From the NCBI GenBank assembly GCA_045106825.1, contig JBGCFH010000036.1, forward strand, positions 23,353-87,352: DNA of 64,000 bases. The letters are read 5' to 3'. The notes under the pieces are model-generated. The model saw nothing but the letters and a program-made list of their open reading frames with translations. It did no database searches and was not told the DNA's origin. Position numbers and translations under genes: made by a program. Shown one piece after another: positions 1 through 64,000 of the stretch; within the stretch, counting starts at the first letter, position 1, and every line of letters starts with the position of its first letter. The DNA comes from Saprospiraceae bacterium (GTDB lineage Bacteria; Bacteroidota; Bacteroidia; Chitinophagales; Saprospiraceae).

Positions 1-241
1 CTTTTATAACATCATTTGTCAACGAAAGTGCTTTTTTAACTTGTATTTCAAAGTTTGAGGTAGAATCTACAATCCATACTTCTGAGCCATCCGAAGGTTG
101 AGTAATAACGGCATTTTCGGGTGCATTTACCGTTAGAGAAATTCCGTATTTAATTAAATCAAATTCTACAGTTTTTACCTGTCCATTATTGCAAGCAGAG
201 AATAAAATAATTGTAAAAAGGATAAATACCAATCGTTGCAT
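1..241 (-). CDS. Lipoprotein, N-terminal part only (CDS runs off the left edge)
   Basis: The reverse complement opens with ATG (239-241) and reads MQRLVFILFTIILFSACNNGQVKTVEFDLIKYG... with no stop up to the edge. It has a signal peptide plus the lipobox LFSAC. It is absent from the ORF track because it is truncated. Confidence 0.55.
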   Translation of the reverse strand, partial: MQRLVFILFTIILFSACNNGQVKTVEFDLIKYGISLTVNAPENAVITQPSDGSEVWIVDSTSNFEIQVKKALSLTNDVIK

Positions 242-526
242 TATCAAGTTTTTTATAAGCATTATAGATTTTATTTGCTTCAAAAATAGCGTTTGATTTA
301 GATTTAAATGAGGGTTTTGCCATAATTTTTAAAATTAAATACGGAACAGCTTATAAAGGTTTAGTTTTTGTAAGATAATCATCATGTTATTGGAAATACA
401 TTATTATAATTAATATATGTAAAATTTTATTAATATATTTGTATTAATATCCAACCATGATTATTTACACAATTTTCTGAATTCAGGCATATTTATTATA
501 CACAACAACTAAAAGATAACCACTGT

Positions 527-2194
527 ATGAAGCGATTATTAACAACTTCACTTTTTATTTTTATTGTCGCCCTCAACCTTATTGCACAAAAAAACAGTGT
601 TTCGGTTGAAGGTTATGTATATGCTGACGATAACTCCGGATATATTAAATCTGCGACAGTCACCTTACTTACTGCCGATAGAAACTTTAGAGCAGAAGTC
701 ATTACAGACGATTTAGGAAAATTTGAGTTCAAAGTAAATCCTGATGAAGAATATAAAATTCGTGTCCGTAAAACAGGATTTAATAATGAAGAGCAAGATT
801 TTTCGACAATCAAACTCAAAGAATACGTTTCTCTGGAAGTCGCAATGCAACGAGCACCTGGTTATATTTTTGAAGCAACGATTGCAGATTGGCGGCCCGA
901 AAATAGCACAACGCCTGTTGATGCTATTGAAGGTGCTACAATTGAAGTATATAACAAGACAAAGCGGGAAGTTGTCTTAAACCTAAAGGATCACAAATAT
1001 CACTCGTTTCATTTTCGTATGGAACAAGGCAATGCTTATGTGATATTGATTCGTAAAGAGGGTTATTTTAACAAAAGAATCAATGCGAATATTTCGATTG
1101 ATGGTTGTATTTTATGTATTGAAGGTGTTGGAGTAACTCGACCTGGTGTTGCCGATAATTTATCAGATAATAATACAACTGGAACTTTAGGTGCAAATAT
1201 TTCTTTAAAGAAAATTACGGTTGATGAATCTATCAAAATTGATAATATTTATTATGATTTAGGTAAGTTTAATATTCGTAAAGATGCTACTTATGAGTTA
1301 GACAAATTGGTTTCTGTGCTAAAAGATAATCCACATATTTCTATTGAATTAAGTTCTCATACCGATAGTCGAGGTCAGAATAATTCAAATTTAAGTTTAT
1401 CACAAAGACGTGCAGAAGCAGCTGCTCAATATATGATTAGTCAAGGTATTCCAAAAAATAGAATCACAGCAAAAGGCTATGGCGAAACGAAACTGGTCAA
1501 CAACTGTAAAGATGGTGTAAATTGTTCTGAAAACGATCATCAAGAAAACCGTAGAACAGAGTTCAAAGTCACTTCTGTCACTGCAGATATTACTTCAAAA
1601 AAATCATTAGAAGAAATGATGGAAGAAGAGTTATTTGAAGAAGGTGTAGAAGAGTTGATGTTTCAAGAAGTCGTCCAAGTAAGTGAAGATGGAAGCGTCG
1701 CCAAACCTAATAATTCTGGTTCTAAAACCTCAACAAATCGTACCAGTCTTTTGGGTGAAGAAGAATATGTCAATAACTCCAAAAAGAAATCAAACAAACC
1801 AAATAAATCAATTATCAAATCGCAAGGTGTTGTAACAGCATATAAAATCAGTGATGATCCTTTTGCAAGTCCTCAACCTGTACCAAAACAATCGACATCG
1901 CCAGTTAATATTACTAAAACACCTCAAAAGATTCATAAAACTAAAAAGGTAAGTAAAAGCTATACAGGTTATAAAATAGAAATTTTAGTAGTAGATGAAC
2001 CGCTATCAGAAAATCATCAACTTTTCCGTGAAATGGGTGGAATCGAAATGGACGTGACAAGTCGTGGAAAATACGCTTATTTAGTCGGAAATTTTTCTAC
2101 TGAAAAATCAGCCAACCATTTTCTAAATAATGTCATCAAAGGACGTTATCCAGATGCTGAATTGCAACAGTATGATAATGGTAATCGGTTGTAA
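527..2194 (+). CDS. OmpA-family peptidoglycan-binding protein with CarboxypepD_reg-like N-terminus and SPOR-like C-terminus
   Basis: Signal peptide MKRLLTTSLFIFIVALNLIAQ. N-terminal regulatory-like beta-sandwich repeats (VEGYVYADD.., KIRVRKTGF). OmpA_C motif SIELSSHTDSRGQNNSNLSLSQRRAEAAAQYM..GYGE. Low-complexity E/K/S/P linker. C-terminal pattern YKIEILVV..GKYAYLVGNFSTEKSANHFLNNV typical of SPOR domains. Confidence 0.85.
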   Translation: MKRLLTTSLFIFIVALNLIAQKNSVSVEGYVYADDNSGYIKSATVTLLTADRNFRAEVITDDLGKFEFKVNPDEEYKIRVRKTGFNNEEQDFSTIKLKEYVSLEVAMQRAPGYIFEATIADWRPENSTTPVDAIEGATIEVYNKTKREVVLNLKDHKYHSFHFRMEQGNAYVILIRKEGYFNKRINANISIDGCILCIEGVGVTRPGVADNLSDNNTTGTLGANISLKKITVDESIKIDNIYYDLGKFNIRKDATYELDKLVSVLKDNPHISIELSSHTDSRGQNNSNLSLSQRRAEAAAQYMISQGIPKNRITAKGYGETKLVNNCKDGVNCSENDHQENRRTEFKVTSVTADITSKKSLEEMMEEELFEEGVEELMFQEVVQVSEDGSVAKPNNSGSKTSTNRTSLLGEEEYVNNSKKKSNKPNKSIIKSQGVVTAYKISDDPFASPQPVPKQSTSPVNITKTPQKIHKTKKVSKSYTGYKIEILVVDEPLSENHQLFREMGGIEMDVTSRGKYAYLVGNFSTEKSANHFLNNVIKGRYPDAELQQYDNGNRL

Positions 2195-2277
2195 AAAATT
2201 AAATAATAAAGAGGTTATATCAAAAGCCAAGAATCATTACAAATAGTATTTATTTTTATTTGTAATGAATTGAATTG

Positions 2278-2320
2278 AAGTCTACTAAAGTTTTAAACTT
2301 TAGTAGACTTGTTCTTTTTT
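2278..2320. terminator. Bidirectional intrinsic terminator between convergent genes
   Basis: Near-perfect 16-bp palindrome aagtctactaaagttt/aaactttagtagactt (2278-2310) followed by gttctttttt. The flank on the other strand is A/T-rich. Confidence 0.7.
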
Positions 2321-2354
2321 ATGGCTTTTGAGACAACCTCTTATGATTCAAATT

Positions 2355-4073
2355 CTATTTTAAAACTTTTTCTAATTCCTCAATTCTTCCCTTAATATCT
2401 TCAAATCTATCTGTATATTGTTTTACTTGTCGTTCTTCGATTTCTAATAAAGCATCAAAATCATCAAAATTTCGGTCGATTTTTTCCTTAATCGTATTGA
2501 TATAATCATTCAAACGATGACTAATATCAGTTTGTAACGCTTCTTTTCCTTTGGTAATCGCTTCATTATATTCTTCAAACAACTGTTTGCGTTTGGACGA
2601 AACGGTGAAACTCGAAATCGCTAAACCGATAACCGTCAAAACTCCTCCCGTAATATCGAAAACCATTCCTTGTGTAACCGTTGCTAAAATAACTCCGATT
2701 GCTGCCAAACCGCTTCCAGTTGCGATATTAGGCGAAAAATTATCTTCTTCTGGAAACATGGAAGCATCCGCAAAATTTTCTGATTTATTGATAAATGCTG
2801 AAAACTCATTTTGCAAATCTCTCAACACATTCGTCCGACGTTCGGACAAATCTGTAAAGATGTGTTGATTGTCTTTCAATACTGTTTTTGAATTACGGAT
2901 TTTCAAATCAATGATTTTCACCATTTGTTGAATATTATCCGCAATATCTCCTACTCCATTATTCAACTTTTCAGTTAATGACGTATTCAGTTCTGTTTCC
3001 AAGTTTTTTGCAACCTCATCTAACCAAGCTTTTGATGATTCTTTCTTAGAAAAAATAGACGCAAACGTTCGACGAAGTAAGGTAAAAAAGCCTAAACCTT
3101 CTTGCAATTTTTTTTCCGTTTTTAGTGTAATATTGTCATAACTATCAGTCATATTTTCAACCAAAACATCAACTTGCTTTTTTGATTTTGTGGCTTGTTC
3201 GTCCAGTGTTTCGGTAATATCTTTGCGGAAAGCAAAATCAGCTTCATATTGTTCTGACAATATTTCTAAACCAGATGAAATGCGTTTAGAAACATTTTGA
3301 GCGGTTTCCAGATTGTTTTTAAGTTTTAAAACAGGAGCTTGTCCGCCAGTGATATTCTCACGAATAAATCCACGAACGACTTTAAATCCACTGTTTTCAT
3401 TCCCTTCTTGTTCTTGCATCGCTGAGACAGCGAATACATTTGGATTTGAGATGCCTTTCTTTTTTGCTTGTTTAATAACACCATTGATATTCGTTTCCAA
3501 ATCGGCAGGTTTCATCAAATCCTTTTGTTGCAAAATAAAAATTACTTTCTTTTGCCAATCTTTGTGAATGTAATCAAAAAATTCCCAAGCAGATTGACGA
3601 TAAGGATTTTTGGCTTCAAAGACGAACACAATCAAATCACTTCCTGGAATAAATCTTTCTGTAATTTCTTGATGATGTTCAATAATCGTATTCGTTCCAG
3701 GCGTATCAACGATAGCGATTTCCTTTAGTATTTCAACAGGATAAAATATCTTTTTCAAATACGGATTGATGACAACGGTTTGTTCTTCTTTGCCATACAA
3801 AATCTGTTGAATCGTATCCGTACATGGATCAGGTGCAACTTTTGTAACTTCCTTATCCGCTTCTAATAAAGCATTCACAAAACTACTTTTGCCGACTTTC
3901 ACTTCACCGACAATCACAAACATAAACGGTTCATGAATGCGATTCCGTAGTTCACTAACCATTTCAGAAAGAGAAGCATTATTTATATCAATCGCCATCT
4001 GATGTAAGTCCTTCACGACTTCGACCATCTGAAAGCGATATTGTTGTAGTTGTTGATTTAATATTCGACTCAT
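2355..4073 (-). CDS. Bacterial dynamin-like GTPase
   Basis: P-loop GEVKVGKSSFVNALL, G3 DTPGTN, G4-like LQQKD. Long helical C-terminal half with a hydrophobic hairpin (GLAAIGVILATVTQGMVFDITGGVLTVIGLAISSF). Start moved to MSRIL (ATG at 4071-4073), because the 18 extra codons of the track ORF lie in a repeat-rich AT tract. Confidence 0.85.
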   Translation of the reverse strand: MSRILNQQLQQYRFQMVEVVKDLHQMAIDINNASLSEMVSELRNRIHEPFMFVIVGEVKVGKSSFVNALLEADKEVTKVAPDPCTDTIQQILYGKEEQTVVINPYLKKIFYPVEILKEIAIVDTPGTNTIIEHHQEITERFIPGSDLIVFVFEAKNPYRQSAWEFFDYIHKDWQKKVIFILQQKDLMKPADLETNINGVIKQAKKKGISNPNVFAVSAMQEQEGNENSGFKVVRGFIRENITGGQAPVLKLKNNLETAQNVSKRISSGLEILSEQYEADFAFRKDITETLDEQATKSKKQVDVLVENMTDSYDNITLKTEKKLQEGLGFFTLLRRTFASIFSKKESSKAWLDEVAKNLETELNTSLTEKLNNGVGDIADNIQQMVKIIDLKIRNSKTVLKDNQHIFTDLSERRTNVLRDLQNEFSAFINKSENFADASMFPEEDNFSPNIATGSGLAAIGVILATVTQGMVFDITGGVLTVIGLAISSFTVSSKRKQLFEEYNEAITKGKEALQTDISHRLNDYINTIKEKIDRNFDDFDALLEIEERQVKQYTDRFEDIKGRIEELEKVLK

Positions 4074-4160
4074 ATTTAAGTAATAGATAATAAGTAATAG
4101 GTAATAAGTATTCAATATCACTTGCAAACAAAATTGAGGACTTATTACCTACTACTTACC

Positions 4161-4185
4161 TGTCCCGAAATCTCGGTAGTTACTT
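4161..4185 (+). repeat. Copy 1 of a 25-nt palindrome-containing intergenic repeat (tgtcccgaaatctcggtagttactt)
   Basis: 21 of 25 positions are identical to the reverse complement of 20394-20418. The core cccga[a/g]atctcgg is self-complementary. Confidence 0.5.
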
Positions 4186-4670
4186 ACGAAGTCCAAAAGG
4201 TACAAAATGATTATTGGAAAAACAATATCTACAAATTTTAATTAAAAACTTACATTTCACACTTCATACCTCACACTTTAAAATGTACTTTTGTAGTTAA
4301 TATTAAAATTATATTTCATGTTTTGGTACGATTTTACGTGTAAAATCTTAGATAATTGTAGATGTGTTAAGGATATTTCCTATTCTAATATTTAGAAAAG
4401 TATAATATTTATTTTGTTGTGAAATAGTTTAATACATAACAAATAGTTTTAATATTACAAAAAGGTGCGGATTGCCTACCTAAATTTATCATATAAATCA
4501 AATATTTCTAAGGATGCTAAAAAATTGCTTTGAGTAGCCATTTTTGATTGTTATCAACGATAGTATTTCTTATGAAAAATGAAGATTTTCAATGTACTGC
4601 CTTTTAAATATCATAAAAGGAAATCAAAAAAGTACCTTGATTTTTTATTTAAACCGAAAAAAAGTTCATC

Positions 4671-7454
4671 ATGAGCCAAAAGTTTACACTTAAACTTAGC
4701 TTCCTTATTGTATTTCTAATCAGTTGTTTTTCCATAAATGCACAAGAAGAAACAACTGTAAACGGAGTTGTTGTCGATGCGATAAATGGAGAAATTCTGC
4801 CTGGCACAACTATTATTATCAAAGGAAAAGTATTAGGTACAACAACTGATTCGAATGGAGAATTCAATTTTGTTATTACATTACCACCTCCATTCACTTT
4901 GGTTTTTTCATCAGTTGGATATAATATTAAAGAAGTCGAAGTTACCGAAGTTTATCAAGATTTAGAAGTTCGATTGCGTTCTGAAGTTATATTAGAAGCA
5001 GATTATGTTATCTCGGCTTCTCGTTTTGGAGAGTCTGTATTACAATCACCTGCTGATATTTCTAAATTAGATGCGAAAGGAATTATTCTAAGTCCTGAAT
5101 ATAATTTTTATAATTCAATATCGAATTTACCGGGTATCCAAATGAATAGAAATAGTTTGACTTATAACTCTCCAAATGTTAGAGGTTTTGCAGGTATCTC
5201 AAATCCTCGTTTTGTTCAAATTATTGATGGAATGGATAATTCGCCTCCAGGTTTAAATTTTGCATTAGGAAATTTAGTTGGTGTACCAGAATTAGATGTA
5301 GCGGAAATGGAGTTGACTTCTGGACCTGCATCAGCGATTTATGGGCCAAATGCCTTCAATGGTGTTTTATATATGAGTACCAAATCACCTTTTGATTATC
5401 GAGGTATTAGTGCTTACGCCAAAAACGGTTTGACCGTACAAGATGCAGCTGGGACAAATCCATTTATTGAAGCCGGTTTTCGTTATGCAAAAGTTTGGGA
5501 CGATATTTTAGCACTAAAAATCAATGCTACTATTTTTGAAGGTACAGATTGGTATGCAACCGATTATTCAGACAATGATTTGCATCCTTTTAATAATGGA
5601 ATCAAAGGAAGTTCAGAAACAAATCCATCGTATGATGGCGTGAATTTGTATGGCGATGAAATTGCAACAACCTTAGATTTAGATGCAATTACAGGAGCGC
5701 CTACAGGAACTTTTGGAGATATTCATGTAGCTCGTACAGGTTATCGTGAAGTTGATTTGACTGATTATAACGCAAAACAAATCAAAGCAGATGCTGCTTT
5801 GCATTACCGCTTAACCGATGCAGTGGAGTTGATTGGAAGTTATAAATTTGGTTCAGGTCAAACATTATTTCAAGGGGCGAATCGCTATAACTTCCGTGAT
5901 TTATTTATGCAACAAATTAAGTTAGAAGCACGAAGTCAAGATTTTTTCTTACGTGGTTATACCAACTTAGAAAACTCAGGAAACTCTTATGATATGCGTT
6001 TTGCAGGTTGGAATATGAATCGTTTTTGGAAATCAGATACAGACTGGTTCACAGAATATGCTGGTGCATATTTGGGTGTTGTACCAGGAGTTGATAGTGC
6101 GAATCATACAGCTGCGAGAGCTTTCGCAGATAGAAATCGTTTAGAGCCAGGTTCTGATGCATTTGTTGCTGCGTTAGATTCTATAACAGGTTTGGCAGAT
6201 TTGACACAAGGTGCAAGATTCTTAGATCGTTCGGCAATGTATCATCTTGAAGGTCAATATGATTTCTCAAATTATTTGGATGATATTGAACTACAAATCG
6301 GTGGTAATTTCCGTTCGTTTCAGTTAGTTTCTGATGGCACATTGTTTAATGATAGTGAAAATGAACCGATTACAAACTTTGAGTTTGGTGCTTATGCCCG
6401 AGGTGCTTTATACTTCCTTGATGATAATTTGAAGTTGGCTTGGGCCGCTCGATTCGATAAAAATCAAAATTTTAAAGGTCAAATCACGCCTCGTGCTGCT
6501 TTGATTTATTCAGCAGGAAAAAATAAAGAGCATAATATTCGTTTTGCATTTCAGACTGGCTTCCGTAATCCTACGACTCAAAATCAGTATATTAACTTAG
6601 ATATTGGTGTTGCCAATTTATTAGGTGGTGTTGAAGATAATGTGAATAATTATTCTAAAACATTTGCTATAAATGATTCTACCAACATAACATTGAATGG
6701 AAAACAAGTCTATGATAATTCTTATACAGCTGCTTCCGTTCAAGCTTTTGCTCTTTCTGGAAATCCTGAAGATTTAGAGCAATCAGATATTCAATTTGTT
6801 GCACCAGAACGAGTAACAACTTATGAAATTGGTTATCGTGGAATCATCAACAAACGCTTATATTTAGATATCAATGCTTATCGCAATACATATCAAGACT
6901 TCATTGCTAATATCAATGTTGTTACGCCTCTGACAGGAAGTGTTACGGATTTAACAGGTGTTGCAGCATTGGCGTCTGGACAATCTTCTATCTACCAATT
7001 GGCAACTAATGCAGCAGGAAAAGTAAATTCTTTAGGTGCAGGTCTTGCCTTTGAATATGCCGTGACACAAAGTATTCGTTTTTCGGGTAATTATAATTTT
7101 GCAAATTTTGATATTGTTGATGCAAATCCTGATTTAGTACCAGGATTTAATATGCCAAAACATCGCTTTGGTGTAGGATTGACGAATAACAATATTTTCG
7201 GTGGATTTGGATTTTCAGTTCGCTATAATTATTCAGGTAGTTACGAATGGCGTTCGCCATTCGGTAATGGTACGATTGACGCATATAATACTTTAAACGC
7301 TCAAGTTACCTATCAAGTACCAAATAGTAAAGTTGCTTTAAAATTCGGTGGAAATAATATGCTTGGTACAGAATATCGTACATCATTTGGTACACCAAAC
7401 ATTGGTTCTATCTTTTACTTTACGATTGTTTTTGATGAGTTAAATGATTTTTAG
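4671..7454 (+). CDS. TonB-dependent outer-membrane receptor (CarboxypepD_reg + plug + barrel)
   Basis: Signal peptide. CarboxypepD_reg segment VNGVVVDAINGEILPGTTIIIKG. Plug motifs NSPNVRGF and IDGMDN. About 700 aa of beta-barrel-like sequence ending in a terminal aromatic residue (..LNDF). Confidence 0.9.
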   Translation: MSQKFTLKLSFLIVFLISCFSINAQEETTVNGVVVDAINGEILPGTTIIIKGKVLGTTTDSNGEFNFVITLPPPFTLVFSSVGYNIKEVEVTEVYQDLEVRLRSEVILEADYVISASRFGESVLQSPADISKLDAKGIILSPEYNFYNSISNLPGIQMNRNSLTYNSPNVRGFAGISNPRFVQIIDGMDNSPPGLNFALGNLVGVPELDVAEMELTSGPASAIYGPNAFNGVLYMSTKSPFDYRGISAYAKNGLTVQDAAGTNPFIEAGFRYAKVWDDILALKINATIFEGTDWYATDYSDNDLHPFNNGIKGSSETNPSYDGVNLYGDEIATTLDLDAITGAPTGTFGDIHVARTGYREVDLTDYNAKQIKADAALHYRLTDAVELIGSYKFGSGQTLFQGANRYNFRDLFMQQIKLEARSQDFFLRGYTNLENSGNSYDMRFAGWNMNRFWKSDTDWFTEYAGAYLGVVPGVDSANHTAARAFADRNRLEPGSDAFVAALDSITGLADLTQGARFLDRSAMYHLEGQYDFSNYLDDIELQIGGNFRSFQLVSDGTLFNDSENEPITNFEFGAYARGALYFLDDNLKLAWAARFDKNQNFKGQITPRAALIYSAGKNKEHNIRFAFQTGFRNPTTQNQYINLDIGVANLLGGVEDNVNNYSKTFAINDSTNITLNGKQVYDNSYTAASVQAFALSGNPEDLEQSDIQFVAPERVTTYEIGYRGIINKRLYLDINAYRNTYQDFIANINVVTPLTGSVTDLTGVAALASGQSSIYQLATNAAGKVNSLGAGLAFEYAVTQSIRFSGNYNFANFDIVDANPDLVPGFNMPKHRFGVGLTNNNIFGGFGFSVRYNYSGSYEWRSPFGNGTIDAYNTLNAQVTYQVPNSKVALKFGGNNMLGTEYRTSFGTPNIGSIFYFTIVFDELNDF

Positions 7455-7476
7455 AATAACACAGATATAATTTTGG

Positions 7477-7509
7477 AAAGGTCGAATACTTTGGTGTTCG
7501 ACTTTTTTT
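7477..7509 (+). terminator. Intrinsic terminator after the TonB-dependent receptor gene
   Basis: Stem aaaggtcgaa / ttcgactttt (one G-U pair), loop tactttggtg, then a T7 run (7503-7509). Confidence 0.7.
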
Positions 7510-7645
7510 ATAAAGATTATAATACAAAAACAAAAACGACTTCAAAGTCAAAAAGACCTCAAAGCCGCCAAAATTATTTCTAAAAGGCAAAAAGTAAATA
7601 AATTACATCAATACTTTCTTTATACCTCATACTTATTACTTAAAA

Positions 7646-10513
7646 CTACATATACGCTTCAATCGGTGTACAAGCACAAATTAAGTTTCTATCACCATGA
7701 GCATTATTTACACGACCAACACTTGCCCAAAACTTATGTTTACGAACATAAGGTAATGGAAATGCCGCAGCTTCACGGCTGTACGGATATTCCCAAGTAT
7801 CATTAGTGATTTCTGCCAAAGTATGCGGAGCATTTTTCAATACATTATTTTCAGCATCTGCATCACCTTTTCCAATCGCATCAATCTCATTATGAATACT
7901 CATCATTGCATCACAGAAACGATCTAATTCCGCTTTATCTTCACTTTCAGTCGGTTCAATCATTACTGTATCAGGTACAGGAAACGCCAAAGTTGGAGCA
8001 TGAAAACCATAATCCATTAAACGTTTTGCAATATCTTCTGCTGTTACCCCTAACTCTTTGTAAGGTTTCAGATTTAAAATTAATTCATGTGCAGAACGTC
8101 CGTATTCACCAGTGTATAATACTTGATAACGTCCTTCTAAAACAGACTTAATATAGTTGGCAGTTAGAATCGCATATTTTGTAGCGTCCGTTACACCTTC
8201 TGCTCCCAACATTTTGATATAACCGTAAGAAATTAGTAAGATACTGGCACTTCCCCAAGGAGCAGCCGAGACAGCTGAAATACCTTTTTCGCCACCAGTC
8301 GAGATTAAAGTATGTGTTGGTAAATATGGCTTTAAGCTATCATTTACACATATTGGTCCCATTCCTGGACCACCGCCACCGTGAGGAATTGCGAAGGTTT
8401 TGTGCAAATTCAAGTGACAAACATCAGCACCAATTTCGTTTGGACTTGTCAGTCCAACTTGTGCATTCATGTTTGCTCCATCCATATAGACTCGCCCTCC
8501 ATGTTCATGAATTAAGTCACAAATTGCCTTGATTTCTACCTCAAAAACACCATGTGTTGATGGATATGTTACCATCAAACAAGCTAAATTATCACTATTC
8601 GCTTCGACTTTATCACGTAAATCATTTAAGTCAATATTTCCATTTTCATCACATTTTGTTACTACGACTTTCATTCCTGCCATAACCGCAGAAGCTGGAT
8701 TCGTTCCGTGAGCTGATGAAGGAATAATCGCTACATTTCGATGAAAATCGCCTCTATCTTCATGATAAGCACGAATTGTCATTAATCCTGTATATTCACC
8801 TTGAGCACCAGAATTTGGTTGTAATGAACAAGCAGTAAAACCAGTACATTGACATAACCAAGCTTCTAATTCTTCAAAAATTTGCGTATAACCTTCTGCT
8901 TGATTAATTGGAATAAACGGATGCAACCCACCAAATTCTCTCCAACTTACAGGAATCAATTCTGCCGCTGCATTCAATTTCATTGTACAAGAACCCGAAG
9001 AAATCATTGAGTGTGTCAATGATAAATCTTTATTTTCCAATGACTTAACATAACGCATCATTTGAGATTCTGAGTGATATGTATTAAAAATCGGATGCGT
9101 TAAATATGCTGTTTCACGAACTAAAGCCGTTGGAATTTTATAATCTAATTCATTTGCTTTCGCAAAATCCGCTATTACTGTTTTATCTTTTGCTTCTGCA
9201 AATACATTAACAATCGCTTGAACATCTGCGTGATTTGTCGTTTCGTTCAATGCAATCACCACTGAATTATTATTCGGATAGTAGAAGTTAATTTCATTTG
9301 CTTCCGCAATTGTTTTAACTGCTTCTGCATTCTCTACTTCTATTTTTATGGTATCAAAATAAGCATCATTCAGTTGATTATAACCTAATTTTGATAATTC
9401 TAAATCTGTAATTTGTGCAAAACCATGAATACGTTCCGCAATCGCTTTAATGCGTTCGGGACCATGATAAACCGCATACATTCCTGACATAATCGCCAAT
9501 AATGCTTGAGCCGTACAGATATTAGAAGTTGCTCTTTCACGCTTGATATGTTGCTCACGAGTTTGCAGTGCCATACGTAAAGCAGGATTTCCGTGTCTAT
9601 CTATAGAAACACCGATGATACGACCCGGAATCTGACGTTTGTACTTTTCATGTGTTGCAAAGAACGCAGCATGAGGACCACCATAACCCATTGGCACACC
9701 AAAACGTTGTGTATTACCAACAACTGCATCCGCTCCCCATTCGCCTGGAGGTGTCAACAAAGCCAAACTCATTAAATCTGCCGCAACGGTTACATATATT
9801 TTTTTTGCCTTCGCCTCTTCTGCTAAGGCACGATAATCTTCTACCGAACCTTCTGCCGCTGGGTATTGTAACAAAATCCCGTAAACATCTTTTGATAAGT
9901 CAAAATCTTTGACATTTTGAATCACGACTTCAATTCCTAAAGGAATCGCACGAGTTTTTAAAACATCTAAAGTTTGTGGTAAAACAGCATCCGAAACCAA
10001 TAATTTTGGAGCGGTAACTTTACGTTTGTTTTTTAAACCAAAGAACATTGCCATTGCTTCCGCTGCAGCAGTTCCTTCATCTAACAAAGAAGCGTTTGCC
10101 ATCGGCATTGCTGTCAAATCGCTCACCATTGTTTGAAAATTCAATAAAGCTTCCAAACGTCCTTGTGCAATTTCGGCTTGATATGGCGTATATTGTGTAT
10201 ACCAACCTGGATTCTCAAAAATATTTCTCAAAATTACTGCTGGCGTAATCGTATCGTGATAGCCTAAACCAATATACGTTTTGAAAACTTTGTTTTTAGC
10301 AGCGATTGCTTTCAGTTCGTTCAAATACTGATATTCACTAACTGCGTCAGGAATATCTAAAACTTTATTCGAACGAATTGTTGATGGTACAGTTTGGTCA
10401 ATTAATTCTTCTAACGAAGAAACACCAACAGTTTGCAGCATTGCTGCAATATCGTTTTTGTTGATACCAATATGTCTTTCGACAAAACGGTCTGGTGCAG
10501 ATAATTTTAGCAT
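7646..10513 (-). CDS. gcvP: Glycine dehydrogenase (decarboxylating), glycine cleavage system P protein
   Basis: Full-length single-chain 955-aa P protein. Hallmark stretches YTPYQAEIAQGRLEALLNFQTM and the PLP-lysine region CHLNLHKTFAIPHGGGGPG. Confidence 0.97.
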   Translation of the reverse strand: MLKLSAPDRFVERHIGINKNDIAAMLQTVGVSSLEELIDQTVPSTIRSNKVLDIPDAVSEYQYLNELKAIAAKNKVFKTYIGLGYHDTITPAVILRNIFENPGWYTQYTPYQAEIAQGRLEALLNFQTMVSDLTAMPMANASLLDEGTAAAEAMAMFFGLKNKRKVTAPKLLVSDAVLPQTLDVLKTRAIPLGIEVVIQNVKDFDLSKDVYGILLQYPAAEGSVEDYRALAEEAKAKKIYVTVAADLMSLALLTPPGEWGADAVVGNTQRFGVPMGYGGPHAAFFATHEKYKRQIPGRIIGVSIDRHGNPALRMALQTREQHIKRERATSNICTAQALLAIMSGMYAVYHGPERIKAIAERIHGFAQITDLELSKLGYNQLNDAYFDTIKIEVENAEAVKTIAEANEINFYYPNNNSVVIALNETTNHADVQAIVNVFAEAKDKTVIADFAKANELDYKIPTALVRETAYLTHPIFNTYHSESQMMRYVKSLENKDLSLTHSMISSGSCTMKLNAAAELIPVSWREFGGLHPFIPINQAEGYTQIFEELEAWLCQCTGFTACSLQPNSGAQGEYTGLMTIRAYHEDRGDFHRNVAIIPSSAHGTNPASAVMAGMKVVVTKCDENGNIDLNDLRDKVEANSDNLACLMVTYPSTHGVFEVEIKAICDLIHEHGGRVYMDGANMNAQVGLTSPNEIGADVCHLNLHKTFAIPHGGGGPGMGPICVNDSLKPYLPTHTLISTGGEKGISAVSAAPWGSASILLISYGYIKMLGAEGVTDATKYAILTANYIKSVLEGRYQVLYTGEYGRSAHELILNLKPYKELGVTAEDIAKRLMDYGFHAPTLAFPVPDTVMIEPTESEDKAELDRFCDAMMSIHNEIDAIGKGDADAENNVLKNAPHTLAEITNDTWEYPYSREAAAFPLPYVRKHKFWASVGRVNNAHGDRNLICACTPIEAYM

Positions 10514-10607
10514 TTTCAGTAAAGTTAGTCAAGGTCTTGACACTAAATAATCTACTATTCTTATAAAAACAAAAGTGATTATTTATTCTCAATCCTGTTA
10601 GAACACG

Positions 10608-10654
10608 ATGTTAAAATATAGTTTTAGCAAAGATAATCTTTAACCTTTAAAACG
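10608..10654 (-). promoter_or_regulatory. Candidate promoter for gcvP; copy A of a conserved intergenic motif
   Basis: The minus strand reads ..ggttaaagatTAtcTTTGctaaaactat.., an exact Bacteroidetes -7 box TAnnTTTG (plus coordinates 10628-10635), about 115 nt upstream of the gcvP ATG. The core ttttagcaaa..tttaaccttta.aacg recurs at 12198-12242, and a shorter part recurs at 41117-41135. Confidence 0.4.
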
Positions 10655-10752
10655 ATAAATCAAATTGGTATCAAAACACGAAAAGATGAATTTGTTTTTT
10701 ATTTGGATTTTGTTTAAATAAGAAAGTTCTAAATTTTGTGTTTATTGTTCTC

Positions 10753-10954
10753 GTTTCGCTGAAACTTAAAATAGTAATTATAATTATTACGTTTTGCTTT
10801 GCAAAATGCCTTTTTTACGCAGACTCACGCTGATTTTCCAATATTTTGCAAAAATATTTTTGCTTTTGTTAATAAAAAACCTGCATGAGGTAATTGTTTT
10901 GCAAGACAAAACGCAACGCAACATTTTCATTTTTAAATTTAACTTCAGCGAAAC
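10753..10954. repeat. About 200-bp nested inverted-repeat element with three TTTTGC/GCAAAA palindromes
   Basis: Outer arms gtttcgctgaa (10753-10763) and ttcagcgaaac (10944-10954). Inner arms cgttttgctttgcaaaa (10790-10806) and ttttgcaagacaaaacg (10897-10913). Central perfect palindrome gcaaaaatatttttgc (10848-10863). Confidence 0.6.
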
Positions 10955-11185
10955 ATCAATTATTGAGATAAGAAAATGGAATACACCTAATAAATGGGAA
11001 ATTATTAATTCTCCATTTTCATAAATTCAAAATGTATTTATACTACATCATTGATTATGAAAAATCAAAGGAGATTCTCAATACGTTTTCATATTTTAAC
11101 AAAAATGAGCATATTTACGATGAAAAAAATATTAATTAAAATACTCATATATTAAATTTCAATATATTTAAGAATGATATTTTTT

Positions 11186-11623
11186 TTATTGACTCAAAGT
11201 ATTTTTTAATAATTTCTTCTTCACCCAGCCTATTTTATTATTATATCGAACTTTCCACCACCATTCCCCCTCATCATCAATAACTTCAATTAATGTTTCA
11301 ACTTCTAATCTTGAAATGACTCTTGACTTAGAACTTGCCTCATCTCTTAAACTTGTTTCTTTTACTACTCTGTAAATATTCATATTTACAGTTGCTCTTT
11401 CTGTTTCTGTCCTCTGAAGAGAAGTAGAATTTGAATTAAAATCTTTTGCTTGATTAAGACTTAAAACAATAGTTGTCCCAATTATTAATGTTAAAATAAC
11501 ATCCCAATTTCTACTCAAGTATCTACTTTTCCATAAAGCATATATTCCAACAGGAGGTATAAAAATACAAAAGAAGATTATTAAGAAAATATTGTTATAC
11601 CATCTTTGATTTCTACGTCCCAT
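11186..11623 (-). CDS. Membrane protein with C-terminal SH3b-like domain
   Basis: Two N-terminal hydrophobic helices (IFLIIFFCIFIPPVGIYALW, VILTLIIGTTIVLSL). C-terminus YRVVKETSLRDEASSKSRVISRLE..WWKVRYNNKIGWVKKKLL resembles bacterial SH3 domains. Confidence 0.6.
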   Translation of the reverse strand: MGRRNQRWYNNIFLIIFFCIFIPPVGIYALWKSRYLSRNWDVILTLIIGTTIVLSLNQAKDFNSNSTSLQRTETERATVNMNIYRVVKETSLRDEASSKSRVISRLEVETLIEVIDDEGEWWWKVRYNNKIGWVKKKLLKNTLSQ

Positions 11624-11628
11624 CGTTT

Positions 11629-12027
11629 TTAGTTAATTAAATTAGATATTAGGTTTTGATAAAAAGCAGTAACTCCAACAAAAGCATCACCAATCATTCC
11701 AGCATCATAGATAAACATACAATTAAAATCTTCTTCTAATTTTTCGACTAAAAGACTATATAATATTATATTTATAAAAGCTGTAATTGGCACTCCTATT
11801 CTAAAATAATTCTTACGAGTTTTATGATTTAAGATTATCATCCCTAAAGCTATACCTACAAAACCCATAAAGATAGAAGCCCAAAATAATTTTGCCTCTG
11901 GAACTCTCCCTTTCCCTGTTTTCGACTTATTTAAAATTGCAATTTTCTTATCTTTATACATTAACTTATAAGACCAAATATTAGCGGTCAAAAATATTAA
12001 CAAAAGGTAAAATGTATTTATTATCAT
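11629..12027 (-). CDS. DUF1294-family membrane protein
   Basis: The segment GRVPEAKLFWASIFMGFVGIALGMIILNHKTRK matches the DUF1294 signature (R.PE..L....GG..G......HKT.K). It lies 5 nt upstream of the SH3b gene on the same strand. Confidence 0.65.
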   Translation of the reverse strand: MIINTFYLLLIFLTANIWSYKLMYKDKKIAILNKSKTGKGRVPEAKLFWASIFMGFVGIALGMIILNHKTRKNYFRIGVPITAFINIILYSLLVEKLEEDFNCMFIYDAGMIGDAFVGVTAFYQNLISNLIN

Positions 12028-12197
12028 AAATAATTTATTTAGATATGATTAAGAAAAAGGTGTCAGTTATTTACCATTAACTCCTTAACTCAAAAATAGA
12101 ATATTATAAATGTCAATATATAACCAAATATACATTATATATATTTATTATTATAATATAACAAATACTTATTTAGTATCAATTCTATTAAAGCATA

Positions 12198-12242
12198 ATG
12201 TTAGAGTATAGTTTTAGCAAAAAATATTTAACCTTTAGAACG
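12198..12242 (-). promoter_or_regulatory. Copy B of the conserved intergenic motif (candidate promoter for the DUF1294/SH3b pair)
   Basis: atgttagagtatagttttagcaaaaaatatttaacctttagaacg aligns with 10608-10654 (15-nt identical block tatagttttagcaaa plus tttaaccttta.aacg). It lies about 185 nt upstream of the ATG at 12027. The -7-like box has one extra T relative to TAnnTTTG. Confidence 0.3.
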
Positions 12243-12397
12243 GTTGTAGTGCAACTCTTCAAAAGTTTTTTTTAATCATATTTTTTGTTAAACAAAGGTA
12301 GTGCAGTATTTCTGTCTGTTGTGCATGTATTATTTCACAGGCAGGAATGCCTGTGTTACTTTATTCTGAAAAAAGGGAAAATACATATTGCTAAAAT

Positions 12398-12430
12398 AAA
12401 AAAGGCTTCACCGAAGCGAAGCCTTTTTTA
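12398..12430 (-). terminator. Intrinsic terminator downstream of clpC
   Basis: aaaaaaggcttc-accgaagc-gaagcctttttt is a GC-cored stem flanked by an A6 run and a T6 run. It lies 22 nt beyond the clpC stop codon. Confidence 0.8.
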
Positions 12431-12451
12431 TTATCTATTATTTTCAGTTTA

Positions 12452-14980
12452 TTAATTCAAACTTGGTTCTTCCACTACTTTTTTGATAATAACTTGCTTA
12501 TTTTCATCATCAAAATTAGCAATTAAACTACCTTCTTTTGCATTATCGTTTAGGATAAATTCCGCTAACGGGTCTTCCAAATATTTCTGAATCGCACGAT
12601 GTAAAGGTCTTGCACCGAACTGTGGATCATATCCTTTTTCAGCTAAAAATGCTTTCGCTTCATCACTCAATGACAAGGTATAATTGATATTTTTTAAACG
12701 TGTATAAACATCGGTCATTGCAATATCAATAATTTGGAAAATATCATCTTTTCCTAAAGAGTTAAAGACAACCACATCATCAATACGATTTAAAAATTCA
12801 GGTGAAAATGTACGTTTCAATGCATTTTGAATCACACCTCTTGCGTCATCATCCGCAGATTCTACTCTTGATTTTGTAGCAAAACCAACACCTGAACCAA
12901 AGTCTTTCAATTTACGAACACCAATATTTGAAGTCATCAAAATCAATGTATTCTTGAAATCTACCTTTCGACCCAAACCATCTGTTAATTGTCCATCATC
13001 CAACACTTGTAACAAAATATTATAAACATCAGGATGTGCTTTTTCGATTTCATCTAATAAAATCACTGAATAAGGCTTACGACGAACACGTTCCGTCAAT
13101 TGTCCACCTTCTTCGTAACCAACGTATCCTGGAGGCGCTCCGATTAATCGAGAAATAGAGAACTTCTCCATATATTCAGACATATCAATACGAACTAAAG
13201 CATCTTCAGAGTCGAACATATAACGTGCTAAAGCTTTCGCTAATTCTGTCTTACCAACACCTGTTGGGCCAAGAAAAATAAACGAACCAATCGGTTTTTT
13301 CGGATCTTTCAATCCGACACGATTACGCTGAATCGCTTTAGTGATTTTCAGTACAGCTTCATCTTGACCGATAATAGCTTTTTTCAAATCAGCACCCATT
13401 GTAATCAATTTATTGCTTTCGTTTTGAGCTACACGACGTACAGGAATTCCTGTCATCATTGCTACAACCTCTGCAATATCTTCTTCTCCTACTGGATATT
13501 TCTTAGTTTTTGACTCTTCTTCCCATTCCATTTTAGCAAATTCTAACTTACGTTGTAATTTGCTCTCATCATCACGCAAATCCGCAGCACGTTCATACTG
13601 CTGATTTTTTACTGCCTGATTTTTCTCTTCTTTCAGCGTTTCAATTTGCTGTTCTAAAGAAATGATGTGTTTAGGAACACTAATATTTTTTAAATGAACT
13701 CTTGCACCGACTTCATCCAAGATATCAATTGCCTTATCTGGCAAATGTCTATCTGTAATATAACGGGCAGATAAAGTGACACACGATTTTATCGCCTCAT
13801 CATCATATTGAACATTATGAAACTCTTCATATTTTGGCTTGATATTATGTAGAATATGAACAGCTTCTTCTTGCGTTGGCGGATCGACCATTACTTTTTG
13901 GAAACGTCTATCCAAAGCACCATCTTTCTCAATATGCTGACGATATTCATCCAATGTCGAAGCACCAATACATTGCAACTCACCTCTTGCCAAAGCAGGT
14001 TTGAAAATATTCGATGCATCAAGAGAACCAGTTGCACCTCCAGCACCTACAATAGTATGAATTTCATCAATAAACAAAATTACATCACGAGATTTTTCCA
14101 ACTCGTTCATAATAGCTTTCATACGTTCTTCGAATTGTCCACGATATTTTGTTCCAGCAACTAAAGCTGCCAGATCTAACATCACAATTCGTTTGTTGAA
14201 CAATGCACGAGATACTTTCTTTTGAGTAATTCGCAAAGCTAAACCTTCAACAATTGCTGTTTTTCCAACACCAGGTTCACCGATAAGAATCGGATTATTC
14301 TTTTTACGACGGCTCAAAATTTGAGAAACTCGTTCGATTTCTCTTTCACGACCGATAATTGGATCTAATTTTCCTTCTTCTGCTAATTTCGTCACGTCAC
14401 GACCGAAGTTGTCTAAAACTGGTGTACGAGATTTTGCTTGTCCACGCTGTTGTTGACTCGGGTTGTTTCCACCTCCACGAGGTTGTTGATACCGTTGGTT
14501 ATCGTCATCTTCAAACTCATCAGAAGGACTTTGATCTTTGATTTCTTGGCTCACGTATTGTAATTCTGTTTTAAAAATATCATAATCTACGTCGAATTGT
14601 TGTAGAATTTTTGCTGCTAAGTTCTTATCCTTTAAGATAGACAAAACCAAATGCTCCAAATCTACTTCTTCATCTTTCAACATTCGAGCTTCTAAAAAAG
14701 TAGCTTTAAGCACTTTCTCTGCTTGTTTGTTTAGTGGTAATTCGCCCACATTATAACTTGCCCGTACTGAACGCTTGTTTGGAACAGAACTTTCGATAAC
14801 GCCACGGAGTTCGTCAGTATTAACATCTAAAGATTCTAATACTTTGACTGCTAAACTGTTAGGTTTTAGCGTAATTCCGAGCAACAAATGTTCTGTACCA
14901 ATATAGCTATGTCCTAATCGGTCTGCTTCTTGCCGACTTTTGGAGATAACTTCTTTCACTTTTGGTGAAAACCGATTCAT
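12452..14980 (-). CDS. clpC: ATP-dependent Clp protease ATP-binding subunit (ClpC-type AAA+ chaperone)
   Basis: Clp_N repeats at the N-terminus. Two AAA+ modules with Walker A GEPGVGKT and GPTGVGKT. Short UVR-like linker ([17 protein letters not shown]) instead of the long ClpB middle domain. Confidence 0.9.
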
Positions 14981-15603
14981 TACTTATATATTTTAGTCTT
15001 TATTCACAAAGCAATTATACCGCTTAATTATAAAAAGGTTGGATAGTTGTTTTAGTGAATATAAATTCTTAATAATTTTAATCCATTAAATTTAAGAAAA
15101 GAATGGTTCAAAAATCTTGAATTTTTGTTATAAAAATTAATCCCAATAATTGTACTAATAAATGTAAGCTTTTTTCTATGAACAATCCAATATTATGTCT
15201 AACAAATTAAATGTAGAACCGTTCATATTATTGTTTTTTTTGTATTTAGATTATTTTTTACAATAATTTGGTGAAGATTACAACCTCCAGCCTATTTCAT
15301 TTTGTCAAAAACTCTACCAACCGATAATATTATGGTAATAATGAACAATTTGTCAGTTACTTAACGTGTTTGTAGAATTAATCACCATATTATTTTAATG
15401 AACTTTAAGTTTTTCTTAATTTTAAAGACAAATTTCACTAAAATTTTTTCAATAATATTTATACATTTGTGGACGAATATCCTTAATGTACTTTAGTTTT
15501 TAATCAAGCTGTATTTTAATATAGGATATTATTAAGGTATACTATTTAAAAATAATTATACATTTATAACCTAAAGTAATTAAGATAACAAATAACTTGA
15601 ATT

Positions 15604-15972
15604 ATGAAATACTCAATTGATAAACAAGAAAAATACACGGTTTTGTCTCTTCAAGATGAAAACTTAAATTCTGTTGTTGCACCAGATTTGAAATCTGAAT
15701 TGGTCATCTTACGTAACGAAGGCATCGAAAATTTAATCTTAAATTTAGAAGATGTTAAATTTGTAGATTCGTCAGGTCTTAGTGCCATATTGACAGCGAA
15801 TCGCTTATGGAATGGTCTCGGACAATTCGTTTTAACTGGTGTAAATCATACAAGCGTAAAGAAATTAATAGCGATTTCTCGTTTAGATTCCATTTTGAAT
15901 ATTAAAGAATCACTTGAAGCAAGTATCGAAAGTATTATGATGGAGAACTTAGATCAAGAGTTAGATGCTTAA
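15604..15972 (+). CDS. STAS-domain protein (anti-sigma-factor antagonist, SpoIIAA-like)
   Basis: 122 aa with the typical VKFVDSSGLSAIL phosphorylatable-serine segment. A TAcaTTTG box at 15462-15469 is a possible promoter. Confidence 0.8.
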   Translation: MKYSIDKQEKYTVLSLQDENLNSVVAPDLKSELVILRNEGIENLILNLEDVKFVDSSGLSAILTANRLWNGLGQFVLTGVNHTSVKKLIAISRLDSILNIKESLEASIESIMMENLDQELDA

Positions 15973-15992
15973 AACCGTCTGATTATTCATTC

Positions 15993-16030
15993 AAAAAGGT
16001 GAAGCTGATTATTTCTGCTTCACCTTTTTT
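15993..16030 (+). terminator. Intrinsic terminator after the STAS gene
   Basis: aaaaaggtgaagc-tgattatttct-gcttcacctttttt is a stem flanked by A5 and T6 runs. Confidence 0.8.
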
Positions 16031-16098
16031 GCTGGTATCTATATTCTAATTACCTTGCAAATTATATATTATCAAATTCGTAATAGAAGTTATCATCA

Positions 16099-17529
16099 AT
16101 GACCAAACAACCAACAAATCGCCTCGAACAACTCAAACAACTCTTTCCCGAAACTATCATTAACGGACAGGTTGATTTCTCGAAATTACAACAAATTTTA
16201 GGCGATAATTCGACCGAAAGTGAAACTGATTTTGGTTTGCATTGGTTAGGGAAATCTGATATTTTCAAGGACATCGAACATCCAATAAGTACGAATCTAT
16301 TATTGGCGAAAGCCAAAAGTATAAACCCACAAAATACTGAAAATCAATTTATTGAAGGTGAAAACTTGGAAGTATTGCGTCACTTGCAACACACGCATAA
16401 AGAAGCGGTAAAACTCATTTACATCGATCCACCTTACAACACTGGAAATGACCATTTTGTCTATTCGGACAACTTCATCGAAAGCAAAGCAAATTGGCAC
16501 GAAAACGATAGGGAAAACGAGCGTTTTCACGCCAACTGGCTCTCGATGATGTACGCAAGATTAACGTTAGCACGGAATCTTTTGCGGGAAGATGGAGCGA
16601 TTTTTCTCTCGATTGATGACAATGAATTATATCATTTGAAATTGATTTTAGATGAGATTTTTGGTGAACAAAATTTCATTGCTACAATGGTTCGACAATG
16701 CAAAGTAGGAAGCGGACACGATAGCGGACACGTTGCGGTTGAGTACGATTACGTTGTTTTTTATGCTAAAAATAAGTCAGAATTAAAAGCTAAAAAGCAA
16801 ACAGTTGACACATCTTTGGATAAAAAATATCGCTATGAAGATGCTTTTGTCGAAGAACGAGGAAAGTATTATTTGCGAGATTTAGATTATAAAGGAACGT
16901 ATTCGGCTTCGATGGATTTTCCTTTGGAAATGCCTGACGGAACGACGATTTACTCTGGTGGAAAACATGGACAACCAAATACTTGGCGTTGGTCAAAAGA
17001 GAAGGTCGAATGGGGAAAATTGCCAGAAAATGATTTTATCGTTTTCAAAAAACGTCCAAAAGGTTGGAAAGCGTATATTAAACAATATCAATTTGTGGAT
17101 AATAAAGGCAATCGTCGAGAGCGAAAATTACCTTATCGTGCGTTGGTTCAGTTTCTAAATGGCGAAGGAACGAAGGATATTCGAGATTTATTCGGTGAAG
17201 CTGTTTTTTCTTTTCCAAAATCTGTATCTTTACTAACTTACTTAATATCAATGGTTTGTGACGATGATGATACGGTTTTAGATTTTTTCGCAGGTTCGAG
17301 TACAACGGCTCATGCTGTTTTAAAAATCAATCATGAACAGCAGAAAAATCTGAATTTTATTTGTGTTCAAATTCCTGAAAATTTGCCAGCGAAAAGTGCT
17401 GCAAAAAAAGCTGGTTTTGAAACACTTTCAGAGTTGAGTTTTGCGAGAATTTGTAAAGTTATTGAACAATTAGGTGATGAGCAAGGTGTTCAGTTTCTAC
17501 AAGTACAACCTGTAGTTACTCACGTTTAA
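16099..17529 (+). CDS. Site-specific DNA amino-methyltransferase, beta class (N6-adenine or N4-cytosine)
   Basis: Catalytic motif IV IYIDPPYNTGND lies N-terminal to SAM motif I VLDFFAGSSTTAHA. This is the permuted order of the N6_N4_Mtase family. N-terminus LEQLKQLFPETIINGQVDFSKLQQILG is typical of Mod-like enzymes. Confidence 0.88.
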   Translation: MTKQPTNRLEQLKQLFPETIINGQVDFSKLQQILGDNSTESETDFGLHWLGKSDIFKDIEHPISTNLLLAKAKSINPQNTENQFIEGENLEVLRHLQHTHKEAVKLIYIDPPYNTGNDHFVYSDNFIESKANWHENDRENERFHANWLSMMYARLTLARNLLREDGAIFLSIDDNELYHLKLILDEIFGEQNFIATMVRQCKVGSGHDSGHVAVEYDYVVFYAKNKSELKAKKQTVDTSLDKKYRYEDAFVEERGKYYLRDLDYKGTYSASMDFPLEMPDGTTIYSGGKHGQPNTWRWSKEKVEWGKLPENDFIVFKKRPKGWKAYIKQYQFVDNKGNRRERKLPYRALVQFLNGEGTKDIRDLFGEAVFSFPKSVSLLTYLISMVCDDDDTVLDFFAGSSTTAHAVLKINHEQQKNLNFICVQIPENLPAKSAAKKAGFETLSELSFARICKVIEQLGDEQGVQFLQVQPVVTHV

Positions 17530-17577
17530 CTCCTCCAGAGTTATAAGGTAAACCCTGAAAGGGTTAAATATAAATAA

Positions 17578-17596
17578 CCATAGGTTGTACCTATGG
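17578..17596 (+). promoter_or_regulatory. Stem-loop that sequesters the start codon of the putative endonuclease
   Basis: Stem ccatagg (17578-17584), loop ttgta, stem cctatgg (17590-17596). The ATG at 17593-17595 lies inside the 3' arm. A second hairpin aaccc-tgaaa-gggtt lies at 17551-17565. Confidence 0.45.
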
Positions 17597-18291
17597 AAAA
17601 TAAGCTTTCAATGACAAAAAAAGACATTATACAACTCCCAATTACAAAAGCGACAATCTTAAACGCTACAGAAAAAGCACGTCATCAAATCAATTTTCAT
17701 GATAATTTGCGTTATCGAAAACCGATTATTCAATTAGATTCTAAGATTCGAGGTTATATCGGCGAAGTCGGTTTAAAAACTTGGTTTGCTTCACATGATA
17801 TTCATTTTGCGAAAGCAAATACGATGAAAGCTGATGAAAATATGGATATTGACTTTGTTTATGAAAATGAAAATCGAACATTACATTTGGAGGTCAAAAC
17901 GTCTTTAGTCGCTGATAAAGACAGAAACTGGGAAGATATTTTTCGGAATCGTGATATAAAATTGATTCGTAGAAAAAATCAATCTATCGAAGATTTAACT
18001 GGTGATTTGCATTTGCAAATTTACTTTTATGGTCATCGAAAAAAACGAGATACTTTTCTAAAAAGCCTTGATATTGATTTGGGTTTACCAACATTTGATT
18101 TGTATAATGAAATGCATTTGGAAAAATATATTCGGAATACTTATTTCGTTGGTTGGATTGATAAACCAACTTTGATTGAACAAATCAATAATAAAAAACG
18201 TAAAACATGGACTTTCGCCAAACGGGAATTTTGGTTGTGTAATCTGGGAGGAGATGCTAAAAAACCGATAAATATTTTGGATTATTTATAA
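17593..18291 (+). CDS. Putative type II restriction endonuclease (PD-(D/E)xK-like)
   Basis: MDIDFVYENENRTLHLEVKTS gives a D-x12-E-x-K core preceded by an acidic GEVG segment. The gene is 63 nt downstream of the methyltransferase on the same strand. I do not recognise any other family in it. Confidence 0.55.
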   Translation: MENKLSMTKKDIIQLPITKATILNATEKARHQINFHDNLRYRKPIIQLDSKIRGYIGEVGLKTWFASHDIHFAKANTMKADENMDIDFVYENENRTLHLEVKTSLVADKDRNWEDIFRNRDIKLIRRKNQSIEDLTGDLHLQIYFYGHRKKRDTFLKSLDIDLGLPTFDLYNEMHLEKYIRNTYFVGWIDKPTLIEQINNKKRKTWTFAKREFWLCNLGGDAKKPINILDYL

Positions 18292-18483
18292 TTGAATATT
18301 AGATGTTAGATGTTTTTGAAATAACTTTTTTTTCTACTTAAACATTCATTTCATTATCAATAAAAGGTTTTCTCATAAAATTTTTGGTAGTGTTATGAAT
18401 ATGCACCATACATTTTAACTAAATTACTGTTTCCAATGATTTAGAAAATCAAAAAGTGCATAAGTACAACACTACCAAACAAC

Positions 18484-20172
18484 TTACTCAATCAATAAAG
18501 TCATTTTTCCCAAATTTTTATAATTTTCATTTTTTATGACAATAAAATACAAACCGTTTGAAAAATTCAGTGGTATTTTCAAATCATTTGTACCTTTTTG
18601 AGTTTGATATTTTTCAGATTGTAATAATTGACCCGAAGTATTCAAAATTTCAACATAGACTGAATTCGCTGTTTTAGTCTCAATCTGAACCGTTAATAAT
18701 TCACTATTTTTAAGTGGATTAGGAAAAACGTTGATTGTGTAATTTTCAGTATTAATAATTTTTGTTGAGGTATTAAAATTCACAATAAACGAAAAGGACG
18801 CTGAACAACCAGCTTGATTTGTAATCGTAACACTATAAAATCCGTAAGTAAGATTTTCAATCTTTCGACCTATCGCACCGTTACTCCATATGTAAGTAAA
18901 AACGCCAACTGTATCATCTAAAAACAACTCTATCGAACCATTAGAACTACCATTATCGTCTACAATAATAGTATCTAATAAAGTAATCGTTGGAAGTACA
19001 CTTAACTCTAACGTAGTAATACTATCACAACCATTATTATCAATAGAACTAATGGTATGAATACCTGATGTGGTATAAATATTATTGTTCCAATTATAAC
19101 TTTGTCCATCGCAAATAAAGGCAGAAATTGTACTATCACTGTTTGGTAAAACTGTTAAATTCATATTCAAAAGGCTATCACAACCGAAAGCAGTTGGGAC
19201 AGTTACTTGATACATTCCTGTTGTATTATAAGTATTTCCGTCAAACACGATAGAGTCACCGTGACACAATTCAATATCTATATTTGCTGTCACATCAGCA
19301 CAAGCCGTCACTTGAATTAGAAAAATCTTTTGAATCGAACTCAACAATTGACCATTTCGATATTCGTCAATAGTAATTCCAAAATAATACAATCCAATTT
19401 GAGTTATCGAACCTGTCAATATTCCTGTCAAAGAATCAATCGTAATATTACTACCTAAAGGAAAGCTATTTGTAAACACTGGCGAGATATAAGGGACATT
19501 ACTATATGGTGGCGGACTTGCGGGTCCTGGCCCAGGGTTTCCTTGTTGAAAACCAGTCAGAGGTGTTTTAAAAGTATAATGTAAAGAATCACCATCTATA
19601 TCTATTCCACTGAAATCCATATGAATAGGTTCTCCGACACAATATGTTGTTTGTGTTTCGTTCACAAAAGTGGGACTGTTATTATAAAGTGTTTGTGCAT
19701 CTGCTGAAATGAATGTTGTTAAAGTCATCCCATATGTACTGGGATTAAAAATATTAATAATATTTTGATTTAAGCAACAACGTTGATACGACATATGATA
19801 GCCTAAACTATTAAATGGTAATGTCAATGTTGTGGTATAAGTCGCTACTTCAACTTGAAAAACATTAACAGCACAAATATTAAGATTTGGAGTAGTTAAA
19901 ATATTATTATTATGATTAACAAAAACAGTATTTGAGTTGCCATTGATCAGATACGGTTGTCCATTTCCGTCAAATATACTCAATGGAAGCGGATTATCAA
20001 ATGGAGCGGCAGAGCTTATAGTATCTTTATAAACTTTAATCGTAATCTCATATTGATTATTTCCCAAACACTCGTAATACATTTCGCCGCCAGTTAAGTG
20101 CCACGCAAAAGATGTTGCAGAAAAGAAAATCATCACAGAAAGTGAAAAAATAATTTTAAGATTATTTAGCAT
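18484..20172 (-). CDS. T9SS-secreted cell-surface protein (C-terminal sorting domain)
   Basis: Signal peptide. N-terminal WHLTGGEMYYECLGNNQYEI module. Two tandem Cys-containing repeats of about 45 aa (..CHGDSIVFDGNTYNTTGMYQV..GCDSLLNMNLTVLP / ..CDGQSYNWNNNIYTTSGIHTI..GCDSITTLELSVLP). C-terminal Por_Secre_tail-like NVFPNPLKNSELLTVQI..GLYFIVIKNEN. Confidence 0.75.
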   Translation of the reverse strand: MLNNLKIIFSLSVMIFFSATSFAWHLTGGEMYYECLGNNQYEITIKVYKDTISSAAPFDNPLPLSIFDGNGQPYLINGNSNTVFVNHNNNILTTPNLNICAVNVFQVEVATYTTTLTLPFNSLGYHMSYQRCCLNQNIINIFNPSTYGMTLTTFISADAQTLYNNSPTFVNETQTTYCVGEPIHMDFSGIDIDGDSLHYTFKTPLTGFQQGNPGPGPASPPPYSNVPYISPVFTNSFPLGSNITIDSLTGILTGSITQIGLYYFGITIDEYRNGQLLSSIQKIFLIQVTACADVTANIDIELCHGDSIVFDGNTYNTTGMYQVTVPTAFGCDSLLNMNLTVLPNSDSTISAFICDGQSYNWNNNIYTTSGIHTISSIDNNGCDSITTLELSVLPTITLLDTIIVDDNGSSNGSIELFLDDTVGVFTYIWSNGAIGRKIENLTYGFYSVTITNQAGCSASFSFIVNFNTSTKIINTENYTINVFPNPLKNSELLTVQIETKTANSVYVEILNTSGQLLQSEKYQTQKGTNDLKIPLNFSNGLYFIVIKNENYKNLGKMTLLIE

Positions 20173-20393
20173 GTTCTTTGATTAAAAACCTTCATAAATG
20201 GTAAAAAAAGGTTTAAGAAGGTCTTGGTTGATAAATGAATGTTGACAAAAATAAATAGTAAATCGGTTTAATTAAAAGAATTTGTATTAAAATATTCAAG
20301 ATATTGATATAAGAGTATTTTGATTATTTTTTGGTTAAAAATTTTTGAATATCCAAACCTGACAAAGCCGGTAGCATAGTTGTGAGTTTGACG

Positions 20394-20418
20394 AATTGAC
20401 CACCGAGATCTCGGGACA
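20394..20418 (-). repeat. Copy 2 of the 25-nt palindrome-containing intergenic repeat
   Basis: The reverse complement tgtcccgagatctcggtggtcaatt matches 4161-4185 at 21 of 25 positions. The core cccgagatctcggg is a perfect 14-nt palindrome. Confidence 0.5.
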
Positions 20419-20463
20419 AGATTTCAGAACTTAGAAACTAAATAGATATATTGATTACAAAAA

Positions 20464-20518
20464 AATAGCAAAATTGAGGATTGAAATAATCACTCAAAAT
20501 TGCTATTATTTTTTTTCA
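20464..20518 (-). terminator. Intrinsic (bidirectional) terminator after the C25 peptidase gene
   Basis: Perfect 15-bp inverted repeat aatagcaaaattgag (20464-20478) / ctcaaaattgctatt (20493-20507), flanked by an A run and a T run. Confidence 0.8.
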
Positions 20519-20576
20519 AGAAGTTGATAACAAACTAATTACCAACATTTTAACACTATTACTTTATCTTCATATT

Positions 20577-23500
20577 TTATCGTAAGATAACCATTTTTCC
20601 AAAGCCACCTTTAAAGTAATCATTTGTTCCAGTATTGAATAATTCATAATTTTCTTCTGTCGCTGATTTCAAATTGACACGATACAAATACACACCATTT
20701 GCTAAGCGATTTCCAAAGTCATCTGTTCCATCCCAAGTATATTCAGTACGATTCAATCCGACACGAATATCGCCTAACTCTTCTTTAGTAATTGTACGAA
20801 TAACTTTACCCGAAACTGTAAATATTTGAATATTCATCGCTTCTGGTATTTCTGCACCTGTCAATGTAAATACAAACTGTGTCGAAGTGCTAAATGGATT
20901 TGGATAGTTTAATACATTCGAAATCATTGCTTTCGTAATGACTTCAAAGTCAATTTTGTATTCATTTGCACCAGATTGATTATTCGTAGCATCTTTTGCT
21001 TTTACTTGTAATTGATATGTTCCATCTTCCATAAACTCTGGTAAAAACTCGATTTCAGCACGATTTTTATTTTCTAAATCATTATTATCAGCAGGACGGA
21101 AAATCACCGTTTGATTATCTACATAATAACGAGTTGAGACACCAGAAGGCGAAACTATATACAGTTCAAAAGTAGACGTATCATCTAATGCAATAAAAGG
21201 ATTCTCATCTTCTAAAGCAATCAAAATATTCGGTTTAGAAGAAATAATATCGCCACTCATTATATGGACACCGTCAAAAGTTACATCTAAAATCGGAGCT
21301 GTATTATCTTTCTCAATATAAAAACTTGCTACACCAACATTGTTAAATTTATACATTTCAGGCTGATCATTATCTGGATTCACTTCAATATTCACTAAGT
21401 GATTTCCAGAACGATTTCGAGTATCTAAATTTAATTTTGCTACGATAGAAGAATCACCTAAAAGTGCTTCATTTCTTGTAAGAATATTCACTTCTTCATT
21501 TACAGCATTTGTAATTGTATATTTTACAAGAAGACTATCCATCGCTGTGTTTGAGATATTTTCCACACCAATTTCAAACTTAAACTCATCACCTTGTTCA
21601 ATTGTATCAGCATGAAACACTAAGTAATCTTGTGGATTTAATGCAGCATCTGGCAACGGTTGATAGAATACTCTCCAATAATCTAACTGTGCAGGTGTCA
21701 AACTCGTTTCATCTTTTACATTGTATCGCAACTTCAAATACGGAAATATATTTGGATTTACAAAATCTAAAGATATATCATACAATGTTGTATTTGTCAT
21801 CAAAACAGAATCTACACCATCAACAGTTACACCGATTATATCTAATGAAATCGTATCTTCTGTAGGATTAAAGTCGCTGACTTGCCATTTTACATCTCCC
21901 CAAAATTTTGCTGGGCCTATTGGTGTCGAAGTGATTGAGCCTTGGGTTTGTTTACCTGTAAGAATAGTTGTAGCTTGGATGATTTCAGTTACTGTATTTG
22001 CATGGACTTCACGTTGCCCTTCCCAGTTTGAGTTTCCTTTTTGGAAAATAAATATATAAGGTGTTTCATTTGTTGCTAAATTACGAATTTGTGTTGCTCC
22101 TTCGTCTTCTAATACTTGAAAGATATTTGTACCAAGTGTTAATGAATCTGCAGCCCATTGATTTGCATGATAACTTGAATTTGTTTTTTGAGTTGTAAAT
22201 ACAACAACATAATCATTTTCAGGTATATTATTTTGAAGAAAATTAATAGCTTCTTGTCTTTCTGTAATATCATCCATTCCTTTTATATAAACAGCGTTAG
22301 GATTTTGCCAACAATTGTATTGTCCACCTGTTCCATTGATATTACTATAAATATGTTTATCCTTATCAAACCCTAAAATCCAAAAAGTTGCATGGTCGGA
22401 ATAAGCATTAGAAGGACAAGGCCAATAATTTACAAAACGAAATCCATCAATATATAGTGCTATTTCAGCCCAATTTAAGATACCTACAGCTCCATTAATT
22501 ACTTTAAACTCGGAAGTTGTATTTCCAAAAATATTTGTATAGGAAGTCGAGTCCATATCTATATCATTCTGTATTGCGTTAGTTTTCTGATAAAAATGTG
22601 ATTGATTCCATCCCTCCAAACTTTCTGAGATATAAATAAATGAACTATACTGCCAATCAAAACCATTCCCACTTGTCAATATACTATCCATACTAATTCG
22701 CCAATAGTAAACAGTTGAATCTTGTAGTGTAATTATTGGTTGCCAAGTAATTAAACCACCATTGCTTTCTTTTTGTGTCGTTAATTTTATTGGACTATCA
22801 AAAGTATTCGTAGTATCAATCTCTATATAATATTGAATATTGTCCGTTAAAATATTAGAAGTCGAGGCTTTTAGAGTAATTGTAGGTTCATTGATAATGC
22901 TATATTCATAAGGATAAATTGGTTTAGCACTATTAGAAATAATAGAAAAAGGAATAATTGTCGTATTATTTGATTCAGCATTTGACGGAGATTCTACAAC
23001 CTCATTATCCACATCAACTGTAATGTGTAACTCATTTGTTCCTATAACTTCTTTATTTTCTAATAACAACCAAGTCGTATACGTTTCCTCAAAATCCGGT
23101 GATTTTACTTGTATCGTTTTCAGTTCGACTTTTGTTCCATTTGGATATTGTTGTTCAATTAAAATATGAATAGAATCTTCTACTGCATACCCGATATTAG
23201 CAACTACTAAATCTAACTGAAAACTATCTAATTGAACATTGACAAACTTAGGATTAATTGTTGTTTTTTCTTTATTAACAATATAATCAACACCTTCTTG
23301 CGGATAAATTTTCATAGCAGGATCACCATGTAAGAAAATGTTATGTTTCACTAATCTTCCCCAAAATCCACTCAAAGGATACTCCTCAATCGTTGATTTC
23401 ATTACTTTTCCTATGGTTTGTCCATAATTATCATCTCCTAAGTTTTTATACAAAACTCTTCCGTATTGATTCAAATCACTTAAACTTGTCGTTGCAGTCG

Positions 23501-25586
23501 AACCAATAAAACCGATTGCACCTCGATTCTCCACAAAGACATAAGTTTCACTTAATGTAGAAGGAGATTCTAACAAGCGATTAGTGTTACATCCCATTGC
23601 ATAAATCATTGGGTATTTCCCTTTATTATTATACTGATTCGGATCACCAATATCAAAGTCCAATGTATTCGGTGCAGAGTGACCAAAAAATGTTATCCAT
23701 GCTAAACCCTCATTAATCCGTCGTGTTACATCATCTGAGTTAGCCGATTGAATAACATTCGTTGAGTTTTTATAATACCCTAAAACACTTGCACCTAATT
23801 GACTTTGCTTAATTGTATCTTCCATATCAACTAAACGACCTTTTATAAAATCCTGAATATCCGGATCGCCTCCGCCTAAATGCAAAAAACTCTTTTGCCA
23901 AGCTCTATCTTCAATCGTTTGAGGTGCTGTTTGGTAAGCTAATTCGACTTCTTTTATTTTATCCAAATAGGTACTTAACATATCAGGTGTATAAGCCGCA
24001 ATTCGTCCAACAGCTAAAACAGGTTCATCTGTATTGGGTTTTGCTGCTAATAGATTATCAGAAGACGGATAACCAAATGAAGGCACTAATTCATAATTCT
24101 CAAAATCAGCGTTTCCATTTCGATATTTACCATAATAAACCCCTTTTCCAATAATAAATAAATATTCGGAACTCCAATGTTTTGCGGCCCATTGTACAAA
24201 ATTTCGGATAGCCTGTTCATGTCTATCAATACCATAACCAAACTGTTCATAAACTTGGTCAATATCAACAATAATTGGTGTATGATTTCCACCTAAAGTA
24301 CTTGCTCGATAATTTGCATAATCTTGAACATGATTAAACCCTGTTCCATCATCAAATAATTTAGAATGAGTCAAAAGAATATAATTTCCGCCTTGATTTT
24401 GTTGAAAAGGCATAAATTGTACCGATTCTATACTTGATATTTTATAAGCGTTATCAGCAACCAGAATGAATTGACGTGATTGAGTAGAAGCAGGAACGGC
24501 AACTACTATTCTGTTGTTCGCAATTTGTGTATTAATCCTTGTTCCATTTGTTAAATCATATAAAATAGGAGGATTTGTCCCATAAGTAAAATTCTGAATT
24601 TCAAAATATTGCCTTTGCCATGAAGAATCCATCTCAAATGAAACCCAATTCACATTTGAAAATTTAAATACACGAGGATATTTAGCCTTAATAAAAGCAA
24701 TACGATATTTATCGTCAGCAGAAGCATTGCCAATGATTCGTACAGGAGAACTACCGCTGGTCGCACTCATTGGTACTGAAATATGATAATTTTTAACTGC
24801 CCAATTTGAAAAGGTGTCATTTACATACGTAATATTATTAATCTGTATTTCTGTTTGATGATTTCCTGATTGTGCTAATAATTGCACTTCAAATTCTGCA
24901 TTAGGAACATTAGTTGAATAACGATTTGATAAACCTACATTATTACTTTGATTCGCACTATAAGTATTTTTTGTATAACCTTCTCCAAGATCATACTTCG
25001 CACTAACGTGACCCGAACCTCCTCTATCAATTCCTACACTCAAACGTTCATTCCATTCTCTTGTTTTCGTAAACCAACAATAAATTTCTTTTGGAGGAAG
25101 ATTCGTTAAGTCATTTGGGATTTCATTGATAATCAAAGGATTTACCGTATTCACATTATATGTTAAATAATAAACCGATGTATCTGTGTATAAACTGTAT
25201 TCTCTGTTCACCTGATAAGTAGGATCATCATATAAAAACTTATCTACTTCGCCTCTGTTCTTTTCTCCATAAAAAGTTAAAAAATCGTTCGATGTTAAAG
25301 TATTTATTTCACTAACATAAAATGAAATAGGTTTCCCATTTTTCAATAATTGTAGATTTTGCCCTTGCGGAATAGCTGTTCCACTAAAAACACCAGCATT
25401 ATTCAAGGCATTATAATCTAAGCGATACATACCATCTTCAGCAACTTTAATCTTGAAATATGCTTGGTTATAGTTAATCCATTCATTTCCATAAAGCGTG
25501 TCATTTCCAGTAATCATTTGAGCATTCATCTTAGGAACAAACCAAACAATTATTCCAAAAAACAAAAGGAGTATTTTATTATTCAT
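20577..25586 (-). CDS. Gingipain-like peptidase C25 family protein with T9SS C-terminal domain (PorU-like paralogue)
   Basis: 1669 aa with a signal peptide. Central caspase-fold region with ITFFGHSAP (catalytic His context) and IYAMGCNTN (catalytic Cys context). C-terminal FlgD-Ig/T9SS domain VLNYPNPFSTSTQFVFTL..NGVYLYRVNLK. Confidence 0.7.
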   Translation of the reverse strand: MNNKILLLFFGIIVWFVPKMNAQMITGNDTLYGNEWINYNQAYFKIKVAEDGMYRLDYNALNNAGVFSGTAIPQGQNLQLLKNGKPISFYVSEINTLTSNDFLTFYGEKNRGEVDKFLYDDPTYQVNREYSLYTDTSVYYLTYNVNTVNPLIINEIPNDLTNLPPKEIYCWFTKTREWNERLSVGIDRGGSGHVSAKYDLGEGYTKNTYSANQSNNVGLSNRYSTNVPNAEFEVQLLAQSGNHQTEIQINNITYVNDTFSNWAVKNYHISVPMSATSGSSPVRIIGNASADDKYRIAFIKAKYPRVFKFSNVNWVSFEMDSSWQRQYFEIQNFTYGTNPPILYDLTNGTRINTQIANNRIVVAVPASTQSRQFILVADNAYKISSIESVQFMPFQQNQGGNYILLTHSKLFDDGTGFNHVQDYANYRASTLGGNHTPIIVDIDQVYEQFGYGIDRHEQAIRNFVQWAAKHWSSEYLFIIGKGVYYGKYRNGNADFENYELVPSFGYPSSDNLLAAKPNTDEPVLAVGRIAAYTPDMLSTYLDKIKEVELAYQTAPQTIEDRAWQKSFLHLGGGDPDIQDFIKGRLVDMEDTIKQSQLGASVLGYYKNSTNVIQSANSDDVTRRINEGLAWITFFGHSAPNTLDFDIGDPNQYNNKGKYPMIYAMGCNTNRLLESPSTLSETYVFVENRGAIGFIGSTATTSLSDLNQYGRVLYKNLGDDNYGQTIGKVMKSTIEEYPLSGFWGRLVKHNIFLHGDPAMKIYPQEGVDYIVNKEKTTINPKFVNVQLDSFQLDLVVANIGYAVEDSIHILIEQQYPNGTKVELKTIQVKSPDFEETYTTWLLLENKEVIGTNELHITVDVDNEVVESPSNAESNNTTIIPFSIISNSAKPIYPYEYSIINEPTITLKASTSNILTDNIQYYIEIDTTNTFDSPIKLTTQKESNGGLITWQPIITLQDSTVYYWRISMDSILTSGNGFDWQYSSFIYISESLEGWNQSHFYQKTNAIQNDIDMDSTSYTNIFGNTTSEFKVINGAVGILNWAEIALYIDGFRFVNYWPCPSNAYSDHATFWILGFDKDKHIYSNINGTGGQYNCWQNPNAVYIKGMDDITERQEAINFLQNNIPENDYVVVFTTQKTNSSYHANQWAADSLTLGTNIFQVLEDEGATQIRNLATNETPYIFIFQKGNSNWEGQREVHANTVTEIIQATTILTGKQTQGSITSTPIGPAKFWGDVKWQVSDFNPTEDTISLDIIGVTVDGVDSVLMTNTTLYDISLDFVNPNIFPYLKLRYNVKDETSLTPAQLDYWRVFYQPLPDAALNPQDYLVFHADTIEQGDEFKFEIGVENISNTAMDSLLVKYTITNAVNEEVNILTRNEALLGDSSIVAKLNLDTRNRSGNHLVNIEVNPDNDQPEMYKFNNVGVASFYIEKDNTAPILDVTFDGVHIMSGDIISSKPNILIALEDENPFIALDDTSTFELYIVSPSGVSTRYYVDNQTVIFRPADNNDLENKNRAEIEFLPEFMEDGTYQLQVKAKDATNNQSGANEYKIDFEVITKAMISNVLNYPNPFSTSTQFVFTLTGAEIPEAMNIQIFTVSGKVIRTITKEELGDIRVGLNRTEYTWDGTDDFGNRLANGVYLYRVNLKSATEENYELFNTGTNDYFKGGFGKMVILR

Positions 25587-25810
25587 AACTTTGCGTTGAT
25601 GATTATAAAATAAAATTGTGTAAAACTTTTTGACAGAATTAATAGGACTTTTATTAACTCTTCCAAAAAATTATTTTCTACATAACCTTATTTTCATTTT
25701 AGTTTTTTTTTGAAGTTTGAACAAAAATAATAAAGTCTTTTCACAAATTATTTATCATATTTGATATTTAACGATATTGTTTACAACAACTACATAATGT
25801 TTCTTTTATT

Positions 25811-26650
25811 ATGAATGTCGAAGAGTACATTATTGAACCTCCTAAAAAGGTCTCTATCAAATGGGAAGAACTCTGGCGTTATCGAGAGTTATTCTACTTT
25901 TTTACTTGGCGAGATATTAAGATAAAATACAAGCAAACAATTTTAGGTTTCCTTTGGGCAATTTTACAACCCTTAGCAATGATGACTGTTTTTGTGTTGT
26001 TTTTTGCTAAAGGCTTGAAGGTATCAACCGATAATATTCCTGCTCCAATATTTTATTTTGTAGGCTTAATGTTTTGGAATTTATTTAGTTCAGGGTTGAA
26101 TAGCTCTGCAAATAGTATGGTAGCAAATGCTGATATTATTAAAAAAATCTACTTTCCACGATTAATAATTCCATTTTCAGGTGTTTTGGTCGCATTATTT
26201 GATTTTTTAATGACCTTACTCCCTTTTATTGTTTTAATGATTTATTATTTAATAACAACAGATTTTGTAATCACCCTTGATATCTTATACCTACTTCCTC
26301 TTGCCTTACTACTAACTTTAACAACAACAGTAGGTTTAGGTTGTACGATTGCAGCATGGAATGTAAAATATCGAGATTTTCGTTATATTGTTCCATTTAT
26401 GATACAATTTTTATTATTCATAACACCCGTAATTTATCCTGTTACGATGTTCGATAATATTCCTTATTTAAAATATATTTTAGCTTTAAATCCAATGACT
26501 GGTGTCATGTTAATGGCACGAAATGGCTTTTCCATGGATAGTTTACCGATTGATTTAATCGGAATCAGTATATTTGTATCTATTTTTTTATTAATAATTG
26601 GTCTTTACATCTTTCGAAGGATGGAGGCTTATTTTGCTGATATTGCTTGA
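25811..26650 (+). CDS. wzm: Polysaccharide ABC exporter permease (ABC-2 type, Wzm/TagG-like)
   Basis: N-terminus ELWRYRELFYFFTWRDIKIKYKQTILGFLWAILQPL is the classic Wzm/KpsM/TagG signature. Six hydrophobic helices. Confidence 0.88.
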   Translation: MNVEEYIIEPPKKVSIKWEELWRYRELFYFFTWRDIKIKYKQTILGFLWAILQPLAMMTVFVLFFAKGLKVSTDNIPAPIFYFVGLMFWNLFSSGLNSSANSMVANADIIKKIYFPRLIIPFSGVLVALFDFLMTLLPFIVLMIYYLITTDFVITLDILYLLPLALLLTLTTTVGLGCTIAAWNVKYRDFRYIVPFMIQFLLFITPVIYPVTMFDNIPYLKYILALNPMTGVMLMARNGFSMDSLPIDLIGISIFVSIFLLIIGLYIFRRMEAYFADIA

Positions 26651-26830
26651 TACAAAGATAAGAACAGCCTGAAAAATTTTCTAAAAACAATTCACATCAG
26701 ATTATTATTGTAAAACTTGAATTTATCAAAGATTCTTTATTAGATTACTCTTATTAGAATCAACCTATAGGAGGCAACTGAAAGTAAATAATATTTGAAG
26801 ATAATTTTGGTTGTTTGACAATTTTTGCGA

Positions 26831-26893
26831 GTAGCGACTGTCTTTAGCTGCCATCTTTTGAAATTGTTTACGGCAGTTAAAGACAGCCGCTAC
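26831..26893. repeat. Long GC-rich stem-loop between wzm and the next gene
   Basis: Arms gtagcgactgtctttagctgcc (26831-26852) and ggcagttaaagacagccgctac (26872-26893) pair at 20 of 22 positions, with a 19-nt loop. The stretch is clearly GC-richer than the flanks. Confidence 0.65.
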
Positions 26894-26933
26894 GTGAAAC
26901 AATAATTTTTGCTAATATAGGAATTTCAACAAT

Positions 26934-27872
26934 ATGAATAAAAAGAAAATAATTTACATATTAGGTGTAGAAAGGAGTGGTTCTACCCTATTAAACATAA
27001 TCTTAGGGAATGATGACCATATAGCAAGTTTTGGAGAATTACAGTACTTTCCTGAAGCTGTTCTAAAAAATCATATGGCATATCAAGATGTCAATATTAA
27101 AGAATCCATATTTTGGTCAAATATTATTAATGAATTTGAAGTAAAATTTGGAACAGATATATTTTTGGAGTACCAAAACCTTAGAATAAAATATGAAAGA
27201 TGGCGTAGTATTCCTATGTTATTATTACACAAACTTTTAAAGAAAAAAACTCTTTTTTCATATTGGGAATATAACGATTTTTTAATCGACCAGTTACAAA
27301 AACGAACAAATAAAGAATACGTTTGTGACTCCTCAAAAAACTATCCTCGCTATTTGGCATTATTACTATCTAATCAATATAAATTTTATCCTATCTTAAT
27401 TATTCGTTCTGTTTATGGATATGTTTGGTCTAAAAAGAAACATTCAATAAATAATGGAAATAGCGACAAAAAACAAAATTTATTTAAGTCTATTATTTTT
27501 TGGAATAGTGATAACCTACTTTTTTTAATTATAAGATTATTTAATATTAAAAAAATCCCCATAGTTAAGTATGAAGATTTTGCAACTACTCCTGAAAATA
27601 CACTCAATAGACTTGAGCAAGTTTTTAATTTAAACCTAAAGTCTGTAAAAAAACATATAAAAGAAAAAAATATATTTACTATAAAAAATACAATAGCGGG
27701 AAATTACAGTTTAAGATTAAAAAATAAAATTTCAATAAAATTAGATAATTCTTGGAAAGTTAATTTAACACTAAAGGAAATAATAACAATATCGATATTA
27801 TCATTCTTTCTATTAAAAATCATAAATTATGAAACCTATTTTAAACGTCCAAAATCTTTGGAAACAATATAA
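26934..27872 (+). CDS. Sulfotransferase family protein (RSGST class)
   Basis: N-terminal PAPS 5'-phosphosulfate-binding loop IYILGVERSGSTLLNIILG. Inserted between wzm and wzt, and its 3' end overlaps wzt by 44 nt. Confidence 0.75.
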   Translation: MNKKKIIYILGVERSGSTLLNIILGNDDHIASFGELQYFPEAVLKNHMAYQDVNIKESIFWSNIINEFEVKFGTDIFLEYQNLRIKYERWRSIPMLLLHKLLKKKTLFSYWEYNDFLIDQLQKRTNKEYVCDSSKNYPRYLALLLSNQYKFYPILIIRSVYGYVWSKKKHSINNGNSDKKQNLFKSIIFWNSDNLLFLIIRLFNIKKIPIVKYEDFATTPENTLNRLEQVFNLNLKSVKKHIKEKNIFTIKNTIAGNYSLRLKNKISIKLDNSWKVNLTLKEIITISILSFFLLKIINYETYFKRPKSLETI

Positions 27873-29049
27873 AATCGGTGGGCAACAGGTATCTTACTTG
27901 AGTTTACGAGAACGATTATTACAGCCTTTTCAACGACAACAAACAAATACTTTTTGGGCTTTGCAAGGTCTTAACTTCGATGTTTATGAAGGGGAATGTA
28001 TTGGAATCATTGGTAGAAATGGAGCAGGAAAATCAACTCTTTTAAAGGTTTTATCTCAAATTACACCGCCGACAAAAGGCTGCATCAAAGCAAGAGGAAG
28101 AGTTGCAAGTTTGTTAGAAGTCGGTACAGGTTTTCATCCCGAGCTGACAGGTAGAGAAAACGTCTATTTAAACGGCTCTATTTTGGGTTTAAAACGAGCA
28201 GAAATTAAGGCTAAATTTGACGAAATCATTGATTTTAGTGGTATTGAAAAGTTCTTAGATACACCCTTAAAACATTATTCAAGTGGAATGCGTTTGCGAT
28301 TAGCTTTTTCGGTTGCAGCACATTTAGAACCTGAAATATTGTTAATTGATGAGGTTTTGGCGGTAGGTGATGCAGAGTTTCAGAAGAAGTGTTTGGGGAA
28401 GATGGATGAGGTGAGTAAGAGTGGACGGACGGTGATTTTTGTGAGTCATAATTTGGGGGCAGTTCGACAGTTGTGTAGTAGGGGGATTTTGCTAAATAAT
28501 GGCAGTATTATAACCGACGCTAATATTGATAATGTTATTAACAAATACTTAGGAAGTTATAACCAAACTTATCCTTCAATAAAAGATAGAAAAGATAGAA
28601 AAGGTAGTCTTCAAACAATCATTACAGAAATTGAATTATTAGAGCAAGGAGAAAAAGTATATAACAACTCTATAACAGCAGGAAATGAGTTGACGATTAT
28701 AATAACTTATAAAAGTTTTAGGAAAGACTATAAACAATTAAATAATTTACATATAGGAATTGCTATTTTCAATCAGTCAAACCAGTTTGTTTCTGTATTA
28801 AACAACAAAATGTCAAATTTTTCACTAACAAATCGCCCTTTAGACGGTAAGGTTTATTGTAAAATTGAGAAACTTCCACTCATGGGAGGAAATTTTTCTT
28901 GTAGGGTATCTCTGGAAGTTAATAATAGTCTATGTGACTACATCGAAGATGCATTCTATATAAATGTATTAGAAGGGGATTATTATTTATCAAAAAACCC
29001 AAACGTACAAAGTCGACAAGGAGTATACATCAATCAATCATGGTATTAA
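27829..29049 (+). CDS. wzt: Polysaccharide ABC exporter ATP-binding protein (Wzt/TagH-like) with about 160-aa C-terminal extension
   Basis: Walker A GRNGAGKST, signature YSSGMRLRLAF, Walker B ILLIDEVL. Residues from about 245 to 406 lie beyond the nucleotide-binding domain, as in Wzt proteins that carry a glycan-terminus-binding module. Confidence 0.88.
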   Translation: MKPILNVQNLWKQYKIGGQQVSYLSLRERLLQPFQRQQTNTFWALQGLNFDVYEGECIGIIGRNGAGKSTLLKVLSQITPPTKGCIKARGRVASLLEVGTGFHPELTGRENVYLNGSILGLKRAEIKAKFDEIIDFSGIEKFLDTPLKHYSSGMRLRLAFSVAAHLEPEILLIDEVLAVGDAEFQKKCLGKMDEVSKSGRTVIFVSHNLGAVRQLCSRGILLNNGSIITDANIDNVINKYLGSYNQTYPSIKDRKDRKGSLQTIITEIELLEQGEKVYNNSITAGNELTIIITYKSFRKDYKQLNNLHIGIAIFNQSNQFVSVLNNKMSNFSLTNRPLDGKVYCKIEKLPLMGGNFSCRVSLEVNNSLCDYIEDAFYINVLEGDYYLSKNPNVQSRQGVYINQSWY

Positions 29050-29870
29050 AAAAAAACAAGCTTCCTTCTTTCTTTATAATTGGAGCACAAAAATGCGGTA
29101 CAACCTATCTAAATAATCTATTAGGTAGTTCTCCATTTATTTATAGTCCCCCAAAAAAAGAAATTGATTTTTTCTCAAGTAATTTACTTTATACAAAAGG
29201 GATTTCTTTTTATAAAAAAAGTTTTAACTGTCCTCTCTATACTCTAAAAACCTTTGAGGCATGTCCAAACTATATGTATTATGAAAAGGCTATTAAACGC
29301 ATCTATAAATTTAACCCCAATTCCAAATTAATAATCATCATCAAAAACCCTGTCGAACGATTTATTTCAGCATGGAATATGTACTATCTATTTTTTGTAA
29401 CAAATGACGACAACAAATGGTATTCAAAAACTAATGTTATGAAAAACTATTTTGGAATCATGCCCTCTCCTCACAATCTAAATGGTATTTCTTTTTTAAA
29501 GAAGTCAATATTTCCTTCTTTAGACGAGGTGATAGAACAAGAAATAAGCGATTTTAAGAAAAATAAACTTCTCTTGGAACCAGGATTTCTTACAAGAGGG
29601 CTTTATATTGAACAAATTAAAAACATATTAAAATACTTCAACAACGAACAACTTTTAGTTATAAACAACAATCAGATTAATTCTTCTCTGCCTCAAATCA
29701 AATCTTTTTTAGGCATAGTACACTACCCTTTTTTCACTAAAAAAGTAAATGGGTTTATTGGAACTTACAAAAATGAAATACCAATATCGAAGTTAGAACA
29801 ACTACATCATTTTTATGAACCCTATAATCAGGAATTATATCACTTCTTAAAAAAAGACTTAAAATGGTAA
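29040..29870 (+). CDS. Sulfotransferase (Sulfotransfer_1-like, KxGTT class)
   Basis: 5'-PSB loop FFIIGAQKCGTTYL and 3'-phosphate motif IIIKNPVERFISAWN. Confidence 0.8.
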   Translation: MVLKKNKLPSFFIIGAQKCGTTYLNNLLGSSPFIYSPPKKEIDFFSSNLLYTKGISFYKKSFNCPLYTLKTFEACPNYMYYEKAIKRIYKFNPNSKLIIIIKNPVERFISAWNMYYLFFVTNDDNKWYSKTNVMKNYFGIMPSPHNLNGISFLKKSIFPSLDEVIEQEISDFKKNKLLLEPGFLTRGLYIEQIKNILKYFNNEQLLVINNNQINSSLPQIKSFLGIVHYPFFTKKVNGFIGTYKNEIPISKLEQLHHFYEPYNQELYHFLKKDLKW

Positions 29871-30754
29871 AATCACCTTTAACCAAAGGAACAGTAACCT
29901 TAATAAAAAAAATACCAGTATCCTTTATAATAGAGGGATATTTAAAAACTTTCGGACTTGATACAAGTAAGTATTTTGATTCAACAGATTATTTGAGTTT
30001 ATATCGCTGCGATGATACAGGATATGAATTTTACCATCCTTTTGAGATTGCAGGTGATGAAAATTTTTATGATTTTTTTCAAGAAAAATATGATTGGTAT
30101 TATCAAAAAGATAAGTGGGAATATGAGCAAGCATTAAAAATCGTAAACTTTAAAGGAGCAAAGGTATTAGAAATCGGTTGTGGAAATGGTTATTTTTTAA
30201 AAAAAGCACTCAACAAAAGTGCGAAAATAGCAGAAGGCTTAGAATTTAATAGTCATGCTGTTCGTTATTGCCAATCCGAAGGTTTAAACGTTTCTAACAA
30301 AAACTTATCTGAAATGCCAAAAGGAAACTTTTACGATATTATTTGTTCTTTTCAAGTTTTGGAACATATTGCTGAGGTGAATACCTTTTTCAAAAAAACA
30401 AGTAGCATTTTAAAGAAAAATGGTAAACTAATTATTGCTGTTCCGAATAATGCCTCAGTTCTTTTTCGCAATCAAAATGATTTAAACTTTATTAATCAAC
30501 TACATACAGAAAATTGTCTGTTAAATATGCCTCCACATCATTTAGGAAGATGGCACTATCAGGTCTTCAAAAACATAGAAGTATTTTTCTCCCTCAAACT
30601 AATAAATGTTGCCTACGAACCAATATGGAATGACAGGTTACACTACTTATCATTATTAAATAAAGAGGATAATATTATACAAAAAATAAATTTTAAATTA
30701 TTTAGACCTTTTATAAAAGGGCATTCAATATTGGTTATCTTAAAAAAAATCTAA
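29864..30754 (+). CDS. Class I SAM-dependent methyltransferase
   Basis: Motif I VLEIGCGNGYF, post-I/II YDIICSFQVLEHI, and LKKNGKLIIAVPN. Overlaps the preceding sulfotransferase by 7 nt. Confidence 0.8.
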   Translation: MVKSPLTKGTVTLIKKIPVSFIIEGYLKTFGLDTSKYFDSTDYLSLYRCDDTGYEFYHPFEIAGDENFYDFFQEKYDWYYQKDKWEYEQALKIVNFKGAKVLEIGCGNGYFLKKALNKSAKIAEGLEFNSHAVRYCQSEGLNVSNKNLSEMPKGNFYDIICSFQVLEHIAEVNTFFKKTSSILKKNGKLIIAVPNNASVLFRNQNDLNFINQLHTENCLLNMPPHHLGRWHYQVFKNIEVFFSLKLINVAYEPIWNDRLHYLSLLNKEDNIIQKINFKLFRPFIKGHSILVILKKI

Positions 30755-31923
30755 TGAAAATAGCAATAATAAGCACTATGAATGGTGCGGACTGGGGTGG
30801 AAGTGAAGCACTATGGTTCGATTTTGTTAAATTTTCACAACAAGCTGGACACGAATGTCATGTATATAAAAAAATTAATCCTTCACATCCTAAGGCTTTG
30901 GAGTTGATTAATAAAGGTGTAAATGTAAAGTTTGGGAATAGAAATAAAATCATTAAACTCATTAAACTTGTAGCAAGAAAGTTTTCACAATCACCTATCA
31001 AAACAGAGTTAAAAATAGCACATCTTTTGTCCTTTCTAAATCCTTACAAATGTTATTTTAAAAACAACTTTGATGTTATCTTAATTAATCAAGGAGGTAC
31101 TTATGATATTCTCCATGACACGTTTTTAATGCAATTGGTGTTTGAATATAACAAAAATAATCTTTTTTTAATATGTCATTGGAATACAGATTATTCAAGG
31201 GAGTATTATTTCCCTTACGAATGGCATCGTAGGATTTTTCAAAAATTCAATCGCATTTTCTTTGTTTCTAAAAGAAATCAACAAACGACAGAACGGCAAT
31301 TAGCAACAAAATTGAACAATGCTGAACTCATAAAAAATCCTATTAATAGACCAAATATTGACTATATCAAATATCCTAATAGTGATGATACTTTGAAGAT
31401 AGCTTGTGTTGCACTACTAAGTGCTGTCAATAAAGGGCAAGATGTTTTGTTAGAGGTTTTGAAACAAAAAAAATGGAAAAAAAGGAATATTACTTTACAT
31501 CTCTTTGGTAAGGGACAAGATAAAAGGTATTATGAAGAACTTGTCGATTTGTATGACCTCAAAAATAAAGTTATCTTTGAAGGATATCAACCAGTTGATG
31601 AAATATGGCGAAAGTGTCATTTGCTAATAATGCCATCTATTTCAGAGGGTTTCCCTCTTGCCTTAATAGAAGCAATGACAGCAGGAAGAACAGCTGTAGT
31701 GACTCATATAGCAGGTATGCCCGAAATTATACAAGATGGTAAAAATGGTTTTATTGCAGCTGCTCCAAAGGATGTTTTTTTAGATGCAGCTCTGGAAAAA
31801 GCTTGGAAATATAGAGATACCTGGCAGGAACTTGGACTTAATGCAAGAGAAACTGCGTTAACTTTTTATGAACCGAATGCAGGAGAAGTGTTACTTAAAA
31901 AATTTTATAATGCATTGTTTTAG
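30754..31923 (+). CDS. Glycosyltransferase family 4 (GT-B)
   Basis: C-terminal E-x7-E region SISEGFPLALIEAMTAGRTAVVTHIAGMPEIIQDGKNGF. Confidence 0.8.
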   Translation: MKIAIISTMNGADWGGSEALWFDFVKFSQQAGHECHVYKKINPSHPKALELINKGVNVKFGNRNKIIKLIKLVARKFSQSPIKTELKIAHLLSFLNPYKCYFKNNFDVILINQGGTYDILHDTFLMQLVFEYNKNNLFLICHWNTDYSREYYFPYEWHRRIFQKFNRIFFVSKRNQQTTERQLATKLNNAELIKNPINRPNIDYIKYPNSDDTLKIACVALLSAVNKGQDVLLEVLKQKKWKKRNITLHLFGKGQDKRYYEELVDLYDLKNKVIFEGYQPVDEIWRKCHLLIMPSISEGFPLALIEAMTAGRTAVVTHIAGMPEIIQDGKNGFIAAAPKDVFLDAALEKAWKYRDTWQELGLNARETALTFYEPNAGEVLLKKFYNALF

Positions 31924-32141
31924 TTTAGTTCACAACTAATTATAATTTTATTGCTTCTCTGAAAAAAATTATGGTTTCGATGAAAATTGTAAAAAAATGA
32001 AATCTGCTACGATAATATTTGATATTCGGGACTCCGTTGACTTTTAATCAAATACCTAATAGCATCGTCGAAAAGTTTTTATTGTTTTGAATTTTGAACG
32101 TTTCCACAAAACAATTCAAATAACCTTCTTATTATTCAAAA

Positions 32142-33131
32142 ATGAATAAAAAAATAGAAAACAAGGGTATTTCCGTCATAATTTGTTGCTATAATAGTAT
32201 TGCAAGAATAAAACCGACTTTACAGCATATTGCAATGCAAGATGTTCCAAATAATATTTCATGGGAAGTAATTTTGGTTGATAATAACTCTAATGACGGA
32301 ACAGCAGATTTTGCACGTCAACTATGGATGAACTTCGAAAAAGAAGTATTCCTACACATAGTTACTGAAAAAAAAGCAGGACTTAATTATGCACGAGAAA
32401 AAGGCATCGTAACAAGTGCTTACGAATACATCATATTTTGTGATGATGATAACTGGTTAAATTTTTCTTATGTTAGTACAGTTTATGAATTGATGAGTAA
32501 TAATGATAGGATTGGAGTATTAGGTGGAATAGGCACGGCGGTTTCTGATACGACACTCCCTAAATGGTTTGAAGACTTACAATCTTTTTATGCTGTTGGT
32601 AAACAACATCATACGGAAGGAAATATTGGGTATAAAGCGGTATATGGTGCAGGAATGGTTCTAAGGAAATCGTATTTTTTGTATGCAAAAAATAAGGGGT
32701 TTAAAGCTTTACTATCGGGTAGAAAAGAAAATCAATTATCGTCAGGAGAAGATTACGAATTGTGCTTAGTTATGATTTTGTTAGGATATGAAATATGGTA
32801 TAATGAACGATTAAGCTTTAAGCATTTTATCTCTAAAGCAAGATTAAATTGGGATTATTTATCAAAATTGAATGACGCAAATGGTCAAGTAATGTTTGTA
32901 TCTATTGCTTATTATCATCATCTAAAACAATATCCTATCAATTTAGGATTTTATTTATTATTTGGATTAAAATTTTCTCTTAGCTTTCTCGTAAATCTAA
33001 TTTTCCCTCCATTTTCGTACTTAAAAAAACAACGTAATCAGATTAAACAAACATACCTGCTAAAATATTTTAAAAATTGGCGTCTTTATAAAGATATGCG
33101 AAACGAAATAAATAACTGGATTTTTCAATGA
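32142..33131 (+). CDS. Glycosyltransferase family 2 (GT-A)
   Basis: ISVIICCYNS.., VILVDNNSNDGT, and the DxD region FCDDDNWL. Confidence 0.85.
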   Translation: MNKKIENKGISVIICCYNSIARIKPTLQHIAMQDVPNNISWEVILVDNNSNDGTADFARQLWMNFEKEVFLHIVTEKKAGLNYAREKGIVTSAYEYIIFCDDDNWLNFSYVSTVYELMSNNDRIGVLGGIGTAVSDTTLPKWFEDLQSFYAVGKQHHTEGNIGYKAVYGAGMVLRKSYFLYAKNKGFKALLSGRKENQLSSGEDYELCLVMILLGYEIWYNERLSFKHFISKARLNWDYLSKLNDANGQVMFVSIAYYHHLKQYPINLGFYLLFGLKFSLSFLVNLIFPPFSYLKKQRNQIKQTYLLKYFKNWRLYKDMRNEINNWIFQ

Positions 33132-34294
33132 AAATACTTACAATTGTCGATACATTTCCTCCTGTTTTTGGTGGTGTTGGAGAGTACACTTATTTCTTGT
33201 TAAAAGAGTTAAGCTTCTATGGACATAAATTGAGCGTAATCTGTGAACGGCACGAAACAATTCAAAGCACGAATTGGTGTGAAGTCTTTCCTATTGTAGA
33301 TGATTGGAAAGCTTTAAATCAATATATAGGGAAAATAAAAACTATTAATCCTGATGTAGTAATTATTCAATACGACAATTTTAGTTACCATAAATTTGGA
33401 ACTCCTTTCTTTTTTAATCTCTTGATACTTCGTATTAGACCAATTAAAGTGGTCATTTTTTTTCATGAAGTCCGAAGTAAATTCAAACGATATGGACTAT
33501 TTCGCTTCTTTAATGTCTCTCTACAAATTTTAAACACTCAATTGTTACATACATTATCGGGGGTCTCCATAACGAGTATTCCTTTCTATCAAAAACTTAT
33601 TCAAAAGCCATTTTTAAGTTCGAAACCAGTAAAACTCATACGAATAGGAAGTAATATCACACTTGATAAAACAACAAAAGATATATCCATATTAGCAAAT
33701 CAACTTGGTCTAACAAATCATTTTATAGTTGGGACTTTTGGTCATAAACCTCGTAATATTAATTTTATTATAGAAACACTTCCTGCTCTACTTCAACAAC
33801 AAAGTAATGTTAAACTACTTATTATAGGAGCGTTCAGATCTGATATTCTAAATAAAATTAAGGAAAAAATACAAAAATTAAAGTTAACAAAACATATTAT
33901 TTTTACAGGATACCTAACTAAGGAAGAAGTTAGTAATTATCTAAGACTTATAGATATTTATTTGATGTTGGAAAACGTTTCCACAGATGGTCTTTGGACA
34001 GGTACATCTACTCGTAGTGGATCATTAGCCGCAGCAATGGGAACAGGAAAAGTAATTATAGGAACTAAAGGTGAAAAGACAGATGCTTTTTTTACAGATA
34101 AGAATATTTTACTACTTGAGGAATTATCAATTTCTAATTTGTTAAATGCTATTTCATTCTTATCAAAAAATGAAGTAGTGAGAAAAACTATGGTGGAAGA
34201 ATCTTTAAAGAGCTATCAACAAGCATTATCATGGGAAGTGATTGCTCGACAGTACAACACTATACTTACTGATTATTCAATTAACAAGCAATAA
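33128..34294 (+). CDS. Glycosyltransferase (GT-B, GT4-like)
   Basis: N-terminus MKILTIVDTFPPVFGGVGEYTYFL is typical of GT4 enzymes. The C-terminal half is divergent. Overlaps the GT2 gene by 4 nt. Confidence 0.6.
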   Translation: MKILTIVDTFPPVFGGVGEYTYFLLKELSFYGHKLSVICERHETIQSTNWCEVFPIVDDWKALNQYIGKIKTINPDVVIIQYDNFSYHKFGTPFFFNLLILRIRPIKVVIFFHEVRSKFKRYGLFRFFNVSLQILNTQLLHTLSGVSITSIPFYQKLIQKPFLSSKPVKLIRIGSNITLDKTTKDISILANQLGLTNHFIVGTFGHKPRNINFIIETLPALLQQQSNVKLLIIGAFRSDILNKIKEKIQKLKLTKHIIFTGYLTKEEVSNYLRLIDIYLMLENVSTDGLWTGTSTRSGSLAAAMGTGKVIIGTKGEKTDAFFTDKNILLLEELSISNLLNAISFLSKNEVVRKTMVEESLKSYQQALSWEVIARQYNTILTDYSINKQ

Positions 34295-34349
34295 AATTAT
34301 TAAAAAAGAGGGATTTCATCCGTTTTGTTGAACCTTCACCATTACAATA

Positions 34350-35213
34350 TCAGGGAAAACAAATAATATCTAACTGACAGTTATCTAAATTTATCCTATT
34401 TATATTTTTTTTAGTATTTGCATCCTGAATTTTGTAGTATTTAAGAGAACGAAGATACTCAATCATATCTAATGCCGAGCTTCCGTAATTCCTCAAATGT
34501 TTATCACATAATTCTACAAATAAAATAGGTTTATGTTCTCTGATGACTTCTACTGCTCCTTGAAGAACATCCATCTCAAAACCTTCTACATCTATTTTTA
34601 GAACATTTATCTCTGAGATATTTTGTCCTTTTATAAAATTATCTAAAGTAATAACTTGTATATCTTGTTTTCTTGATTTATCCAAGACAACTCGACTTGT
34701 CCCGAGATTATTTTTCTCAGCAACTTCTAAACACAATCGACCATTTTCTTTACCAACAGCCATATCATGAATCGTAATATTTGTAAAAGGATTTAGAGCT
34801 ATATTCTTTTTTAATTTGTTCAAATTTAAGGGATGTGGCTCAAAAGCAAAAACTTTTCCATTAGGAGCTACCTTTGCAAAATTAAGAGTATAATATCCAA
34901 GATTAGCTCCTACATCAATGATACATGCCTCTGATTTAATAGTAGAAAGGAGATAATCCATGCTTTTATCAAAAACCCTATAATAAACACGCCAATCATT
35001 GTAGTTACTTATATCCAACTCAAAGTTGATTCCGTCATTTTTTACTATTTTGATGGTTAAGGCATCAGATGATTTGGGGCGATGTGCCAATAAATCTCTT
35101 AGTTTATAATTTCCGATATATCCTTTTCTCAATACATTTTGAAAAAATTGAACTTTGCGAAAAGGTAAAAATAAACATTGTAAAAAATACTTCACAAAAT
35201 CCTTTAGTCTCAT
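34350..35213 (-). CDS. FkbM-family SAM-dependent methyltransferase
   Basis: IIDVGANLGYYTLNFAK, KVFAFEPHPLN and KIDVEGFEMDVLQGA are the FkbM signature blocks. Confidence 0.85.
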   Translation of the reverse strand: MRLKDFVKYFLQCLFLPFRKVQFFQNVLRKGYIGNYKLRDLLAHRPKSSDALTIKIVKNDGINFELDISNYNDWRVYYRVFDKSMDYLLSTIKSEACIIDVGANLGYYTLNFAKVAPNGKVFAFEPHPLNLNKLKKNIALNPFTNITIHDMAVGKENGRLCLEVAEKNNLGTSRVVLDKSRKQDIQVITLDNFIKGQNISEINVLKIDVEGFEMDVLQGAVEVIREHKPILFVELCDKHLRNYGSSALDMIEYLRSLKYYKIQDANTKKNINRINLDNCQLDIICFP

Positions 35214-36058
35214 CTGTTTTTTTTATCAAAATACCACTCTTTAATTTGATGTGGTGTATTTTTAAGAAGCATTAATTTAAATAACCAGTAATATTTATGT
35301 CTTTTTTGTTCCAAACCGACCTTGATATTGTATTCTAAATCAAACTTTAAGGAGAATTGGTGATAGATAGATCCTTCAACAACATCTTCTTTATTTAATT
35401 TCATCACTCTCCAAGATTCATTCAACCAGTGAATGACAAATTGTGAGGAAGGCAACACCATATCATAGTTACTATACAAGGCTATCTGTTCCCACCTATC
35501 AGGATTAGCAATAGTCGAGTTGATATATTTTTTTAGTTTAAATTGTTTGATTGCTTTTCGTAAAATAAAGGAAGGCAACATCCATTTTTTATTATTCTCA
35601 TCAACATATTGTTTAGTTTGTTGATAACACCATTTCATTATTGGACTTTTAGGTGGACATTTAATCATATTATTAACAATAGAACGAGCCGAATCTCTAC
35701 GAAAAACATAAGGTTCATCAAAATCCAATGCCTTCAAACAAGTCATATCCATATCTACCCACCAACCACCTTTTTCATACAGAAGCTTACATCGGAAAAT
35801 ATCGGAAAAACCTGCAACGCTGCCTTTTCCATGTCCATATTTACTATGATTTTTATATCTAAAAATTTCATTTTTAGGAATTATTTCATTTGCATCTTTG
35901 AGTACAACTCCGTTTGGTATAGGTGTTTTAATAGTATCGTATACCCAAAGTTGAAAAGTATGACCATGATATAAAAAAGACTCAAGTGTCAATAAACCTA
36001 AATTATCAAGAGTATCTCCTATCCATAAACTATTAACAACTTGATTACTCGTATTCAT
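35210..36058 (-). CDS. GT32-like glycosyltransferase with DxD motif (tandem paralogue 1)
   Basis: GFSDIFRCKLLYEKGGWWVDMDMTCLK resembles the sugar-binding/DxD region of GT32-type enzymes (..SD..R..LL...GG.Y.D.D). 282 aa. Confidence 0.6.
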   Translation of the reverse strand: MNTSNQVVNSLWIGDTLDNLGLLTLESFLYHGHTFQLWVYDTIKTPIPNGVVLKDANEIIPKNEIFRYKNHSKYGHGKGSVAGFSDIFRCKLLYEKGGWWVDMDMTCLKALDFDEPYVFRRDSARSIVNNMIKCPPKSPIMKWCYQQTKQYVDENNKKWMLPSFILRKAIKQFKLKKYINSTIANPDRWEQIALYSNYDMVLPSSQFVIHWLNESWRVMKLNKEDVVEGSIYHQFSLKFDLEYNIKVGLEQKRHKYYWLFKLMLLKNTPHQIKEWYFDKKNR

Positions 36059-36903
36059 TCAATTATTTTTTTTAATAATAACCTAAATGAATTAGGTAAC
36101 AAAGGAATAAGCTTTTGTCTAAGTTTCCATTCAATATATTTGAACCTACCATGCCCTTTACTCCCCTTATTTATCTTAATATCATAAGAATCTATTAGTT
36201 TAGCATACGTTGTATTTTTCATCGCTATATTCTTATTCAATCCTTTATTATTCCAAGCTGTATTCACCCAATGAATAATGTGATAACTCTCGTCAATAGG
36301 ATATTGATAAAAATAATATAATGCGATTAACTCCCATCTATCTAAATTAGATGAGTTATGATGGATAAAATTTGATAATTTTAATTTTTTAATATTCTTA
36401 TTCAAAATTATAATTGGTTTCAACCAATCTATATTGTCTGGAGTTACTTTTATAACTGCTTCTTCATAACAATTATACATTAATTGACTTTTAGGTGGAC
36501 ATTTCATAAAATTTCCAACTATGGGTAAAAAATCATTAGGTCGAAAAACGTAAGGAGTACTAAAATTTAAGGGTTTCAAACACGTTACATCCATATCTAC
36601 CCACCAACCACCTTTTTCATAAAGCAGTTTATACCTAAAAATATCTGAAAATCCTGCTACACTACCTTTCCCTTGTTTCGAGATAGGATCATTATATTTA
36701 TATCTAAAAATTCGGGAAGCCGGTAATATTTCATTAGCATTTTTCACAACGACCTCCTCAGGAATTTTGGTTTCTAATTCTTCATAGAGATATAGATGAA
36801 ACTCATGACCATAATAAATAAACGAATGTAAGGTCAAAAGTTCTAAAGGAGATAATGTTTTACCTATCCAAAGACTTTGTACAATTTTATTCTGTTTATT
36901 CAA
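36055..36903 (-). CDS. GT32-like glycosyltransferase with DxD motif (tandem paralogue 2)
   Basis: GFSDIFRYKLLYEKGGWWVDMDVTCLK. Also exactly 282 aa. Shares an identical 33-nt block with paralogue 1 (36589-36621 versus 35747-35779). Confidence 0.6.
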   Translation of the reverse strand: MNKQNKIVQSLWIGKTLSPLELLTLHSFIYYGHEFHLYLYEELETKIPEEVVVKNANEILPASRIFRYKYNDPISKQGKGSVAGFSDIFRYKLLYEKGGWWVDMDVTCLKPLNFSTPYVFRPNDFLPIVGNFMKCPPKSQLMYNCYEEAVIKVTPDNIDWLKPIIILNKNIKKLKLSNFIHHNSSNLDRWELIALYYFYQYPIDESYHIIHWVNTAWNNKGLNKNIAMKNTTYAKLIDSYDIKINKGSKGHGRFKYIEWKLRQKLIPLLPNSFRLLLKKIIE

Positions 36904-38012
36904 TTTTGTGTAATACTTGTTATTTTATCCAAATAAAAATCAATAATACGCTTTTCACTAAACTGTTCTTTAACAATTCGTCGTCCTGCTCTTCCCATTT
37001 CAATTCTCTTTTCTTTCGATAACGAGATAAATTTTTCAATAGTTTCTTCCAAACTTTGAATACTTTTTGGTTCACATAGAAAGCCATTAATGCCATCTTG
37101 TACAACTTCTCGACACCCTACATTATCTGTTGTAATAATTGGTTTTCCCATACTCGCAGCTTCCAATAAAATTCGAGATACCCCTTCTCTATAAAAAGAA
37201 GGAAAAATAATACAATCAGATTCTGCAATAAAAGGACGAATATCAGCAGTATCGCCTAAATAATTAATAATACCTCGCTCGTGTTTTTCTTGGATTTCTT
37301 GTAGAGTAATACTATTAGGATTTTTTGAATCTATAAAACCTAATATAGAAAAGATAATTGATTCATCTTTAATTTTTTCGGCAGTATCTATAAGAATTTC
37401 AAGACCTTTATCTTTAATTAATCTTCCTGCAAAAAGAAAATTAATCTTACTATCTTTTTTAAAAGACTTTTGTGGTGTAAAGTGTTTAGTATTAATGCCT
37501 TCACTATTTAGGAGTACTACTTTATCTTCTGTTATAATTTTTTCTTTAAGAAAATCCTTAACATCTTGTTCATTTAAAAACCACATTTCTTTACATAGTT
37601 TACCTGCCAAACAGTATAATTGTTTAGTGATTTTTTTCGTAAAGAAATTTCGATAGAAAAGATGTCCTAATCCTGTAGTAACAGCAATAGAAGGAATATC
37701 ATTTATATATGCAGCTAATGTTCCATATATATTTGGTTTTATTGTATAATGAAATATAATACAAGGTCTTATTTTTCTATATAATATCACTAAAGAAATT
37801 ATAGTACGAATATCTTTAAAAGGATTAGTACCATAATTATCTAATTTTATATCAAAATAATCACATCCAACCTCTTCTAATTTTAAGCTGTAATCGTCAA
37901 ATGGAGCTATCACTACTACTTTGAAGCCTTTTAGTAGTAATGCTTTTACGATACCTAATCGAAAGTTATAAAGACTCCAAGAAGTATTTGCAACAAAGAT
38001 AATAGACTTCAC
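36900..38012 (-). CDS. Glycosyltransferase family 4
   Basis: N-terminus FVANTSWSLYNFRLGIVKALLLKGFKV and C-terminus SFYREGVSRILLEAASMGKPIITTDNVGCREVVQDGINGFL. Confidence 0.8.
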   Translation of the reverse strand: MKSIIFVANTSWSLYNFRLGIVKALLLKGFKVVVIAPFDDYSLKLEEVGCDYFDIKLDNYGTNPFKDIRTIISLVILYRKIRPCIIFHYTIKPNIYGTLAAYINDIPSIAVTTGLGHLFYRNFFTKKITKQLYCLAGKLCKEMWFLNEQDVKDFLKEKIITEDKVVLLNSEGINTKHFTPQKSFKKDSKINFLFAGRLIKDKGLEILIDTAEKIKDESIIFSILGFIDSKNPNSITLQEIQEKHERGIINYLGDTADIRPFIAESDCIIFPSFYREGVSRILLEAASMGKPIITTDNVGCREVVQDGINGFLCEPKSIQSLEETIEKFISLSKEKRIEMGRAGRRIVKEQFSEKRIIDFYLDKITSITQN

Positions 38013-38165
38013 ACAATATTTTTATAGTCTTTAATAATTTGGACATTAGACAAAAAATGTTAGATAATATACTAACAGTAATTAAATTTACTGATTATCA
38101 AAACAAAATACAGATTAATAGTGTATTGTGTAAATAAGTCTAATATCTATTTATCTAAAATACCA

Positions 38166-39773
38166 TTAATAATCATAATACCAATTTACAAAGTTAGTCT
38201 TAAAACCTAAATAAATAAAACTATCCACAGTAGACTGTAAGTTTCTAATTTCTACTTCAGGTTTAATGCCTCTGTAACGATACCCCAACTCTACATGAAA
38301 ATTAGATCGAGGATTAATAATATAACCTACTGAAATATCAGCATAAGTTGTCGTTGTTTTTACACCTTGTAGTAATTTATTACCAAAACTTTGTTCCCGA
38401 TTATCATAAGGTTGATTAATATCTGCTCCCCAATGTGAACCTAAAGTATCTACACCTTGAAGCGCATACATCAATTGAAATTTACTCGTAAATCTATCTT
38501 TTTGATAGCGAATAATTGACATAGACTCTATAAAATTCGCACCTAACGGATGTGCTAATGCTAAGTTACTATTCGCATAATTTTGTAATGGAGTCTTGTG
38601 CGAATAAGTATAAAAAGTTGCTGAGTTAATTTCTGTTTGTACGGTTAAATTGGGAATAATGGTATTAAACGATTTTACACCTAATTGCCAACCATATTTA
38701 TTACCCCACCAACCTTGACCTCTATTATTTTTTGCTAATGAAAATTCATCAAAAATGAATTGTCCATAAGCATGAATATCATCAGTAATTTTATATTTTG
38801 CATTAAAACCTATTAAGGCATTTCCACCTCTTGAACCAATTTCAAACTCGATTGGTCTATAAAAAATAACTGGATTTAAGTAATGAACATCAAACCCTCG
38901 TATATTTGAACTGTCTTGATAAATAACAGTTTCAAATAATCCAATATTCAATCTGGGTGTAATATTCCAAGATAAATGATGAGAAGTAACATATTTTCTT
39001 GGATAAATACTTTGCGATGTTAAACCACTTCTTACATCAATCATTGAGGTATATAAATTGGTGTATTGAATATTCCAAAAAGAAGTAGTTACTTTAAAAT
39101 AGGGAGAAAATGTAGAATAGTCAGATAATAACATAGAACGATAACCATCGCCTATAAAGTTTTTCCCTTGTCCTAACTGAAACTGAAAAAATTTATTTGG
39201 TTGATACGTCACTTGTCCAGTAGCATTGAGTGTACTTTGTTGTCTTTGACCATTACTTGCATTAAATATTCTCAACGCTCCATTTCCATTGAATGTTCGA
39301 GTATCATCATTACGATTCGTTAAATAATCAGGAAAAACAGAACTTCCTAAATAAATATCTGAAGAATAAAATACTTTTTCGCCAATACTTCCTTCAATCC
39401 TTCCTCCTCTGATAAACATTCCAAAAGCCGTATCTGATGCTATTCCTGTGCTCAAACCCAGTAAAAGATTACCAGTTATATTGTATTCTCCTTCTTCTTC
39501 TACTTCAAATAAATTTTCATTAAAAGCAAATCTTGAAAAATTATTTTTTGCTGGAATTATTAGTTCCTCTACTATACTATCCGCAATAGCATAAATTTCT
39601 TTAGAAGCATAAGGCTTAAATCCTGTATGAAAATTAGAATTTTTCCTATGCAAATTTGCTTCATATAAGTTTCCAGTTTCGTGTTGTATTGGTAAAACTA
39701 TATTTTGAGAAAATCCTGTTTTCACAAGAATCGACAACAAAAAACAAACTATTATTTTAATGTTTATTTTCAT
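38166..39773 (-). CDS. Outer-membrane beta-barrel protein, capsule-assembly Wzi-like
   Basis: Signal peptide MKINIKIIVCFLLSILVKTGFSQ. Alternating amphipathic strands rich in Y/G/N along the whole length. C-terminal aromatic end ..NWYYDY. Located inside the glycan locus. The family assignment is tentative. Confidence 0.45.
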   Translation of the reverse strand: MKINIKIIVCFLLSILVKTGFSQNIVLPIQHETGNLYEANLHRKNSNFHTGFKPYASKEIYAIADSIVEELIIPAKNNFSRFAFNENLFEVEEEGEYNITGNLLLGLSTGIASDTAFGMFIRGGRIEGSIGEKVFYSSDIYLGSSVFPDYLTNRNDDTRTFNGNGALRIFNASNGQRQQSTLNATGQVTYQPNKFFQFQLGQGKNFIGDGYRSMLLSDYSTFSPYFKVTTSFWNIQYTNLYTSMIDVRSGLTSQSIYPRKYVTSHHLSWNITPRLNIGLFETVIYQDSSNIRGFDVHYLNPVIFYRPIEFEIGSRGGNALIGFNAKYKITDDIHAYGQFIFDEFSLAKNNRGQGWWGNKYGWQLGVKSFNTIIPNLTVQTEINSATFYTYSHKTPLQNYANSNLALAHPLGANFIESMSIIRYQKDRFTSKFQLMYALQGVDTLGSHWGADINQPYDNREQSFGNKLLQGVKTTTTYADISVGYIINPRSNFHVELGYRYRGIKPEVEIRNLQSTVDSFIYLGFKTNFVNWYYDY

Positions 39774-39905
39774 ATTTTTTAATTAAGAAGTGTTTGAGCC
39801 AATTTTTTGTATCTTGATGTAAGTGTTTTTTAGTAAAAACTTACTTAATTAGAACTTATCTAAAATTTATTCTGATTTCTTATCAATAAAAATTTAGATA
39901 CGCAC

Positions 39906-40982
39906 TTACTTTGTTGCTGTCATTTTGGATGAAATATAAGATAGTAATGAAGAGGATGCAATAGCCAATCCTATAATAATCATCATTAATCCGAATATAC
40001 CTAAAGATTGAAAATAGAAAGCTATCAATACAAAAATAATATTAACTAAAACCAGTACACCTGTAGCTTGTATATGTGATAATCCAGTGTTTAGGAGAAA
40101 ATGATGTGTGTGCGTTTTGTCAGGCATAAAAGGTGAGCGGCCTTTAAGAATTCGAGTGATAAAAACCTTGAGTGTATCAAATAATGGAATGATTAATATA
40201 CCAACTACAATTGCAGGAGCAGCTTCCATTTTATAAATCCCTAAATATGGTTTTTCTATTAATTTTTCAGCAAAGTAATCATTGTGAGTCTCTAAACATT
40301 TGATAGCCAAAATCGTACAGACAAAGCCGACTAACATCGAACCTGTATCTCCCATAAAGATGTCTGCTGGTGTCCAATTGTATTTTAGAAAAGCAACCAA
40401 TGCTCCAGTAAGTGCAAAAGCAACCATTGCTAATTCTACTCGTTCTATCAGAAAAAACCATGTTCCAAAAACTAAAGAAACGACAATACCTATACTCGCA
40501 GCTAATCCATTTATTCCATCAATTAAGTTAAAAGCATTTATAAGTAAAATAATAACAAAAATGGAAAATAAAATACTGAACCATTCGTAAAGTTCATAGA
40601 TACCAAACAAACCATAAAAATTATCTATTACTACATCAGCCCTAAAAACTAAAATAATTGCCACAAGAATTTGTCCACTTAACTTACGTGATGGACTCAT
40701 CGGAACAATATCATCCTTTGCACCAATTAAAAAGATAATAATCATTGCAGCTAAAATATACTGCAAGTTGGCAAAATAACTAAATGGTGTCCATAATGTA
40801 ATTGCAAAGACAGTTCCAGCAAAAATAGCAATTCCTCCTAATGATGGAGTTGGAACATAATGCGCTGCTCGTTCGCCAGGAACATCGACAAGTTTTTTTA
40901 CTTTTGCAACTCTAATAACAGAAGGAACTATTACATAAGTAATAGCAAAAGCAGTAATGAAACTTAGGATAATATCGTACAT
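39906..40982 (-). CDS. Polyprenyl-phosphate HexNAc-1-phosphate transferase (MraY/WecA family), initiating enzyme
   Basis: About 10 TM helices with GAKDDI, NAFNLIDGINGLA and DTGSM motifs typical of WecA/WbpL-type transferases. Confidence 0.8.
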   Translation of the reverse strand: MYDIILSFITAFAITYVIVPSVIRVAKVKKLVDVPGERAAHYVPTPSLGGIAIFAGTVFAITLWTPFSYFANLQYILAAMIIIFLIGAKDDIVPMSPSRKLSGQILVAIILVFRADVVIDNFYGLFGIYELYEWFSILFSIFVIILLINAFNLIDGINGLAASIGIVVSLVFGTWFFLIERVELAMVAFALTGALVAFLKYNWTPADIFMGDTGSMLVGFVCTILAIKCLETHNDYFAEKLIEKPYLGIYKMEAAPAIVVGILIIPLFDTLKVFITRILKGRSPFMPDKTHTHHFLLNTGLSHIQATGVLVLVNIIFVLIAFYFQSLGIFGLMMIIIGLAIASSSLLSYISSKMTATK

Positions 40983-41116
40983 TTAACTTTTATTTATAAT
41001 CAATTATAAGTACGAAAATACAAATTATTGTATATCCGTATGTTATGACTCCATAACTTTATAAGTTCGTTTTATTTCTAACAAAATGAGCTTATAAATT
41101 TTTGTAAATATAACTT

Positions 41117-41135
41117 TTTTTAGCAAAAAATATTT
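41117..41135 (-). promoter_or_regulatory. Copy C (partial) of the conserved intergenic motif, upstream of the WecA-like gene
   Basis: ttttagcaaaaaatattta is identical over 19 nt to part of copy B (12198-12242). It lies about 140 nt upstream of the ATG at 40982 on the same strand. Confidence 0.3.
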
Positions 41136-41367
41136 ACGTAGCGAAAAGCATATAAAATTAGATTATTTCATACTTCCACCTAAAATATAAAACAATCAGG
41201 GATAAATACTACATCATATTACCTACCAAAATCATCCTGTATACGTACACATCTTCGTTAGAAAGATTATTAGCATCTATAGTTTCGAAAATAGTCATCT
41301 GATAGTATGTTGAAGTCTTGAGTCGATATTATAATTCGTACTTCAACACATCATTAAATCAATACTC

Positions 41368-42300
41368 TTAATACCAATTTTTATCTTTTAATGATTCGTA
41401 AACAGTACGGACACCATCTTCTAATGATGTTTTTGCGATCCAACCTGCATTTGTCAATTTATCGACATTCATTAATTTACGAGGTGTGCCATCGGGTTTC
41501 GTTAAGTCATGCACGATTTGTCCTTCATAACCGATAATTGTCTTCACTAATAATGCCAAATCTTTTATTGCTATGTCTTCACCTACACCAATGTTAATTG
41601 GTCCTTCCGCTTCATAGGTCTGCATCAAATAATAACAGGCATCTGCTAAATCATCTGCATGTAAAAATTCACGTTTTGGTGTTCCTGTTCCCCACATCAT
41701 AACACTTGCTTCATTGTTTTTCTTAGCTACATGAAACTTACGAATTAATGCTGGTAAAACGTGAGACTTCTCTAAATCATAATTATCATTAGGGCCATAA
41801 AGATTCGTTGGCATTACAGAAATAAAATTACAACCATACTGTGCACGATAAGCATCACACATTTTGATACCAGCAATTTTTGCAATTGCATAAGGTTCAT
41901 TTGTTGGTTCTAAAATACCTGTCAATAAGGCATCTTCTTTCATCGGTTGTTCCGCAAATTTTGGATAAATACACGATGATCCTAAAAACATTAATTTTTG
42001 TACATTATTTAGGTAAGATTGATGAATTACATTATTTTGAATCATCAAATTTTCATAAATAAATTGTCCTCTGTAAATGTTGTTAGCTAAAATACCACCA
42101 ACTTTAGCAGCAGCCAAAAAAACATAATCAGGTTTTTCGATTTCAAAAAAATTGGCAACAGCAGCTTGATTTCTTAAATCCAGTTCTTTTGAAGTCCGAA
42201 ATATAATATTATTATAACCTTCAATTTGAAGTTTTCGAATAATAGCAGAACCAACCATCCCTCGATGTCCAGCAACATAAATTTTATCCGTTGTCTTCAT
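41368..42300 (-). CDS. fcl: GDP-L-fucose synthase (GDP-4-keto-6-deoxy-D-mannose 3,5-epimerase/4-reductase)
   Basis: [21 protein letters not shown] and PYAIAKIAG (YxxxK). 310 aa. The start overlaps the gmd stop by 1 nt (TAATG). Confidence 0.92.
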
Positions 42301-43412
42301 TATTCAAATTCATTTTTAATTTTGAAACCCGCTTCTTTCAAAAACTGATCTCTTTTAAATAATTCAATATCTGCTTGAACCATTTCACTACAAAGCATCT
42401 GTAAATCATACTTTGGCTCCCATCCTAATTTCGTTTTTGACTTTGTTGGGTCTCCTATCAACAATTCAACTTCTGTAGGTCTAAAATATTTTGGGTCAAC
42501 GGCAACCACTTCTTTTCCAATCTCTAATAAGAAGTCTGGATTTGTACTTGCTACTACAACTCCTTTTTCGTCTATTCCCTCGCCTTTAAATTCCAATTCC
42601 ACTCCTATCTCACGAAATGACATTTTTACAAAATCTCGCACAGAAGTTGTTATTCCTGTCGCTATCACAAAATCTTCTGGTGTTTCCTGTTGTAAAATCA
42701 TCCACTGAGCTTCCACATAATCTTTAGCATGTCCCCAGTCACGTTTTGCATCCATATTACCAAGATAAAGTTTATCTTGTAAACCTAATCCCATTTTAGC
42801 TACAGCACGAGTGATTTTTCGAGTAACAAAAGTTTCACCTCGCAATGGACTTTCATGATTGAATAATATGCCGTTACAAGCATAAATTCCATATGCCTCT
42901 CGATAATTCACCACTATCCAATAAGCATATAACTTAGCTACTGCGTAAGGAGAACGTGGATAAAAGGGCGTAGTTTCCTTTTGAGGTACTTCTTGTACCA
43001 ATCCGTACAACTCCGATGTAGAAGCTTGATAAAATTTTGTTTTTTTACCTAATCCTAAGATGCGAATAGCTTCTAACAGCCTTAAAGTACCTAAAGCATC
43101 TACATCCGCAGAATATTCAGGAATTTCAAAACTCACCTTTACATGAGACATCGCTCCCAAGTTATAAATTTCATCAGGTTGTACCTCTTGTATAATACGA
43201 ATGAGATTAGTAGAATCTGTCAGATCTCCATAGTGTAATATAAAATTTCGATTATCTACATAAGGATCTTGATAAATATGATCTACTCTATGAGTATTAA
43301 ACAAAGAGCTACGTCGTTTTATACCATGTACGATGTAGCCCTTTTTTATTAAAAACTCGGCTAAGTATGCACCATCTTGACCAGTGATGCCTGTTATTAG
43401 TGCTTTTTTCAT
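42300..43412 (-). CDS. gmd: GDP-mannose 4,6-dehydratase
   Basis: [39 protein letters not shown] and [18 protein letters not shown] are canonical Gmd blocks. Confidence 0.95.
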
Positions 43413-43433
43413 TTGAATATTTAACGGATAACT

Positions 43434-44426
43434 TTACACATCAAAATAATTACCATCTTCTTTGTACTCCTTATTTCGCCATTCTACCATATTTTTCAAG
43501 CCATCAATCGTAGAGTATTTAGGTTTAAAACCTGCCTCCAAGACTTTATTAGCTTTATGATAAGTTTCTGTACAGAATTTTTTAACTCTATTAGTCGAAA
43601 TAGGAAAATCTTTTCCTGTCCATTTGATTAAAATATCAAATGGAATACCCATTGTGTAAACTGCCCAATATGGTAAGGTTATCGGTTCTCTTTTGGATAA
43701 TGACTCTGTGATTGCAGAAGCAATCTCTCTACTGGTCAGTTGTGGTTCATCTGCATAATTATATATATCTACACCTGTTTTCATTTGTTTCATCAAAAAT
43801 AATGTAGCATCTACTATATTTTTCACATAAACGATTGACTTCACATTGTCTCCTTTGCCGATATGAAAATATCTTCCTGCTCTAATTTGATTTATCAACC
43901 GAAACATATTTGCAATGTTTCTTTCACCATAAACCACTGAAGGGCGAATAATTAATACCGACCGTGAAGCATCTTCTGCTGCCCACTTTTTTAATACTTT
44001 CTCTCCAGCTAATTTAGATTCTCCGTAAGGTAAGTTAGGGTTTGGTGGCATTTGTTCGGTAGAAGGTTCGGTATTACCTCCATAAACAGCTACTGATGAG
44101 TAGAATACAATATTCTTTATACCATACTTCGTAGCGGCTTCACAAATTACTTGAGTACCATACTCATTTGTTCTGAAGTAATCTTCTCGATTAATACCAA
44201 AATCTTTATGCTCTGCTGCTAAACTTACTATGACCTCGGGTTGAGAAGCTTCAATTGCTTTTTCAACATCTTCTTTTATCCTAATATCTCCTTTGATATA
44301 GTCAGCATTATGCTTAAATTTAGGTTCTCTCAAGTCTAAATTAGTAATTATTGTATTATTAATAGCTTTATGAAAGTGAGAACCTATAAACCCGGATGCT
44401 CCCGTAAAAAGAATTTTCTTACTCAT
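43434..44426 (-). CDS. NAD-dependent sugar-nucleotide epimerase/dehydratase (extended SDR)
   Basis: Rossmann ILFTGASGFIGSH and catalytic YGESKLAGE. Substrate unknown. Confidence 0.75.
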   Translation of the reverse strand: MSKKILFTGASGFIGSHFHKAINNTIITNLDLREPKFKHNADYIKGDIRIKEDVEKAIEASQPEVIVSLAAEHKDFGINREDYFRTNEYGTQVICEAATKYGIKNIVFYSSVAVYGGNTEPSTEQMPPNPNLPYGESKLAGEKVLKKWAAEDASRSVLIIRPSVVYGERNIANMFRLINQIRAGRYFHIGKGDNVKSIVYVKNIVDATLFLMKQMKTGVDIYNYADEPQLTSREIASAITESLSKREPITLPYWAVYTMGIPFDILIKWTGKDFPISTNRVKKFCTETYHKANKVLEAGFKPKYSTIDGLKNMVEWRNKEYKEDGNYFDV

Positions 44427-45574
44427 AGTATTTCTAAATATTTGGAATAAATACGTTTATAAATAATTTCATTTTGATATTTTGTTTCTGCTATTTCTCT
44501 ACTCCTTTTTCCCATAGTAGTCATTTTATTACCGTTGTAGATTTTTTCTATAGCTTCTTTTACAGCTTCCGCAGACTTGGGCAATACTAAATAGCCGTTT
44601 TCTCCTTCTTCTATCAATAAATTACACCCTGGACTATCAGTTGTAATAATAGGTAATCCTGTTGCTAAGGCTTCTAATCCTGTTCTTGGCAATCCTTCTC
44701 GGTAATAGCTGGGATATACATATAAATCTGAAATAGCTAAGAGTTCTGGTATATCACTTCTTCTTCCCAAAAAATCAATACTTCCTTCCACTCTATTTTC
44801 ATTAATAAATTCTTCTGTAACCGTTTCTGGGTTTTTAGGATCTGTATTTCCAACTATTTGAAGATAAAAATTAGGATATTGTTCCAAAAGAACTTTCATC
44901 GCCTGAACTACTTCTCGTACCCCTTTTTGCCAAACCAAACGACTAATAAACGTCATTATAAATTTATCTTCTAAATTTCGTTTATTTTTCAAAGCTTGAA
45001 TATCAAAATTTTGTTTATCAAACTTTTCAATATCCACACCACTTCCTTCTATGACACTATGCTTCTTCTTAAAAAGAGAAGTTAGCCAAAGCTCTTTTTC
45101 GTCGTCATGATTTTGGAAAATCAATCTATCTGCTATTATAAAATTAAACAAGAAGATCGCTTGACTGATAAATCTAAGGATACGAATTTTTGGTGTTTTT
45201 TTATCCGAAAATGCAACACCAAGTCCTGTGATATGAAGAACCAATTTAGATTTTCGAATCCCTAATGACGATATTGCAGCATATAAATTCGGTTGAAATT
45301 TAAACGAATGAACAATATCAAACTGATGTTCTTTAATTAACCCTCGAAAAATTTTAATCCGTTTTAGATTCGAAGAAATATTTGTATCATTTCTTTTGTA
45401 AGGATAAGTTAATAAGGATAAACCAGCGTTTTTTATAGTTTTGTAATGTTGTTCTTTTCCATTGTTAGGGACTAAAGCATAAACATTATAACCTTGTTTT
45501 TTTAAAAATACGCCTAACCTTAATCTTGAAGATACAAATTCGGAGCAAGTATGCTCAATCAGTAAGATTTTCAT
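44423..45574 (-). CDS. Glycosyltransferase family 4
   Basis: PSYYREGLPRTGLEALATGLPIITTDSPGCNLLIEEGENGYLV. Confidence 0.8.
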   Translation of the reverse strand: MKILLIEHTCSEFVSSRLRLGVFLKKQGYNVYALVPNNGKEQHYKTIKNAGLSLLTYPYKRNDTNISSNLKRIKIFRGLIKEHQFDIVHSFKFQPNLYAAISSLGIRKSKLVLHITGLGVAFSDKKTPKIRILRFISQAIFLFNFIIADRLIFQNHDDEKELWLTSLFKKKHSVIEGSGVDIEKFDKQNFDIQALKNKRNLEDKFIMTFISRLVWQKGVREVVQAMKVLLEQYPNFYLQIVGNTDPKNPETVTEEFINENRVEGSIDFLGRRSDIPELLAISDLYVYPSYYREGLPRTGLEALATGLPIITTDSPGCNLLIEEGENGYLVLPKSAEAVKEAIEKIYNGNKMTTMGKRSREIAETKYQNEIIYKRIYSKYLEIL

Positions 45575-45653
45575 AATTTCTTAAGTAAAATAATTCCATT
45601 TACTGTTACAAATGGATTAGGTTTTTTAATTAGTAATTTAGTTTTAAACAACT

Positions 45654-46243
45654 CTAAACGATGTAAATAATGGAAACATTCTGAATAATAATCCTGCCCA
45701 AAAAACTATAATATGTCTCTACAAAACACTCTACATCTTTAAATCTTTTGATATTACTTTTTATATGACCAAAACACCATTTGTAATATGATTTAAATTT
45801 CTTCTGATACTTCTTATCTCTATTTTGTTGTAAAAAAACAAGCCTGTCTGTAATAAAACATGGAATCAACAAGTTCATTAACATTAGTAAATTGAACAGC
45901 GTAGGAAAAAAATGACATGCTAAACCTCCTTTACTTAAAGAAATTTGAATATTTTCATAAAAAGATTTAACATTTTTTGTATGTTCTATAACCATGTTTG
46001 AAAGAAAAATCATGTTTTTCATTTAATGGTTTTTCTGTTATATCGTGCAATTCCTTTCGATAAGCATTGTCTGTTTTATCAAGTTCTTCGGAATCAATAT
46101 CAACCACAAAATAATCTATATTATTTTTGTTCATAAATTCTGCAAAAATCAAAGGGTTCACACCGCCTCCTGTTTCACATATTTTAGCTATTTTTTCTGT
46201 TACGATAAGAAGATGCTTGATGAGAAAACGAAATTTTTCTCAT
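45654..46243 (-). pseudogene. Class I SAM-dependent methyltransferase interrupted by two +1 frameshifts at homopolymer runs
   Basis: Three consecutive reading-frame pieces: MRKISFSHQASSYRNRKNS* (from the ATG at 46243), then ..KICETGGGVNPLIFAEFMNKNNIDYFVVDIDSEEL..EKHDFSFKHGYRTYKKC*, then MKNMIFLSNMVIEHTKNVKSFYENIQISLSKGGL... Removing one base from the T6 run at 46191-46196 and one from the A5 run at 46005-46009 restores ..NRKIAKICETGGG.. and ..EKHDFLSNMVIEH... Confidence 0.7.
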
Positions 46244-46284
46244 GCTAATATATAACTTTCATAATATATCTCTTAGTTTTCATT

Positions 46285-47181
46285 TTAATATCCTAAAATT
46301 CTAAAAAAAGGTTTAAACAATAAAAATAACCCTTTTTCCAAAAGGTTGAATTTATCGTTTTTCACTACTTCCTGAGATCTTATAATTATTTTACTCTTAC
46401 GTCTCATTCTATTTCCCGATACTCCTATTCCTCCTTGGACTTCTATCCCTTGCGATATATTATCAAAAGGTTGCTCATCAATTTCTAAGAAATTAGCAAC
46501 ATCTTTAAATGTTTCTTCTGTCTTTTCAATAAAATCTTCATATTTGAGCGAATATATTTTATATCCTTTTTTAGAGCTATAATAGTATTTAACACCCAAA
46601 TTTACCCAAGTCCAGTTAATCAAAGCTCGTATTGTTCCTCCTTTCAAGATTGCTTTTTTCCCTTTAACACCCGCTTCTAATAATCTATTTGAACCTTTTT
46701 TACCAAGAGAGTATATTACATCTTTAGGAGAACGAGTAAGATGTATAATTTTTACTTCATAACCTAAGTCTTTCAATAATTTAGGGCGATTAAAAGCATC
46801 CATTGCGTTTTTTGATGAATCCACAATAGTAATATCAGGTAGTCGTTCTGACAGTGTACTCATTAGAAAACTCCATATTTTAAAATACTTTTCACGTTGA
46901 ATTGATGTCGTACTTTTAAAAGGATTTTGAACATCGCAGGTTATATTATGCGCTTCTTCTAATGAAATCCCTACCTCTTTTTGGTATAGTTCTAAGATGT
47001 CATCCCAGATAGGTGCAAGTGTTTCTTTTTTATTCCATTCTTCAAACAAATACTTTATTTCACCTACTCCTTCAAGCTCAGGATGAGAACTAAGTATTGT
47101 ATCAAGAAGGGTAGATCCACTTCGACCATATCCTGCTACATAAATAATTCTTTTTCGTTTAGAGGTATTCATTAATATCAA
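46285..47181 (-). CDS. Sulfotransferase family protein (RSGST class)
   Basis: N-terminal loop IIYVAGYGRSGSTLLDTIL. Confidence 0.75.
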   Translation of the reverse strand: MILMNTSKRKRIIYVAGYGRSGSTLLDTILSSHPELEGVGEIKYLFEEWNKKETLAPIWDDILELYQKEVGISLEEAHNITCDVQNPFKSTTSIQREKYFKIWSFLMSTLSERLPDITIVDSSKNAMDAFNRPKLLKDLGYEVKIIHLTRSPKDVIYSLGKKGSNRLLEAGVKGKKAILKGGTIRALINWTWVNLGVKYYYSSKKGYKIYSLKYEDFIEKTEETFKDVANFLEIDEQPFDNISQGIEVQGGIGVSGNRMRRKSKIIIRSQEVVKNDKFNLLEKGLFLLFKPFFRILGY

Positions 47182-48097
47182 AGGTTTTCATCTTTTCGTG
47201 AATCATTTTGGTAATTACTTTTTTATCTTCTTGTTTTACTTGAACATTATTGATTCTTGGCATCTTAGTAGCAATTGTGTAATCATACTTATCCACATCT
47301 AAATTGAGATTTCCTAATAAATAATTAATTTCATCTATTGAGTTTCCTACTAATCTCTTATAGGATACATAAATTTTTCTATCCGAAGGAATTTCCTCTA
47401 AATCTCTTTTCAACCAATAGTTAGTTGCATAATATTGAAAAAAACATACATCTAGCAGCGTTTTGTTTTTCAATTTTTTCCAATTAGGTGGTAAAATAAA
47501 AGTCCAGTATTTTCCTGAAAAATCTTGCAATTCCAAGTCTGTCATTATAGGATATCCACTTTTATTAAATCGTCCTCTCCTTTTTGTATTTTCACTGGCT
47601 CGCCAACCAAAATACAATGACCGAATATTTGATATTGCATCTCTTTCAAGCACTAAATATTTACTATCAGGGAAAATAGTCTCTATTGCTTTCACTCGAA
47701 CTGCATTCTTAGGTGTTTTTTCCAAAAAAGAAATAGATGTAGATTTTAAAGGCAAAGAACCAGTACCTATTAGTTCTCCTGCTATTCGCTGAAAAAATCG
47801 AGCTCCTTTTCCTTCGTAAACATCAATATATCGTTTTAACTTACTTAAGTAAGCATAATTTACAGCCTTTCGATAAAAATTTCGCCTCAAATTATCAATG
47901 TCTTCTTCTTTCATAAAAAGATTTTCTGGTCTATTTGAAAAAGAAGTAAATAAGGTCGGATGAAGAGGGCCTTCCAAAATTTTATGTGACTCGGCAACTA
48001 AATGCCACAAGTCTTTATGCTGACTTAACAGGCGAAATAATAGTGTACTACCAGATCTTGGAGCCCCAAGTATTATAAATGTTTTATCCAAACCCAT
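47159..48097 (-). CDS. Sulfotransferase family protein (RSGST class)
   Basis: N-terminal loop FIILGAPRSGSTLLFRLL. Overlaps the downstream sulfotransferase gene by 23 nt. Confidence 0.75.
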   Translation of the reverse strand: MGLDKTFIILGAPRSGSTLLFRLLSQHKDLWHLVAESHKILEGPLHPTLFTSFSNRPENLFMKEEDIDNLRRNFYRKAVNYAYLSKLKRYIDVYEGKGARFFQRIAGELIGTGSLPLKSTSISFLEKTPKNAVRVKAIETIFPDSKYLVLERDAISNIRSLYFGWRASENTKRRGRFNKSGYPIMTDLELQDFSGKYWTFILPPNWKKLKNKTLLDVCFFQYYATNYWLKRDLEEIPSDRKIYVSYKRLVGNSIDEINYLLGNLNLDVDKYDYTIATKMPRINNVQVKQEDKKVITKMIHEKMKTFDINEYL

Positions 48098-49196
48098 AGT
48101 AACTTATATATTTTTTAGCAGTTTTTTCAATACTATAATCCATTGCAATTTTTAAAGAAATATCTGTTGATACCTTTCGAGTTTCTTCATCTGTACTTAA
48201 ACTTTCCTTTATAGCTTGAGCAAAGCCATTTTTATCTCTAATAGGCACAAAAACCCCAGCAGATTTTACAACTTCCCTTAAAGTAGGAATATCAGTACAC
48301 ACAATTGGCTTACCTGCTGCCATTGCTTCTACGACAGTGTTACAAAATCCTTCCCATAAAGATGTCATTACAAATACATCAAACTTCGATAAAAATGCAT
48401 AGACCTCTTCTCTTGATACTGCTCCTGTAAGAATAACCTTATCTTCAAGTTTCAATTTATGAATTAATTCTTCCAGAATATTTTTCTTATCACCATCTCC
48501 AACAATAACTAAATAAGTATTTTGAAAAGAAATATCTAAAGTTAATTGATGAAAAGCAGTAAGTAATGTTTCATAATTTTTTTGTTCAACAATACGACCA
48601 ACAGATCCTACTACTTTAATATCTTCTCGAAGTAATATCTCCGCATTATATTTTTTTGCTGTTCTTAATGTAAGTTTCTGATTATTTATAAATTCAGTAT
48701 TCACTCCATTGTGTACAATAGTAACTTTATTTTTAGTTACCAATTGTTCAATCTTGGAAAAAGATTTATGTGTGTTTTCAGAATTACATAAGATTTTATC
48801 CGATAATAATAATATAAAGAAATTAATAAAACTTTGATAAGGTTTAAAAAAATTATGATTGTTATGCTCAGTTTTTATTAAAATTACGTTTTTCAATACT
48901 AAACGAGCTACTACGAAAAAAATGAGTGAGGATATAGTATGGTGAGCATGAATAACCTCAGGCTGCCACTTTTTTAAAAACTTATACACTGTTTTTACAT
49001 TAGAAAAAAGGTTTCCTTTTTTGAGTTCCAGATTTTCTATATCTCTTGTAAAAGGATTTGGGGGATATTTACTATCCTTGTAATAAACTACCGTTTTAAT
49101 ATTATCTTCATATTTATGTAACTCAGCCGCTACTTCTAATGGAATAGAAGTTGTGGCATCTAAGTTAACAACATAAACAACTCTTGTCTTTTTCAT
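48084..49196 (-). CDS. Glycosyltransferase family 4
   Basis: TSLWEGFCNTVVEAMAAGKPIVCTDIPTLREVV. Confidence 0.8.
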   Translation of the reverse strand: MKKTRVVYVVNLDATTSIPLEVAAELHKYEDNIKTVVYYKDSKYPPNPFTRDIENLELKKGNLFSNVKTVYKFLKKWQPEVIHAHHTISSLIFFVVARLVLKNVILIKTEHNNHNFFKPYQSFINFFILLLSDKILCNSENTHKSFSKIEQLVTKNKVTIVHNGVNTEFINNQKLTLRTAKKYNAEILLREDIKVVGSVGRIVEQKNYETLLTAFHQLTLDISFQNTYLVIVGDGDKKNILEELIHKLKLEDKVILTGAVSREEVYAFLSKFDVFVMTSLWEGFCNTVVEAMAAGKPIVCTDIPTLREVVKSAGVFVPIRDKNGFAQAIKESLSTDEETRKVSTDISLKIAMDYSIEKTAKKYISYYGFG

Positions 49197-49199
49197 ATT

Positions 49200-50051
49200 C
49201 TACCTAATTAACCAATCCGAAAAGTCTCGATTGAAATATACTTTTAAGGCATTAACTTCTTCTGAATAAATAGATTTTAGTAAATCAAATTCTTCCTCTG
49301 TTATATTTGGCTTTTCTTTTACACGATTATTAAACTGCTTCGCTTTTCTGAATAGTAACTTTCTTACAGAACGCCCCAATATATTTTTAAGCATTTTCTT
49401 TACTAAAGAATTTCCTTTAGTGAAATCTAATAAAATATTTTGATAAATTTTGCTTTTAGGTACTACTGCTTGATTTTTTAGTGACATTTCAGTCTCTTCT
49501 ACCTCAACATTAAGAAAATTATATACCTTTTCCAGCTCTGATTTACTATTCTCTTTGAAATCTTCTAATACAAAAAAAAGTAATTGATCACCTTGAAAGT
49601 GTTTTAATAATTTTTTTATTTGTAAACTATAACATCCTTCTCTTATCAAATAATTTTTTGGATTATCAGGGGTTTCTAATTCATCTTTTAAAGCTTCAAT
49701 GAATGTTCTATGTTCTATCCCACCTCTTTTTCGAAACCAAAAATGCGAATGTGCCCTCTTTATTGGGTTTCTAATTATATATATAATTTTTATATCAGGT
49801 ATTGTAGACTTAATTCTTTCTATCCCTTGAGCGGAGGAGATATAATGAGGAGTAGCATCTCCAATCAATGGAGAATTTTCTTCAAAAAAAGATTTATACC
49901 AATCTAAACCTTTTTTCCAATTCTCATCATTATTAAAAAAGCCAACTTCTTTAATAGAAGGAATAAATATATCCTTATGATGAGATAAAGTAATAGCGAG
50001 TGAGGTTGTTCCACATTTTGGAGCACCGCCTATTATAAAGTTTGGTAACAT
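49200..50051 (-). CDS. Sulfotransferase (Sulfotransfer_1-like, KxGTT class)
   Basis: 5'-PSB loop FIIGGAPKCGTTSL and 3'-phosphate motif IYIIRNPIKRAHSHF. Confidence 0.8.
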   Translation of the reverse strand: MLPNFIIGGAPKCGTTSLAITLSHHKDIFIPSIKEVGFFNNDENWKKGLDWYKSFFEENSPLIGDATPHYISSAQGIERIKSTIPDIKIIYIIRNPIKRAHSHFWFRKRGGIEHRTFIEALKDELETPDNPKNYLIREGCYSLQIKKLLKHFQGDQLLFFVLEDFKENSKSELEKVYNFLNVEVEETEMSLKNQAVVPKSKIYQNILLDFTKGNSLVKKMLKNILGRSVRKLLFRKAKQFNNRVKEKPNITEEEFDLLKSIYSEEVNALKVYFNRDFSDWLIR

Positions 50052-51530
50052 TTAAAAAATTTTCGATTTTAGCTTTAAAAAGAAAAGCTTTTCATTACTT
50101 GTGAAAAAATTTAATTTGTACAAGGCAATTAAATAAAATCCCCCAAAAAAAAGACTACACATAACTACAACAAAAAAATAATTTGCTATATCATACTGTT
50201 TTATTCCAGTTCCAATCAGTAAAATACAAATAAGCACGGCAAGTAATTTAAAAAACATTACGAGATTGAACTTTATAGCAATTTGCTTTTTTGTCAGCAC
50301 CACAAAGATAATACTACCTAAAGTATAACTTATCAAAGTAGAAATCGCAGCTCCTAATAACTGTAACTTTGGAATGAGTACAATATTGGATATAATATTT
50401 ATCCCTCCAATAATCAACCAGAAAAATCCAAAATTTGATTTTTTATTTAAAGCGGAAAGAACACTATTCAATAATTGCATAAATCCATAAGCTGCTATCC
50501 CAATGGTAACAACCTTCATGACAATAATTCCTTCTAAAAAATCTTTATTACTCATTGCTATCAATAATACATCAGCAAATAAATAATTAATAAGAATAAA
50601 AAAAAGTGCTCCTGTAGCGTATAGTTTTAATAAAGTATTTAAGCGTTTTTCAATTGTACTAAAGTCTCCTTTTGAAACTAAAAGTGAAAAATCAGGAAGT
50701 AAAACTTGTGTTATGGGTCGAACTAACAGCAATGCCACGCTACCTAATACATATGCCCCCGAATAAATACCCACACTTCTTATATCTAAGAAATATAATA
50801 TTAAATACCTATCACTAAGAGCTGTAAGCCAAATCCCCAAGCTACCTACTAATAATGGAATACCAAACTTTAAATATTTTTTCACTAATTTAAAGTGAGG
50901 ATTAACAAACCGATATCCTAATTTAATATGAACTTTGTAAAGAAAAATCATTAACCAACTAAACTCAGTCAAAATAAAAAATCCTATTATAAACTCTATC
51001 TTTTTAAAAAATAGAATACTACAAGATAAAACCAATATTTTGGTTAAGTGCCTAAGTGAACTATATATAGATAATAATTTGTTTAGTCGTTGTCCTCTAA
51101 GAAAATTGCTATATTCATTTAATAACGTTTCTATTGGTAAAAAAAAAACAATAAGAATAGCAAGCTGTTCAAAACCACTTTGTCCAAATATCCATAAGCT
51201 AAAGTCTTCTCTAAATAAAAAGAAGACACTACTTACTAAAAGGGCTAAAATAATCACAAAAGAAATAACACTACTAAACTCTCTCTCAATTATTTCATGT
51301 TCAATATTTTTAGTTAAATATTTTTTTAGTCCTGTCCCGACATTTAAAGAAGTCAACCGAAGGAAAAATGTTGTAGTAACACTAAATTGCTGCCATACTC
51401 CATATAAAACACTACCCATAACTTTTGATATTAAGGGTAACAGAATATAAGACGAAAACTTAGCTACCAAAGGCGGCAAAGCAGAAAACAATATATCAAT
51501 CGCAAATTTAACACTACTTTGTTTTTTCAT
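50052..51530 (-). CDS. wzx: Oligosaccharide flippase (Wzx, MOP superfamily)
   Basis: 492 aa with about 12-14 hydrophobic helices. Polysaccharide-biosynthesis-protein-like N-terminus. Located next to the Wzy-like gene. Confidence 0.7.
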   Translation of the reverse strand: MKKQSSVKFAIDILFSALPPLVAKFSSYILLPLISKVMGSVLYGVWQQFSVTTTFFLRLTSLNVGTGLKKYLTKNIEHEIIEREFSSVISFVIILALLVSSVFFLFREDFSLWIFGQSGFEQLAILIVFFLPIETLLNEYSNFLRGQRLNKLLSIYSSLRHLTKILVLSCSILFFKKIEFIIGFFILTEFSWLMIFLYKVHIKLGYRFVNPHFKLVKKYLKFGIPLLVGSLGIWLTALSDRYLILYFLDIRSVGIYSGAYVLGSVALLLVRPITQVLLPDFSLLVSKGDFSTIEKRLNTLLKLYATGALFFILINYLFADVLLIAMSNKDFLEGIIVMKVVTIGIAAYGFMQLLNSVLSALNKKSNFGFFWLIIGGINIISNIVLIPKLQLLGAAISTLISYTLGSIIFVVLTKKQIAIKFNLVMFFKLLAVLICILLIGTGIKQYDIANYFFVVVMCSLFFGGFYLIALYKLNFFTSNEKLFFLKLKSKIF

Positions 51531-52788
51531 TTATTTGTCTATAAATTAAGTAATCTCCATATTGATAACCTGTTATCATGCCTAATGGCAATGCTAAGAA
51601 AAATTTGTTAGTAGCTCCTCCTCCTAAAAAAATATTGATAATAGCACCATAGAATAATAAACCTAATATTGTCAATAGTTCAACTTGTTGTGCTTTTGTA
51701 CTTTTTCTTCTCCTAATATTAATTTTTTTCGCCCTTTGAAATGCAATTATCCACAATAAAACATACATAAATAATGCAGGAAGTCCGTTTTCTACAGCAA
51801 TACGCATATATTCATTATGAGATCCGTGCGCCTTTTTTTCTCCTAACTTAAAAGCAACTTTTTCATTTTCTTCTTTAAATTTATCCGTACCTATTCCAAA
51901 TATCGGATTTTCTTTAATATTCTGAAATGAAAAAGCGAAAAGGTACATTCTTGCAGCATTACTTTGACTCCCTACTTCTTCTGTCTCTCTATCCTCTAAA
52001 GAAAATTTAGAAAATGCAGTGACAGTATCTCCAAACTGATCTACTAAAATTTCAGAACCCGCAAAAGCTCCACCTACAACAAGAGTTCCTAAAGATAATC
52101 CGACAACCGTTAGTACGCTATACATTCGCATGACTTTAAATTTATAGCCAAAAAACCGAAATAAGAAGTAAGTGATTCCGAGTACCCCAAATAAAAAAGC
52201 AAACCAACACTTTCTCTCAAGCGAAAAAATTAGAAAAATTAGAGAAACGTAAAAAGCCGATGTATACTTACTATAATAAAAATTTTTTACAAAAAGCAGT
52301 AATGTAACTACTCCAAAAAGATATTTAGGTTCATTTAAAGCTTTATAGCCTACAATCCTACCATTTCCGATATGCCATAAGACCGTATAAGCTATAATCA
52401 AAACAACAGTCCAATAAAAGAATTTTAGAAATACGGCTCGAGCTTTGGGTGAATGAAAAATACCATAGATAAGATACAAGAAAATAATAAACTCTACTTG
52501 TTGAAAAAATTCCTTACCAAAGGACGACGGATTAAGAACTAACCCATTAAAAGTAACATATAATGCTAATATTATATATATAAGATTCAATTTATTGGAA
52601 AAAAAGCTCTTCAAAAGAGATTTTTTATTAAAAAAAATCGAAGCTATAAAAACGCAAAGAACAAATAGAAAATCAAATGGGCGAAGAACAAATCCCACTT
52701 TAATTTCGATAGGTAAAAATAATATACCTGAGGCTATTCCAACAAGTTTAGCAAGAAGTGTAACATCTATCTTATATTTTTTCGCCAT
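51514..52788 (-). CDS. wzy: O-antigen polymerase/ligase family membrane protein (Wzy-like)
   Basis: Polytopic membrane protein with the Wzy_C-type periplasmic loop and the motif GSHNEYMRIAVENGLPALFMY. Confidence 0.7.
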   Translation of the reverse strand: MAKKYKIDVTLLAKLVGIASGILFLPIEIKVGFVLRPFDFLFVLCVFIASIFFNKKSLLKSFFSNKLNLIYIILALYVTFNGLVLNPSSFGKEFFQQVEFIIFLYLIYGIFHSPKARAVFLKFFYWTVVLIIAYTVLWHIGNGRIVGYKALNEPKYLFGVVTLLLFVKNFYYSKYTSAFYVSLIFLIFSLERKCWFAFLFGVLGITYFLFRFFGYKFKVMRMYSVLTVVGLSLGTLVVGGAFAGSEILVDQFGDTVTAFSKFSLEDRETEEVGSQSNAARMYLFAFSFQNIKENPIFGIGTDKFKEENEKVAFKLGEKKAHGSHNEYMRIAVENGLPALFMYVLLWIIAFQRAKKINIRRRKSTKAQQVELLTILGLLFYGAIINIFLGGGATNKFFLALPLGMITGYQYGDYLIYRQINEKTK

Positions 52789-53699
52789 TTCTCTAAGTTC
52801 AAACCTGTCAATAATTCTAATTTAACTATATCTTCTCGATAATAATCTCTCAATATATCATGTACTTCTTTATCCATTGGAGGGTAAGCCTCTTGTTTAG
52901 TATTCCAGCTTTTAAGCTTTTGAGTCCACCCCATTTTTTTTATCTTATCTAAAAAAACATTGGTGATATTGTTCCTCCTCAAAAACTTCGCTGTGTTAGA
53001 AATCAATTTAAAAATAAAAAAACTTCTCGGTTTTGACGCCGCATAACTTTTTTTACTCATTTCTTGTTTTTTCTTCTCAAAAAAGCCTTCAAAAGGAACT
53101 CCTATAAAATTGGAAATTTTCCTAAGATTAACATCTTGATTTAAGAAAAAATCATCAAATTCAAAACCCATGATTTGATCAGGCGGAAACAGATTGTAAT
53201 ATTTCTTTAATTGTTTATAATATAAACCTCTTTGTATTACACGAATTTCCTTATCTAAAACTACTTTTTCAAAACTTGTTTTGATGTGATTTTTTCTAAA
53301 AGCCATCCAATAGTGAGAATATGCTCGCTTTATCGGATTTCTAAGGATAAAAATAATTTTCACATCAGGAATACTCTTATGAATTCGTTCAGCTGCCAAA
53401 TCATCACATATATACATTGGTGTTACTTCGCCAACTGCACTTTCGCCATTGTATCCTTTAAAAAAACTATTGTACCAATTCCAACCTAATTGATAATTAT
53501 CAATATTCTCTAAGTTTGAGTTTTTCTTATTAAAAAAGTGAGTTTCTTTAGTTAAAGGCACATACACATCCGGATGTAAATTTAATTGATTATAAAGCCA
53601 AGTAGTTCCAGATTTTTCGGCACCAATGACTAAAAAAGTAGGCTTTTTATGATTCATATCCTCAAATATTAGGTGATTTTTTATCTTCCAATAATTCAC
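52767..53699 (-). CDS. Sulfotransferase (Sulfotransfer_1-like, KxGTT class)
   Basis: 5'-PSB loop FLVIGAEKSGTTWL and 3'-phosphate motif IFILRNPIKRAYSHY. The internal ATG at 53657 (MNHKKPTFLVIG) is the more likely start, by analogy with the paralogues. Confidence 0.8.
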   Translation of the reverse strand: MNYWKIKNHLIFEDMNHKKPTFLVIGAEKSGTTWLYNQLNLHPDVYVPLTKETHFFNKKNSNLENIDNYQLGWNWYNSFFKGYNGESAVGEVTPMYICDDLAAERIHKSIPDVKIIFILRNPIKRAYSHYWMAFRKNHIKTSFEKVVLDKEIRVIQRGLYYKQLKKYYNLFPPDQIMGFEFDDFFLNQDVNLRKISNFIGVPFEGFFEKKKQEMSKKSYAASKPRSFFIFKLISNTAKFLRRNNITNVFLDKIKKMGWTQKLKSWNTKQEAYPPMDKEVHDILRDYYREDIVKLELLTGLNLEKWRKNIR

Positions 53700-54014
53700 T
53701 TAATTCAAATACTTCTTTCCTGAACTGTTTCTTTAGTTCTTCCTTAAAAAATATGTCTTTTCCTGAAAGAACCATTTCTTTTTATCTAATTTATAGAGTA
53801 TTTATATTATAAAATCTTTTTATTGTATATATGGTGATGTAAATTAGTTTTACACATTAATTTTTTGACTTATCTTAACAGTATATCCAGTTTCAGAAAA
53901 ACCCTAATAGTAATATCATTAGACTTAGCATCCCAACAACCAATAACATTTTTCATCTTTTCGATGAAATTTCAATTACTATTATGTGTAGTTTTTTAAT
54001 CATATACTTACTAA

Positions 54015-55286
54015 TTATAAAAATTGCCTAAGCAACTCCTCTTTAGATTTTATGTAATACTCACTTACATATTCCGTATGAGATTCAGCCCATTTTGTGT
54101 ATTGCAACAAATTATTATTATTCAAAAATGCTTTTATATTATTTTCTACTAAAAAATTTATTCCTTTCAAATCGACACTAATACTATTTTTCGAATATGC
54201 AAATTTATGTATATTTTCTTGAGCGATTTTATCAATAATTTCGGCAGTTCTAAAACAAGATTTTCCATCTAATTTCCCAAATTTTTGTTCCAAAAAGTCA
54301 CGATGTTCATTAAAAGAACTATTGGTAGAGGGCGAGTTAATAAACTTAGATAATTCATCAAGTGTTGAAATATGATTTTTGCATGCTTTAAGATGCATAT
54401 AACCTTCAATATCTTTGGTTCTTAGGTCTGTAAAAATACTTACTGTTGGTACATCCGCTATCCATGCTTCTAAAATCGAAGAACTCAGCCTTGTAACATA
54501 TCTATCACAATTCACAATCCATTGTCCAATAGATCCACTCGTATTATAGAATACATTCTCATATTCCTCATTACTTAATCCTTGTATTTCTTTTATTTTC
54601 TCCAAAGGTGCACCTGGATGAGGTCGTAAAATAAAGCTAACATTAGGATTTTCCTTAGATAATACTTTTAACCATTCACTTAAACGGTGAAACGCTATCC
54701 AACTTTTATCAATATATTCCTGTGTTTTTAGTCCTCTGTCAAGTGCTTTTTTTATTCTATCAGGCTTAAATAATATTGCATAATCATAAGCAAATAAAAT
54801 CCACTTCGTATTATAAGGAATACCAAAATCCTTACTTAGTTGTTTTTTTGACTTAAAAAACGTATTCTTTAAATCCTCATCTAAATAAGCATCATATCTC
54901 GTTACGCCAACAGTATGAACATTAATATTCGGATTAATTACTTTAGCCCGTTCTTCATAAATATCTCCCCATGCGAAAAAATGATTAGACAATTGTAATT
55001 GTAAAATATGTGGATTCTGTTTTTTATCTAACAATTGATTTTGCTCTTGATAAGAATTTAGAAGTATTGCCTTACAATTTACACTCTCAAAAAATCGAAG
55101 TATCTTCTCCGTCATCCAAGGAAGATAAATAATATCCGGCTTGAAGTTAATCACATTCCCTTTCAAAAAACTACCGCTTAAAGAAACTTTAACTTCATGT
55201 CCCATCTTTTTCAGATATTCTCCGATAACTATAAGGGAGTCTAAAGAGCGATTAGCATGCTGTTCTATTAGTAAAATTTTTGCCAT
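54015..55286 (-). CDS. Unassigned surface-carbohydrate biosynthesis protein, GT-B-like (candidate nonulosonic-acid transferase)
   Basis: The N-terminus MAKILLIEQHANRSLDSLIVIGEYLKKMGHEV looks like a Rossmann-type GT-B half. No canonical GT4 E-x7-E motif. Sits between the nonulosonic-acid genes and the Wzy/Wzx block. The functional call is an inference. Confidence 0.35.
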   Translation of the reverse strand: MAKILLIEQHANRSLDSLIVIGEYLKKMGHEVKVSLSGSFLKGNVINFKPDIIYLPWMTEKILRFFESVNCKAILLNSYQEQNQLLDKKQNPHILQLQLSNHFFAWGDIYEERAKVINPNINVHTVGVTRYDAYLDEDLKNTFFKSKKQLSKDFGIPYNTKWILFAYDYAILFKPDRIKKALDRGLKTQEYIDKSWIAFHRLSEWLKVLSKENPNVSFILRPHPGAPLEKIKEIQGLSNEEYENVFYNTSGSIGQWIVNCDRYVTRLSSSILEAWIADVPTVSIFTDLRTKDIEGYMHLKACKNHISTLDELSKFINSPSTNSSFNEHRDFLEQKFGKLDGKSCFRTAEIIDKIAQENIHKFAYSKNSISVDLKGINFLVENNIKAFLNNNNLLQYTKWAESHTEYVSEYYIKSKEELLRQFL

Positions 55287-56170
55287 TATACCGACTTTAA
55301 TACTGCTTGAAAACGTGGAATCAACTGATTCAATAAATGAGTATCTCGATTATTTTTTGTGGGCTTAATAGAGTTAATAAGTTCATTAGTTTTATCACCA
55401 AAAGTTGCACCAATAAATGCTGCGACTTTTTCAATTTCTTTTTTAGGAGACTTCAATACTCTATCATACTCTAATTCTAATAAATTAGGTATTTCTACTT
55501 TTCTGTTCATACGAATAAAATAATACGCACAACGATTGATTTCGTCAAGTGAAGTCCATAAATCATAATCATTTTCTGCTACCCAGAAAGGAATATAATA
55601 TTTTTTATATTTAACCAAAGGCCATATTCTATTATCATTCTTTAAGCCTTCATCACTGAACCATGCCTTATTTTTCAAAGAATTTAAATTATCTAAGATT
55701 GAACGTCGAATGTAAACCACTTTTATATTTGGAAAATACATTCTAAATTGCTCTAAAAAAGGTACTAAACTTGGCAGTTTAAATCCAGGAATAGAGGTAT
55801 CTATTAACTGTTTCATTTCTGCCTTTCTTTTACCTTTATTTAACCTATCATCAATAAACTTTTGAGTTTTTACCTTGTATATAGAACTATCATCTTGTAG
55901 GTTACAATTGAGGCCACGACCTGCCAAATTATTTATTAATAATTCCTCATATAAAATATTTCTATATAAAAATTTCCAAGAGTCTATATCCATATTATCT
56001 ATCATACTAAATAAAGAGAGCATAGAAGCAGGTTCAAAGTTATATTCAACTTCCCTCATAGAGTGAACTACCTTTCCTAAAATAGTAGTTCCACTTCGTG
56101 CACTTCCTGTAATGACAAAGGACTTATCACAAATGCGTTCTACATCACTATTTAAATGATATTTTATCAT
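55286..56170 (-). CDS. Sulfotransferase family protein (RSGT class)
   Basis: N-terminal loop FVITGSARSGTTILGKVV. Confidence 0.7.
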   Translation of the reverse strand: MIKYHLNSDVERICDKSFVITGSARSGTTILGKVVHSMREVEYNFEPASMLSLFSMIDNMDIDSWKFLYRNILYEELLINNLAGRGLNCNLQDDSSIYKVKTQKFIDDRLNKGKRKAEMKQLIDTSIPGFKLPSLVPFLEQFRMYFPNIKVVYIRRSILDNLNSLKNKAWFSDEGLKNDNRIWPLVKYKKYYIPFWVAENDYDLWTSLDEINRCAYYFIRMNRKVEIPNLLELEYDRVLKSPKKEIEKVAAFIGATFGDKTNELINSIKPTKNNRDTHLLNQLIPRFQAVLKSV

Positions 56171-56182
56171 AATACGTTTCTA

Positions 56183-57418
56183 CTATTTATTAGTTTTTTT
56201 ATTTGATTTTTTATTGATTTTGCTACTAATTTTGCTATTTTCAATTTTATCACATTTAAGGCTACCGTACTTTACATTTTTCGTTTCACTATTTTTGAGT
56301 AATTTCACACGTTCAAAAGCATAATCTTCTGCGTCTTCTACCGTACAAGACAATACATTGTGTGCTCTTATTCCACGATTACATTGTTTAATGACTACTT
56401 GTTCTATTTCACCTTTTTTTACTTTCATTCCATGAAATATAGCATATTCAAACTTTCTACTATTTTCAATTTTTCCATTTTTTATACTAAACCGTTTTGA
56501 CTTTTTAGGACCTCGAATAAAGCCTCCCTTTATATAAAAATCACTAAGTTCAAATGAAATATTTTGATTACCTACATGAATACGTGATGAATAATCACCA
56601 TCTTCTGCACTACAATCAATATTTCTGATTTTAGCATGTGCTATATGTTCCAAATGAATAGAGCTCTTAATGGTATTGATACTTGAAAAATCATCAATAA
56701 ATAGTTTCGTGTTTTTTCCTACTTCTTTAGAAGCTACTCCCATACCAATATATACCTTCTCTGCATGACAGTTTTCAAGTTTAAAAGTACGTTTCTGATA
56801 TTCAGGGATTCCATCTGAACGAAACTTAAAAGCTTGCGGATATTTATCTATTGGTAAAGCACTATCATATGCTTTACAATTACGAATAATTGCTTCATCT
56901 GCTCTTATACAGATACCATCAGATACAAAATTTCTAAGCGTGACATCTTCTATAAGCACATATTCTGCTTCAAAATTTTGATTTCCTAATATCCCATTAT
57001 TAGTAACTGTTTGTTTCCATTTACTATTGAACTCAGACTTTGGATGACCAGGGTATTTTTGAAAAGATTTATTACCATCAAAAGTTCCTCCTTTCCAAAT
57101 AAATTTAAGGTTCGGTGCTTTTACAGAAATTAAATTATAAGTGCTATTAGGGGCAGCAATAAAAGTTGCTCCATATGCAGAAACCTCCAATTCTTTGGGG
57201 TATATCATAATTGTACTACTAATTAAATAGACTCCTTTGGGAATTTTTATCTTTCCTCCTTTTTGTAATAAGGTTTGTAAAGCCTTTGTATCATCACTTT
57301 TTCCATCGCCTTTCAATTTAAGCATCTTTAGTTCGTTATTACAATTCGTTAAAGTAATAATAATAATAATAGAAAAAAGACTCAACCGAAATATTTTATA
57401 TACAAGTCCAGCCACCAT
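56183..57418 (-). CDS. Right-handed beta-helix (pectate-lyase-fold) lipoprotein
   Basis: Lipobox IIIITLTNC. KGDGKSDDTKALQTLLQKGGKIKIPKGVYLISSTI is the typical N-terminal cap of Pectate_lyase_3/GH28-related beta-helix proteins. Repeated short beta-rungs. Lys-rich tail KISSKINKKSNKKTNK. Confidence 0.6.
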   Translation of the reverse strand: MVAGLVYKIFRLSLFSIIIIITLTNCNNELKMLKLKGDGKSDDTKALQTLLQKGGKIKIPKGVYLISSTIMIYPKELEVSAYGATFIAAPNSTYNLISVKAPNLKFIWKGGTFDGNKSFQKYPGHPKSEFNSKWKQTVTNNGILGNQNFEAEYVLIEDVTLRNFVSDGICIRADEAIIRNCKAYDSALPIDKYPQAFKFRSDGIPEYQKRTFKLENCHAEKVYIGMGVASKEVGKNTKLFIDDFSSINTIKSSIHLEHIAHAKIRNIDCSAEDGDYSSRIHVGNQNISFELSDFYIKGGFIRGPKKSKRFSIKNGKIENSRKFEYAIFHGMKVKKGEIEQVVIKQCNRGIRAHNVLSCTVEDAEDYAFERVKLLKNSETKNVKYGSLKCDKIENSKISSKINKKSNKKTNK

Positions 57419-58139
57419 CTACTATTAAGTTTTGTCCAGTTATATATTGTGCATCATCAGATAATAAAAAAGATACAGGAGATGCAATATCTTTAGGTGT
57501 TCCCATTCGTTTCATAGGAACTTTATATTCATAATTTTTAACAAAAGTAGGATGCTGATTATCAAAGATTCCACCTGGTGAAAGGCAGTTGACTCTTATG
57601 TTATCTTTACCATAAAAAGAGGCTAAATAACGAGAGAAATTAATCAAACCTCCCTTTATTGCTGAATAAGGTGCTGCTGTTTTCAAACCCGTTCCTTCAT
57701 AAATAGTAAAGTCATTACCTACAACACCATATATAGATGCAATGTTAACTATCGCACCACTTTTTTGTTCTTGCATGTAAGGTAATACTTCTTGACAACA
57801 AGCAACATAACTATTCAGTTGTAAATCAACATTTTCTCGCCATGAGTTTAAGTCTAAATCTTCTGCAAATGAAATACCCCAATTTTTTGTTCGAGGATAA
57901 GCATTATTGACTAAACCATCAATTTTTTTATATTTATGAAATACTTGATTTAATGCTTCTCTAAGCTCTATTTGTATCGTAGTATTTACTTCATAAAAAT
58001 CTATGCCTTCTATATTACTGGGTTTTATATCAAAATTAATTGCTTTAGCACCTCGTTTATGAAGTTCATGTAACATCTCCATGCCTAACAAGCCACTTCC
58101 CCCTGTAACAATAATTACTTTACCTTTTAAACTATTCAT
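57396..58139 (-). CDS. Short-chain dehydrogenase/reductase (PtmA-like)
   Basis: VIIVTGGSGLLG and catalytic PYSAIKGG (YxxxK). Confidence 0.75.
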   Translation of the reverse strand: MNSLKGKVIIVTGGSGLLGMEMLHELHKRGAKAINFDIKPSNIEGIDFYEVNTTIQIELREALNQVFHKYKKIDGLVNNAYPRTKNWGISFAEDLDLNSWRENVDLQLNSYVACCQEVLPYMQEQKSGAIVNIASIYGVVGNDFTIYEGTGLKTAAPYSAIKGGLINFSRYLASFYGKDNIRVNCLSPGGIFDNQHPTFVKNYEYKVPMKRMGTPKDIASPVSFLLSDDAQYITGQNLIVDGGWTCI

Positions 58140-59049
58140 TTAAACAAATTTTTAAAACCTTCAAACCATCTTCAAGAGAGTTAGAAGATTCCAGTAAGTT
58201 ATTTTTTACTAATTCCATAAAATACTTCATTTGAGGGGTATATGTATCTCTTAAACCAGTTACACCTTCAAATAAGGTTTTTCCATGATGATTAGTTACT
58301 TTATTTTTGAAAAGATCAACTATTACTGTTTCGTCTTGAAAAATAAGTTCTAAGGTTCTTTTGTAATCTCTTCTGTAATAATTCAACCTAATATTTAGCA
58401 TAAAACGATTATACTCCATTATATATATAGCTGAGTCTATTGCACGAATATCTAAAGATGACTTAGATGTAAATTTAGATAGGACTTCATCAGGTTTGCC
58501 AAACAACCAATAAGTATAATCAATCTCATGAATTAAATCTAAATGAACTCCTCCTCCTAACTCTGGAATAGCACTATATACCTTTCTAAAATCTTGATTA
58601 GGTCTCCAATCAGGAAGATAAGAACCTGCATAAACATTTACTTCATTAAGTTGGTCTTTTTTATCTCGTAAATAGCTACTCACGAAGTTTAGGCTATCTA
58701 AAAATCTTAGATTACAAGCAACATAAGTTAATGTGTCTTTTAGTTGTGACAATAATAAATTACTCTTATCCAGAGAACTCAATACTGGTTTTTCAATAAA
58801 AAGAGGAATATTATACTGACTAACTTGTTCCAATGTATTGTAATGTTCAGAAGTAGGATTACTGATAAGTATAAAGTCAGGAGAAACTTTAGGAATATCT
58901 TCGAAACTATATAAGTTAGTTACGTTTTCGTAAGAACCACTATTCTCTGAAGAACGCAAAGCATATATTTCTGTATTTTCATCTATTTCTAAAATAGCTT
59001 TTATATGCTTTTTTGCAATTGATCCCAATCCTATTATAACTACTCTCAT
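58132..59049 (-). CDS. Gfo/Idh/MocA-family oxidoreductase (PtmF-like)
   Basis: N-terminal Rossmann MRVVIIGLGSIAKKHI and the EKP motif FIEKPV. Confidence 0.7.
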   Translation of the reverse strand: MRVVIIGLGSIAKKHIKAILEIDENTEIYALRSSENSGSYENVTNLYSFEDIPKVSPDFILISNPTSEHYNTLEQVSQYNIPLFIEKPVLSSLDKSNLLLSQLKDTLTYVACNLRFLDSLNFVSSYLRDKKDQLNEVNVYAGSYLPDWRPNQDFRKVYSAIPELGGGVHLDLIHEIDYTYWLFGKPDEVLSKFTSKSSLDIRAIDSAIYIMEYNRFMLNIRLNYYRRDYKRTLELIFQDETVIVDLFKNKVTNHHGKTLFEGVTGLRDTYTPQMKYFMELVKNNLLESSNSLEDGLKVLKICLNE

Positions 59050-59783
59050 GAAAAATTAAAACCTAATTTTTGTTCTCTAATCAAATATTCCATAACATGA
59101 AAGTCTAACTCATAATCAATATCAAAGCAAATGTGAGACATCAAATAAGCTAAACTTTTATCCGTAATAGCACTCTTATAGTTTAAGTCAAAAAAACGTC
59201 TTCTATAAATATAAAAAGAAGCATTCATATCATATACTTTGGGAGCAGATTGTCTTGATAAAATATTTTTATCAAGAGATTTTACTAATCCTACATATCC
59301 ATCTTTTTTCTCCTCTACCATATTAAAATAAGGATTACGGTGTGGTTCACTAACGGAAAAAAGATTCATAGCATCCTTATCGTTTTCCATCATAGATAGA
59401 CTTTCCTTAATATCACTTACAGTCCTTAAAGGTGCTGTAACATCCATATCCAAAATAAAATCAAACTTAATGGTTTTCTCATTTTCATAAAAAAATAAAG
59501 CATCTTTGATTGCATCAACTTTACCTGCTTTATCGGTAGCAAATTTATTTGGTCTTTTATAAGAAGAATTTAAACCAAAACTTTCTGCAACCCTTTTAAT
59601 CTTTTCTGAATCCGTAGAAAGTGCTATTTCTGTAACAAATGAACTGGAAAGTATTTCTTTTACCTCATAAGCTTTTTCAATAGTATAACCAATTAACGGC
59701 TTACCATTTATAGGTTTTATATTTTTATCAGGAACACTTTTAGAACCACCTCTCGCACATATTGTAATTAATAAATTCTTCAT
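59046..59783 (-). CDS. CMP-nonulosonic acid synthetase (acylneuraminate cytidylyltransferase family, LegF/PtmB-like)
   Basis: ICARGGSKSVPDKNIKPINGKPLIGYTI is the CTP_transf_3 signature. Confidence 0.85.
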   Translation of the reverse strand: MKNLLITICARGGSKSVPDKNIKPINGKPLIGYTIEKAYEVKEILSSSFVTEIALSTDSEKIKRVAESFGLNSSYKRPNKFATDKAGKVDAIKDALFFYENEKTIKFDFILDMDVTAPLRTVSDIKESLSMMENDKDAMNLFSVSEPHRNPYFNMVEEKKDGYVGLVKSLDKNILSRQSAPKVYDMNASFYIYRRRFFDLNYKSAITDKSLAYLMSHICFDIDYELDFHVMEYLIREQKLGFNFS

Positions 59784-60860
59784 CTAAAATTTTATATGTT
59801 TAATATCTTTTTGAGCTTTTTCAAAATCATGTGGCTTTCCTATATCCAACCAATAATCTAATATAGGATAATGTACCACTTTTTTACTACTTGAATATAA
59901 AGCCTCCATCAAATCTGTGGCATTGAAATGTTCTTCTTTAGGAATCAAATCAATATATTCTTTTTTAAAGATATAAATACCTGCATTAGAGTAATAAGTA
60001 TAAGTTGGTTTTTCTTTTAGAGCAACTATCCTATCACCTTCAGTTTCAATCACACCATAAGGAATTTGTACTTCATACGGAGTTGTTGCAACAATCATAT
60101 CTCCATCTTTCTCTAACAAGTCTTTAAACATATCTTCATAAGAAATATTAGTAAGCAAGTCAGAGTTCATTACTAAAATGTAATCATTATGAAACTGTTT
60201 AATTAAACTTACAGCACCTATTGTTCCCAAAGGTTCATTCTCTTCTATATAACCAATGTTCAAATCTCTCTCAGCACCGTCACCAAAATAGTCTATTAAT
60301 TGTTGTCCTAAGTATTTGATAGTCATTGTAATATTGCGAATACCAAAATCTTTAAGTCGATCAATGTTATATTCTACAATTGGTTTATTTCCGACTTTAA
60401 GTAAAGGCTTAGGAGTATCTAAAGTTAAAGGTCGAAGCCTTGTTCCTTTACCACCTGCCATTATAACTGCATCAATTGGTAAATAAGATTTTTGTAATCG
60501 AAAGTTAACAATATCTATAACCCTATCTTTTTCATCTAACACAGGAATAACTTTGTAATTCTCAGTTCGCCATTCTTGCATTTGGAGTAAATCAAATTCT
60601 CCTTTTCTGAAAAACTTAGGATGAGACTGAATAAATTTTGTAATTTCATCTTCTAAACCCAAGCCTCTAATCAGACCTCTACGAATGTCTCCGTCTGTTA
60701 AAGAACCAATTAATTTATCATCTTCATCTATTATAAATAGAATAGCATTAGATGCTAACTTATCCAAACGTGTTAGTACATCCCGAACACTACATTCAGT
60801 AGTTATTAAATGTTGTTGTATTGATTTCACCTTAAATAAATTTTTGTGGATTTCCCACAA
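59784..60860 (-). CDS. CBS-domain sugar-phosphate nucleotidyltransferase (PtmE-like)
   Basis: N-terminal CBS pair (ILFIIDEDDKLIGSLTDGDIRRGLI; KVIPVLDEKDRVIDIVN) fused to the NTP-transferase motif AVIMAGGKGTRLRPLTLDTPKPLL. Confidence 0.85.
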   Translation of the reverse strand: MWEIHKNLFKVKSIQQHLITTECSVRDVLTRLDKLASNAILFIIDEDDKLIGSLTDGDIRRGLIRGLGLEDEITKFIQSHPKFFRKGEFDLLQMQEWRTENYKVIPVLDEKDRVIDIVNFRLQKSYLPIDAVIMAGGKGTRLRPLTLDTPKPLLKVGNKPIVEYNIDRLKDFGIRNITMTIKYLGQQLIDYFGDGAERDLNIGYIEENEPLGTIGAVSLIKQFHNDYILVMNSDLLTNISYEDMFKDLLEKDGDMIVATTPYEVQIPYGVIETEGDRIVALKEKPTYTYYSNAGIYIFKKEYIDLIPKEEHFNATDLMEALYSSSKKVVHYPILDYWLDIGKPHDFEKAQKDIKHIKF

Positions 60861-61461
60861 CTTTAGAATTACTTGGAATATCTTTTATTATAACTGTTCC
60901 TGCTCCAATTATTACATTATCACCAATTGTTACACCTTGTTTTATTACTGCTCTTGCTCCTATAAAGGTTTGGCGTCCTACCTTTACATTGCCACATAAA
61001 ATTGCTCCAGGAGCAATATGACTAAAAGCTCCAATTTTACTTTCATGTTCTACTACAGATTGTGTATTACAAATCACACCGTCTGCTAATTCTACACAAG
61101 CATTTACAATAGCCCCATCTCCTACCATAATACCTTTACCTAAAACAACTGTTGATGATATGGAAGCGGAATTATGAATAGCATTAATTGGCATTTTATT
61201 AAGTCTTGCTTTAATTTTCTGGGTTATAATACTACGAACTATATTACTACCTATTGCTACAAAGTAATCTGTTTCCTTAAGCAATTCTAAGTTCTTTTTA
61301 TCATTCTCATTGCCAAAGTATGCTAACTCATATGGATTCCGGATTTTTTGTACATTTTCGAAATAACCTTTTATTTCTATATTCTTGGAAAGAAATATAT
61401 CGCATATTACAAAAGAATGTCCCGAATATCCAATCAAGAAAACTGCCTTACTATTTATCAT
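60832..61461 (-). CDS. NeuD/PglB-family sugar N-acetyltransferase (LegH-like)
   Basis: N-terminal Rossmann-like FLIGYSGHSFVICDI plus left-handed beta-helix hexapeptide repeats (IGDNVIIGAGTVI). Confidence 0.8.
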   Translation of the reverse strand: MINSKAVFLIGYSGHSFVICDIFLSKNIEIKGYFENVQKIRNPYELAYFGNENDKKNLELLKETDYFVAIGSNIVRSIITQKIKARLNKMPINAIHNSASISSTVVLGKGIMVGDGAIVNACVELADGVICNTQSVVEHESKIGAFSHIAPGAILCGNVKVGRQTFIGARAVIKQGVTIGDNVIIGAGTVIIKDIPSNSKVVGNPQKFI

Positions 61462-62560
61462 TCATGTCCTTTAAAGCTTTTATAATCTTATTACTGCTAT
61501 TTTCTATGTAATAAACATTTTCTCCTTTGTAGTCTGATTTTATTTTTTGAACACTTTCTAATATTTTCACCATATCAACCTCTACATCTATTACGTTTTC
61601 ACTCCTTGCCCTACCTTTCTGTCTGTCTCCTATGTTTATTACATATTTTCCCAACGAAGCAGCCTCAATAATTCCACTCGAAGTATTTCCTAAAAGAAAG
61701 GAGCAATATTTTATACATGAAAAATATCCCAGTGAGCCAAAATTTTCAACACATACAATTTTAGAATTCTTTTTAGAAAGCTCTACAAAATAATTTCTTA
61801 TCATACTACCCATGGTATCTGCGTTGGGCATTGTTATCACTATTTGATAATCTTTGGATAATTTTTCAAAAGTATCTACAAGTATTTTAGTATAAGTTTC
61901 GTTCTTTTCAATAGATACAGTTTCAGGATGAAATGTTGTCAATATTGTAGGTATAGATATATCAATATTAAACTGCTTTTGAAATGCTATCTTGGATAAG
62001 AGTTGAAAATTATCTAAGTTTTCTATACTTAATGCTCCTACATTAAAAATATAATGTTCTTGCCCTATTAAGCGCTTTATTTTTTCACAGTAACTTTCAG
62101 TAGCAGCAAAATGTATTGATGACATCAATGTAATAGCATGACGAAATTTATTATCAATTGCCCCAAGAGTTGTTTCCCCACCATGTAAATGAGCTATTTG
62201 AATATTAAAAGGAATAGATGCTGTTACTGCTGCGAACATTTCATATCTATCACCTAATGCAAAAACTAAGTCAACTTGATTTTTTAATTTTTCCCATATA
62301 GCAGCAAATCTTGATACCGTGTTACCAATAGCATTAGAAATAGCAGTTTCAGAATCTCCAAGGATAAGGGTTTCTAATTTTTCTACAATCTCAAATCCAT
62401 CTTGTTCTATTCGCTCTACAGTATATCCGTGAAATCTTGAAAGATGTGTACCAAAAGCGATTATTTTCAAATCAAAAAAATTATCCGCTTTTAATTTTTT
62501 TAATAATGGAAGATAAATACCATAATCAGCACGCGAACTTGTTAAGACAACTATTCTCAT
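61451..62560 (-). CDS. neuC: UDP/GDP-N-acetylhexosamine 2-epimerase, hydrolysing (NeuC family, LegG-like)
   Basis: MRIVVLTSSRADYGIYLPLLKKL and HLHGGE are typical of hydrolysing 2-epimerases. Confidence 0.85.
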   Translation of the reverse strand: MRIVVLTSSRADYGIYLPLLKKLKADNFFDLKIIAFGTHLSRFHGYTVERIEQDGFEIVEKLETLILGDSETAISNAIGNTVSRFAAIWEKLKNQVDLVFALGDRYEMFAAVTASIPFNIQIAHLHGGETTLGAIDNKFRHAITLMSSIHFAATESYCEKIKRLIGQEHYIFNVGALSIENLDNFQLLSKIAFQKQFNIDISIPTILTTFHPETVSIEKNETYTKILVDTFEKLSKDYQIVITMPNADTMGSMIRNYFVELSKKNSKIVCVENFGSLGYFSCIKYCSFLLGNTSSGIIEAASLGKYVINIGDRQKGRARSENVIDVEVDMVKILESVQKIKSDYKGENVYYIENSSNKIIKALKDMNDK

Positions 62561-63576
62561 TATTGAAAATCTTGAAAAGTTATTAAGGTATCTTCACTCA
62601 ATTTTTTAGTCAATTTTCTACCAATGACTGAAAGAACATCCATCGGTGATATACCATTACCAGGACGCTTCATTAATAAATCCTCTTGACGTAAGACATG
62701 TCCTTTTGTGAGGTTATTTGCAGTATGTATGCTTTTTCGAGCAATTTCGATATTTTTCTTTTCAGATTTTGAAGGTTTTTTAATCCCATTCCCCAATGCC
62801 TTTTCAATATTACGAATAGATCGAACCATTTCTTTCAATTCATTAGGTTCAAGAGAAGCACGATGGTCTGGTCCTTCCATATTTCTATCTAATGTAAAAT
62901 GTTTTTCGATACAAATAGCACCTCTCGCTACTGCTGCTATAGCTACCTCAATTCCTAAAGTATGATCAGAATAACCTATATCAACCTTGAATGTCTCCCC
63001 TATAGTATTCATTGCACTAAGATTGACATCTCCTATTGGAGTAGGGTATTCTGTATTACAATGTAATACAGTCACATTATTTCTATCAATACCATTTTCG
63101 TACAAAACATCTAAGGCATCTTCTATTTCTCCAATATCTGCCATTCCTGTAGAAAGGATAATTGGTTTATTTTTAGATGCTATTTTTTCTATAAAGGGTT
63201 TATTTGTTATTTCTCCAGAAGGAATCTTATATAAATCAATCCCCAAATTCTCTAATAAATCTACACTTTCATGGTCGAATGCTGTAGAAAGAAATTTAAT
63301 TCCTTTTTGATTACAATATTTTATTAGAATATTATGTTTTTCTTCATCTAATTCTAACTTCTTAATCATGGCATATTGGCTATTATCATCACCAGTATTT
63401 TCGACTTGATAAGCAGCTTTTTTTGCAGATTTACTTACTAACTTTTCTGCTTTAAATGTTTGAAATTTAACATAATCTACTCCAGCATCAGTAGCTACAT
63501 CTATCAGTTTTTTAGCGATTTCAAGACTACCATTATGGTTCACACCTGCCTCTGCTATAATTAAAGTTTTTCTCAT
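62560..63576 (-). CDS. neuB: Nonulosonic acid synthase (NeuB family, LegI-like)
   Basis: IIAEAGVNHNGSLEIAKKLID, YVKFQTF and STGMA, plus a C-terminal SAF-like domain (HVLRQEDLLMKRPGNGISP). Confidence 0.9.
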   Translation of the reverse strand: MRKTLIIAEAGVNHNGSLEIAKKLIDVATDAGVDYVKFQTFKAEKLVSKSAKKAAYQVENTGDDNSQYAMIKKLELDEEKHNILIKYCNQKGIKFLSTAFDHESVDLLENLGIDLYKIPSGEITNKPFIEKIASKNKPIILSTGMADIGEIEDALDVLYENGIDRNNVTVLHCNTEYPTPIGDVNLSAMNTIGETFKVDIGYSDHTLGIEVAIAAVARGAICIEKHFTLDRNMEGPDHRASLEPNELKEMVRSIRNIEKALGNGIKKPSKSEKKNIEIARKSIHTANNLTKGHVLRQEDLLMKRPGNGISPMDVLSVIGRKLTKKLSEDTLITFQDFQ

Positions 63577-64000
63577 ACCTTCACACTACTTGGAATATTA
63601 ACAATTGTATCTTCTAAAGCATTTGATACAGATAAATTACCTTTAGGGCAGTTTTTGAACATGTCTAATTTATTCATCAACTTCCATATAGGTCGTGTCA
63701 TTATACCGTTATCATTAGAGTATTCTAAAAAATTATTTCTTTCATCTTTTGATGAAAAGCGAATTGCATTCAACCAATAATTAGAAAAACTATTTTCTAA
63801 TTCTTTTAGAGAATTTATACCTTCTAATTTTTCAAAAAACTGATGATATTTTTTTGCTGTTTCTCGCTTATTTTGAATGTAACTATCTAACTGTTCCAAC
63901 TGAGCACAAGCTAAAGCTGCATTTAAATTAGGCATCCGATAATTATAGCCAATTTCATCGTGAGCATATTCCCATCGATGCGGAATTTTAGCCGTAGTTG
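63573..64000 (-). CDS. DegT/DnrJ/EryC1-family sugar aminotransferase, C-terminal part (LegC-like); CDS continues beyond the right edge
   Basis: The frame stays open upstream of the track ORF: ..TAKIPHRWEYAHDEIGYNYRMPNLNAALACAQLEQLD.., which is the conserved GYNYRM.N..AA.G..QL block of this family. Confidence 0.85.
   Translation of the reverse strand, partial: TTAKIPHRWEYAHDEIGYNYRMPNLNAALACAQLEQLDSYIQNKRETAKKYHQFFEKLEGINSLKELENSFSNYWLNAIRFSSKDERNNFLEYSNDNGIMTRPIWKLMNKLDMFKNCPKGNLSVSNALEDTIVNIPSSVKV

Follow-up and report, generated by a model that had tools for sequence, protein, structure and literature searches.

A predicted hypervariable glycan island with seven sulfotransferase-family genes and two export routes in a Saprospiraceae bacterium

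Sulfotransferase-bearing glycan loci in bacteria

Chemically proven sulfated capsules of Vibrio and Cobetia are made from gene clusters that combine sulfotransferases with PAPS genes, and glycolipids or oligosaccharides are the sulfate acceptors of the characterised bacterial relatives NodH and Stf0. Sulfotransferase-rich O-antigen islands were noted earlier in the literature for Salinibacter ruber, and Salinibacter strains differing in such sulfotransferase genes differ in their sulfonated extracellular metabolites. The region studied here lies in a 64-kb stretch of DNA (the window) annotated as a Saprospiraceae bacterium MAG (Bacteroidota), rather than the flavobacterial host assumed in an earlier note.

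That note had also regarded multi-sulfotransferase loci as rare and knew of no comparable flavobacterial system. Among 80 related loci from GTDB species representatives, with sulfotransferases counted within about 21 kb, at least two were found in 49, at least three in 32, at least four in 20 and at least five in 7; the highest count, seven, was reached by a single locus. The Salinibacter islands and the 32 loci with at least three speak against rarity, and the Flavobacteriales MAGs, with 4 to 5 sulfotransferases per locus, provide the missing comparison; cultured Chitinophagaceae carry 5 to 6. Similar clusters are thus common in environmental bacteria, and their kind is already known but chemically uncharacterised.

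The gene order recurs as well. A nine-gene block (surfGT-ST-wzy-wzx-ST-GT4-ST-ST; ST, sulfotransferase) is collinear with the related locus L001 at 46-57% identity (wzx 54%, Wzy_C gene 57%, GT4 at 48084..49196 56%, ST-A2 and ST-A3 52% each). The conserved ST/wzy/wzx/ST/GT4/ST module was found again in loci L008, L019 and L023, and Ilyomonas limi, one Cyclobacteriaceae MAG and one Chitinophagales MAG have the similar order ST/wzy/ST/GT4/ST. Among the cultured carriers of the conserved module are I. limi 17mud1-8 and Parafilimonas terrae DSM 28286. In L008 and L023, the sulfotransferase modules that contain wzy also include homologues of the beta-helix protein. L086, a related multi-sulfotransferase locus that also has a beta-helix gene, shows physical linkage to cysC-cysD-cysN-cysQ and wza, and in L083 a lone sulfotransferase of the module's family lies beside wza/wzc and a Wzy_C gene.

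Two convergent units on a conserved frame

The region consists of two convergently transcribed units on opposite strands with different export routes (Table 1). Unit 1 (25811-34294, plus strand) is a Wzm/Wzt ABC-transporter set with two sulfotransferases. Unit 2 (34350 to beyond 64000, minus strand) is a Wzx/Wzy set with five, together with GDP-fucose genes and a legionaminic-acid-type pathway, and is incomplete in the window, as the locus runs to its end at base 64000. Profile matches bore out the gene complement proposed earlier: wzm/wzt, wzx/Wzy_C, gmd/fcl, nine glycosyltransferases plus a WecA-type initiator, and two methyltransferases. No wza and no wzc/wzz was found in the 64-kb window.

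Table 1. Features of the region, with window coordinates, strand and supporting matches
Feature	Coordinates	Strand	Evidence
PorU2-like type IX secretion sortase paralogue, 1669 aa, conserved left flank	20577..25586	-	divergent from wzm; NCBIfam NF052324 PorU_rel_Nterm 683 bits (cut-off 450); Pfam Peptidase_C25
wzm, ABC-2 permease	25811..26650	+	PF01061 54.8 bits
ST-A1, between wzm and wzt	26934-27872	+	Sulfotransfer_3 39.3 bits (cut-off 27)
wzt, ABC ATPase with C-terminal Wzt_C carbohydrate-binding domain	27829..29049	+	ABC_tran 84 bits; Wzt_C 49.3 bits (cut-off 30.4)
ST-B1	29040-29870	+	Sulfotransfer_1 40 bits; Sulfotransfer_3 37 bits
SAM-dependent methyltransferase	29864..30754	+	Methyltransf_23 57.8 bits
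GT4	30754-31923	+	Glycos_transf_1 102 bits
GT2	32142-33131	+	Glycos_transf_2 78 bits
GT4	33128-34294	+	Glyco_trans_1_4 45 bits
FkbM-family methyltransferase	34350-35213	-	Methyltransf_21 100.8 bits; TIGR01444 122 bits
Two GT32-like DXD glycosyltransferases	35210-36058, 36055-36903	-	Gly_transf_sug 27 and 33.6 bits
GT4	36900-38012	-	Glycos_transf_1 98 bits
RemB/Wzi-family outer-membrane protein, island backbone gene	38166..39773	-	homologue annotations
WecA-type polyprenyl-phosphate HexNAc-1-phosphate transferase, initiating	39906..40982	-	PF00953 142 bits; TIGR02380 138 bits (under cut-off)
fcl, GDP-L-fucose synthesis	41368-42300	-	NF047922 494.6 bits (cut-off 500)
gmd, GDP-L-fucose synthesis	42300-43412	-	TIGR01472 592 bits (cut-off 415)
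NAD-dependent sugar epimerase/dehydratase	43434-44426	-	Epimerase 137.7 bits
GT4	44423-45574	-	Glycos_transf_1 121 bits
Frameshifted methyltransferase-like remnants	45654..46161	-	two overlapping short ORFs, different frames
ST-A2	46285-47181	-	Sulfotransfer_1 43.2 bits; Sulfotransfer_3 38.9 bits
ST-A3	47159-48097	-	Sulfotransfer_3 65.6 bits
GT4 of conserved ST/wzy/wzx/ST/GT4/ST module	48084..49196	-	Glycos_transf_1 135 bits
ST-B2	49200-50051	-	Sulfotransfer_1 68.1 bits
wzx flippase	50052-51530	-	Polysacc_synt 72 bits
Wzy_C-domain polymerase or ligase	51514-52788	-	Wzy_C 65.7 bits
ST-B3	52767-53699	-	Sulfotransfer_1 76.4 bits; Sulfotransfer_3 69 bits
Candidate nonulosonic-acid transferase, distant BFO_1060/TIGR04396 family	54015..55286	-	NF046086 113.6 bits (cut-off 200); TIGR04396 107 bits (cut-off 125)
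ST-A4	55286-56170	-	Sulfotransfer_3 40.5 bits; Sulfotransfer_1 29.9 bits
Beta-helix (pectate-lyase-like) protein	56183..57418	-	PF12708 32 bits
Legionaminic-acid-type CMP-nonulosonate gene set	57396..64000	-	NeuB TIGR03569 509 bits (cut-off 400); NeuC TIGR03568 378 bits (cut-off 236); NeuD TIGR03570 190 bits (cut-off 161); CTP_transf_3 65 bits (CMP-NulO synthetase); NTP_transferase 154 bits plus CBS domain (PtmE-like); NF050062 163 bits, under cut-off (PtmA-like SDR)

Several genes allow a tentative functional assignment. The methyltransferase of unit 1 is a candidate O-methylase or chain terminator. The RemB/Wzi-type ORF has no Pfam or NCBIfam match of its own; among its 4491 homologues, several are annotated as RemB or 'capsule assembly Wzi family', some with PF14052. 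The Wzy_C domain is compatible with a polymerase, a ligase or an O-oligosaccharyltransferase alike. By eye, the N-terminus of the beta-helix protein suggests a lipoprotein signal, and the protein is possibly a periplasmic or surface glycan-modifying enzyme. The remnants comprise a 122-aa ORF (45654-46022), which has no Pfam or NCBIfam match, and a 64-aa ORF (45967-46161); class I methyltransferase-like strings can be seen by eye (VVDID..., ...MVIEHTKNV...LSKGGL), and the pair is probably a pseudogene or an assembly error.

The CMP-nonulosonate set comprises a PtmA-like SDR, a GFO/IDH/MocA oxidoreductase, a CMP-NulO synthetase, a CBS plus NTP-transferase (PtmE-like) protein, a NeuD/PglD acetyltransferase, NeuC/LegG, NeuB/LegI and a DegT/LegC aminotransferase, and matches the GDP-GlcNAc legionaminic-acid route of Tannerella forsythia and Campylobacter jejuni. 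Genes for the nonulosonic-acid pathway are therefore present as claimed before, but its completeness is not demonstrable, since the aminotransferase frame stays open to base 64000 and leaves the window, where no LegB-type dehydratase was seen.

Comparison with the close relatives L087-L090 separates a conserved backbone from variable cassettes. The common frame consists of PorU2 (73-80% identical across relatives, at the same position in L087 and L088), wzm-wzt (wzm 85-86% identical) and RemB/Wzi (73-75%), to which L087 adds wecA-fcl-gmd (86-87%; wecA 86%). The nucleotide-binding domain of Wzt is 83-84% identical to that of the relatives, and its C-terminal domain shares 24% identity with L087 and is undetectable against L088. 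The cassettes of these relatives are unrelated and hold 0 or 3 sulfotransferases. The comparison marks the region as a hypervariable glycan island.

Seven sulfotransferases of two classes

All seven proposed ORFs are present, and their translations contain the P-loop strings ERSGSTLL, AQKCGTTYL, YGRSGSTLL, APRSGSTLL, APKCGTTSL, AEKSGTTWL and SARSGTTIL as well as the three RNPxxRxxS-type strings quoted earlier. Where a gene lies on the minus strand (five of the seven), the earlier note gives its low coordinate, at the stop codon. Each of the seven exceeds the Pfam gathering cut-off of Sulfotransfer_1 and/or Sulfotransfer_3 (best scores between 39 and 76 bits, with cut-offs ranging from 22 to 27). 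A separate HMM search, covering all window ORFs from 120 aa upwards, returned exactly these seven and no eighth. The 5'-PSB loop, the [R/K]-x7-S 3'-phosphate motif and a conserved Glu are kept throughout, so that the 3'-phosphate motif, previously credited to three, is found in 7/7; in alignments, Glu, Arg and Ser are invariant across both classes.

Pairwise identity among the seven is at most 32%. The division into two classes of three and four copies held in part, as the four 'RSGST' proteins (class A) themselves split into two subgroups, ST-A1 with ST-A2 and ST-A3 with ST-A4. The class B enzymes (ST-B1, ST-B2 and ST-B3) are heparan-sulfate-sulfotransferase-like. Among these, ST-B3 is the nearest of the seven to heparan sulfate 3-O-sulfotransferases, with an aligned E-x-H-F-F motif (PDB matches: 3rnl, 7e-27; HS 3-OST-5/3A1/1, 1e-16 to 1e-14; NDST, 1e-13). 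ST-B1 is 28-31% identical to the other two and has Lys in place of Arg in its 3'-PB motif (KNPVERFIS), and ST-B2 is 100% identical to the NCBI entry 'MAG: sulfotransferase domain-containing protein [Saprospiraceae bacterium]'. The closest structures to class A are tyrosylprotein and polyketide sulfotransferases, and its members are only distant kin of any characterised carbohydrate sulfotransferase. ST-A2 matches the CurM sulfotransferase at 3e-4, and ST-A3 aligns with the class B profile at a probability of 96% (hhalign).

Structure prediction and fold search for two of the seven, ST-A1 and ST-A4, returned essentially only sulfotransferases. ST-A1 is the weakest of the set, and its AF2 model (pLDDT 91.6) matched only sulfotransferases at E<=1e-3, including all of its best 17 PDB fold matches (17/17). 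In family alignment A4 its G16/T18/L19, E35, R158 and S166 are invariant; a C-terminal hydrophobic helix spans residues 279-297 (KD19 hydropathy 1.76 at residue 279). The model of ST-A4 is of low confidence (pLDDT 62.6), and its best 49 fold matches are likewise all sulfotransferases (49/49), with E42, R156 and S164 in invariant columns of alignment A5. Taken together, the seven ORFs can be regarded as genuine PAPS-type sulfotransferase-fold proteins amid surface-glycan genes.

As stated before, a hydrophobic N-terminal segment is absent in 7/7, and a cytoplasmic location is predicted. The window was also correctly said to hold no PAPS-synthesis genes: its ORFs of at least 90 aa gave no match to the APS kinase, ATP sulfurylase or CysQ families.

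Two proposed assembly lines and their likely products

We favor, with fair confidence, an island of hypervariable surface-glycan genes that occupies a fixed site on the chromosome of a Saprospiraceae lineage, and in which two assembly lines are both decorated by PAPS-dependent sulfotransferases. In unit 1, three glycosyltransferases would build the whole polymer in the cytoplasm on undecaprenyl-PP, two sulfotransferases and the methyltransferase would modify it, and Wzm/Wzt would export it, the variable Wzt C-terminal domain reading a glycan-specific terminal structure. The unit 2 repeat would be started by the WecA-type enzyme and extended by about six further glycosyltransferases from donors including GDP-L-fucose and a CMP-legionaminic-acid-type sugar, among others. 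Still lipid-linked and in the cytoplasm, this repeat would be decorated by five mutually divergent sulfotransferases and the FkbM methyltransferase. After flipping by Wzx, its polymerisation or ligation would fall to the Wzy_C protein, with the RemB/Wzi-family and beta-helix proteins acting later at the cell surface. The locus glycans are the putative acceptors, and both cytoplasmic sulfation and any number of sulfates per repeat are predictions.

The earlier note had instead envisaged one super-locus, with all seven sulfotransferases acting on a single densely sulfated fucose/nonulosonic-acid polysaccharide of fucoidan- or GAG-like character. The genes are indeed contiguous with no unrelated gene in between, the sole WecA-type initiator (39906-40982) could prime both units, and all seven enzymes look catalytically intact. 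This proposal is nevertheless improbable: Wzm/Wzt and Wzx/Wzy_C are two complete, different export routes on opposite strands, the Wzx/Wzy module stands alone with its sulfotransferases in L001, and in relatives the cassette next to wzm-wzt varies independently of the one beyond RemB. Because the export routes are separate and the cassettes vary independently, two differently sulfated glycans are more likely than one polymer. The comparison with fucoidan or GAG is an analogy only, while a sulfated surface glycan with fucose and nonulosonic acid is a reasonable prediction.

Unit 2 might alternatively serve general protein O-glycosylation or an S-layer, as known from T. forsythia; its product would then be no polysaccharide but an oligosaccharide bearing sulfate and a legionaminic-acid cap, with Wzy_C as the ligase or O-oligosaccharyltransferase. 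Ligases also have this domain, the window is without wzz, wzc and wza, and the Leg genes form a set similar to the one in T. forsythia 92A2. The candidate NulO transferase, moreover, falls distantly in the family of BFO_1060, a homologue of the T. forsythia Leg-derivative transferase; in that species, members of the family transfer derivatives of Pse or Leg onto protein O-glycans. The match to this family, however, is under its cut-off. Adjacent wzx-wzy genes with a WecA-type initiator form a classic O-antigen arrangement, a Wzi/RemB-type protein is present, and the links to wza in L086 and to wza/wzc in L083 likewise point to a polymer, which leaves O-glycosylation unlikely. We consider it very improbable that the acceptors of some or all sulfotransferases are glycolipids, lipids, small metabolites, peptides or other non-glycan or non-polymeric compounds, the position of the genes in a glycan locus being incidental. 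Tyrosylprotein, CurM/OLS and mycobacterial glycolipid sulfotransferases as the closest solved structures of class A would fit such acceptors, as would the substrates of NodH and Stf0 and the metabolite differences among Salinibacter strains. Against this, class B is most like polysaccharide sulfotransferases, and the genes are interleaved one by one with glycosyltransferases, wzx, wzy, wzm and wzt, an arrangement conserved across phyla.

With seven genuine sulfotransferases in two neighbouring surface-polysaccharide gene sets, the source cell probably makes sulfated surface sugars. Furthermore, because sulfotransferase number varies among relatives (0, 3 or 7), the comparison suggests that the pattern of sulfation is a surface trait resembling a serotype, its variability presumably driven by phage or grazer pressure.

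Family, motifs and fold of the seven sulfotransferases

The earlier note had listed seven ORFs that begin with a P-loop and had taken them for sulfotransferases (STs). ORF listing and translation recovered all seven at its positions and with its P-loop strings, the coordinates of the five minus-strand genes being their stop-codon ends, and the identification held in profile HMM and fold searches. Instead of falling mostly into other P-loop families, each of the seven exceeds the curated gathering cut-off of Pfam Sulfotransfer_1 (PF00685, 22 bits) and/or Sulfotransfer_3 (PF13469, 27 bits). Custom HMMs, trained on the seven together with related sequences, match exactly these seven STs among the window ORFs of at least 120 aa. 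The label "flavobacterial" is not supported, as three window proteins are 100% identical to entries of a Saprospiraceae bacterium MAG and the upstream T9SS genes fit Bacteroidota. In the following, each ST is named by its first coordinate.

Main features of the window with their profile matches (ST_1, Sulfotransfer_1; ST_3, Sulfotransfer_3)
Feature	Position	Strand	Details
PorU2-like T9SS sortase paralogue	20577-25586	-	1669 aa; NF052324 683 bits
Unit 1: wzm, ST, wzt, ST, SAM-methyltransferase, GT4, GT2, GT4	25811-34294	+	Wzm PF01061 54.8 bits; Wzt PF00005 84 bits, Wzt_C carbohydrate-binding domain PF14524 49.3 bits (cut-off 30.4)
ST	26934-27872	+	ST_3 39.3 bits
ST	29040-29870	+	ST_1 40.0, ST_3 37.0 bits
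Unit 2	34350 to window end	-	gene groups in the rows below
FkbM methyltransferase, two GT32-like transferases, GT4		-	unit 2
RemB/Wzi-family outer-membrane protein	38166-39773	-	535 aa; no Pfam match itself
WecA-type initiating transferase, then fcl, gmd, epimerase, GT4		-	unit 2
Two short overlapping ORFs	45654-46161	-	different frames; 122 aa (no Pfam match) and 64 aa
ST, ST, GT4, ST, wzx, Wzy_C protein, ST		-	unit 2
ST	46285-47181	-	ST_1 43.2, ST_3 38.9 bits
ST	47159-48097	-	ST_3 65.6 bits
ST	49200-50051	-	ST_1 68.1, ST_3 44.7 bits
ST	52767-53699	-	ST_1 76.4, ST_3 69.0 bits
Distant BFO_1060/TIGR04396-family transferase, then ST, beta-helix protein		-	unit 2
ST	55286-56170	-	ST_3 40.5, ST_1 29.9 bits
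Pectate-lyase-like beta-helix protein	56183-57418	-	
PtmA-like SDR, GFO/IDH/MocA oxidoreductase, CMP-synthetase, CBS+nucleotidyltransferase (PtmE-like), NeuD/PglD acetyltransferase, NeuC, NeuB, DegT aminotransferase		-	unit 2; nonulosonic-acid set

All seven STs carry an N-terminal 5'-phosphosulfate-binding loop (a strand, then [K/R]-x-G-[S/T]-T-x-L), whose Gly and Leu columns are near-invariant in both ST classes in the family alignment A5. The 3'-phosphate motif had been reported as RNPxxRxxS-type in three ORFs; the three strings are there, and the motif extends in the form [R/K]-x7-S to all seven (R-x7-S in six, K-x7-S in ST 29040). Its Arg and Ser columns are invariant in A5, which comprises 19 sequences of both classes and six of the seven window STs, ST 29040 being outside it. 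A Glu after strand 2 is likewise invariant (E35 in alignment A4, E35 of ST 49200 in A2/A3, E42 of ST 55286 in A5) and aligns with the E-x-H-F-F region of the heparan sulfate (HS) enzyme 3-OST-5; its predicted role is that of the catalytic base.

Matches to solved structures point the same way. ST 52767, of class B, matched the bacterial structure 3rnl (Alicyclobacillus) at 7e-27; its hits to HS 3-O-sulfotransferases and NDST lie between 1e-13 and 1e-16, and their alignment takes in the catalytic E-x-H-F-F region. With 3rnl and the animal HS enzymes it has in common the K-x-G-T-T 5'-loop, E-x-H-F-F and the R-N-P-x-x-R-x-x-S 3'-motif, whereas class B enzymes are bacterial and cytoplasmic and have no Golgi anchor; the likeness is one of enzyme sequence and does not by itself imply a heparan backbone. 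For ST 26934, the weakest Pfam scorer, a model from a 19-sequence alignment reached pLDDT 91.6 and pTM 0.89, and its PDB fold matches at E≤1e-3 are STs in 17 of 17 cases (TPST1/2, the ST domains of CurM and OLS, Stf1, Stf9). ST 55286 gave a low-confidence model (pLDDT 62.6), of which the top 49 fold matches are all STs. Kinases appear among the matches of these two proteins only far below the STs, and non-ST P-loop families such as kinases and GTPases are thereby ruled out. Against the class B profile, hhalign gave a probability of 96% for ST 47159 and an uninformative 6% for ST 55286 as a single sequence, so that the family membership of the latter is drawn from Pfam, alignment A5 and the fold search with a weak model.

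Pairwise identity among the seven is at most 32%, which excludes recent tandem duplication as their source; judged by sequence, they are distinct enzymes rather than recent duplicates. The proposed split into classes of three and four copies stands for the class B trio (29040, 49200, 52767), but the other four form two groups, 26934 with 46285 and 47159 with 55286. None of the seven has an N-terminal hydrophobic segment, in agreement with the earlier statement that they have no N-terminal signal peptide; ST 26934 has a C-terminal hydrophobic helix. In most homologues of ST 26934, strand 2 is followed, ahead of the next helix, by a C-x-C-[G/D]-x5-6-C motif (A4 columns at about residues 48-60), possibly a metal or disulfide knuckle, which is absent from both window members (26934, 46285) and from two homologues.

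Two gene units and their predicted sugar donors

Pfam and NCBIfam annotation resolved two convergently transcribed units where the earlier note had seen one super-locus for a densely sulfated fucose/nonulosonic-acid polysaccharide; taken as a whole, its observation is confirmed, while its interpretation is only partly supported. Unit 1 is a Wzm/Wzt (ABC-transporter) gene set with one Methyltransf_23 protein and two STs, none of which stands out as a chain-terminating enzyme. ST 26934 sits between wzm and wzt, 284 bp downstream of wzm and with its 3' end overlapping the start of wzt (27829) by 44 nt; in the related loci L087 and L088, wzm and wzt are directly adjacent. No protein resembling WbdD, with its kinase-methyltransferase and coiled-coil ruler, was identified. 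In E. coli O8/O9a, ABC export of the O-antigen by Wzm/Wzt depends on a terminal cap, with WbdD as terminator. The window resembles that system in its Wzm, in a Wzt with a Wzt_C domain (here hypervariable beside a conserved ATPase) and in the methyltransferase of the unit, and differs from it in the two STs of unit 1, one of them between wzm and wzt.

Unit 2 is a Wzx/Wzy gene set, comprising an initiating phosphoglycosyl transferase (PF00953, 142 bits), Wzx (PF01943, 72 bits) and a Wzy_C protein (PF04932, 65.7 bits) whose domain match fits a polymerase or a ligase alike. Neither Wzz/Wzc nor Wza is present among the window ORFs; the window ends at base 64000, and these genes may lie beyond it or elsewhere. 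Wzz/Wzc-Wza-type genes are carried by the related loci L083 and L086. In place of these, only a RemB/Wzi-family outer-membrane protein is present, the product of the only "unknown" gene of the locus. It has 4491 homologues in a very large Bacteroidota family, some members of which go by the name gliding motility protein RemB and others by capsule assembly Wzi family. Its gene belongs to the conserved backbone of the island and adjoins wecA in the window, L087 and L013; the protein may have a role in holding or exporting the glycan. The two short ORFs at 45654-46161 resemble fragments of a class I SAM-methyltransferase, either left over from a pseudogene or produced by a frameshift in the MAG assembly, within an otherwise tightly packed operon. 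The beta-helix protein has homologues in the wzy-containing ST modules of L008 and L023, and L086 carries such a gene as well. Its N-terminus suggests a lipoprotein signal, and the protein could depolymerise the glycan, trim its chain length or, as an epimerase, modify the polymer after export.

For fucose, Gmd matches TIGR01472 at 592 bits (cut-off 415), and Fcl matches NF047922 at 494.6 bits, marginally below the cut-off of 500. In the nonulosonic-acid set, TIGR03569 (509 bits), TIGR03568 (378 bits) and TIGR03570 (190 bits) all exceed their cut-offs and indicate NeuB/LegI-, NeuC/LegG- and NeuD/LegH-type proteins, although these models do not tell Leg from Neu5Ac synthases. A LegF-type CMP-synthetase (CTP_transf_3, 65 bits) and a PtmE-type guanylyltransferase (CBS+NTP_transferase, 154 bits) accompany them. 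A CMP-legionaminic acid pathway and a Leg-derivative transferase have been described for T. forsythia FDC 92A2/UB4 and C. jejuni (PMC5378307, PMC5420450). With these, the window has in common the PtmE-like guanylyltransferase, a PglD/NeuD-like acetyltransferase, a hydrolysing 2-epimerase, a NeuB-type synthase, a CMP-synthetase, DegT and a BFO_1060-family candidate; by gene content, the set is the predicted GDP-GlcNAc legionaminic-acid route of C. jejuni/T. forsythia (PMC5378307). In T. forsythia, the Leg-derivative transferase has BFO_1060 as its homologue (PMC5420450), and the window match to this family lies below the family cut-off.

The C-terminal part of the DegT-family ORF starts at 63573 and its frame is open to base 64000, so that the locus continues past the window; a truncated DegT pseudogene was rejected on the same ground. 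No LegB candidate is visible next to DegT within the window; with the LegB model, whose cut-off is 475 bits, the epimerase/dehydratase at 43434-44426 reaches no more than 68.6 bits. The earlier description as a complete nonulosonic-acid pathway is thus not affirmed. PAPS-synthesis genes are absent from the window ORFs, as previously stated.

Promoter-like sites in 25000-42000 were fewer than in shuffled sequence, which left the promoter/terminator scan uninformative, and Rfam and tRNA scans of the window gave no matches. Upstream, and unrelated to the STs, lie an N6/N4 DNA methyltransferase (PF01555) followed by a 232-aa ORF that has no Pfam match (16099-18291, + strand), possibly a restriction-modification pair, and a dynamin-family GTPase (2355-4127, - strand).

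Related loci and known systems

Contigs L087 and L088-L090 carry a RemB 73-75% identical to that of the window. They have a common frame of PorU2-like sortase, divergent wzm-wzt, cassette and RemB, with wecA-fcl-gmd also in L087. Identity to the window is 73-80% for PorU2, 85-86% for wzm and 83-84% for the Wzt ATPase domain, and 86-87% for wecA, fcl and gmd in L087. The cassette genes are unrelated to those of the window, with no ST in L087 and three STs in L088-L090. Judged from these relatives, with their conserved frame around unrelated cassettes, the region is a glycan island of fixed position and hypervariable content, and ST number is a variable trait of it (0, 3 or 7). The C-terminal domain of Wzt is 24% identical to that of L087 and undetectable against L088, as would be expected of a domain that recognises a serotype-specific glycan end. 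Alongside its three STs, the L088-L090 cassette (14958-15889) encodes a polysaccharide pyruvyl transferase and a UDP-glucose dehydrogenase. It thus seems that one and the same site exchanges different anionic decorations, namely sulfate, pyruvate, uronic acid and nonulosonic acid. The order of PorU2 and wzm-wzt, divergent from 25811 onward in the window, is kept in relatives despite the different cassette (L087 21115-21689; L088/L089 18996-21614). It may reflect a functional link between the T9SS sortase paralogue and an ABC-exported glycan, by analogy with A-LPS anchoring of T9SS cargo, or may be plain synteny among close relatives.

More distantly, the 10-kb metagenomic contig L001 contains a block collinear with window 46285-55286 at 46-57% identity, in the order transferase-ST-ST-wzy-wzx-ST-GT4-ST-epimerase-ST, and Ilyomonas limi, a chromosome from Cyclobacteriaceae and a MAG from Chitinophagales each carry a comparable ST/wzy/(wzx)/ST/GT4/ST module. 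By this recurrence, the STs travel together with the polymerase/flippase as one functional module. In L086 (Logan SRR31857227, 1-20876), cysC-cysD-cysN-cysQ-wza lies directly upstream of Wzy and four STs, together with GT4s, an MBOAT acyltransferase and a Bac_transf initiator. By its predicted gene content, this compact and self-sufficient "sulfated polysaccharide" cluster ties multi-ST glycan clusters to PAPS supply, and it is a good candidate model system.

A scan of GTDB species representatives with a 6-sequence class B alignment returned at least 574 relatives, spanning Bacteroidota, Cyanobacteria, Actinomycetota, Planctomycetota, Chloroflexota, Myxococcota and archaea. STs were counted by custom HMMs, with de-duplication, in the best 80 of these at least 574 loci, each about 21 kb or less. 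In this sample, which is biased by one ST class, best matches, at least one ST in every locus and crude ORF calling, at least two STs occur in 49 loci, at least three in 32, at least four in 20, at least five in seven and at least six in two, a distribution that nonetheless overturns the premise that glycan loci carry no ST or only one or two. A Clostridia MAG holds the most among the 80, seven; 4-5 were counted in Flavobacteriales MAGs, 6 in Ilyomonas limi 17mud1-8, 5 in Parafilimonas terrae DSM 28286 and 2 in Pontimicrobium sp. IMCC45349.

Cyanobacterial loci are among the class B relatives (L028, L035, L049, L053, L062, L069), the ST-matching ORFs of L053 and L069 being about 600-850 aa and far longer than a single ST domain. 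The synechan xss locus of Synechocystis is a Wzx/Wzy-type cyanobacterial locus for sulfated EPS with dedicated STs; likened to the window by description only, it has fewer STs and belongs to another phylum. In Vibrio sp. KMM 8419 and Cobetia marina KMM 1449, sulfated capsular polysaccharide clusters have NMR-proven products (PMC11641403, PMC11766843). These clusters and the window both place PAPS-type STs in surface polysaccharide clusters with an ABC-transporter route and proposed cytoplasmic sulfation before export. However, the former have 1-3 STs, cysDNC(Q) inside and Kps-type (group 2/3) export, whereas the window, known from its genes alone, has seven STs, no PAPS genes and both Wzm/Wzt and Wzx/Wzy. 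Salinibacter ruber has hypervariable O-antigen/cell-surface islands rich in STs and glycosyltransferases, according to Pena et al. 2010 (cited in PMC3669384; PMC6060240), and Salinibacter/Salinivenus loci were recovered as class B relatives with 2-4 STs each (L014, L021, L025, L029, L060). Like the Salinibacter islands, the window has a strain-variable surface-glycan island with several STs among glycosyltransferases; it differs in its Saprospiraceae lineage, its conserved frame of PorU2, wzm-wzt and RemB/Wzi (plus wecA-fcl-gmd in one relative), its two export routes and its legionaminic-acid-type pathway.

Proposed glycans, alternatives and wider meaning

The reading we consider likely is that two glycans are made, one per unit. 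The polymer of unit 1 would be assembled in the cytoplasm on undecaprenyl-PP and sulfated and methylated there, after which the Wzt_C domain would recognise its end and Wzm/Wzt would export it. In unit 2, fucose and a legionaminic-acid-type sugar would enter a repeat unit built on the WecA product; five different cytoplasmic STs and one methyltransferase would decorate it, Wzx would flip it, and the Wzy_C protein would polymerise or ligate it. Sulfation is placed in the cytoplasm because the STs have no signal peptides and PAPS is a cytoplasmic metabolite; the acceptors and the number of sulfates per repeat are likewise inferred.

In Tannerella, the sugar made by a comparable gene set caps a protein O-glycan, with no sulfation involved. 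A protein O-glycan as the product here is unlikely. A single polymer made by all the genes, to which fucose, nonulosonic acid and all seven STs would contribute, is distinctly unlikely beside two convergent units with an export route each. Non-glycan acceptors are very unlikely for STs that travel with a polymerase and flippase.

Within the two-glycan reading, the ST between wzm and wzt might add a terminal sulfate as a chain-stopping cap, read by the lineage-specific Wzt C-terminal domain, and the anionic glycan might anchor T9SS cargo for the divergent PorU2 paralogue, as in Porphyromonas A-LPS. We regard this reading as very unlikely; if true, it would make the sulfate cap an O-polysaccharide terminator of a new kind. 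Two other MAGs, one from Anaerolinea (L072) and one from Gaiellaceae (L045), also have an ST directly beside a true wzm/wzt pair. A constant tie of the ST 26934 type to wzm/wzt was rejected, since its homologues P0027, P0029 and P0030 lie in Wzx/Wzy- or Wza-type loci; comparative support for the cap is thus limited to the adjacency in L045 and L072.

Sulfated and nonulosonic-acid-bearing polymers have been measured chemically in granular sludge, anammox granules and microbial mats, with producers and enzymes largely unknown (PMC10483923, PMC7356697, PMC9723792). Reviews, including one of 2024 (PMC11625862), describe bacterial polysaccharide STs as almost or largely unexplored, and according to the Pontiella papers no prokaryotic GAG sulfotransferase has been characterised. 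Multi-ST glycan loci are therefore known genomically but almost unknown biochemically. The present locus is not unique and would not surprise a specialist; its value is that of a well-resolved representative of its kind, with HS-3-OST-like enzymes next to wzx/wzy and a legionaminic-acid-type pathway in unit 2. The survey weighs more than the single window, with multi-ST glycan modules widespread across Bacteroidota and other phyla and strain-variable at a fixed site. Ilyomonas limi, Parafilimonas terrae and Pontimicrobium are cultured carriers of such modules, which makes the chemistry directly testable, and the STs are candidate regiospecific tools for sulfated-glycan synthesis. The question of which bacteria, with which enzymes, make sulfated glycans has thereby been made testable.

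Follow-up and report, generated by a model that had tools for sequence, protein, structure and literature searches.

A Wzm/Wzt glycan-export locus from a Saprospiraceae bacterium in which a sulfated chain end may act as an export signal

In solved systems for ABC-transporter-dependent glycan export, the C-terminal carbohydrate-binding domain (CBD) of Wzt binds finished, lipid-linked chains at their modified non-reducing end, so that only completed chains are admitted. That modification is a methyl-phosphate cap in Escherichia coli O9a and Klebsiella pneumoniae O3, where it is the work of the kinase-methyltransferase WbdD; a beta-Kdo cap, furnished by a glycosyltransferase domain of WbbB, in Raoultella terrigena and K. 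pneumoniae O12; and a 3-O-methyl-Rha/Man cap in Aquifex aeolicus. All characterised terminators of CBD-dependent systems carry a coiled-coil ruler (PMC11231755). In Aeromonas salmonicida A450, wzt (encoding a Wzt of 438 aa) is followed by the gene for a hypothetical sulfotransferase-domain protein, and then by wbbB (PMC4483657).

The locus described here (Table 1) lies within a 64-kb stretch of Saprospiraceae DNA, the whole of which is referred to below as the window. Five genes (wzm, the sulfotransferase genes ST1 and ST2 on either side of wzt, and the methyltransferase gene MT), together with their overlaps and a Wzt extension of approximately 160 residues, were found at exactly the coordinates given in an earlier note on this DNA. 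The reading frames overlap by 44 nt (ST1/wzt), 10 nt (wzt/ST2), 7 nt (ST2/MT) and 1 nt (MT/GT4a), and a gap of 283 nt between wzm and ST1 contains an inverted repeat that is unique within the window and gave only hairpin-like matches below threshold in an Rfam search. The sulfotransferase gene that the note described between wzm and wzt is indeed present, but its location is less unusual than had been supposed, as related loci often hold genes at that junction: a methyltransferase gene (L004), a sulfotransferase gene with two small genes (L001), or a whole C25 peptidase gene (L089). GT2, one of the two remaining glycosyltransferases of the forward operon, is HpsE-like in NCBIfam at a score below the cutoff. 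The convergent operon encodes an FkbM/RfbT-like methyltransferase, two GT32-like transferases, a GT4, a conserved 535-aa protein and a WecA-like initiating phosphotransferase; among loci syntenic with the window, identities are 72% for the 535-aa protein (L005), 45-52% for the GT32-like proteins (L004) and 40% for FkbM (L005). The adjacent Wzx/Wzy cluster of the same window contributes five further sulfotransferases; no genes for PAPS synthesis were found within the 64 kb, and no coiled-coil ruler was found in any protein of the operon.

Table 1. Features of the export locus, in window coordinates
Feature	Positions	Strand	Basis or detail
wzm, ABC-2 permease of glycan exporter, 279 aa	25811-26650	+	Pfam ABC2_membrane E 1.2e-14
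Inverted repeat in wzm-ST1 gap	26821-26903		32-nt arms, 81% complementary, 19-nt loop
ST1, sulfotransferase, 312 aa	26934-27872	+	Pfam Sulfotransfer_3 E 1.1e-9, 39 bits (cutoff 27)
wzt	27829-29049	+	Pfam ABC_tran + Wzt_C
Wzt nucleotide-binding domain, residues 1-244	27829-28560	+	Pfam ABC_tran E 1.7e-23
Wzt CBD, residues 245-406	28561-29049	+	Pfam Wzt_C + tail model
Candidate ligand-site residue H308	28750-28752	+	Sequence alignment
Candidate ligand-site residue N325	28801-28803	+	Sequence alignment
Candidate ligand-site residue K327	28807-28809	+	Sequence alignment
Candidate ligand-site residue R396	29014-29016	+	Sequence alignment
ST2, heparan-sulfate-3-O-sulfotransferase-like carbohydrate sulfotransferase, 276 aa	29040-29870	+	Pfam Sulfotransfer_1/3
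MT, class I SAM methyltransferase, 296 aa	29864-30754	+	Pfam Methyltransf_23/31/12/11
GT4a, family 4 glycosyltransferase	30754-31923	+	Pfam Glycos_transf_1
GT2, glycosyltransferase	32142-33131	+	Pfam
GT4b, glycosyltransferase	33128-34294	+	Pfam
Convergent operon, same glycan locus	34350-40982	-	Pfam + NCBIfam

Wzm and Wzt constitute an exporter of the O-antigen type, and Wzt carries a true C-terminal CBD. Its start codon is backed by an N-terminal consensus of 57 homologues; its ATPase domain is matched best in the PDB by Wzt of A. aeolicus (8dku and 7k2t, E 1e-71); and Pfam Wzt_C matches residues 255-383 at 49.3 bits (cutoff 30.4). An AF2 model of the tail is all-beta (pLDDT 87.5), and ranks 1-17 of a Foldseek search with that model are all Wzt CBDs (5hno/5hnp, 6o14/8dky, 2r5o and the CBD of full-length A. 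aeolicus Wzt in 8dl0, 8dku, 7k2t and 8dne; E 1e-9 to 3e-7, TM 0.55-0.69), followed by an E-value gap of about two orders of magnitude to non-Wzt structures. A model of full-length Wzt aligns with A. aeolicus Wzt over about 400 columns. The earlier proposal that the extension is a Wzt-type CBD, which was made to depend upon a beta-sandwich fold, is thus borne out.

ST2, a candidate cap sulfotransferase, can be aligned from end to end with human 3-OST-5, with conservation of K-x-G-T-T, E-I-(D/H)-F-F and P..R..S, and retains the PAPS-binding motifs and catalytic Glu of heparan sulfate 3-O-sulfotransferases; L007 and L008 encode its orthologues at position +1 from wzt, and L089 does so at +3. MT, a candidate cap O-methyltransferase, comprises a methyltransferase domain (residues 95-237) preceded by a conserved N-terminal domain of about 95 residues; full-length orthologues (33-38% identity) follow wzt and a sulfotransferase gene in L001-L003, and its family is represented in 318 loci of GTDB species representatives, often directly after wzt. 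The suggestion that ST2 and MT form a terminator resembling WbdD did not hold up: the pair resembles WbdD in neither sequence nor architecture, and leaves no room for a coiled-coil ruler. A kinase-like two-step reaction yielding a methyl-sulfate product was also considered and rejected as chemically implausible, since dialkyl sulfates are reactive alkylating agents. ST1, which has a C-terminal hydrophobic stretch starting at residue 279, has its nearest paralogue, ST3 (27.5% over 240 aa), in the neighbouring Wzx/Wzy cluster, lacks an orthologue in any related locus examined, and is probably an accessory decorating enzyme.

Comparison with other loci indicates which of these genes accompany the tail. 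In three syntenic loci (L004-L006), the PorU2-like upstream gene (74-78%), wzm (85-89%) and the ATPase domain of Wzt (84-90%) are closely conserved in identity, but the tails are unrelated to that of the window, and downstream of wzt lie methyltransferase-only or GT-FkbM genes without a sulfotransferase. We infer that tail, sulfotransferase, methyltransferase and glycosyltransferases form an exchangeable serotype cassette, lying between the conserved wzm/ATPase domain and the convergent operon. Where the tail is related to that of the window (eight loci examined, L001-L003, L087-L090 and L092, with tail identity of 34-44% and ATPase-domain identity of 59-84%), a sulfotransferase is invariably encoded at +1 to +3 from wzt. 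A methyltransferase accompanies it in six of the eight; of the others, L089 has a 2OG-Fe(II) oxygenase in its stead and L087 has a GT2 after the sulfotransferase, and the methyltransferases of L088, L090 and L092 are unrelated to that of the window. Three non-orthologous families are represented among the sulfotransferases of these loci, and at least three families among the methyltransferases; this diversity speaks against the simple co-inheritance of a single frozen cassette.

When the tails of 44 loci were clustered at E<1e-25, none of seven multi-member clusters was mixed with respect to a downstream sulfotransferase: three (14 loci) were entirely positive, and the rest entirely negative. 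That concordance was equalled in 1 of 100,000 label permutations (and in 1,410 of 100,000 for the sample chosen by MT alone), in a test that treats related sequences as independent and includes only three positive lineages at the level of clusters. Of the 14 positive loci, 12 have the sulfotransferase gene directly after wzt, often with an overlap across the wzt stop codon, at the position occupied by wbdD in E. coli O9a. Two further loci (L007 and L008) possess orthologues of ST2, MT and GT4a together with tails not detectably similar to that of the window, and thus ST2 does not dictate one tail type. The co-occurrence test that the earlier note had asked for came out positive, in that every tail of this type among the loci examined has a sulfotransferase beside wzt, usually with a methyltransferase; the tail is not, however, tied to the specific ST2-MT pair, as members of the MT family commonly follow wzt directly with no sulfotransferase present. 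The constant partner is sulfotransferase activity, and the comparative data support a link between CBDs of this type and sulfation.

The reading preferred here, to which we assign about an even chance, is that this is a locus of the 'terminate, then export' kind, in which the epitope that licenses export through the CBD includes an O-sulfate added by ST2 at the chain end. The ABC-transporter-dependent locus would build the chain and export it; ST2 would add the O-sulfate in the cytoplasm from PAPS, as part of the epitope read by the CBD; and MT would add an O-methyl group to the same or a neighbouring terminal sugar, probably also within the epitope. GT4a, which travels with MT, may transfer that terminal sugar; once capped, a chain would no longer grow and would be cleared for export, and ST1 would probably provide additional decoration. 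Three candidate basic residues at the CBD's ligand face (K327, H308 and R396) would contact the sulfate. If true, this would suggest that a sulfated chain end is a previously undescribed 'ready for export' tag; the author of the earlier note knew of no such example, and a search of open-access literature likewise returned no described sulfate cap.

The candidate contacts were mapped onto A. aeolicus Wzt by sequence alignments at about 16% identity. Asn313 of that protein contacts the cap sugar and lies on the ligand-binding sheet (PMC9445017); it aligns with N325, which, like R396, is invariant in the tail cluster of the window. Two residues after the Asn313 equivalent, the K327 column (aligned with Tyr315) is the most enriched in K/R/H of 223 alignment columns, with 13 of 14 sulfotransferase-positive tails against 6 of 29 negative tails (p 8.5e-6, for a column chosen as the best of 223 and with related sequences counted as independent); the three positive clusters display K, H and R there, respectively. 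A Trp at the methyl-lid position (Trp362) occurs in none of the positive tails and in 5 of 29 negative ones. The two groups are no different in the overall charge or pI of their tails.

A second reading, somewhat unlikely but the first of the alternatives to be weighed, holds that MT alone terminates the chain (the arrangement of E. coli O8 and A. aeolicus), that the CBD pocket binds an O-methyl sugar, and that ST1 and ST2 act in the cytoplasm to sulfate internal residues in each repeat. The tail would then co-vary with sulfotransferases because the groove between CBD and ATPase domain contacts two or three sulfated sugars behind the cap, and the A. aeolicus transporter does contact three terminal sugars (PMC9445017). 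The widespread MT family, so often found after wzt without a sulfotransferase, indicates that methylation could by itself provide the cap, and the closest solved relatives of ST2 sulfate internal residues of a polymer. Internal sulfation is moreover routine in this organism: the five sulfotransferases of the neighbouring cluster mean that sulfation need not be terminal, and sulfation in a Wzx/Wzy system must occur on each repeat unit, so that sulfotransferases here also act internally. Set against this reading are the inconstancy of MT in a tail cluster where a sulfotransferase is always present, the absence of the methyl-lid Trp from every sulfotransferase-linked tail, and the position of the most discriminating basic column, which adjoins the contact to the cap sugar itself and not to a second or third sugar.

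It is considerably less probable that the CBD reads a distinct terminal sugar (such as one that GT4a might add, much as Kdo-type terminators do) or an unmodified backbone motif, with the sulfotransferases and MT providing decorations that have no bearing on export. GT4a, a candidate for either a terminal-sugar transferase or part of the polymerase, does travel with MT: an orthologue comes directly after MT in L001 (35% identity), L007 and L008, and in L039 it lies one gene farther on. Most members of the tail cluster to which the window belongs lack it, however, with other glycosyltransferases in L087-L090 and L092 and only weak GT4 similarity in L002 and L003. The top structural match of the tail is a Kdo-cap-binding CBD (5hno), but the three solved CBD types differ little in their Foldseek scores. 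That the locus is exchanged as a cassette is clear, and co-variation might reflect shared serotype cassettes, but non-orthologous sulfotransferases beside related tails are not predicted by simple co-inheritance. That the gene order is without functional meaning, in a chimeric contig or among decaying genes, is very improbable: the source is a metagenome-assembled genome and the hairpin-bearing gap before ST1 could mark an insertion scar, but reading frames and catalytic motifs are intact, junctions are tight or overlapping, and the wzt-sulfotransferase-methyltransferase order recurs in independent assemblies and cultured isolates.

Several described systems and enzymes resemble this locus in part. 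The enzymes 3-OST-1, -3 and -5 share with ST2 the full-length alignment (with 3-OST-5) and the PAPS-binding and catalytic motifs, but are Golgi enzymes acting on internal glucosamine residues, whereas ST2 is bacterial and cytoplasmic. A. salmonicida A450 is likened to the window by gene order, its ABC-dependent O-antigen cluster having a sulfotransferase-domain gene directly after wzt. A Kdo-type terminator is probably provided there by WbbB, and the investigators of that cluster report no sulfate in the repeat-unit structure (PMC4483657), as would be expected of a terminal sulfate present in sub-stoichiometric amounts. The CBD of R. terrigena and K. pneumoniae O12 (5hno, 5hnp) is the best structural match (E 1.1e-9, TM 0.67-0.69, rmsd 2.0-3.2), although its sequence match to the tail is marginal and partial (E 0.21); its cap is likewise anionic, but is a sugar, whereas that proposed here is a sulfate ester. 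Among solved full-length proteins, A. aeolicus WzmWzt (7k2t, 8dku, 8dky, 6o14) is the nearest relative (33-35% identity) and shares the cap-contacting Asn, but the window's family is without its 'trap loop' insertion (residues 352-356), has Tyr, Lys or Arg in place of Trp362 and Lys in place of Tyr315, and, unlike A. aeolicus, is accompanied by adjacent sulfotransferase genes. Compared with E. coli O9a and K. pneumoniae O3, the window has no kinase, and two separate small proteins where those systems have one large bifunctional protein; its methyltransferase shows no relation to WbdD that can be detected in sequence, a coiled-coil ruler is lacking, and neither ST2 nor MT has an obvious membrane anchor. 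Sulfate and methyl are here probably attached to different hydroxyls, in place of a methyl ester on the anionic group. The window nevertheless shares with those systems an ABC exporter whose Wzt bears a C-terminal jelly-roll CBD (for the tail model, the match to 2r5o, of the O9a type, has E 1.5e-8 and TM 0.67), modification enzymes encoded directly after wzt, the pairing of an anionic group with a methyl group, and a serotype-specific tail that is exchanged together with its modifying genes while the ATPase domain is conserved.

The C-terminal extension of Wzt, proposed in the earlier note to be a carbohydrate-binding module like that of E. coli O9a, is a true Wzt carbohydrate-binding domain (CBD) with a beta-sandwich (jelly-roll) fold, because Wzt_C is detected in it above cutoff and its model matches solved CBDs first. 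The preceding ATPase domain matches ABC_tran (E 1.7e-23), has A. aeolicus Wzt structures as its best PDB matches (E 1e-71), and carries Walker A, signature and Walker B motifs (GRNGAGKST, YSSGM and IDEVLAVGD, respectively) that are invariant or nearly so across 58 homologues. Within the tail (residues 245-406), Wzt_C (PF14524, residues 255-383) scores 49.3 bits against a gathering cutoff of 30.4. An AF2 model of full-length Wzt (pLDDT 83.6) could be aligned over approximately 400 columns with full-length A. aeolicus Wzt, and a tail-only model (pLDDT 87.5) contained eight to nine beta strands; both are monomer models, and the C-terminal segment is of low confidence in each. When the tail model was compared with the PDB using Foldseek, ranks 1-17 were occupied by 5hno/5hnp, 6o14/8dky, 2r5o and full-length A. 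aeolicus Wzt (E 1e-9 to 3e-7, TM 0.55-0.69), after which E values worsened by more than 100-fold and generic Ig-like sandwiches appeared from about E 1e-5. Three solved CBD types were thereby matched, namely the Kdo-cap domain of R. terrigena O12, the 3-O-methyl-cap domain of A. aeolicus and the methyl-phosphate-cap domain of E. coli O9a.

Tails of this type are rare: when 1.84 billion representative proteins were searched exhaustively with HMMER, 433 matched at E<=1e-3 and 55 at E<=1e-10, with no match at E<=1e-30, and the nearest tails are 34-44% identical. A word-indexed homologue search with the tail alone gave no match (full-length Wzt was used for the homologue set), and a metagenome scan with the tail alignment found one locus, lacking downstream sequence. 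A profile of the tail cluster produced a marginal partial match to 5hno only among PDB sequences, and the residues that contact ligand in the Kdo and methyl-phosphate CBDs are therefore unmappable onto the tail.

The coordinates, overlaps and domain calls of the earlier note were all reproduced by a re-analysis of open reading frames and Pfam domains. The operon begins with wzm, followed by a 283-nt gap with a hairpin and then by ST1 (a sulfotransferase), wzt, ST2 (a second sulfotransferase), MT (a class I SAM methyltransferase) and a family 4 glycosyltransferase (GT4), with overlaps of 44 nt (ST1/wzt), 10 nt (wzt/ST2), 7 nt (ST2/MT) and 1 nt (MT/GT4). An ABC-2 permease is thus encoded in the same operon as wzt (Pfam ABC2_membrane, E 1.2e-14), the start codon of Wzt is backed by the consensus of 57 homologues, and the largest protein of the operon is at most 406 aa in length; NCBIfam contains no curated equivalog for any of wzm, ST1, wzt, ST2 or MT.

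Features of the glycan region and its borders (positions in the window; +, forward strand; -, reverse strand)
Feature	Position	Strand	Remarks
N6/N4 DNA methylase and 232-aa protein	16099-18291	+	
T9SS cargo gene	18484-20172		adjoins PorU2-like gene
PorU2-like protein, 1669 aa	20577-25586	-	upstream of and divergent from wzm; NCBIfam 683 bits, cutoff 450
ABC-transporter operon	25811-34294	+	
wzm	25811-26650	+	
Inverted repeat, wzm-ST1 gap	26821-26903		32-nt arms, 81% complementary; 19-nt loop; relatively GC-rich
ST1	26934-27872	+	
wzt	27829-29049	+	
ST2	29040-29870	+	
MT	29864-30754	+	
GT4a	30754-31923	+	family 4 glycosyltransferase
Convergent operon	34350-40982	-	FkbM/RfbT-like methyltransferase, glycosyltransferases, 535-aa protein, WecA-like initiating transferase
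FkbM/RfbT-like methyltransferase	34350-35213	-	
535-aa protein	38166-39773	-	
Wzx/Wzy-dependent cluster	from ~42300		5 further sulfotransferases, nonulosonic-acid pathway
Sulfotransferase genes of Wzx/Wzy cluster	46285-47181, 47159-48097, 49200-50051, 52767-53699, 55286-56170	-	
Wzx	50052-51530		interleaved with sulfotransferases and glycosyltransferases
Wzy-like gene	51514-52788		interleaved with sulfotransferases and glycosyltransferases
Nonulosonic-acid-type pathway	57396-63576	-	at window end; includes oxidoreductases
Cytidylyltransferase	59046-59783	-	nonulosonic-acid-type pathway
Nucleotidyltransferase with CBS domain	59784-60860	-	nonulosonic-acid-type pathway
PglD-like acetyltransferase	60832-61461	-	nonulosonic-acid-type pathway
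UDP-GlcNAc 2-epimerase	61451-62560	-	nonulosonic-acid-type pathway
NeuB-like synthase	62560-63576	-	nonulosonic-acid-type pathway

The insertion of a gene between those for the permease and the ATPase, to which attention had previously been drawn, is present here and is not exceptional: in related loci the same junction also takes extra genes, encoding a methyltransferase (L004), a sulfotransferase (L001) or a C25 peptidase (L089). A small gene for a '23S rRNA intervening sequence protein' (PF05635) also recurs at this junction, in L001 (8148-8621) and L016 (882-1265), and a 156-aa reading frame after wzm in L063 is, by its position, perhaps a third case of that type. The inverted repeat of the wzm-ST1 gap occurs once in the window; it could have been left by an insertion, or could serve in processing or attenuation. 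A search of that gap against Rfam identified no family; its microRNA-like matches, all below threshold, were dismissed as chance matches to the hairpin. Scans for promoters and terminators performed no better than on shuffled sequence.

The alignment of ST2 with human heparan sulfate 3-O-sulfotransferase 5 (3-OST-5) spans the full length, and ST2 retains both the 5'-phosphosulfate-binding loop K-x-G-T-(T/R) (QKCGTT, versus RKGGTR in 3-OST-5) and the Arg and Ser of the 3'-phosphate motif (NPVERFISAW, versus REPTTRAISDY). Its KEIDFF segment aligns with QEIHFF of the human enzyme and carries the Glu of the E-I-(H/D)-F-F motif, which we take, from 3-OST structures, to be the catalytic base. By these motifs, ST2 is a putative PAPS-dependent carbohydrate sulfotransferase of the 3-OST-like type. 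MT (296 aa) comprises a conserved N-terminal domain of approximately 95 residues and a methyltransferase domain, exceeds the cutoffs of several Pfam methyltransferase families, and displays a motif I (E/D-x-G-x-G-x-G; VLEIGCGNG) that is invariant among four orthologues, features that are those of a predicted, generic class I O-methyltransferase-like protein. For ST1, the related loci contain no orthologue; the protein most similar to it is ST3, from the neighboring Wzx/Wzy cluster. The C-terminus of ST1 is hydrophobic, and ST1 is regarded as a probable accessory decorating enzyme.

It had been suggested that ST2 and MT form a terminator resembling WbdD, with a sulfotransferase in the place of the kinase. 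The pair does adjoin wzt and is exchanged together with the tail (see below), and as judged from sequence its membership in the WbdD family fails on three defining features: (i) Pfam and NCBIfam detect a kinase domain in none of the operon's genes, which include sulfotransferases instead; (ii) WbdD is absent both from the single-sequence PDB matches of MT (all 13 at E<=0.01) and from the best 60 of 136 profile-search matches at E<=1, the best of which, by sequence comparison, are UbiG-like O-methyltransferases; and (iii) ST2 (276 aa) and MT, judged by their lengths and alignments, leave no room for a coiled-coil ruler.

The proposed association of the tail with sulfotransferases was examined in eight loci encoding related tails (L001-L003, L087-L090 and L092), the ATPase domains of which are 59-84% identical to that of the window, and was borne out in all eight, each having a sulfotransferase downstream of wzt. 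That gene is the first after wzt in six of the loci, the second in L088, where a methyltransferase intervenes, and the third in L089, where it lies on the opposite strand. A methyltransferase is found beside the sulfotransferase in 6/8, the exceptions being L089, which has a 2OG-Fe(II) oxygenase, and L087, which shows a GT2 followed by the contig end. The sulfotransferases of the window, L001-L003 and L087-L090 (L092 being left out) fall into three families without significant mutual similarity, one containing ST2 and the enzyme of L089, a second ('PKSGST') those of L001-L003 and L090, and a third those of L087 and L088; the methyltransferases comprise at least three families. Because both kinds of enzyme belong to several families, the constant partner of this tail type appears to be sulfotransferase activity rather than a particular gene, and this diversity argues against the inheritance of a single frozen cassette.

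Alignment of the MT family identified 318 loci in GTDB species representatives, from Bacteroidota, Cyanobacteria, Patescibacteria, Acidobacteriota, Planctomycetota and Proteobacteria, 80 of which were retrieved with flanks. Wzt lies no more than six genes away in approximately 35 of those 80, and in 9-10 MT loci MT directly follows wzt without a sulfotransferase, such that the MT family is, by itself, a frequent neighbor of Wzt. Members of this family are also fused into multidomain proteins of 585-785 aa in some genomes (among L057, L017, L071 and L082); a sulfotransferase gene lies directly upstream of the fusion in L057, and long proteins of L017 and L071 (~460 aa and 1092 aa) matched sulfotransferase seeds. 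Such fusions caused an earlier iterative phmmer set of sulfotransferases to drift in its third round, and that set was rejected; the final iterative phmmer run excluded them.

When all Wzt tails of known context were clustered (phmmer E<1e-25), the cluster containing the window's tail (8 non-redundant loci) was found to be entirely positive for a sulfotransferase beside wzt, as was a second cluster (L052, L063, L069 and L080). A third includes the tails of Tamlana haliotis (L007) and Corallibacter vietnamensis (L008), both positive and both carrying orthologues of ST2, MT and GT4a. The remaining clusters and singletons, totaling 30 loci, were all scored negative, a class that may hide some divergent sulfotransferases and with which Pfam spot checks agreed; no multi-member cluster was mixed. 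The observed concordance was matched by 1 of 100,000 label shuffles (1,410 of 100,000 for the MT-anchored sample alone), figures that treat relatives as independent and so overstate significance, there being three positive clusters at the level of lineages. This pattern amounts to a direct prediction, open to testing, that a sulfotransferase next to wzt can be foretold from the sequence type of the CBD.

Among 120 Wzt homologues, many share ATPase domains that are 80-90% identical and tails with undetectable similarity. Three loci at the same genomic position as that of the window (L004-L006) have a PorU2-like gene, wzm and an ATPase domain that are, respectively, 74-78%, 85-89% and 84-90% identical to those of the window, and their unrelated tails are followed by a methyltransferase, a GT32-FkbM fusion or a TylF-like methyltransferase, with no sulfotransferase after wzt in any of them. 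ST2 and MT, which follow wzt with overlapping ends, have been exchanged along with the tail relative to these loci, in the same pattern as in E. coli O8, O9 and O9a, where the tail and terminator are serotype-specific and move together.

Residues at the predicted ligand face were mapped by aligning a profile to A. aeolicus Wzt and by aligning 43 tails with MAFFT, at approximately 16% identity. N325, invariant in the window's tail cluster, aligns with Asn313 of A. aeolicus, a residue that in the crystal structure forms a hydrogen bond with the cap-sugar ring oxygen on a flat sheet formed by strands 3, 4, 6 and 7 (PMC9445017). K327 lies two residues further along the strand, and so would be predicted to occupy the same face. 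Chosen post hoc as the best of 223 alignment columns, the K327 column displays the greatest enrichment of Lys, Arg or His in positive tails (13/14 versus 6/29 negative tails, p 8.5e-6), with Lys, His and Arg found in the three positive clusters, respectively. The next most enriched columns are those of H308 and R396; H308 precedes by three residues the position aligned with strand 3 residue Ile299, the backbone carbonyl of which touches the cap sugar in A. aeolicus. Trp362 of A. aeolicus, which closes the methyl pocket as a lid, has a Trp counterpart in none of the positive tails versus 5/29 negative tails. R396, conserved without exception in the window's cluster, belongs to the C-terminal segment that protomers swap in solved CBD dimers. 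This pattern is what a variant of the pocket that binds anions would look like; net charge and pI did not separate sulfotransferase-linked tails from other tails.

The window, of approximately 30% GC, encodes a Wzt that is 100% identical to a protein of a Saprospiraceae bacterium MAG at NCBI (P0001), and harbors a very large surface-glycan region with seven sulfotransferases in total. The five in the Wzx/Wzy-dependent cluster point to a probable second, heavily sulfated, Wzy-dependent polysaccharide; no genes for PAPS synthesis were found within the 64-kb window. A DNA methylase of 476 aa and a 232-aa protein without a family match, which may constitute a restriction-modification pair, are encoded between housekeeping genes and the glycan region. 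In the convergent operon, the FkbM/V. cholerae RfbT-like methyltransferase shares 40% identity with the C-terminal half of the GT32-FkbM fusion encoded immediately after wzt in the syntenic L005 (11191-12780); because RfbT methylates the terminal perosamine of V. cholerae Ogawa, this enzyme could, by analogy, be a second or alternative end-modifying enzyme of the locus. The 535-aa protein of the same operon, for which Pfam and NCBIfam hold no family, is 72% identical in L005 (17874-19481) and is matched by position and size to a 535-aa product in L088 (16030-17355) with weak similarity to Caps_assemb_Wzi; it may be an outer-membrane component of the glycan pathway. The 1669-aa protein encoded divergently from wzm scores above the NCBIfam cutoff for PorU2, a putative sortase of the type IX secretion system (T9SS), and its gene also adjoins wzm-wzt in L004, L005, L006, L088 and L089, despite their varying tails and downstream genes. 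PorU of P. gingivalis attaches T9SS cargo to anionic LPS; given this precedent and the conserved divergent gene, the exported anionic glycan could, by analogy, be a surface anchor for T9SS cargo in Saprospiraceae.

On the indirect evidence of co-variation and residue mapping, we consider the chances to be evenly balanced that a sulfate-containing cap is read by the Wzt CBD. A rather unlikely alternative is that the MT family applies a methyl cap to a backbone that happens to be sulfated. Co-variation of the tail with a sulfotransferase would also be expected in that case, as the transporter touches approximately three terminal sugars, and the MT family is widespread. Furthermore, the five sulfotransferases of the Wzx/Wzy cluster must work on repeat units, so internal sulfation would be normal in this organism, and the pairing of the ST2 family with two different tail clusters was counted against a terminal sulfate. 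General chemical grounds led to the rejection of a 'methyl-sulfate' diester, which would be the direct counterpart of the methyl-phosphate of O9a. Returning to a sulfate cap recognized by Wzt, it is conceivable, and proposed here with less than even confidence, that O-sulfate, usually with O-methyl, represents a further class of non-reducing-end export licence beside methyl, (methyl)phosphate and Kdo, one that emerged in three or more CBD lineages, inside and outside Bacteroidota, each having its own basic residue (Lys, His or Arg) beside the Asn that contacts the cap, and with anchoring of T9SS cargo as a further possibility. What endures from the interpretation in the earlier note is the CBD fold and the link of tail to sulfotransferase; the assignment of ST2 and MT to the WbdD family does not.

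The capping of chain ends and their recognition by the transporter constitute a quality-control principle of ABC-dependent glycan export, for which the established caps are methyl, (methyl)phosphate and Kdo (PMC9445017, PMC11231755). A cap containing sulfate, if real, would be a new cap chemistry, would tie PAPS metabolism to glycan export and would provide, as a product of natural evolution, a small domain for binding a sulfated sugar; cultured carriers of the orthologous genes are available in T. haliotis B1N29 and C. vietnamensis JCM 17525. Searches of the open-access literature on Wzt or wzm with sulfotransferases, and on O-antigen capping with sulfate, yielded no account of a sulfate cap, and one may have been reported elsewhere. 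The O-antigen cluster of Aeromonas salmonicida contains an unexplained gene with a sulfotransferase domain directly after wzt, and its repeat unit is without sulfate (PMC4483657); a sulfate cap would, if true, explain that gene, and a sub-stoichiometric terminal sulfate could have escaped analysis of the repeat unit. The system described here would then be the known terminator/CBD export checkpoint in a new form, for which the comparative support is solid and in which we infer the position of the sulfate; its proposed logic, of chain-end modification followed by export, would be the same as that of the WbdD system.
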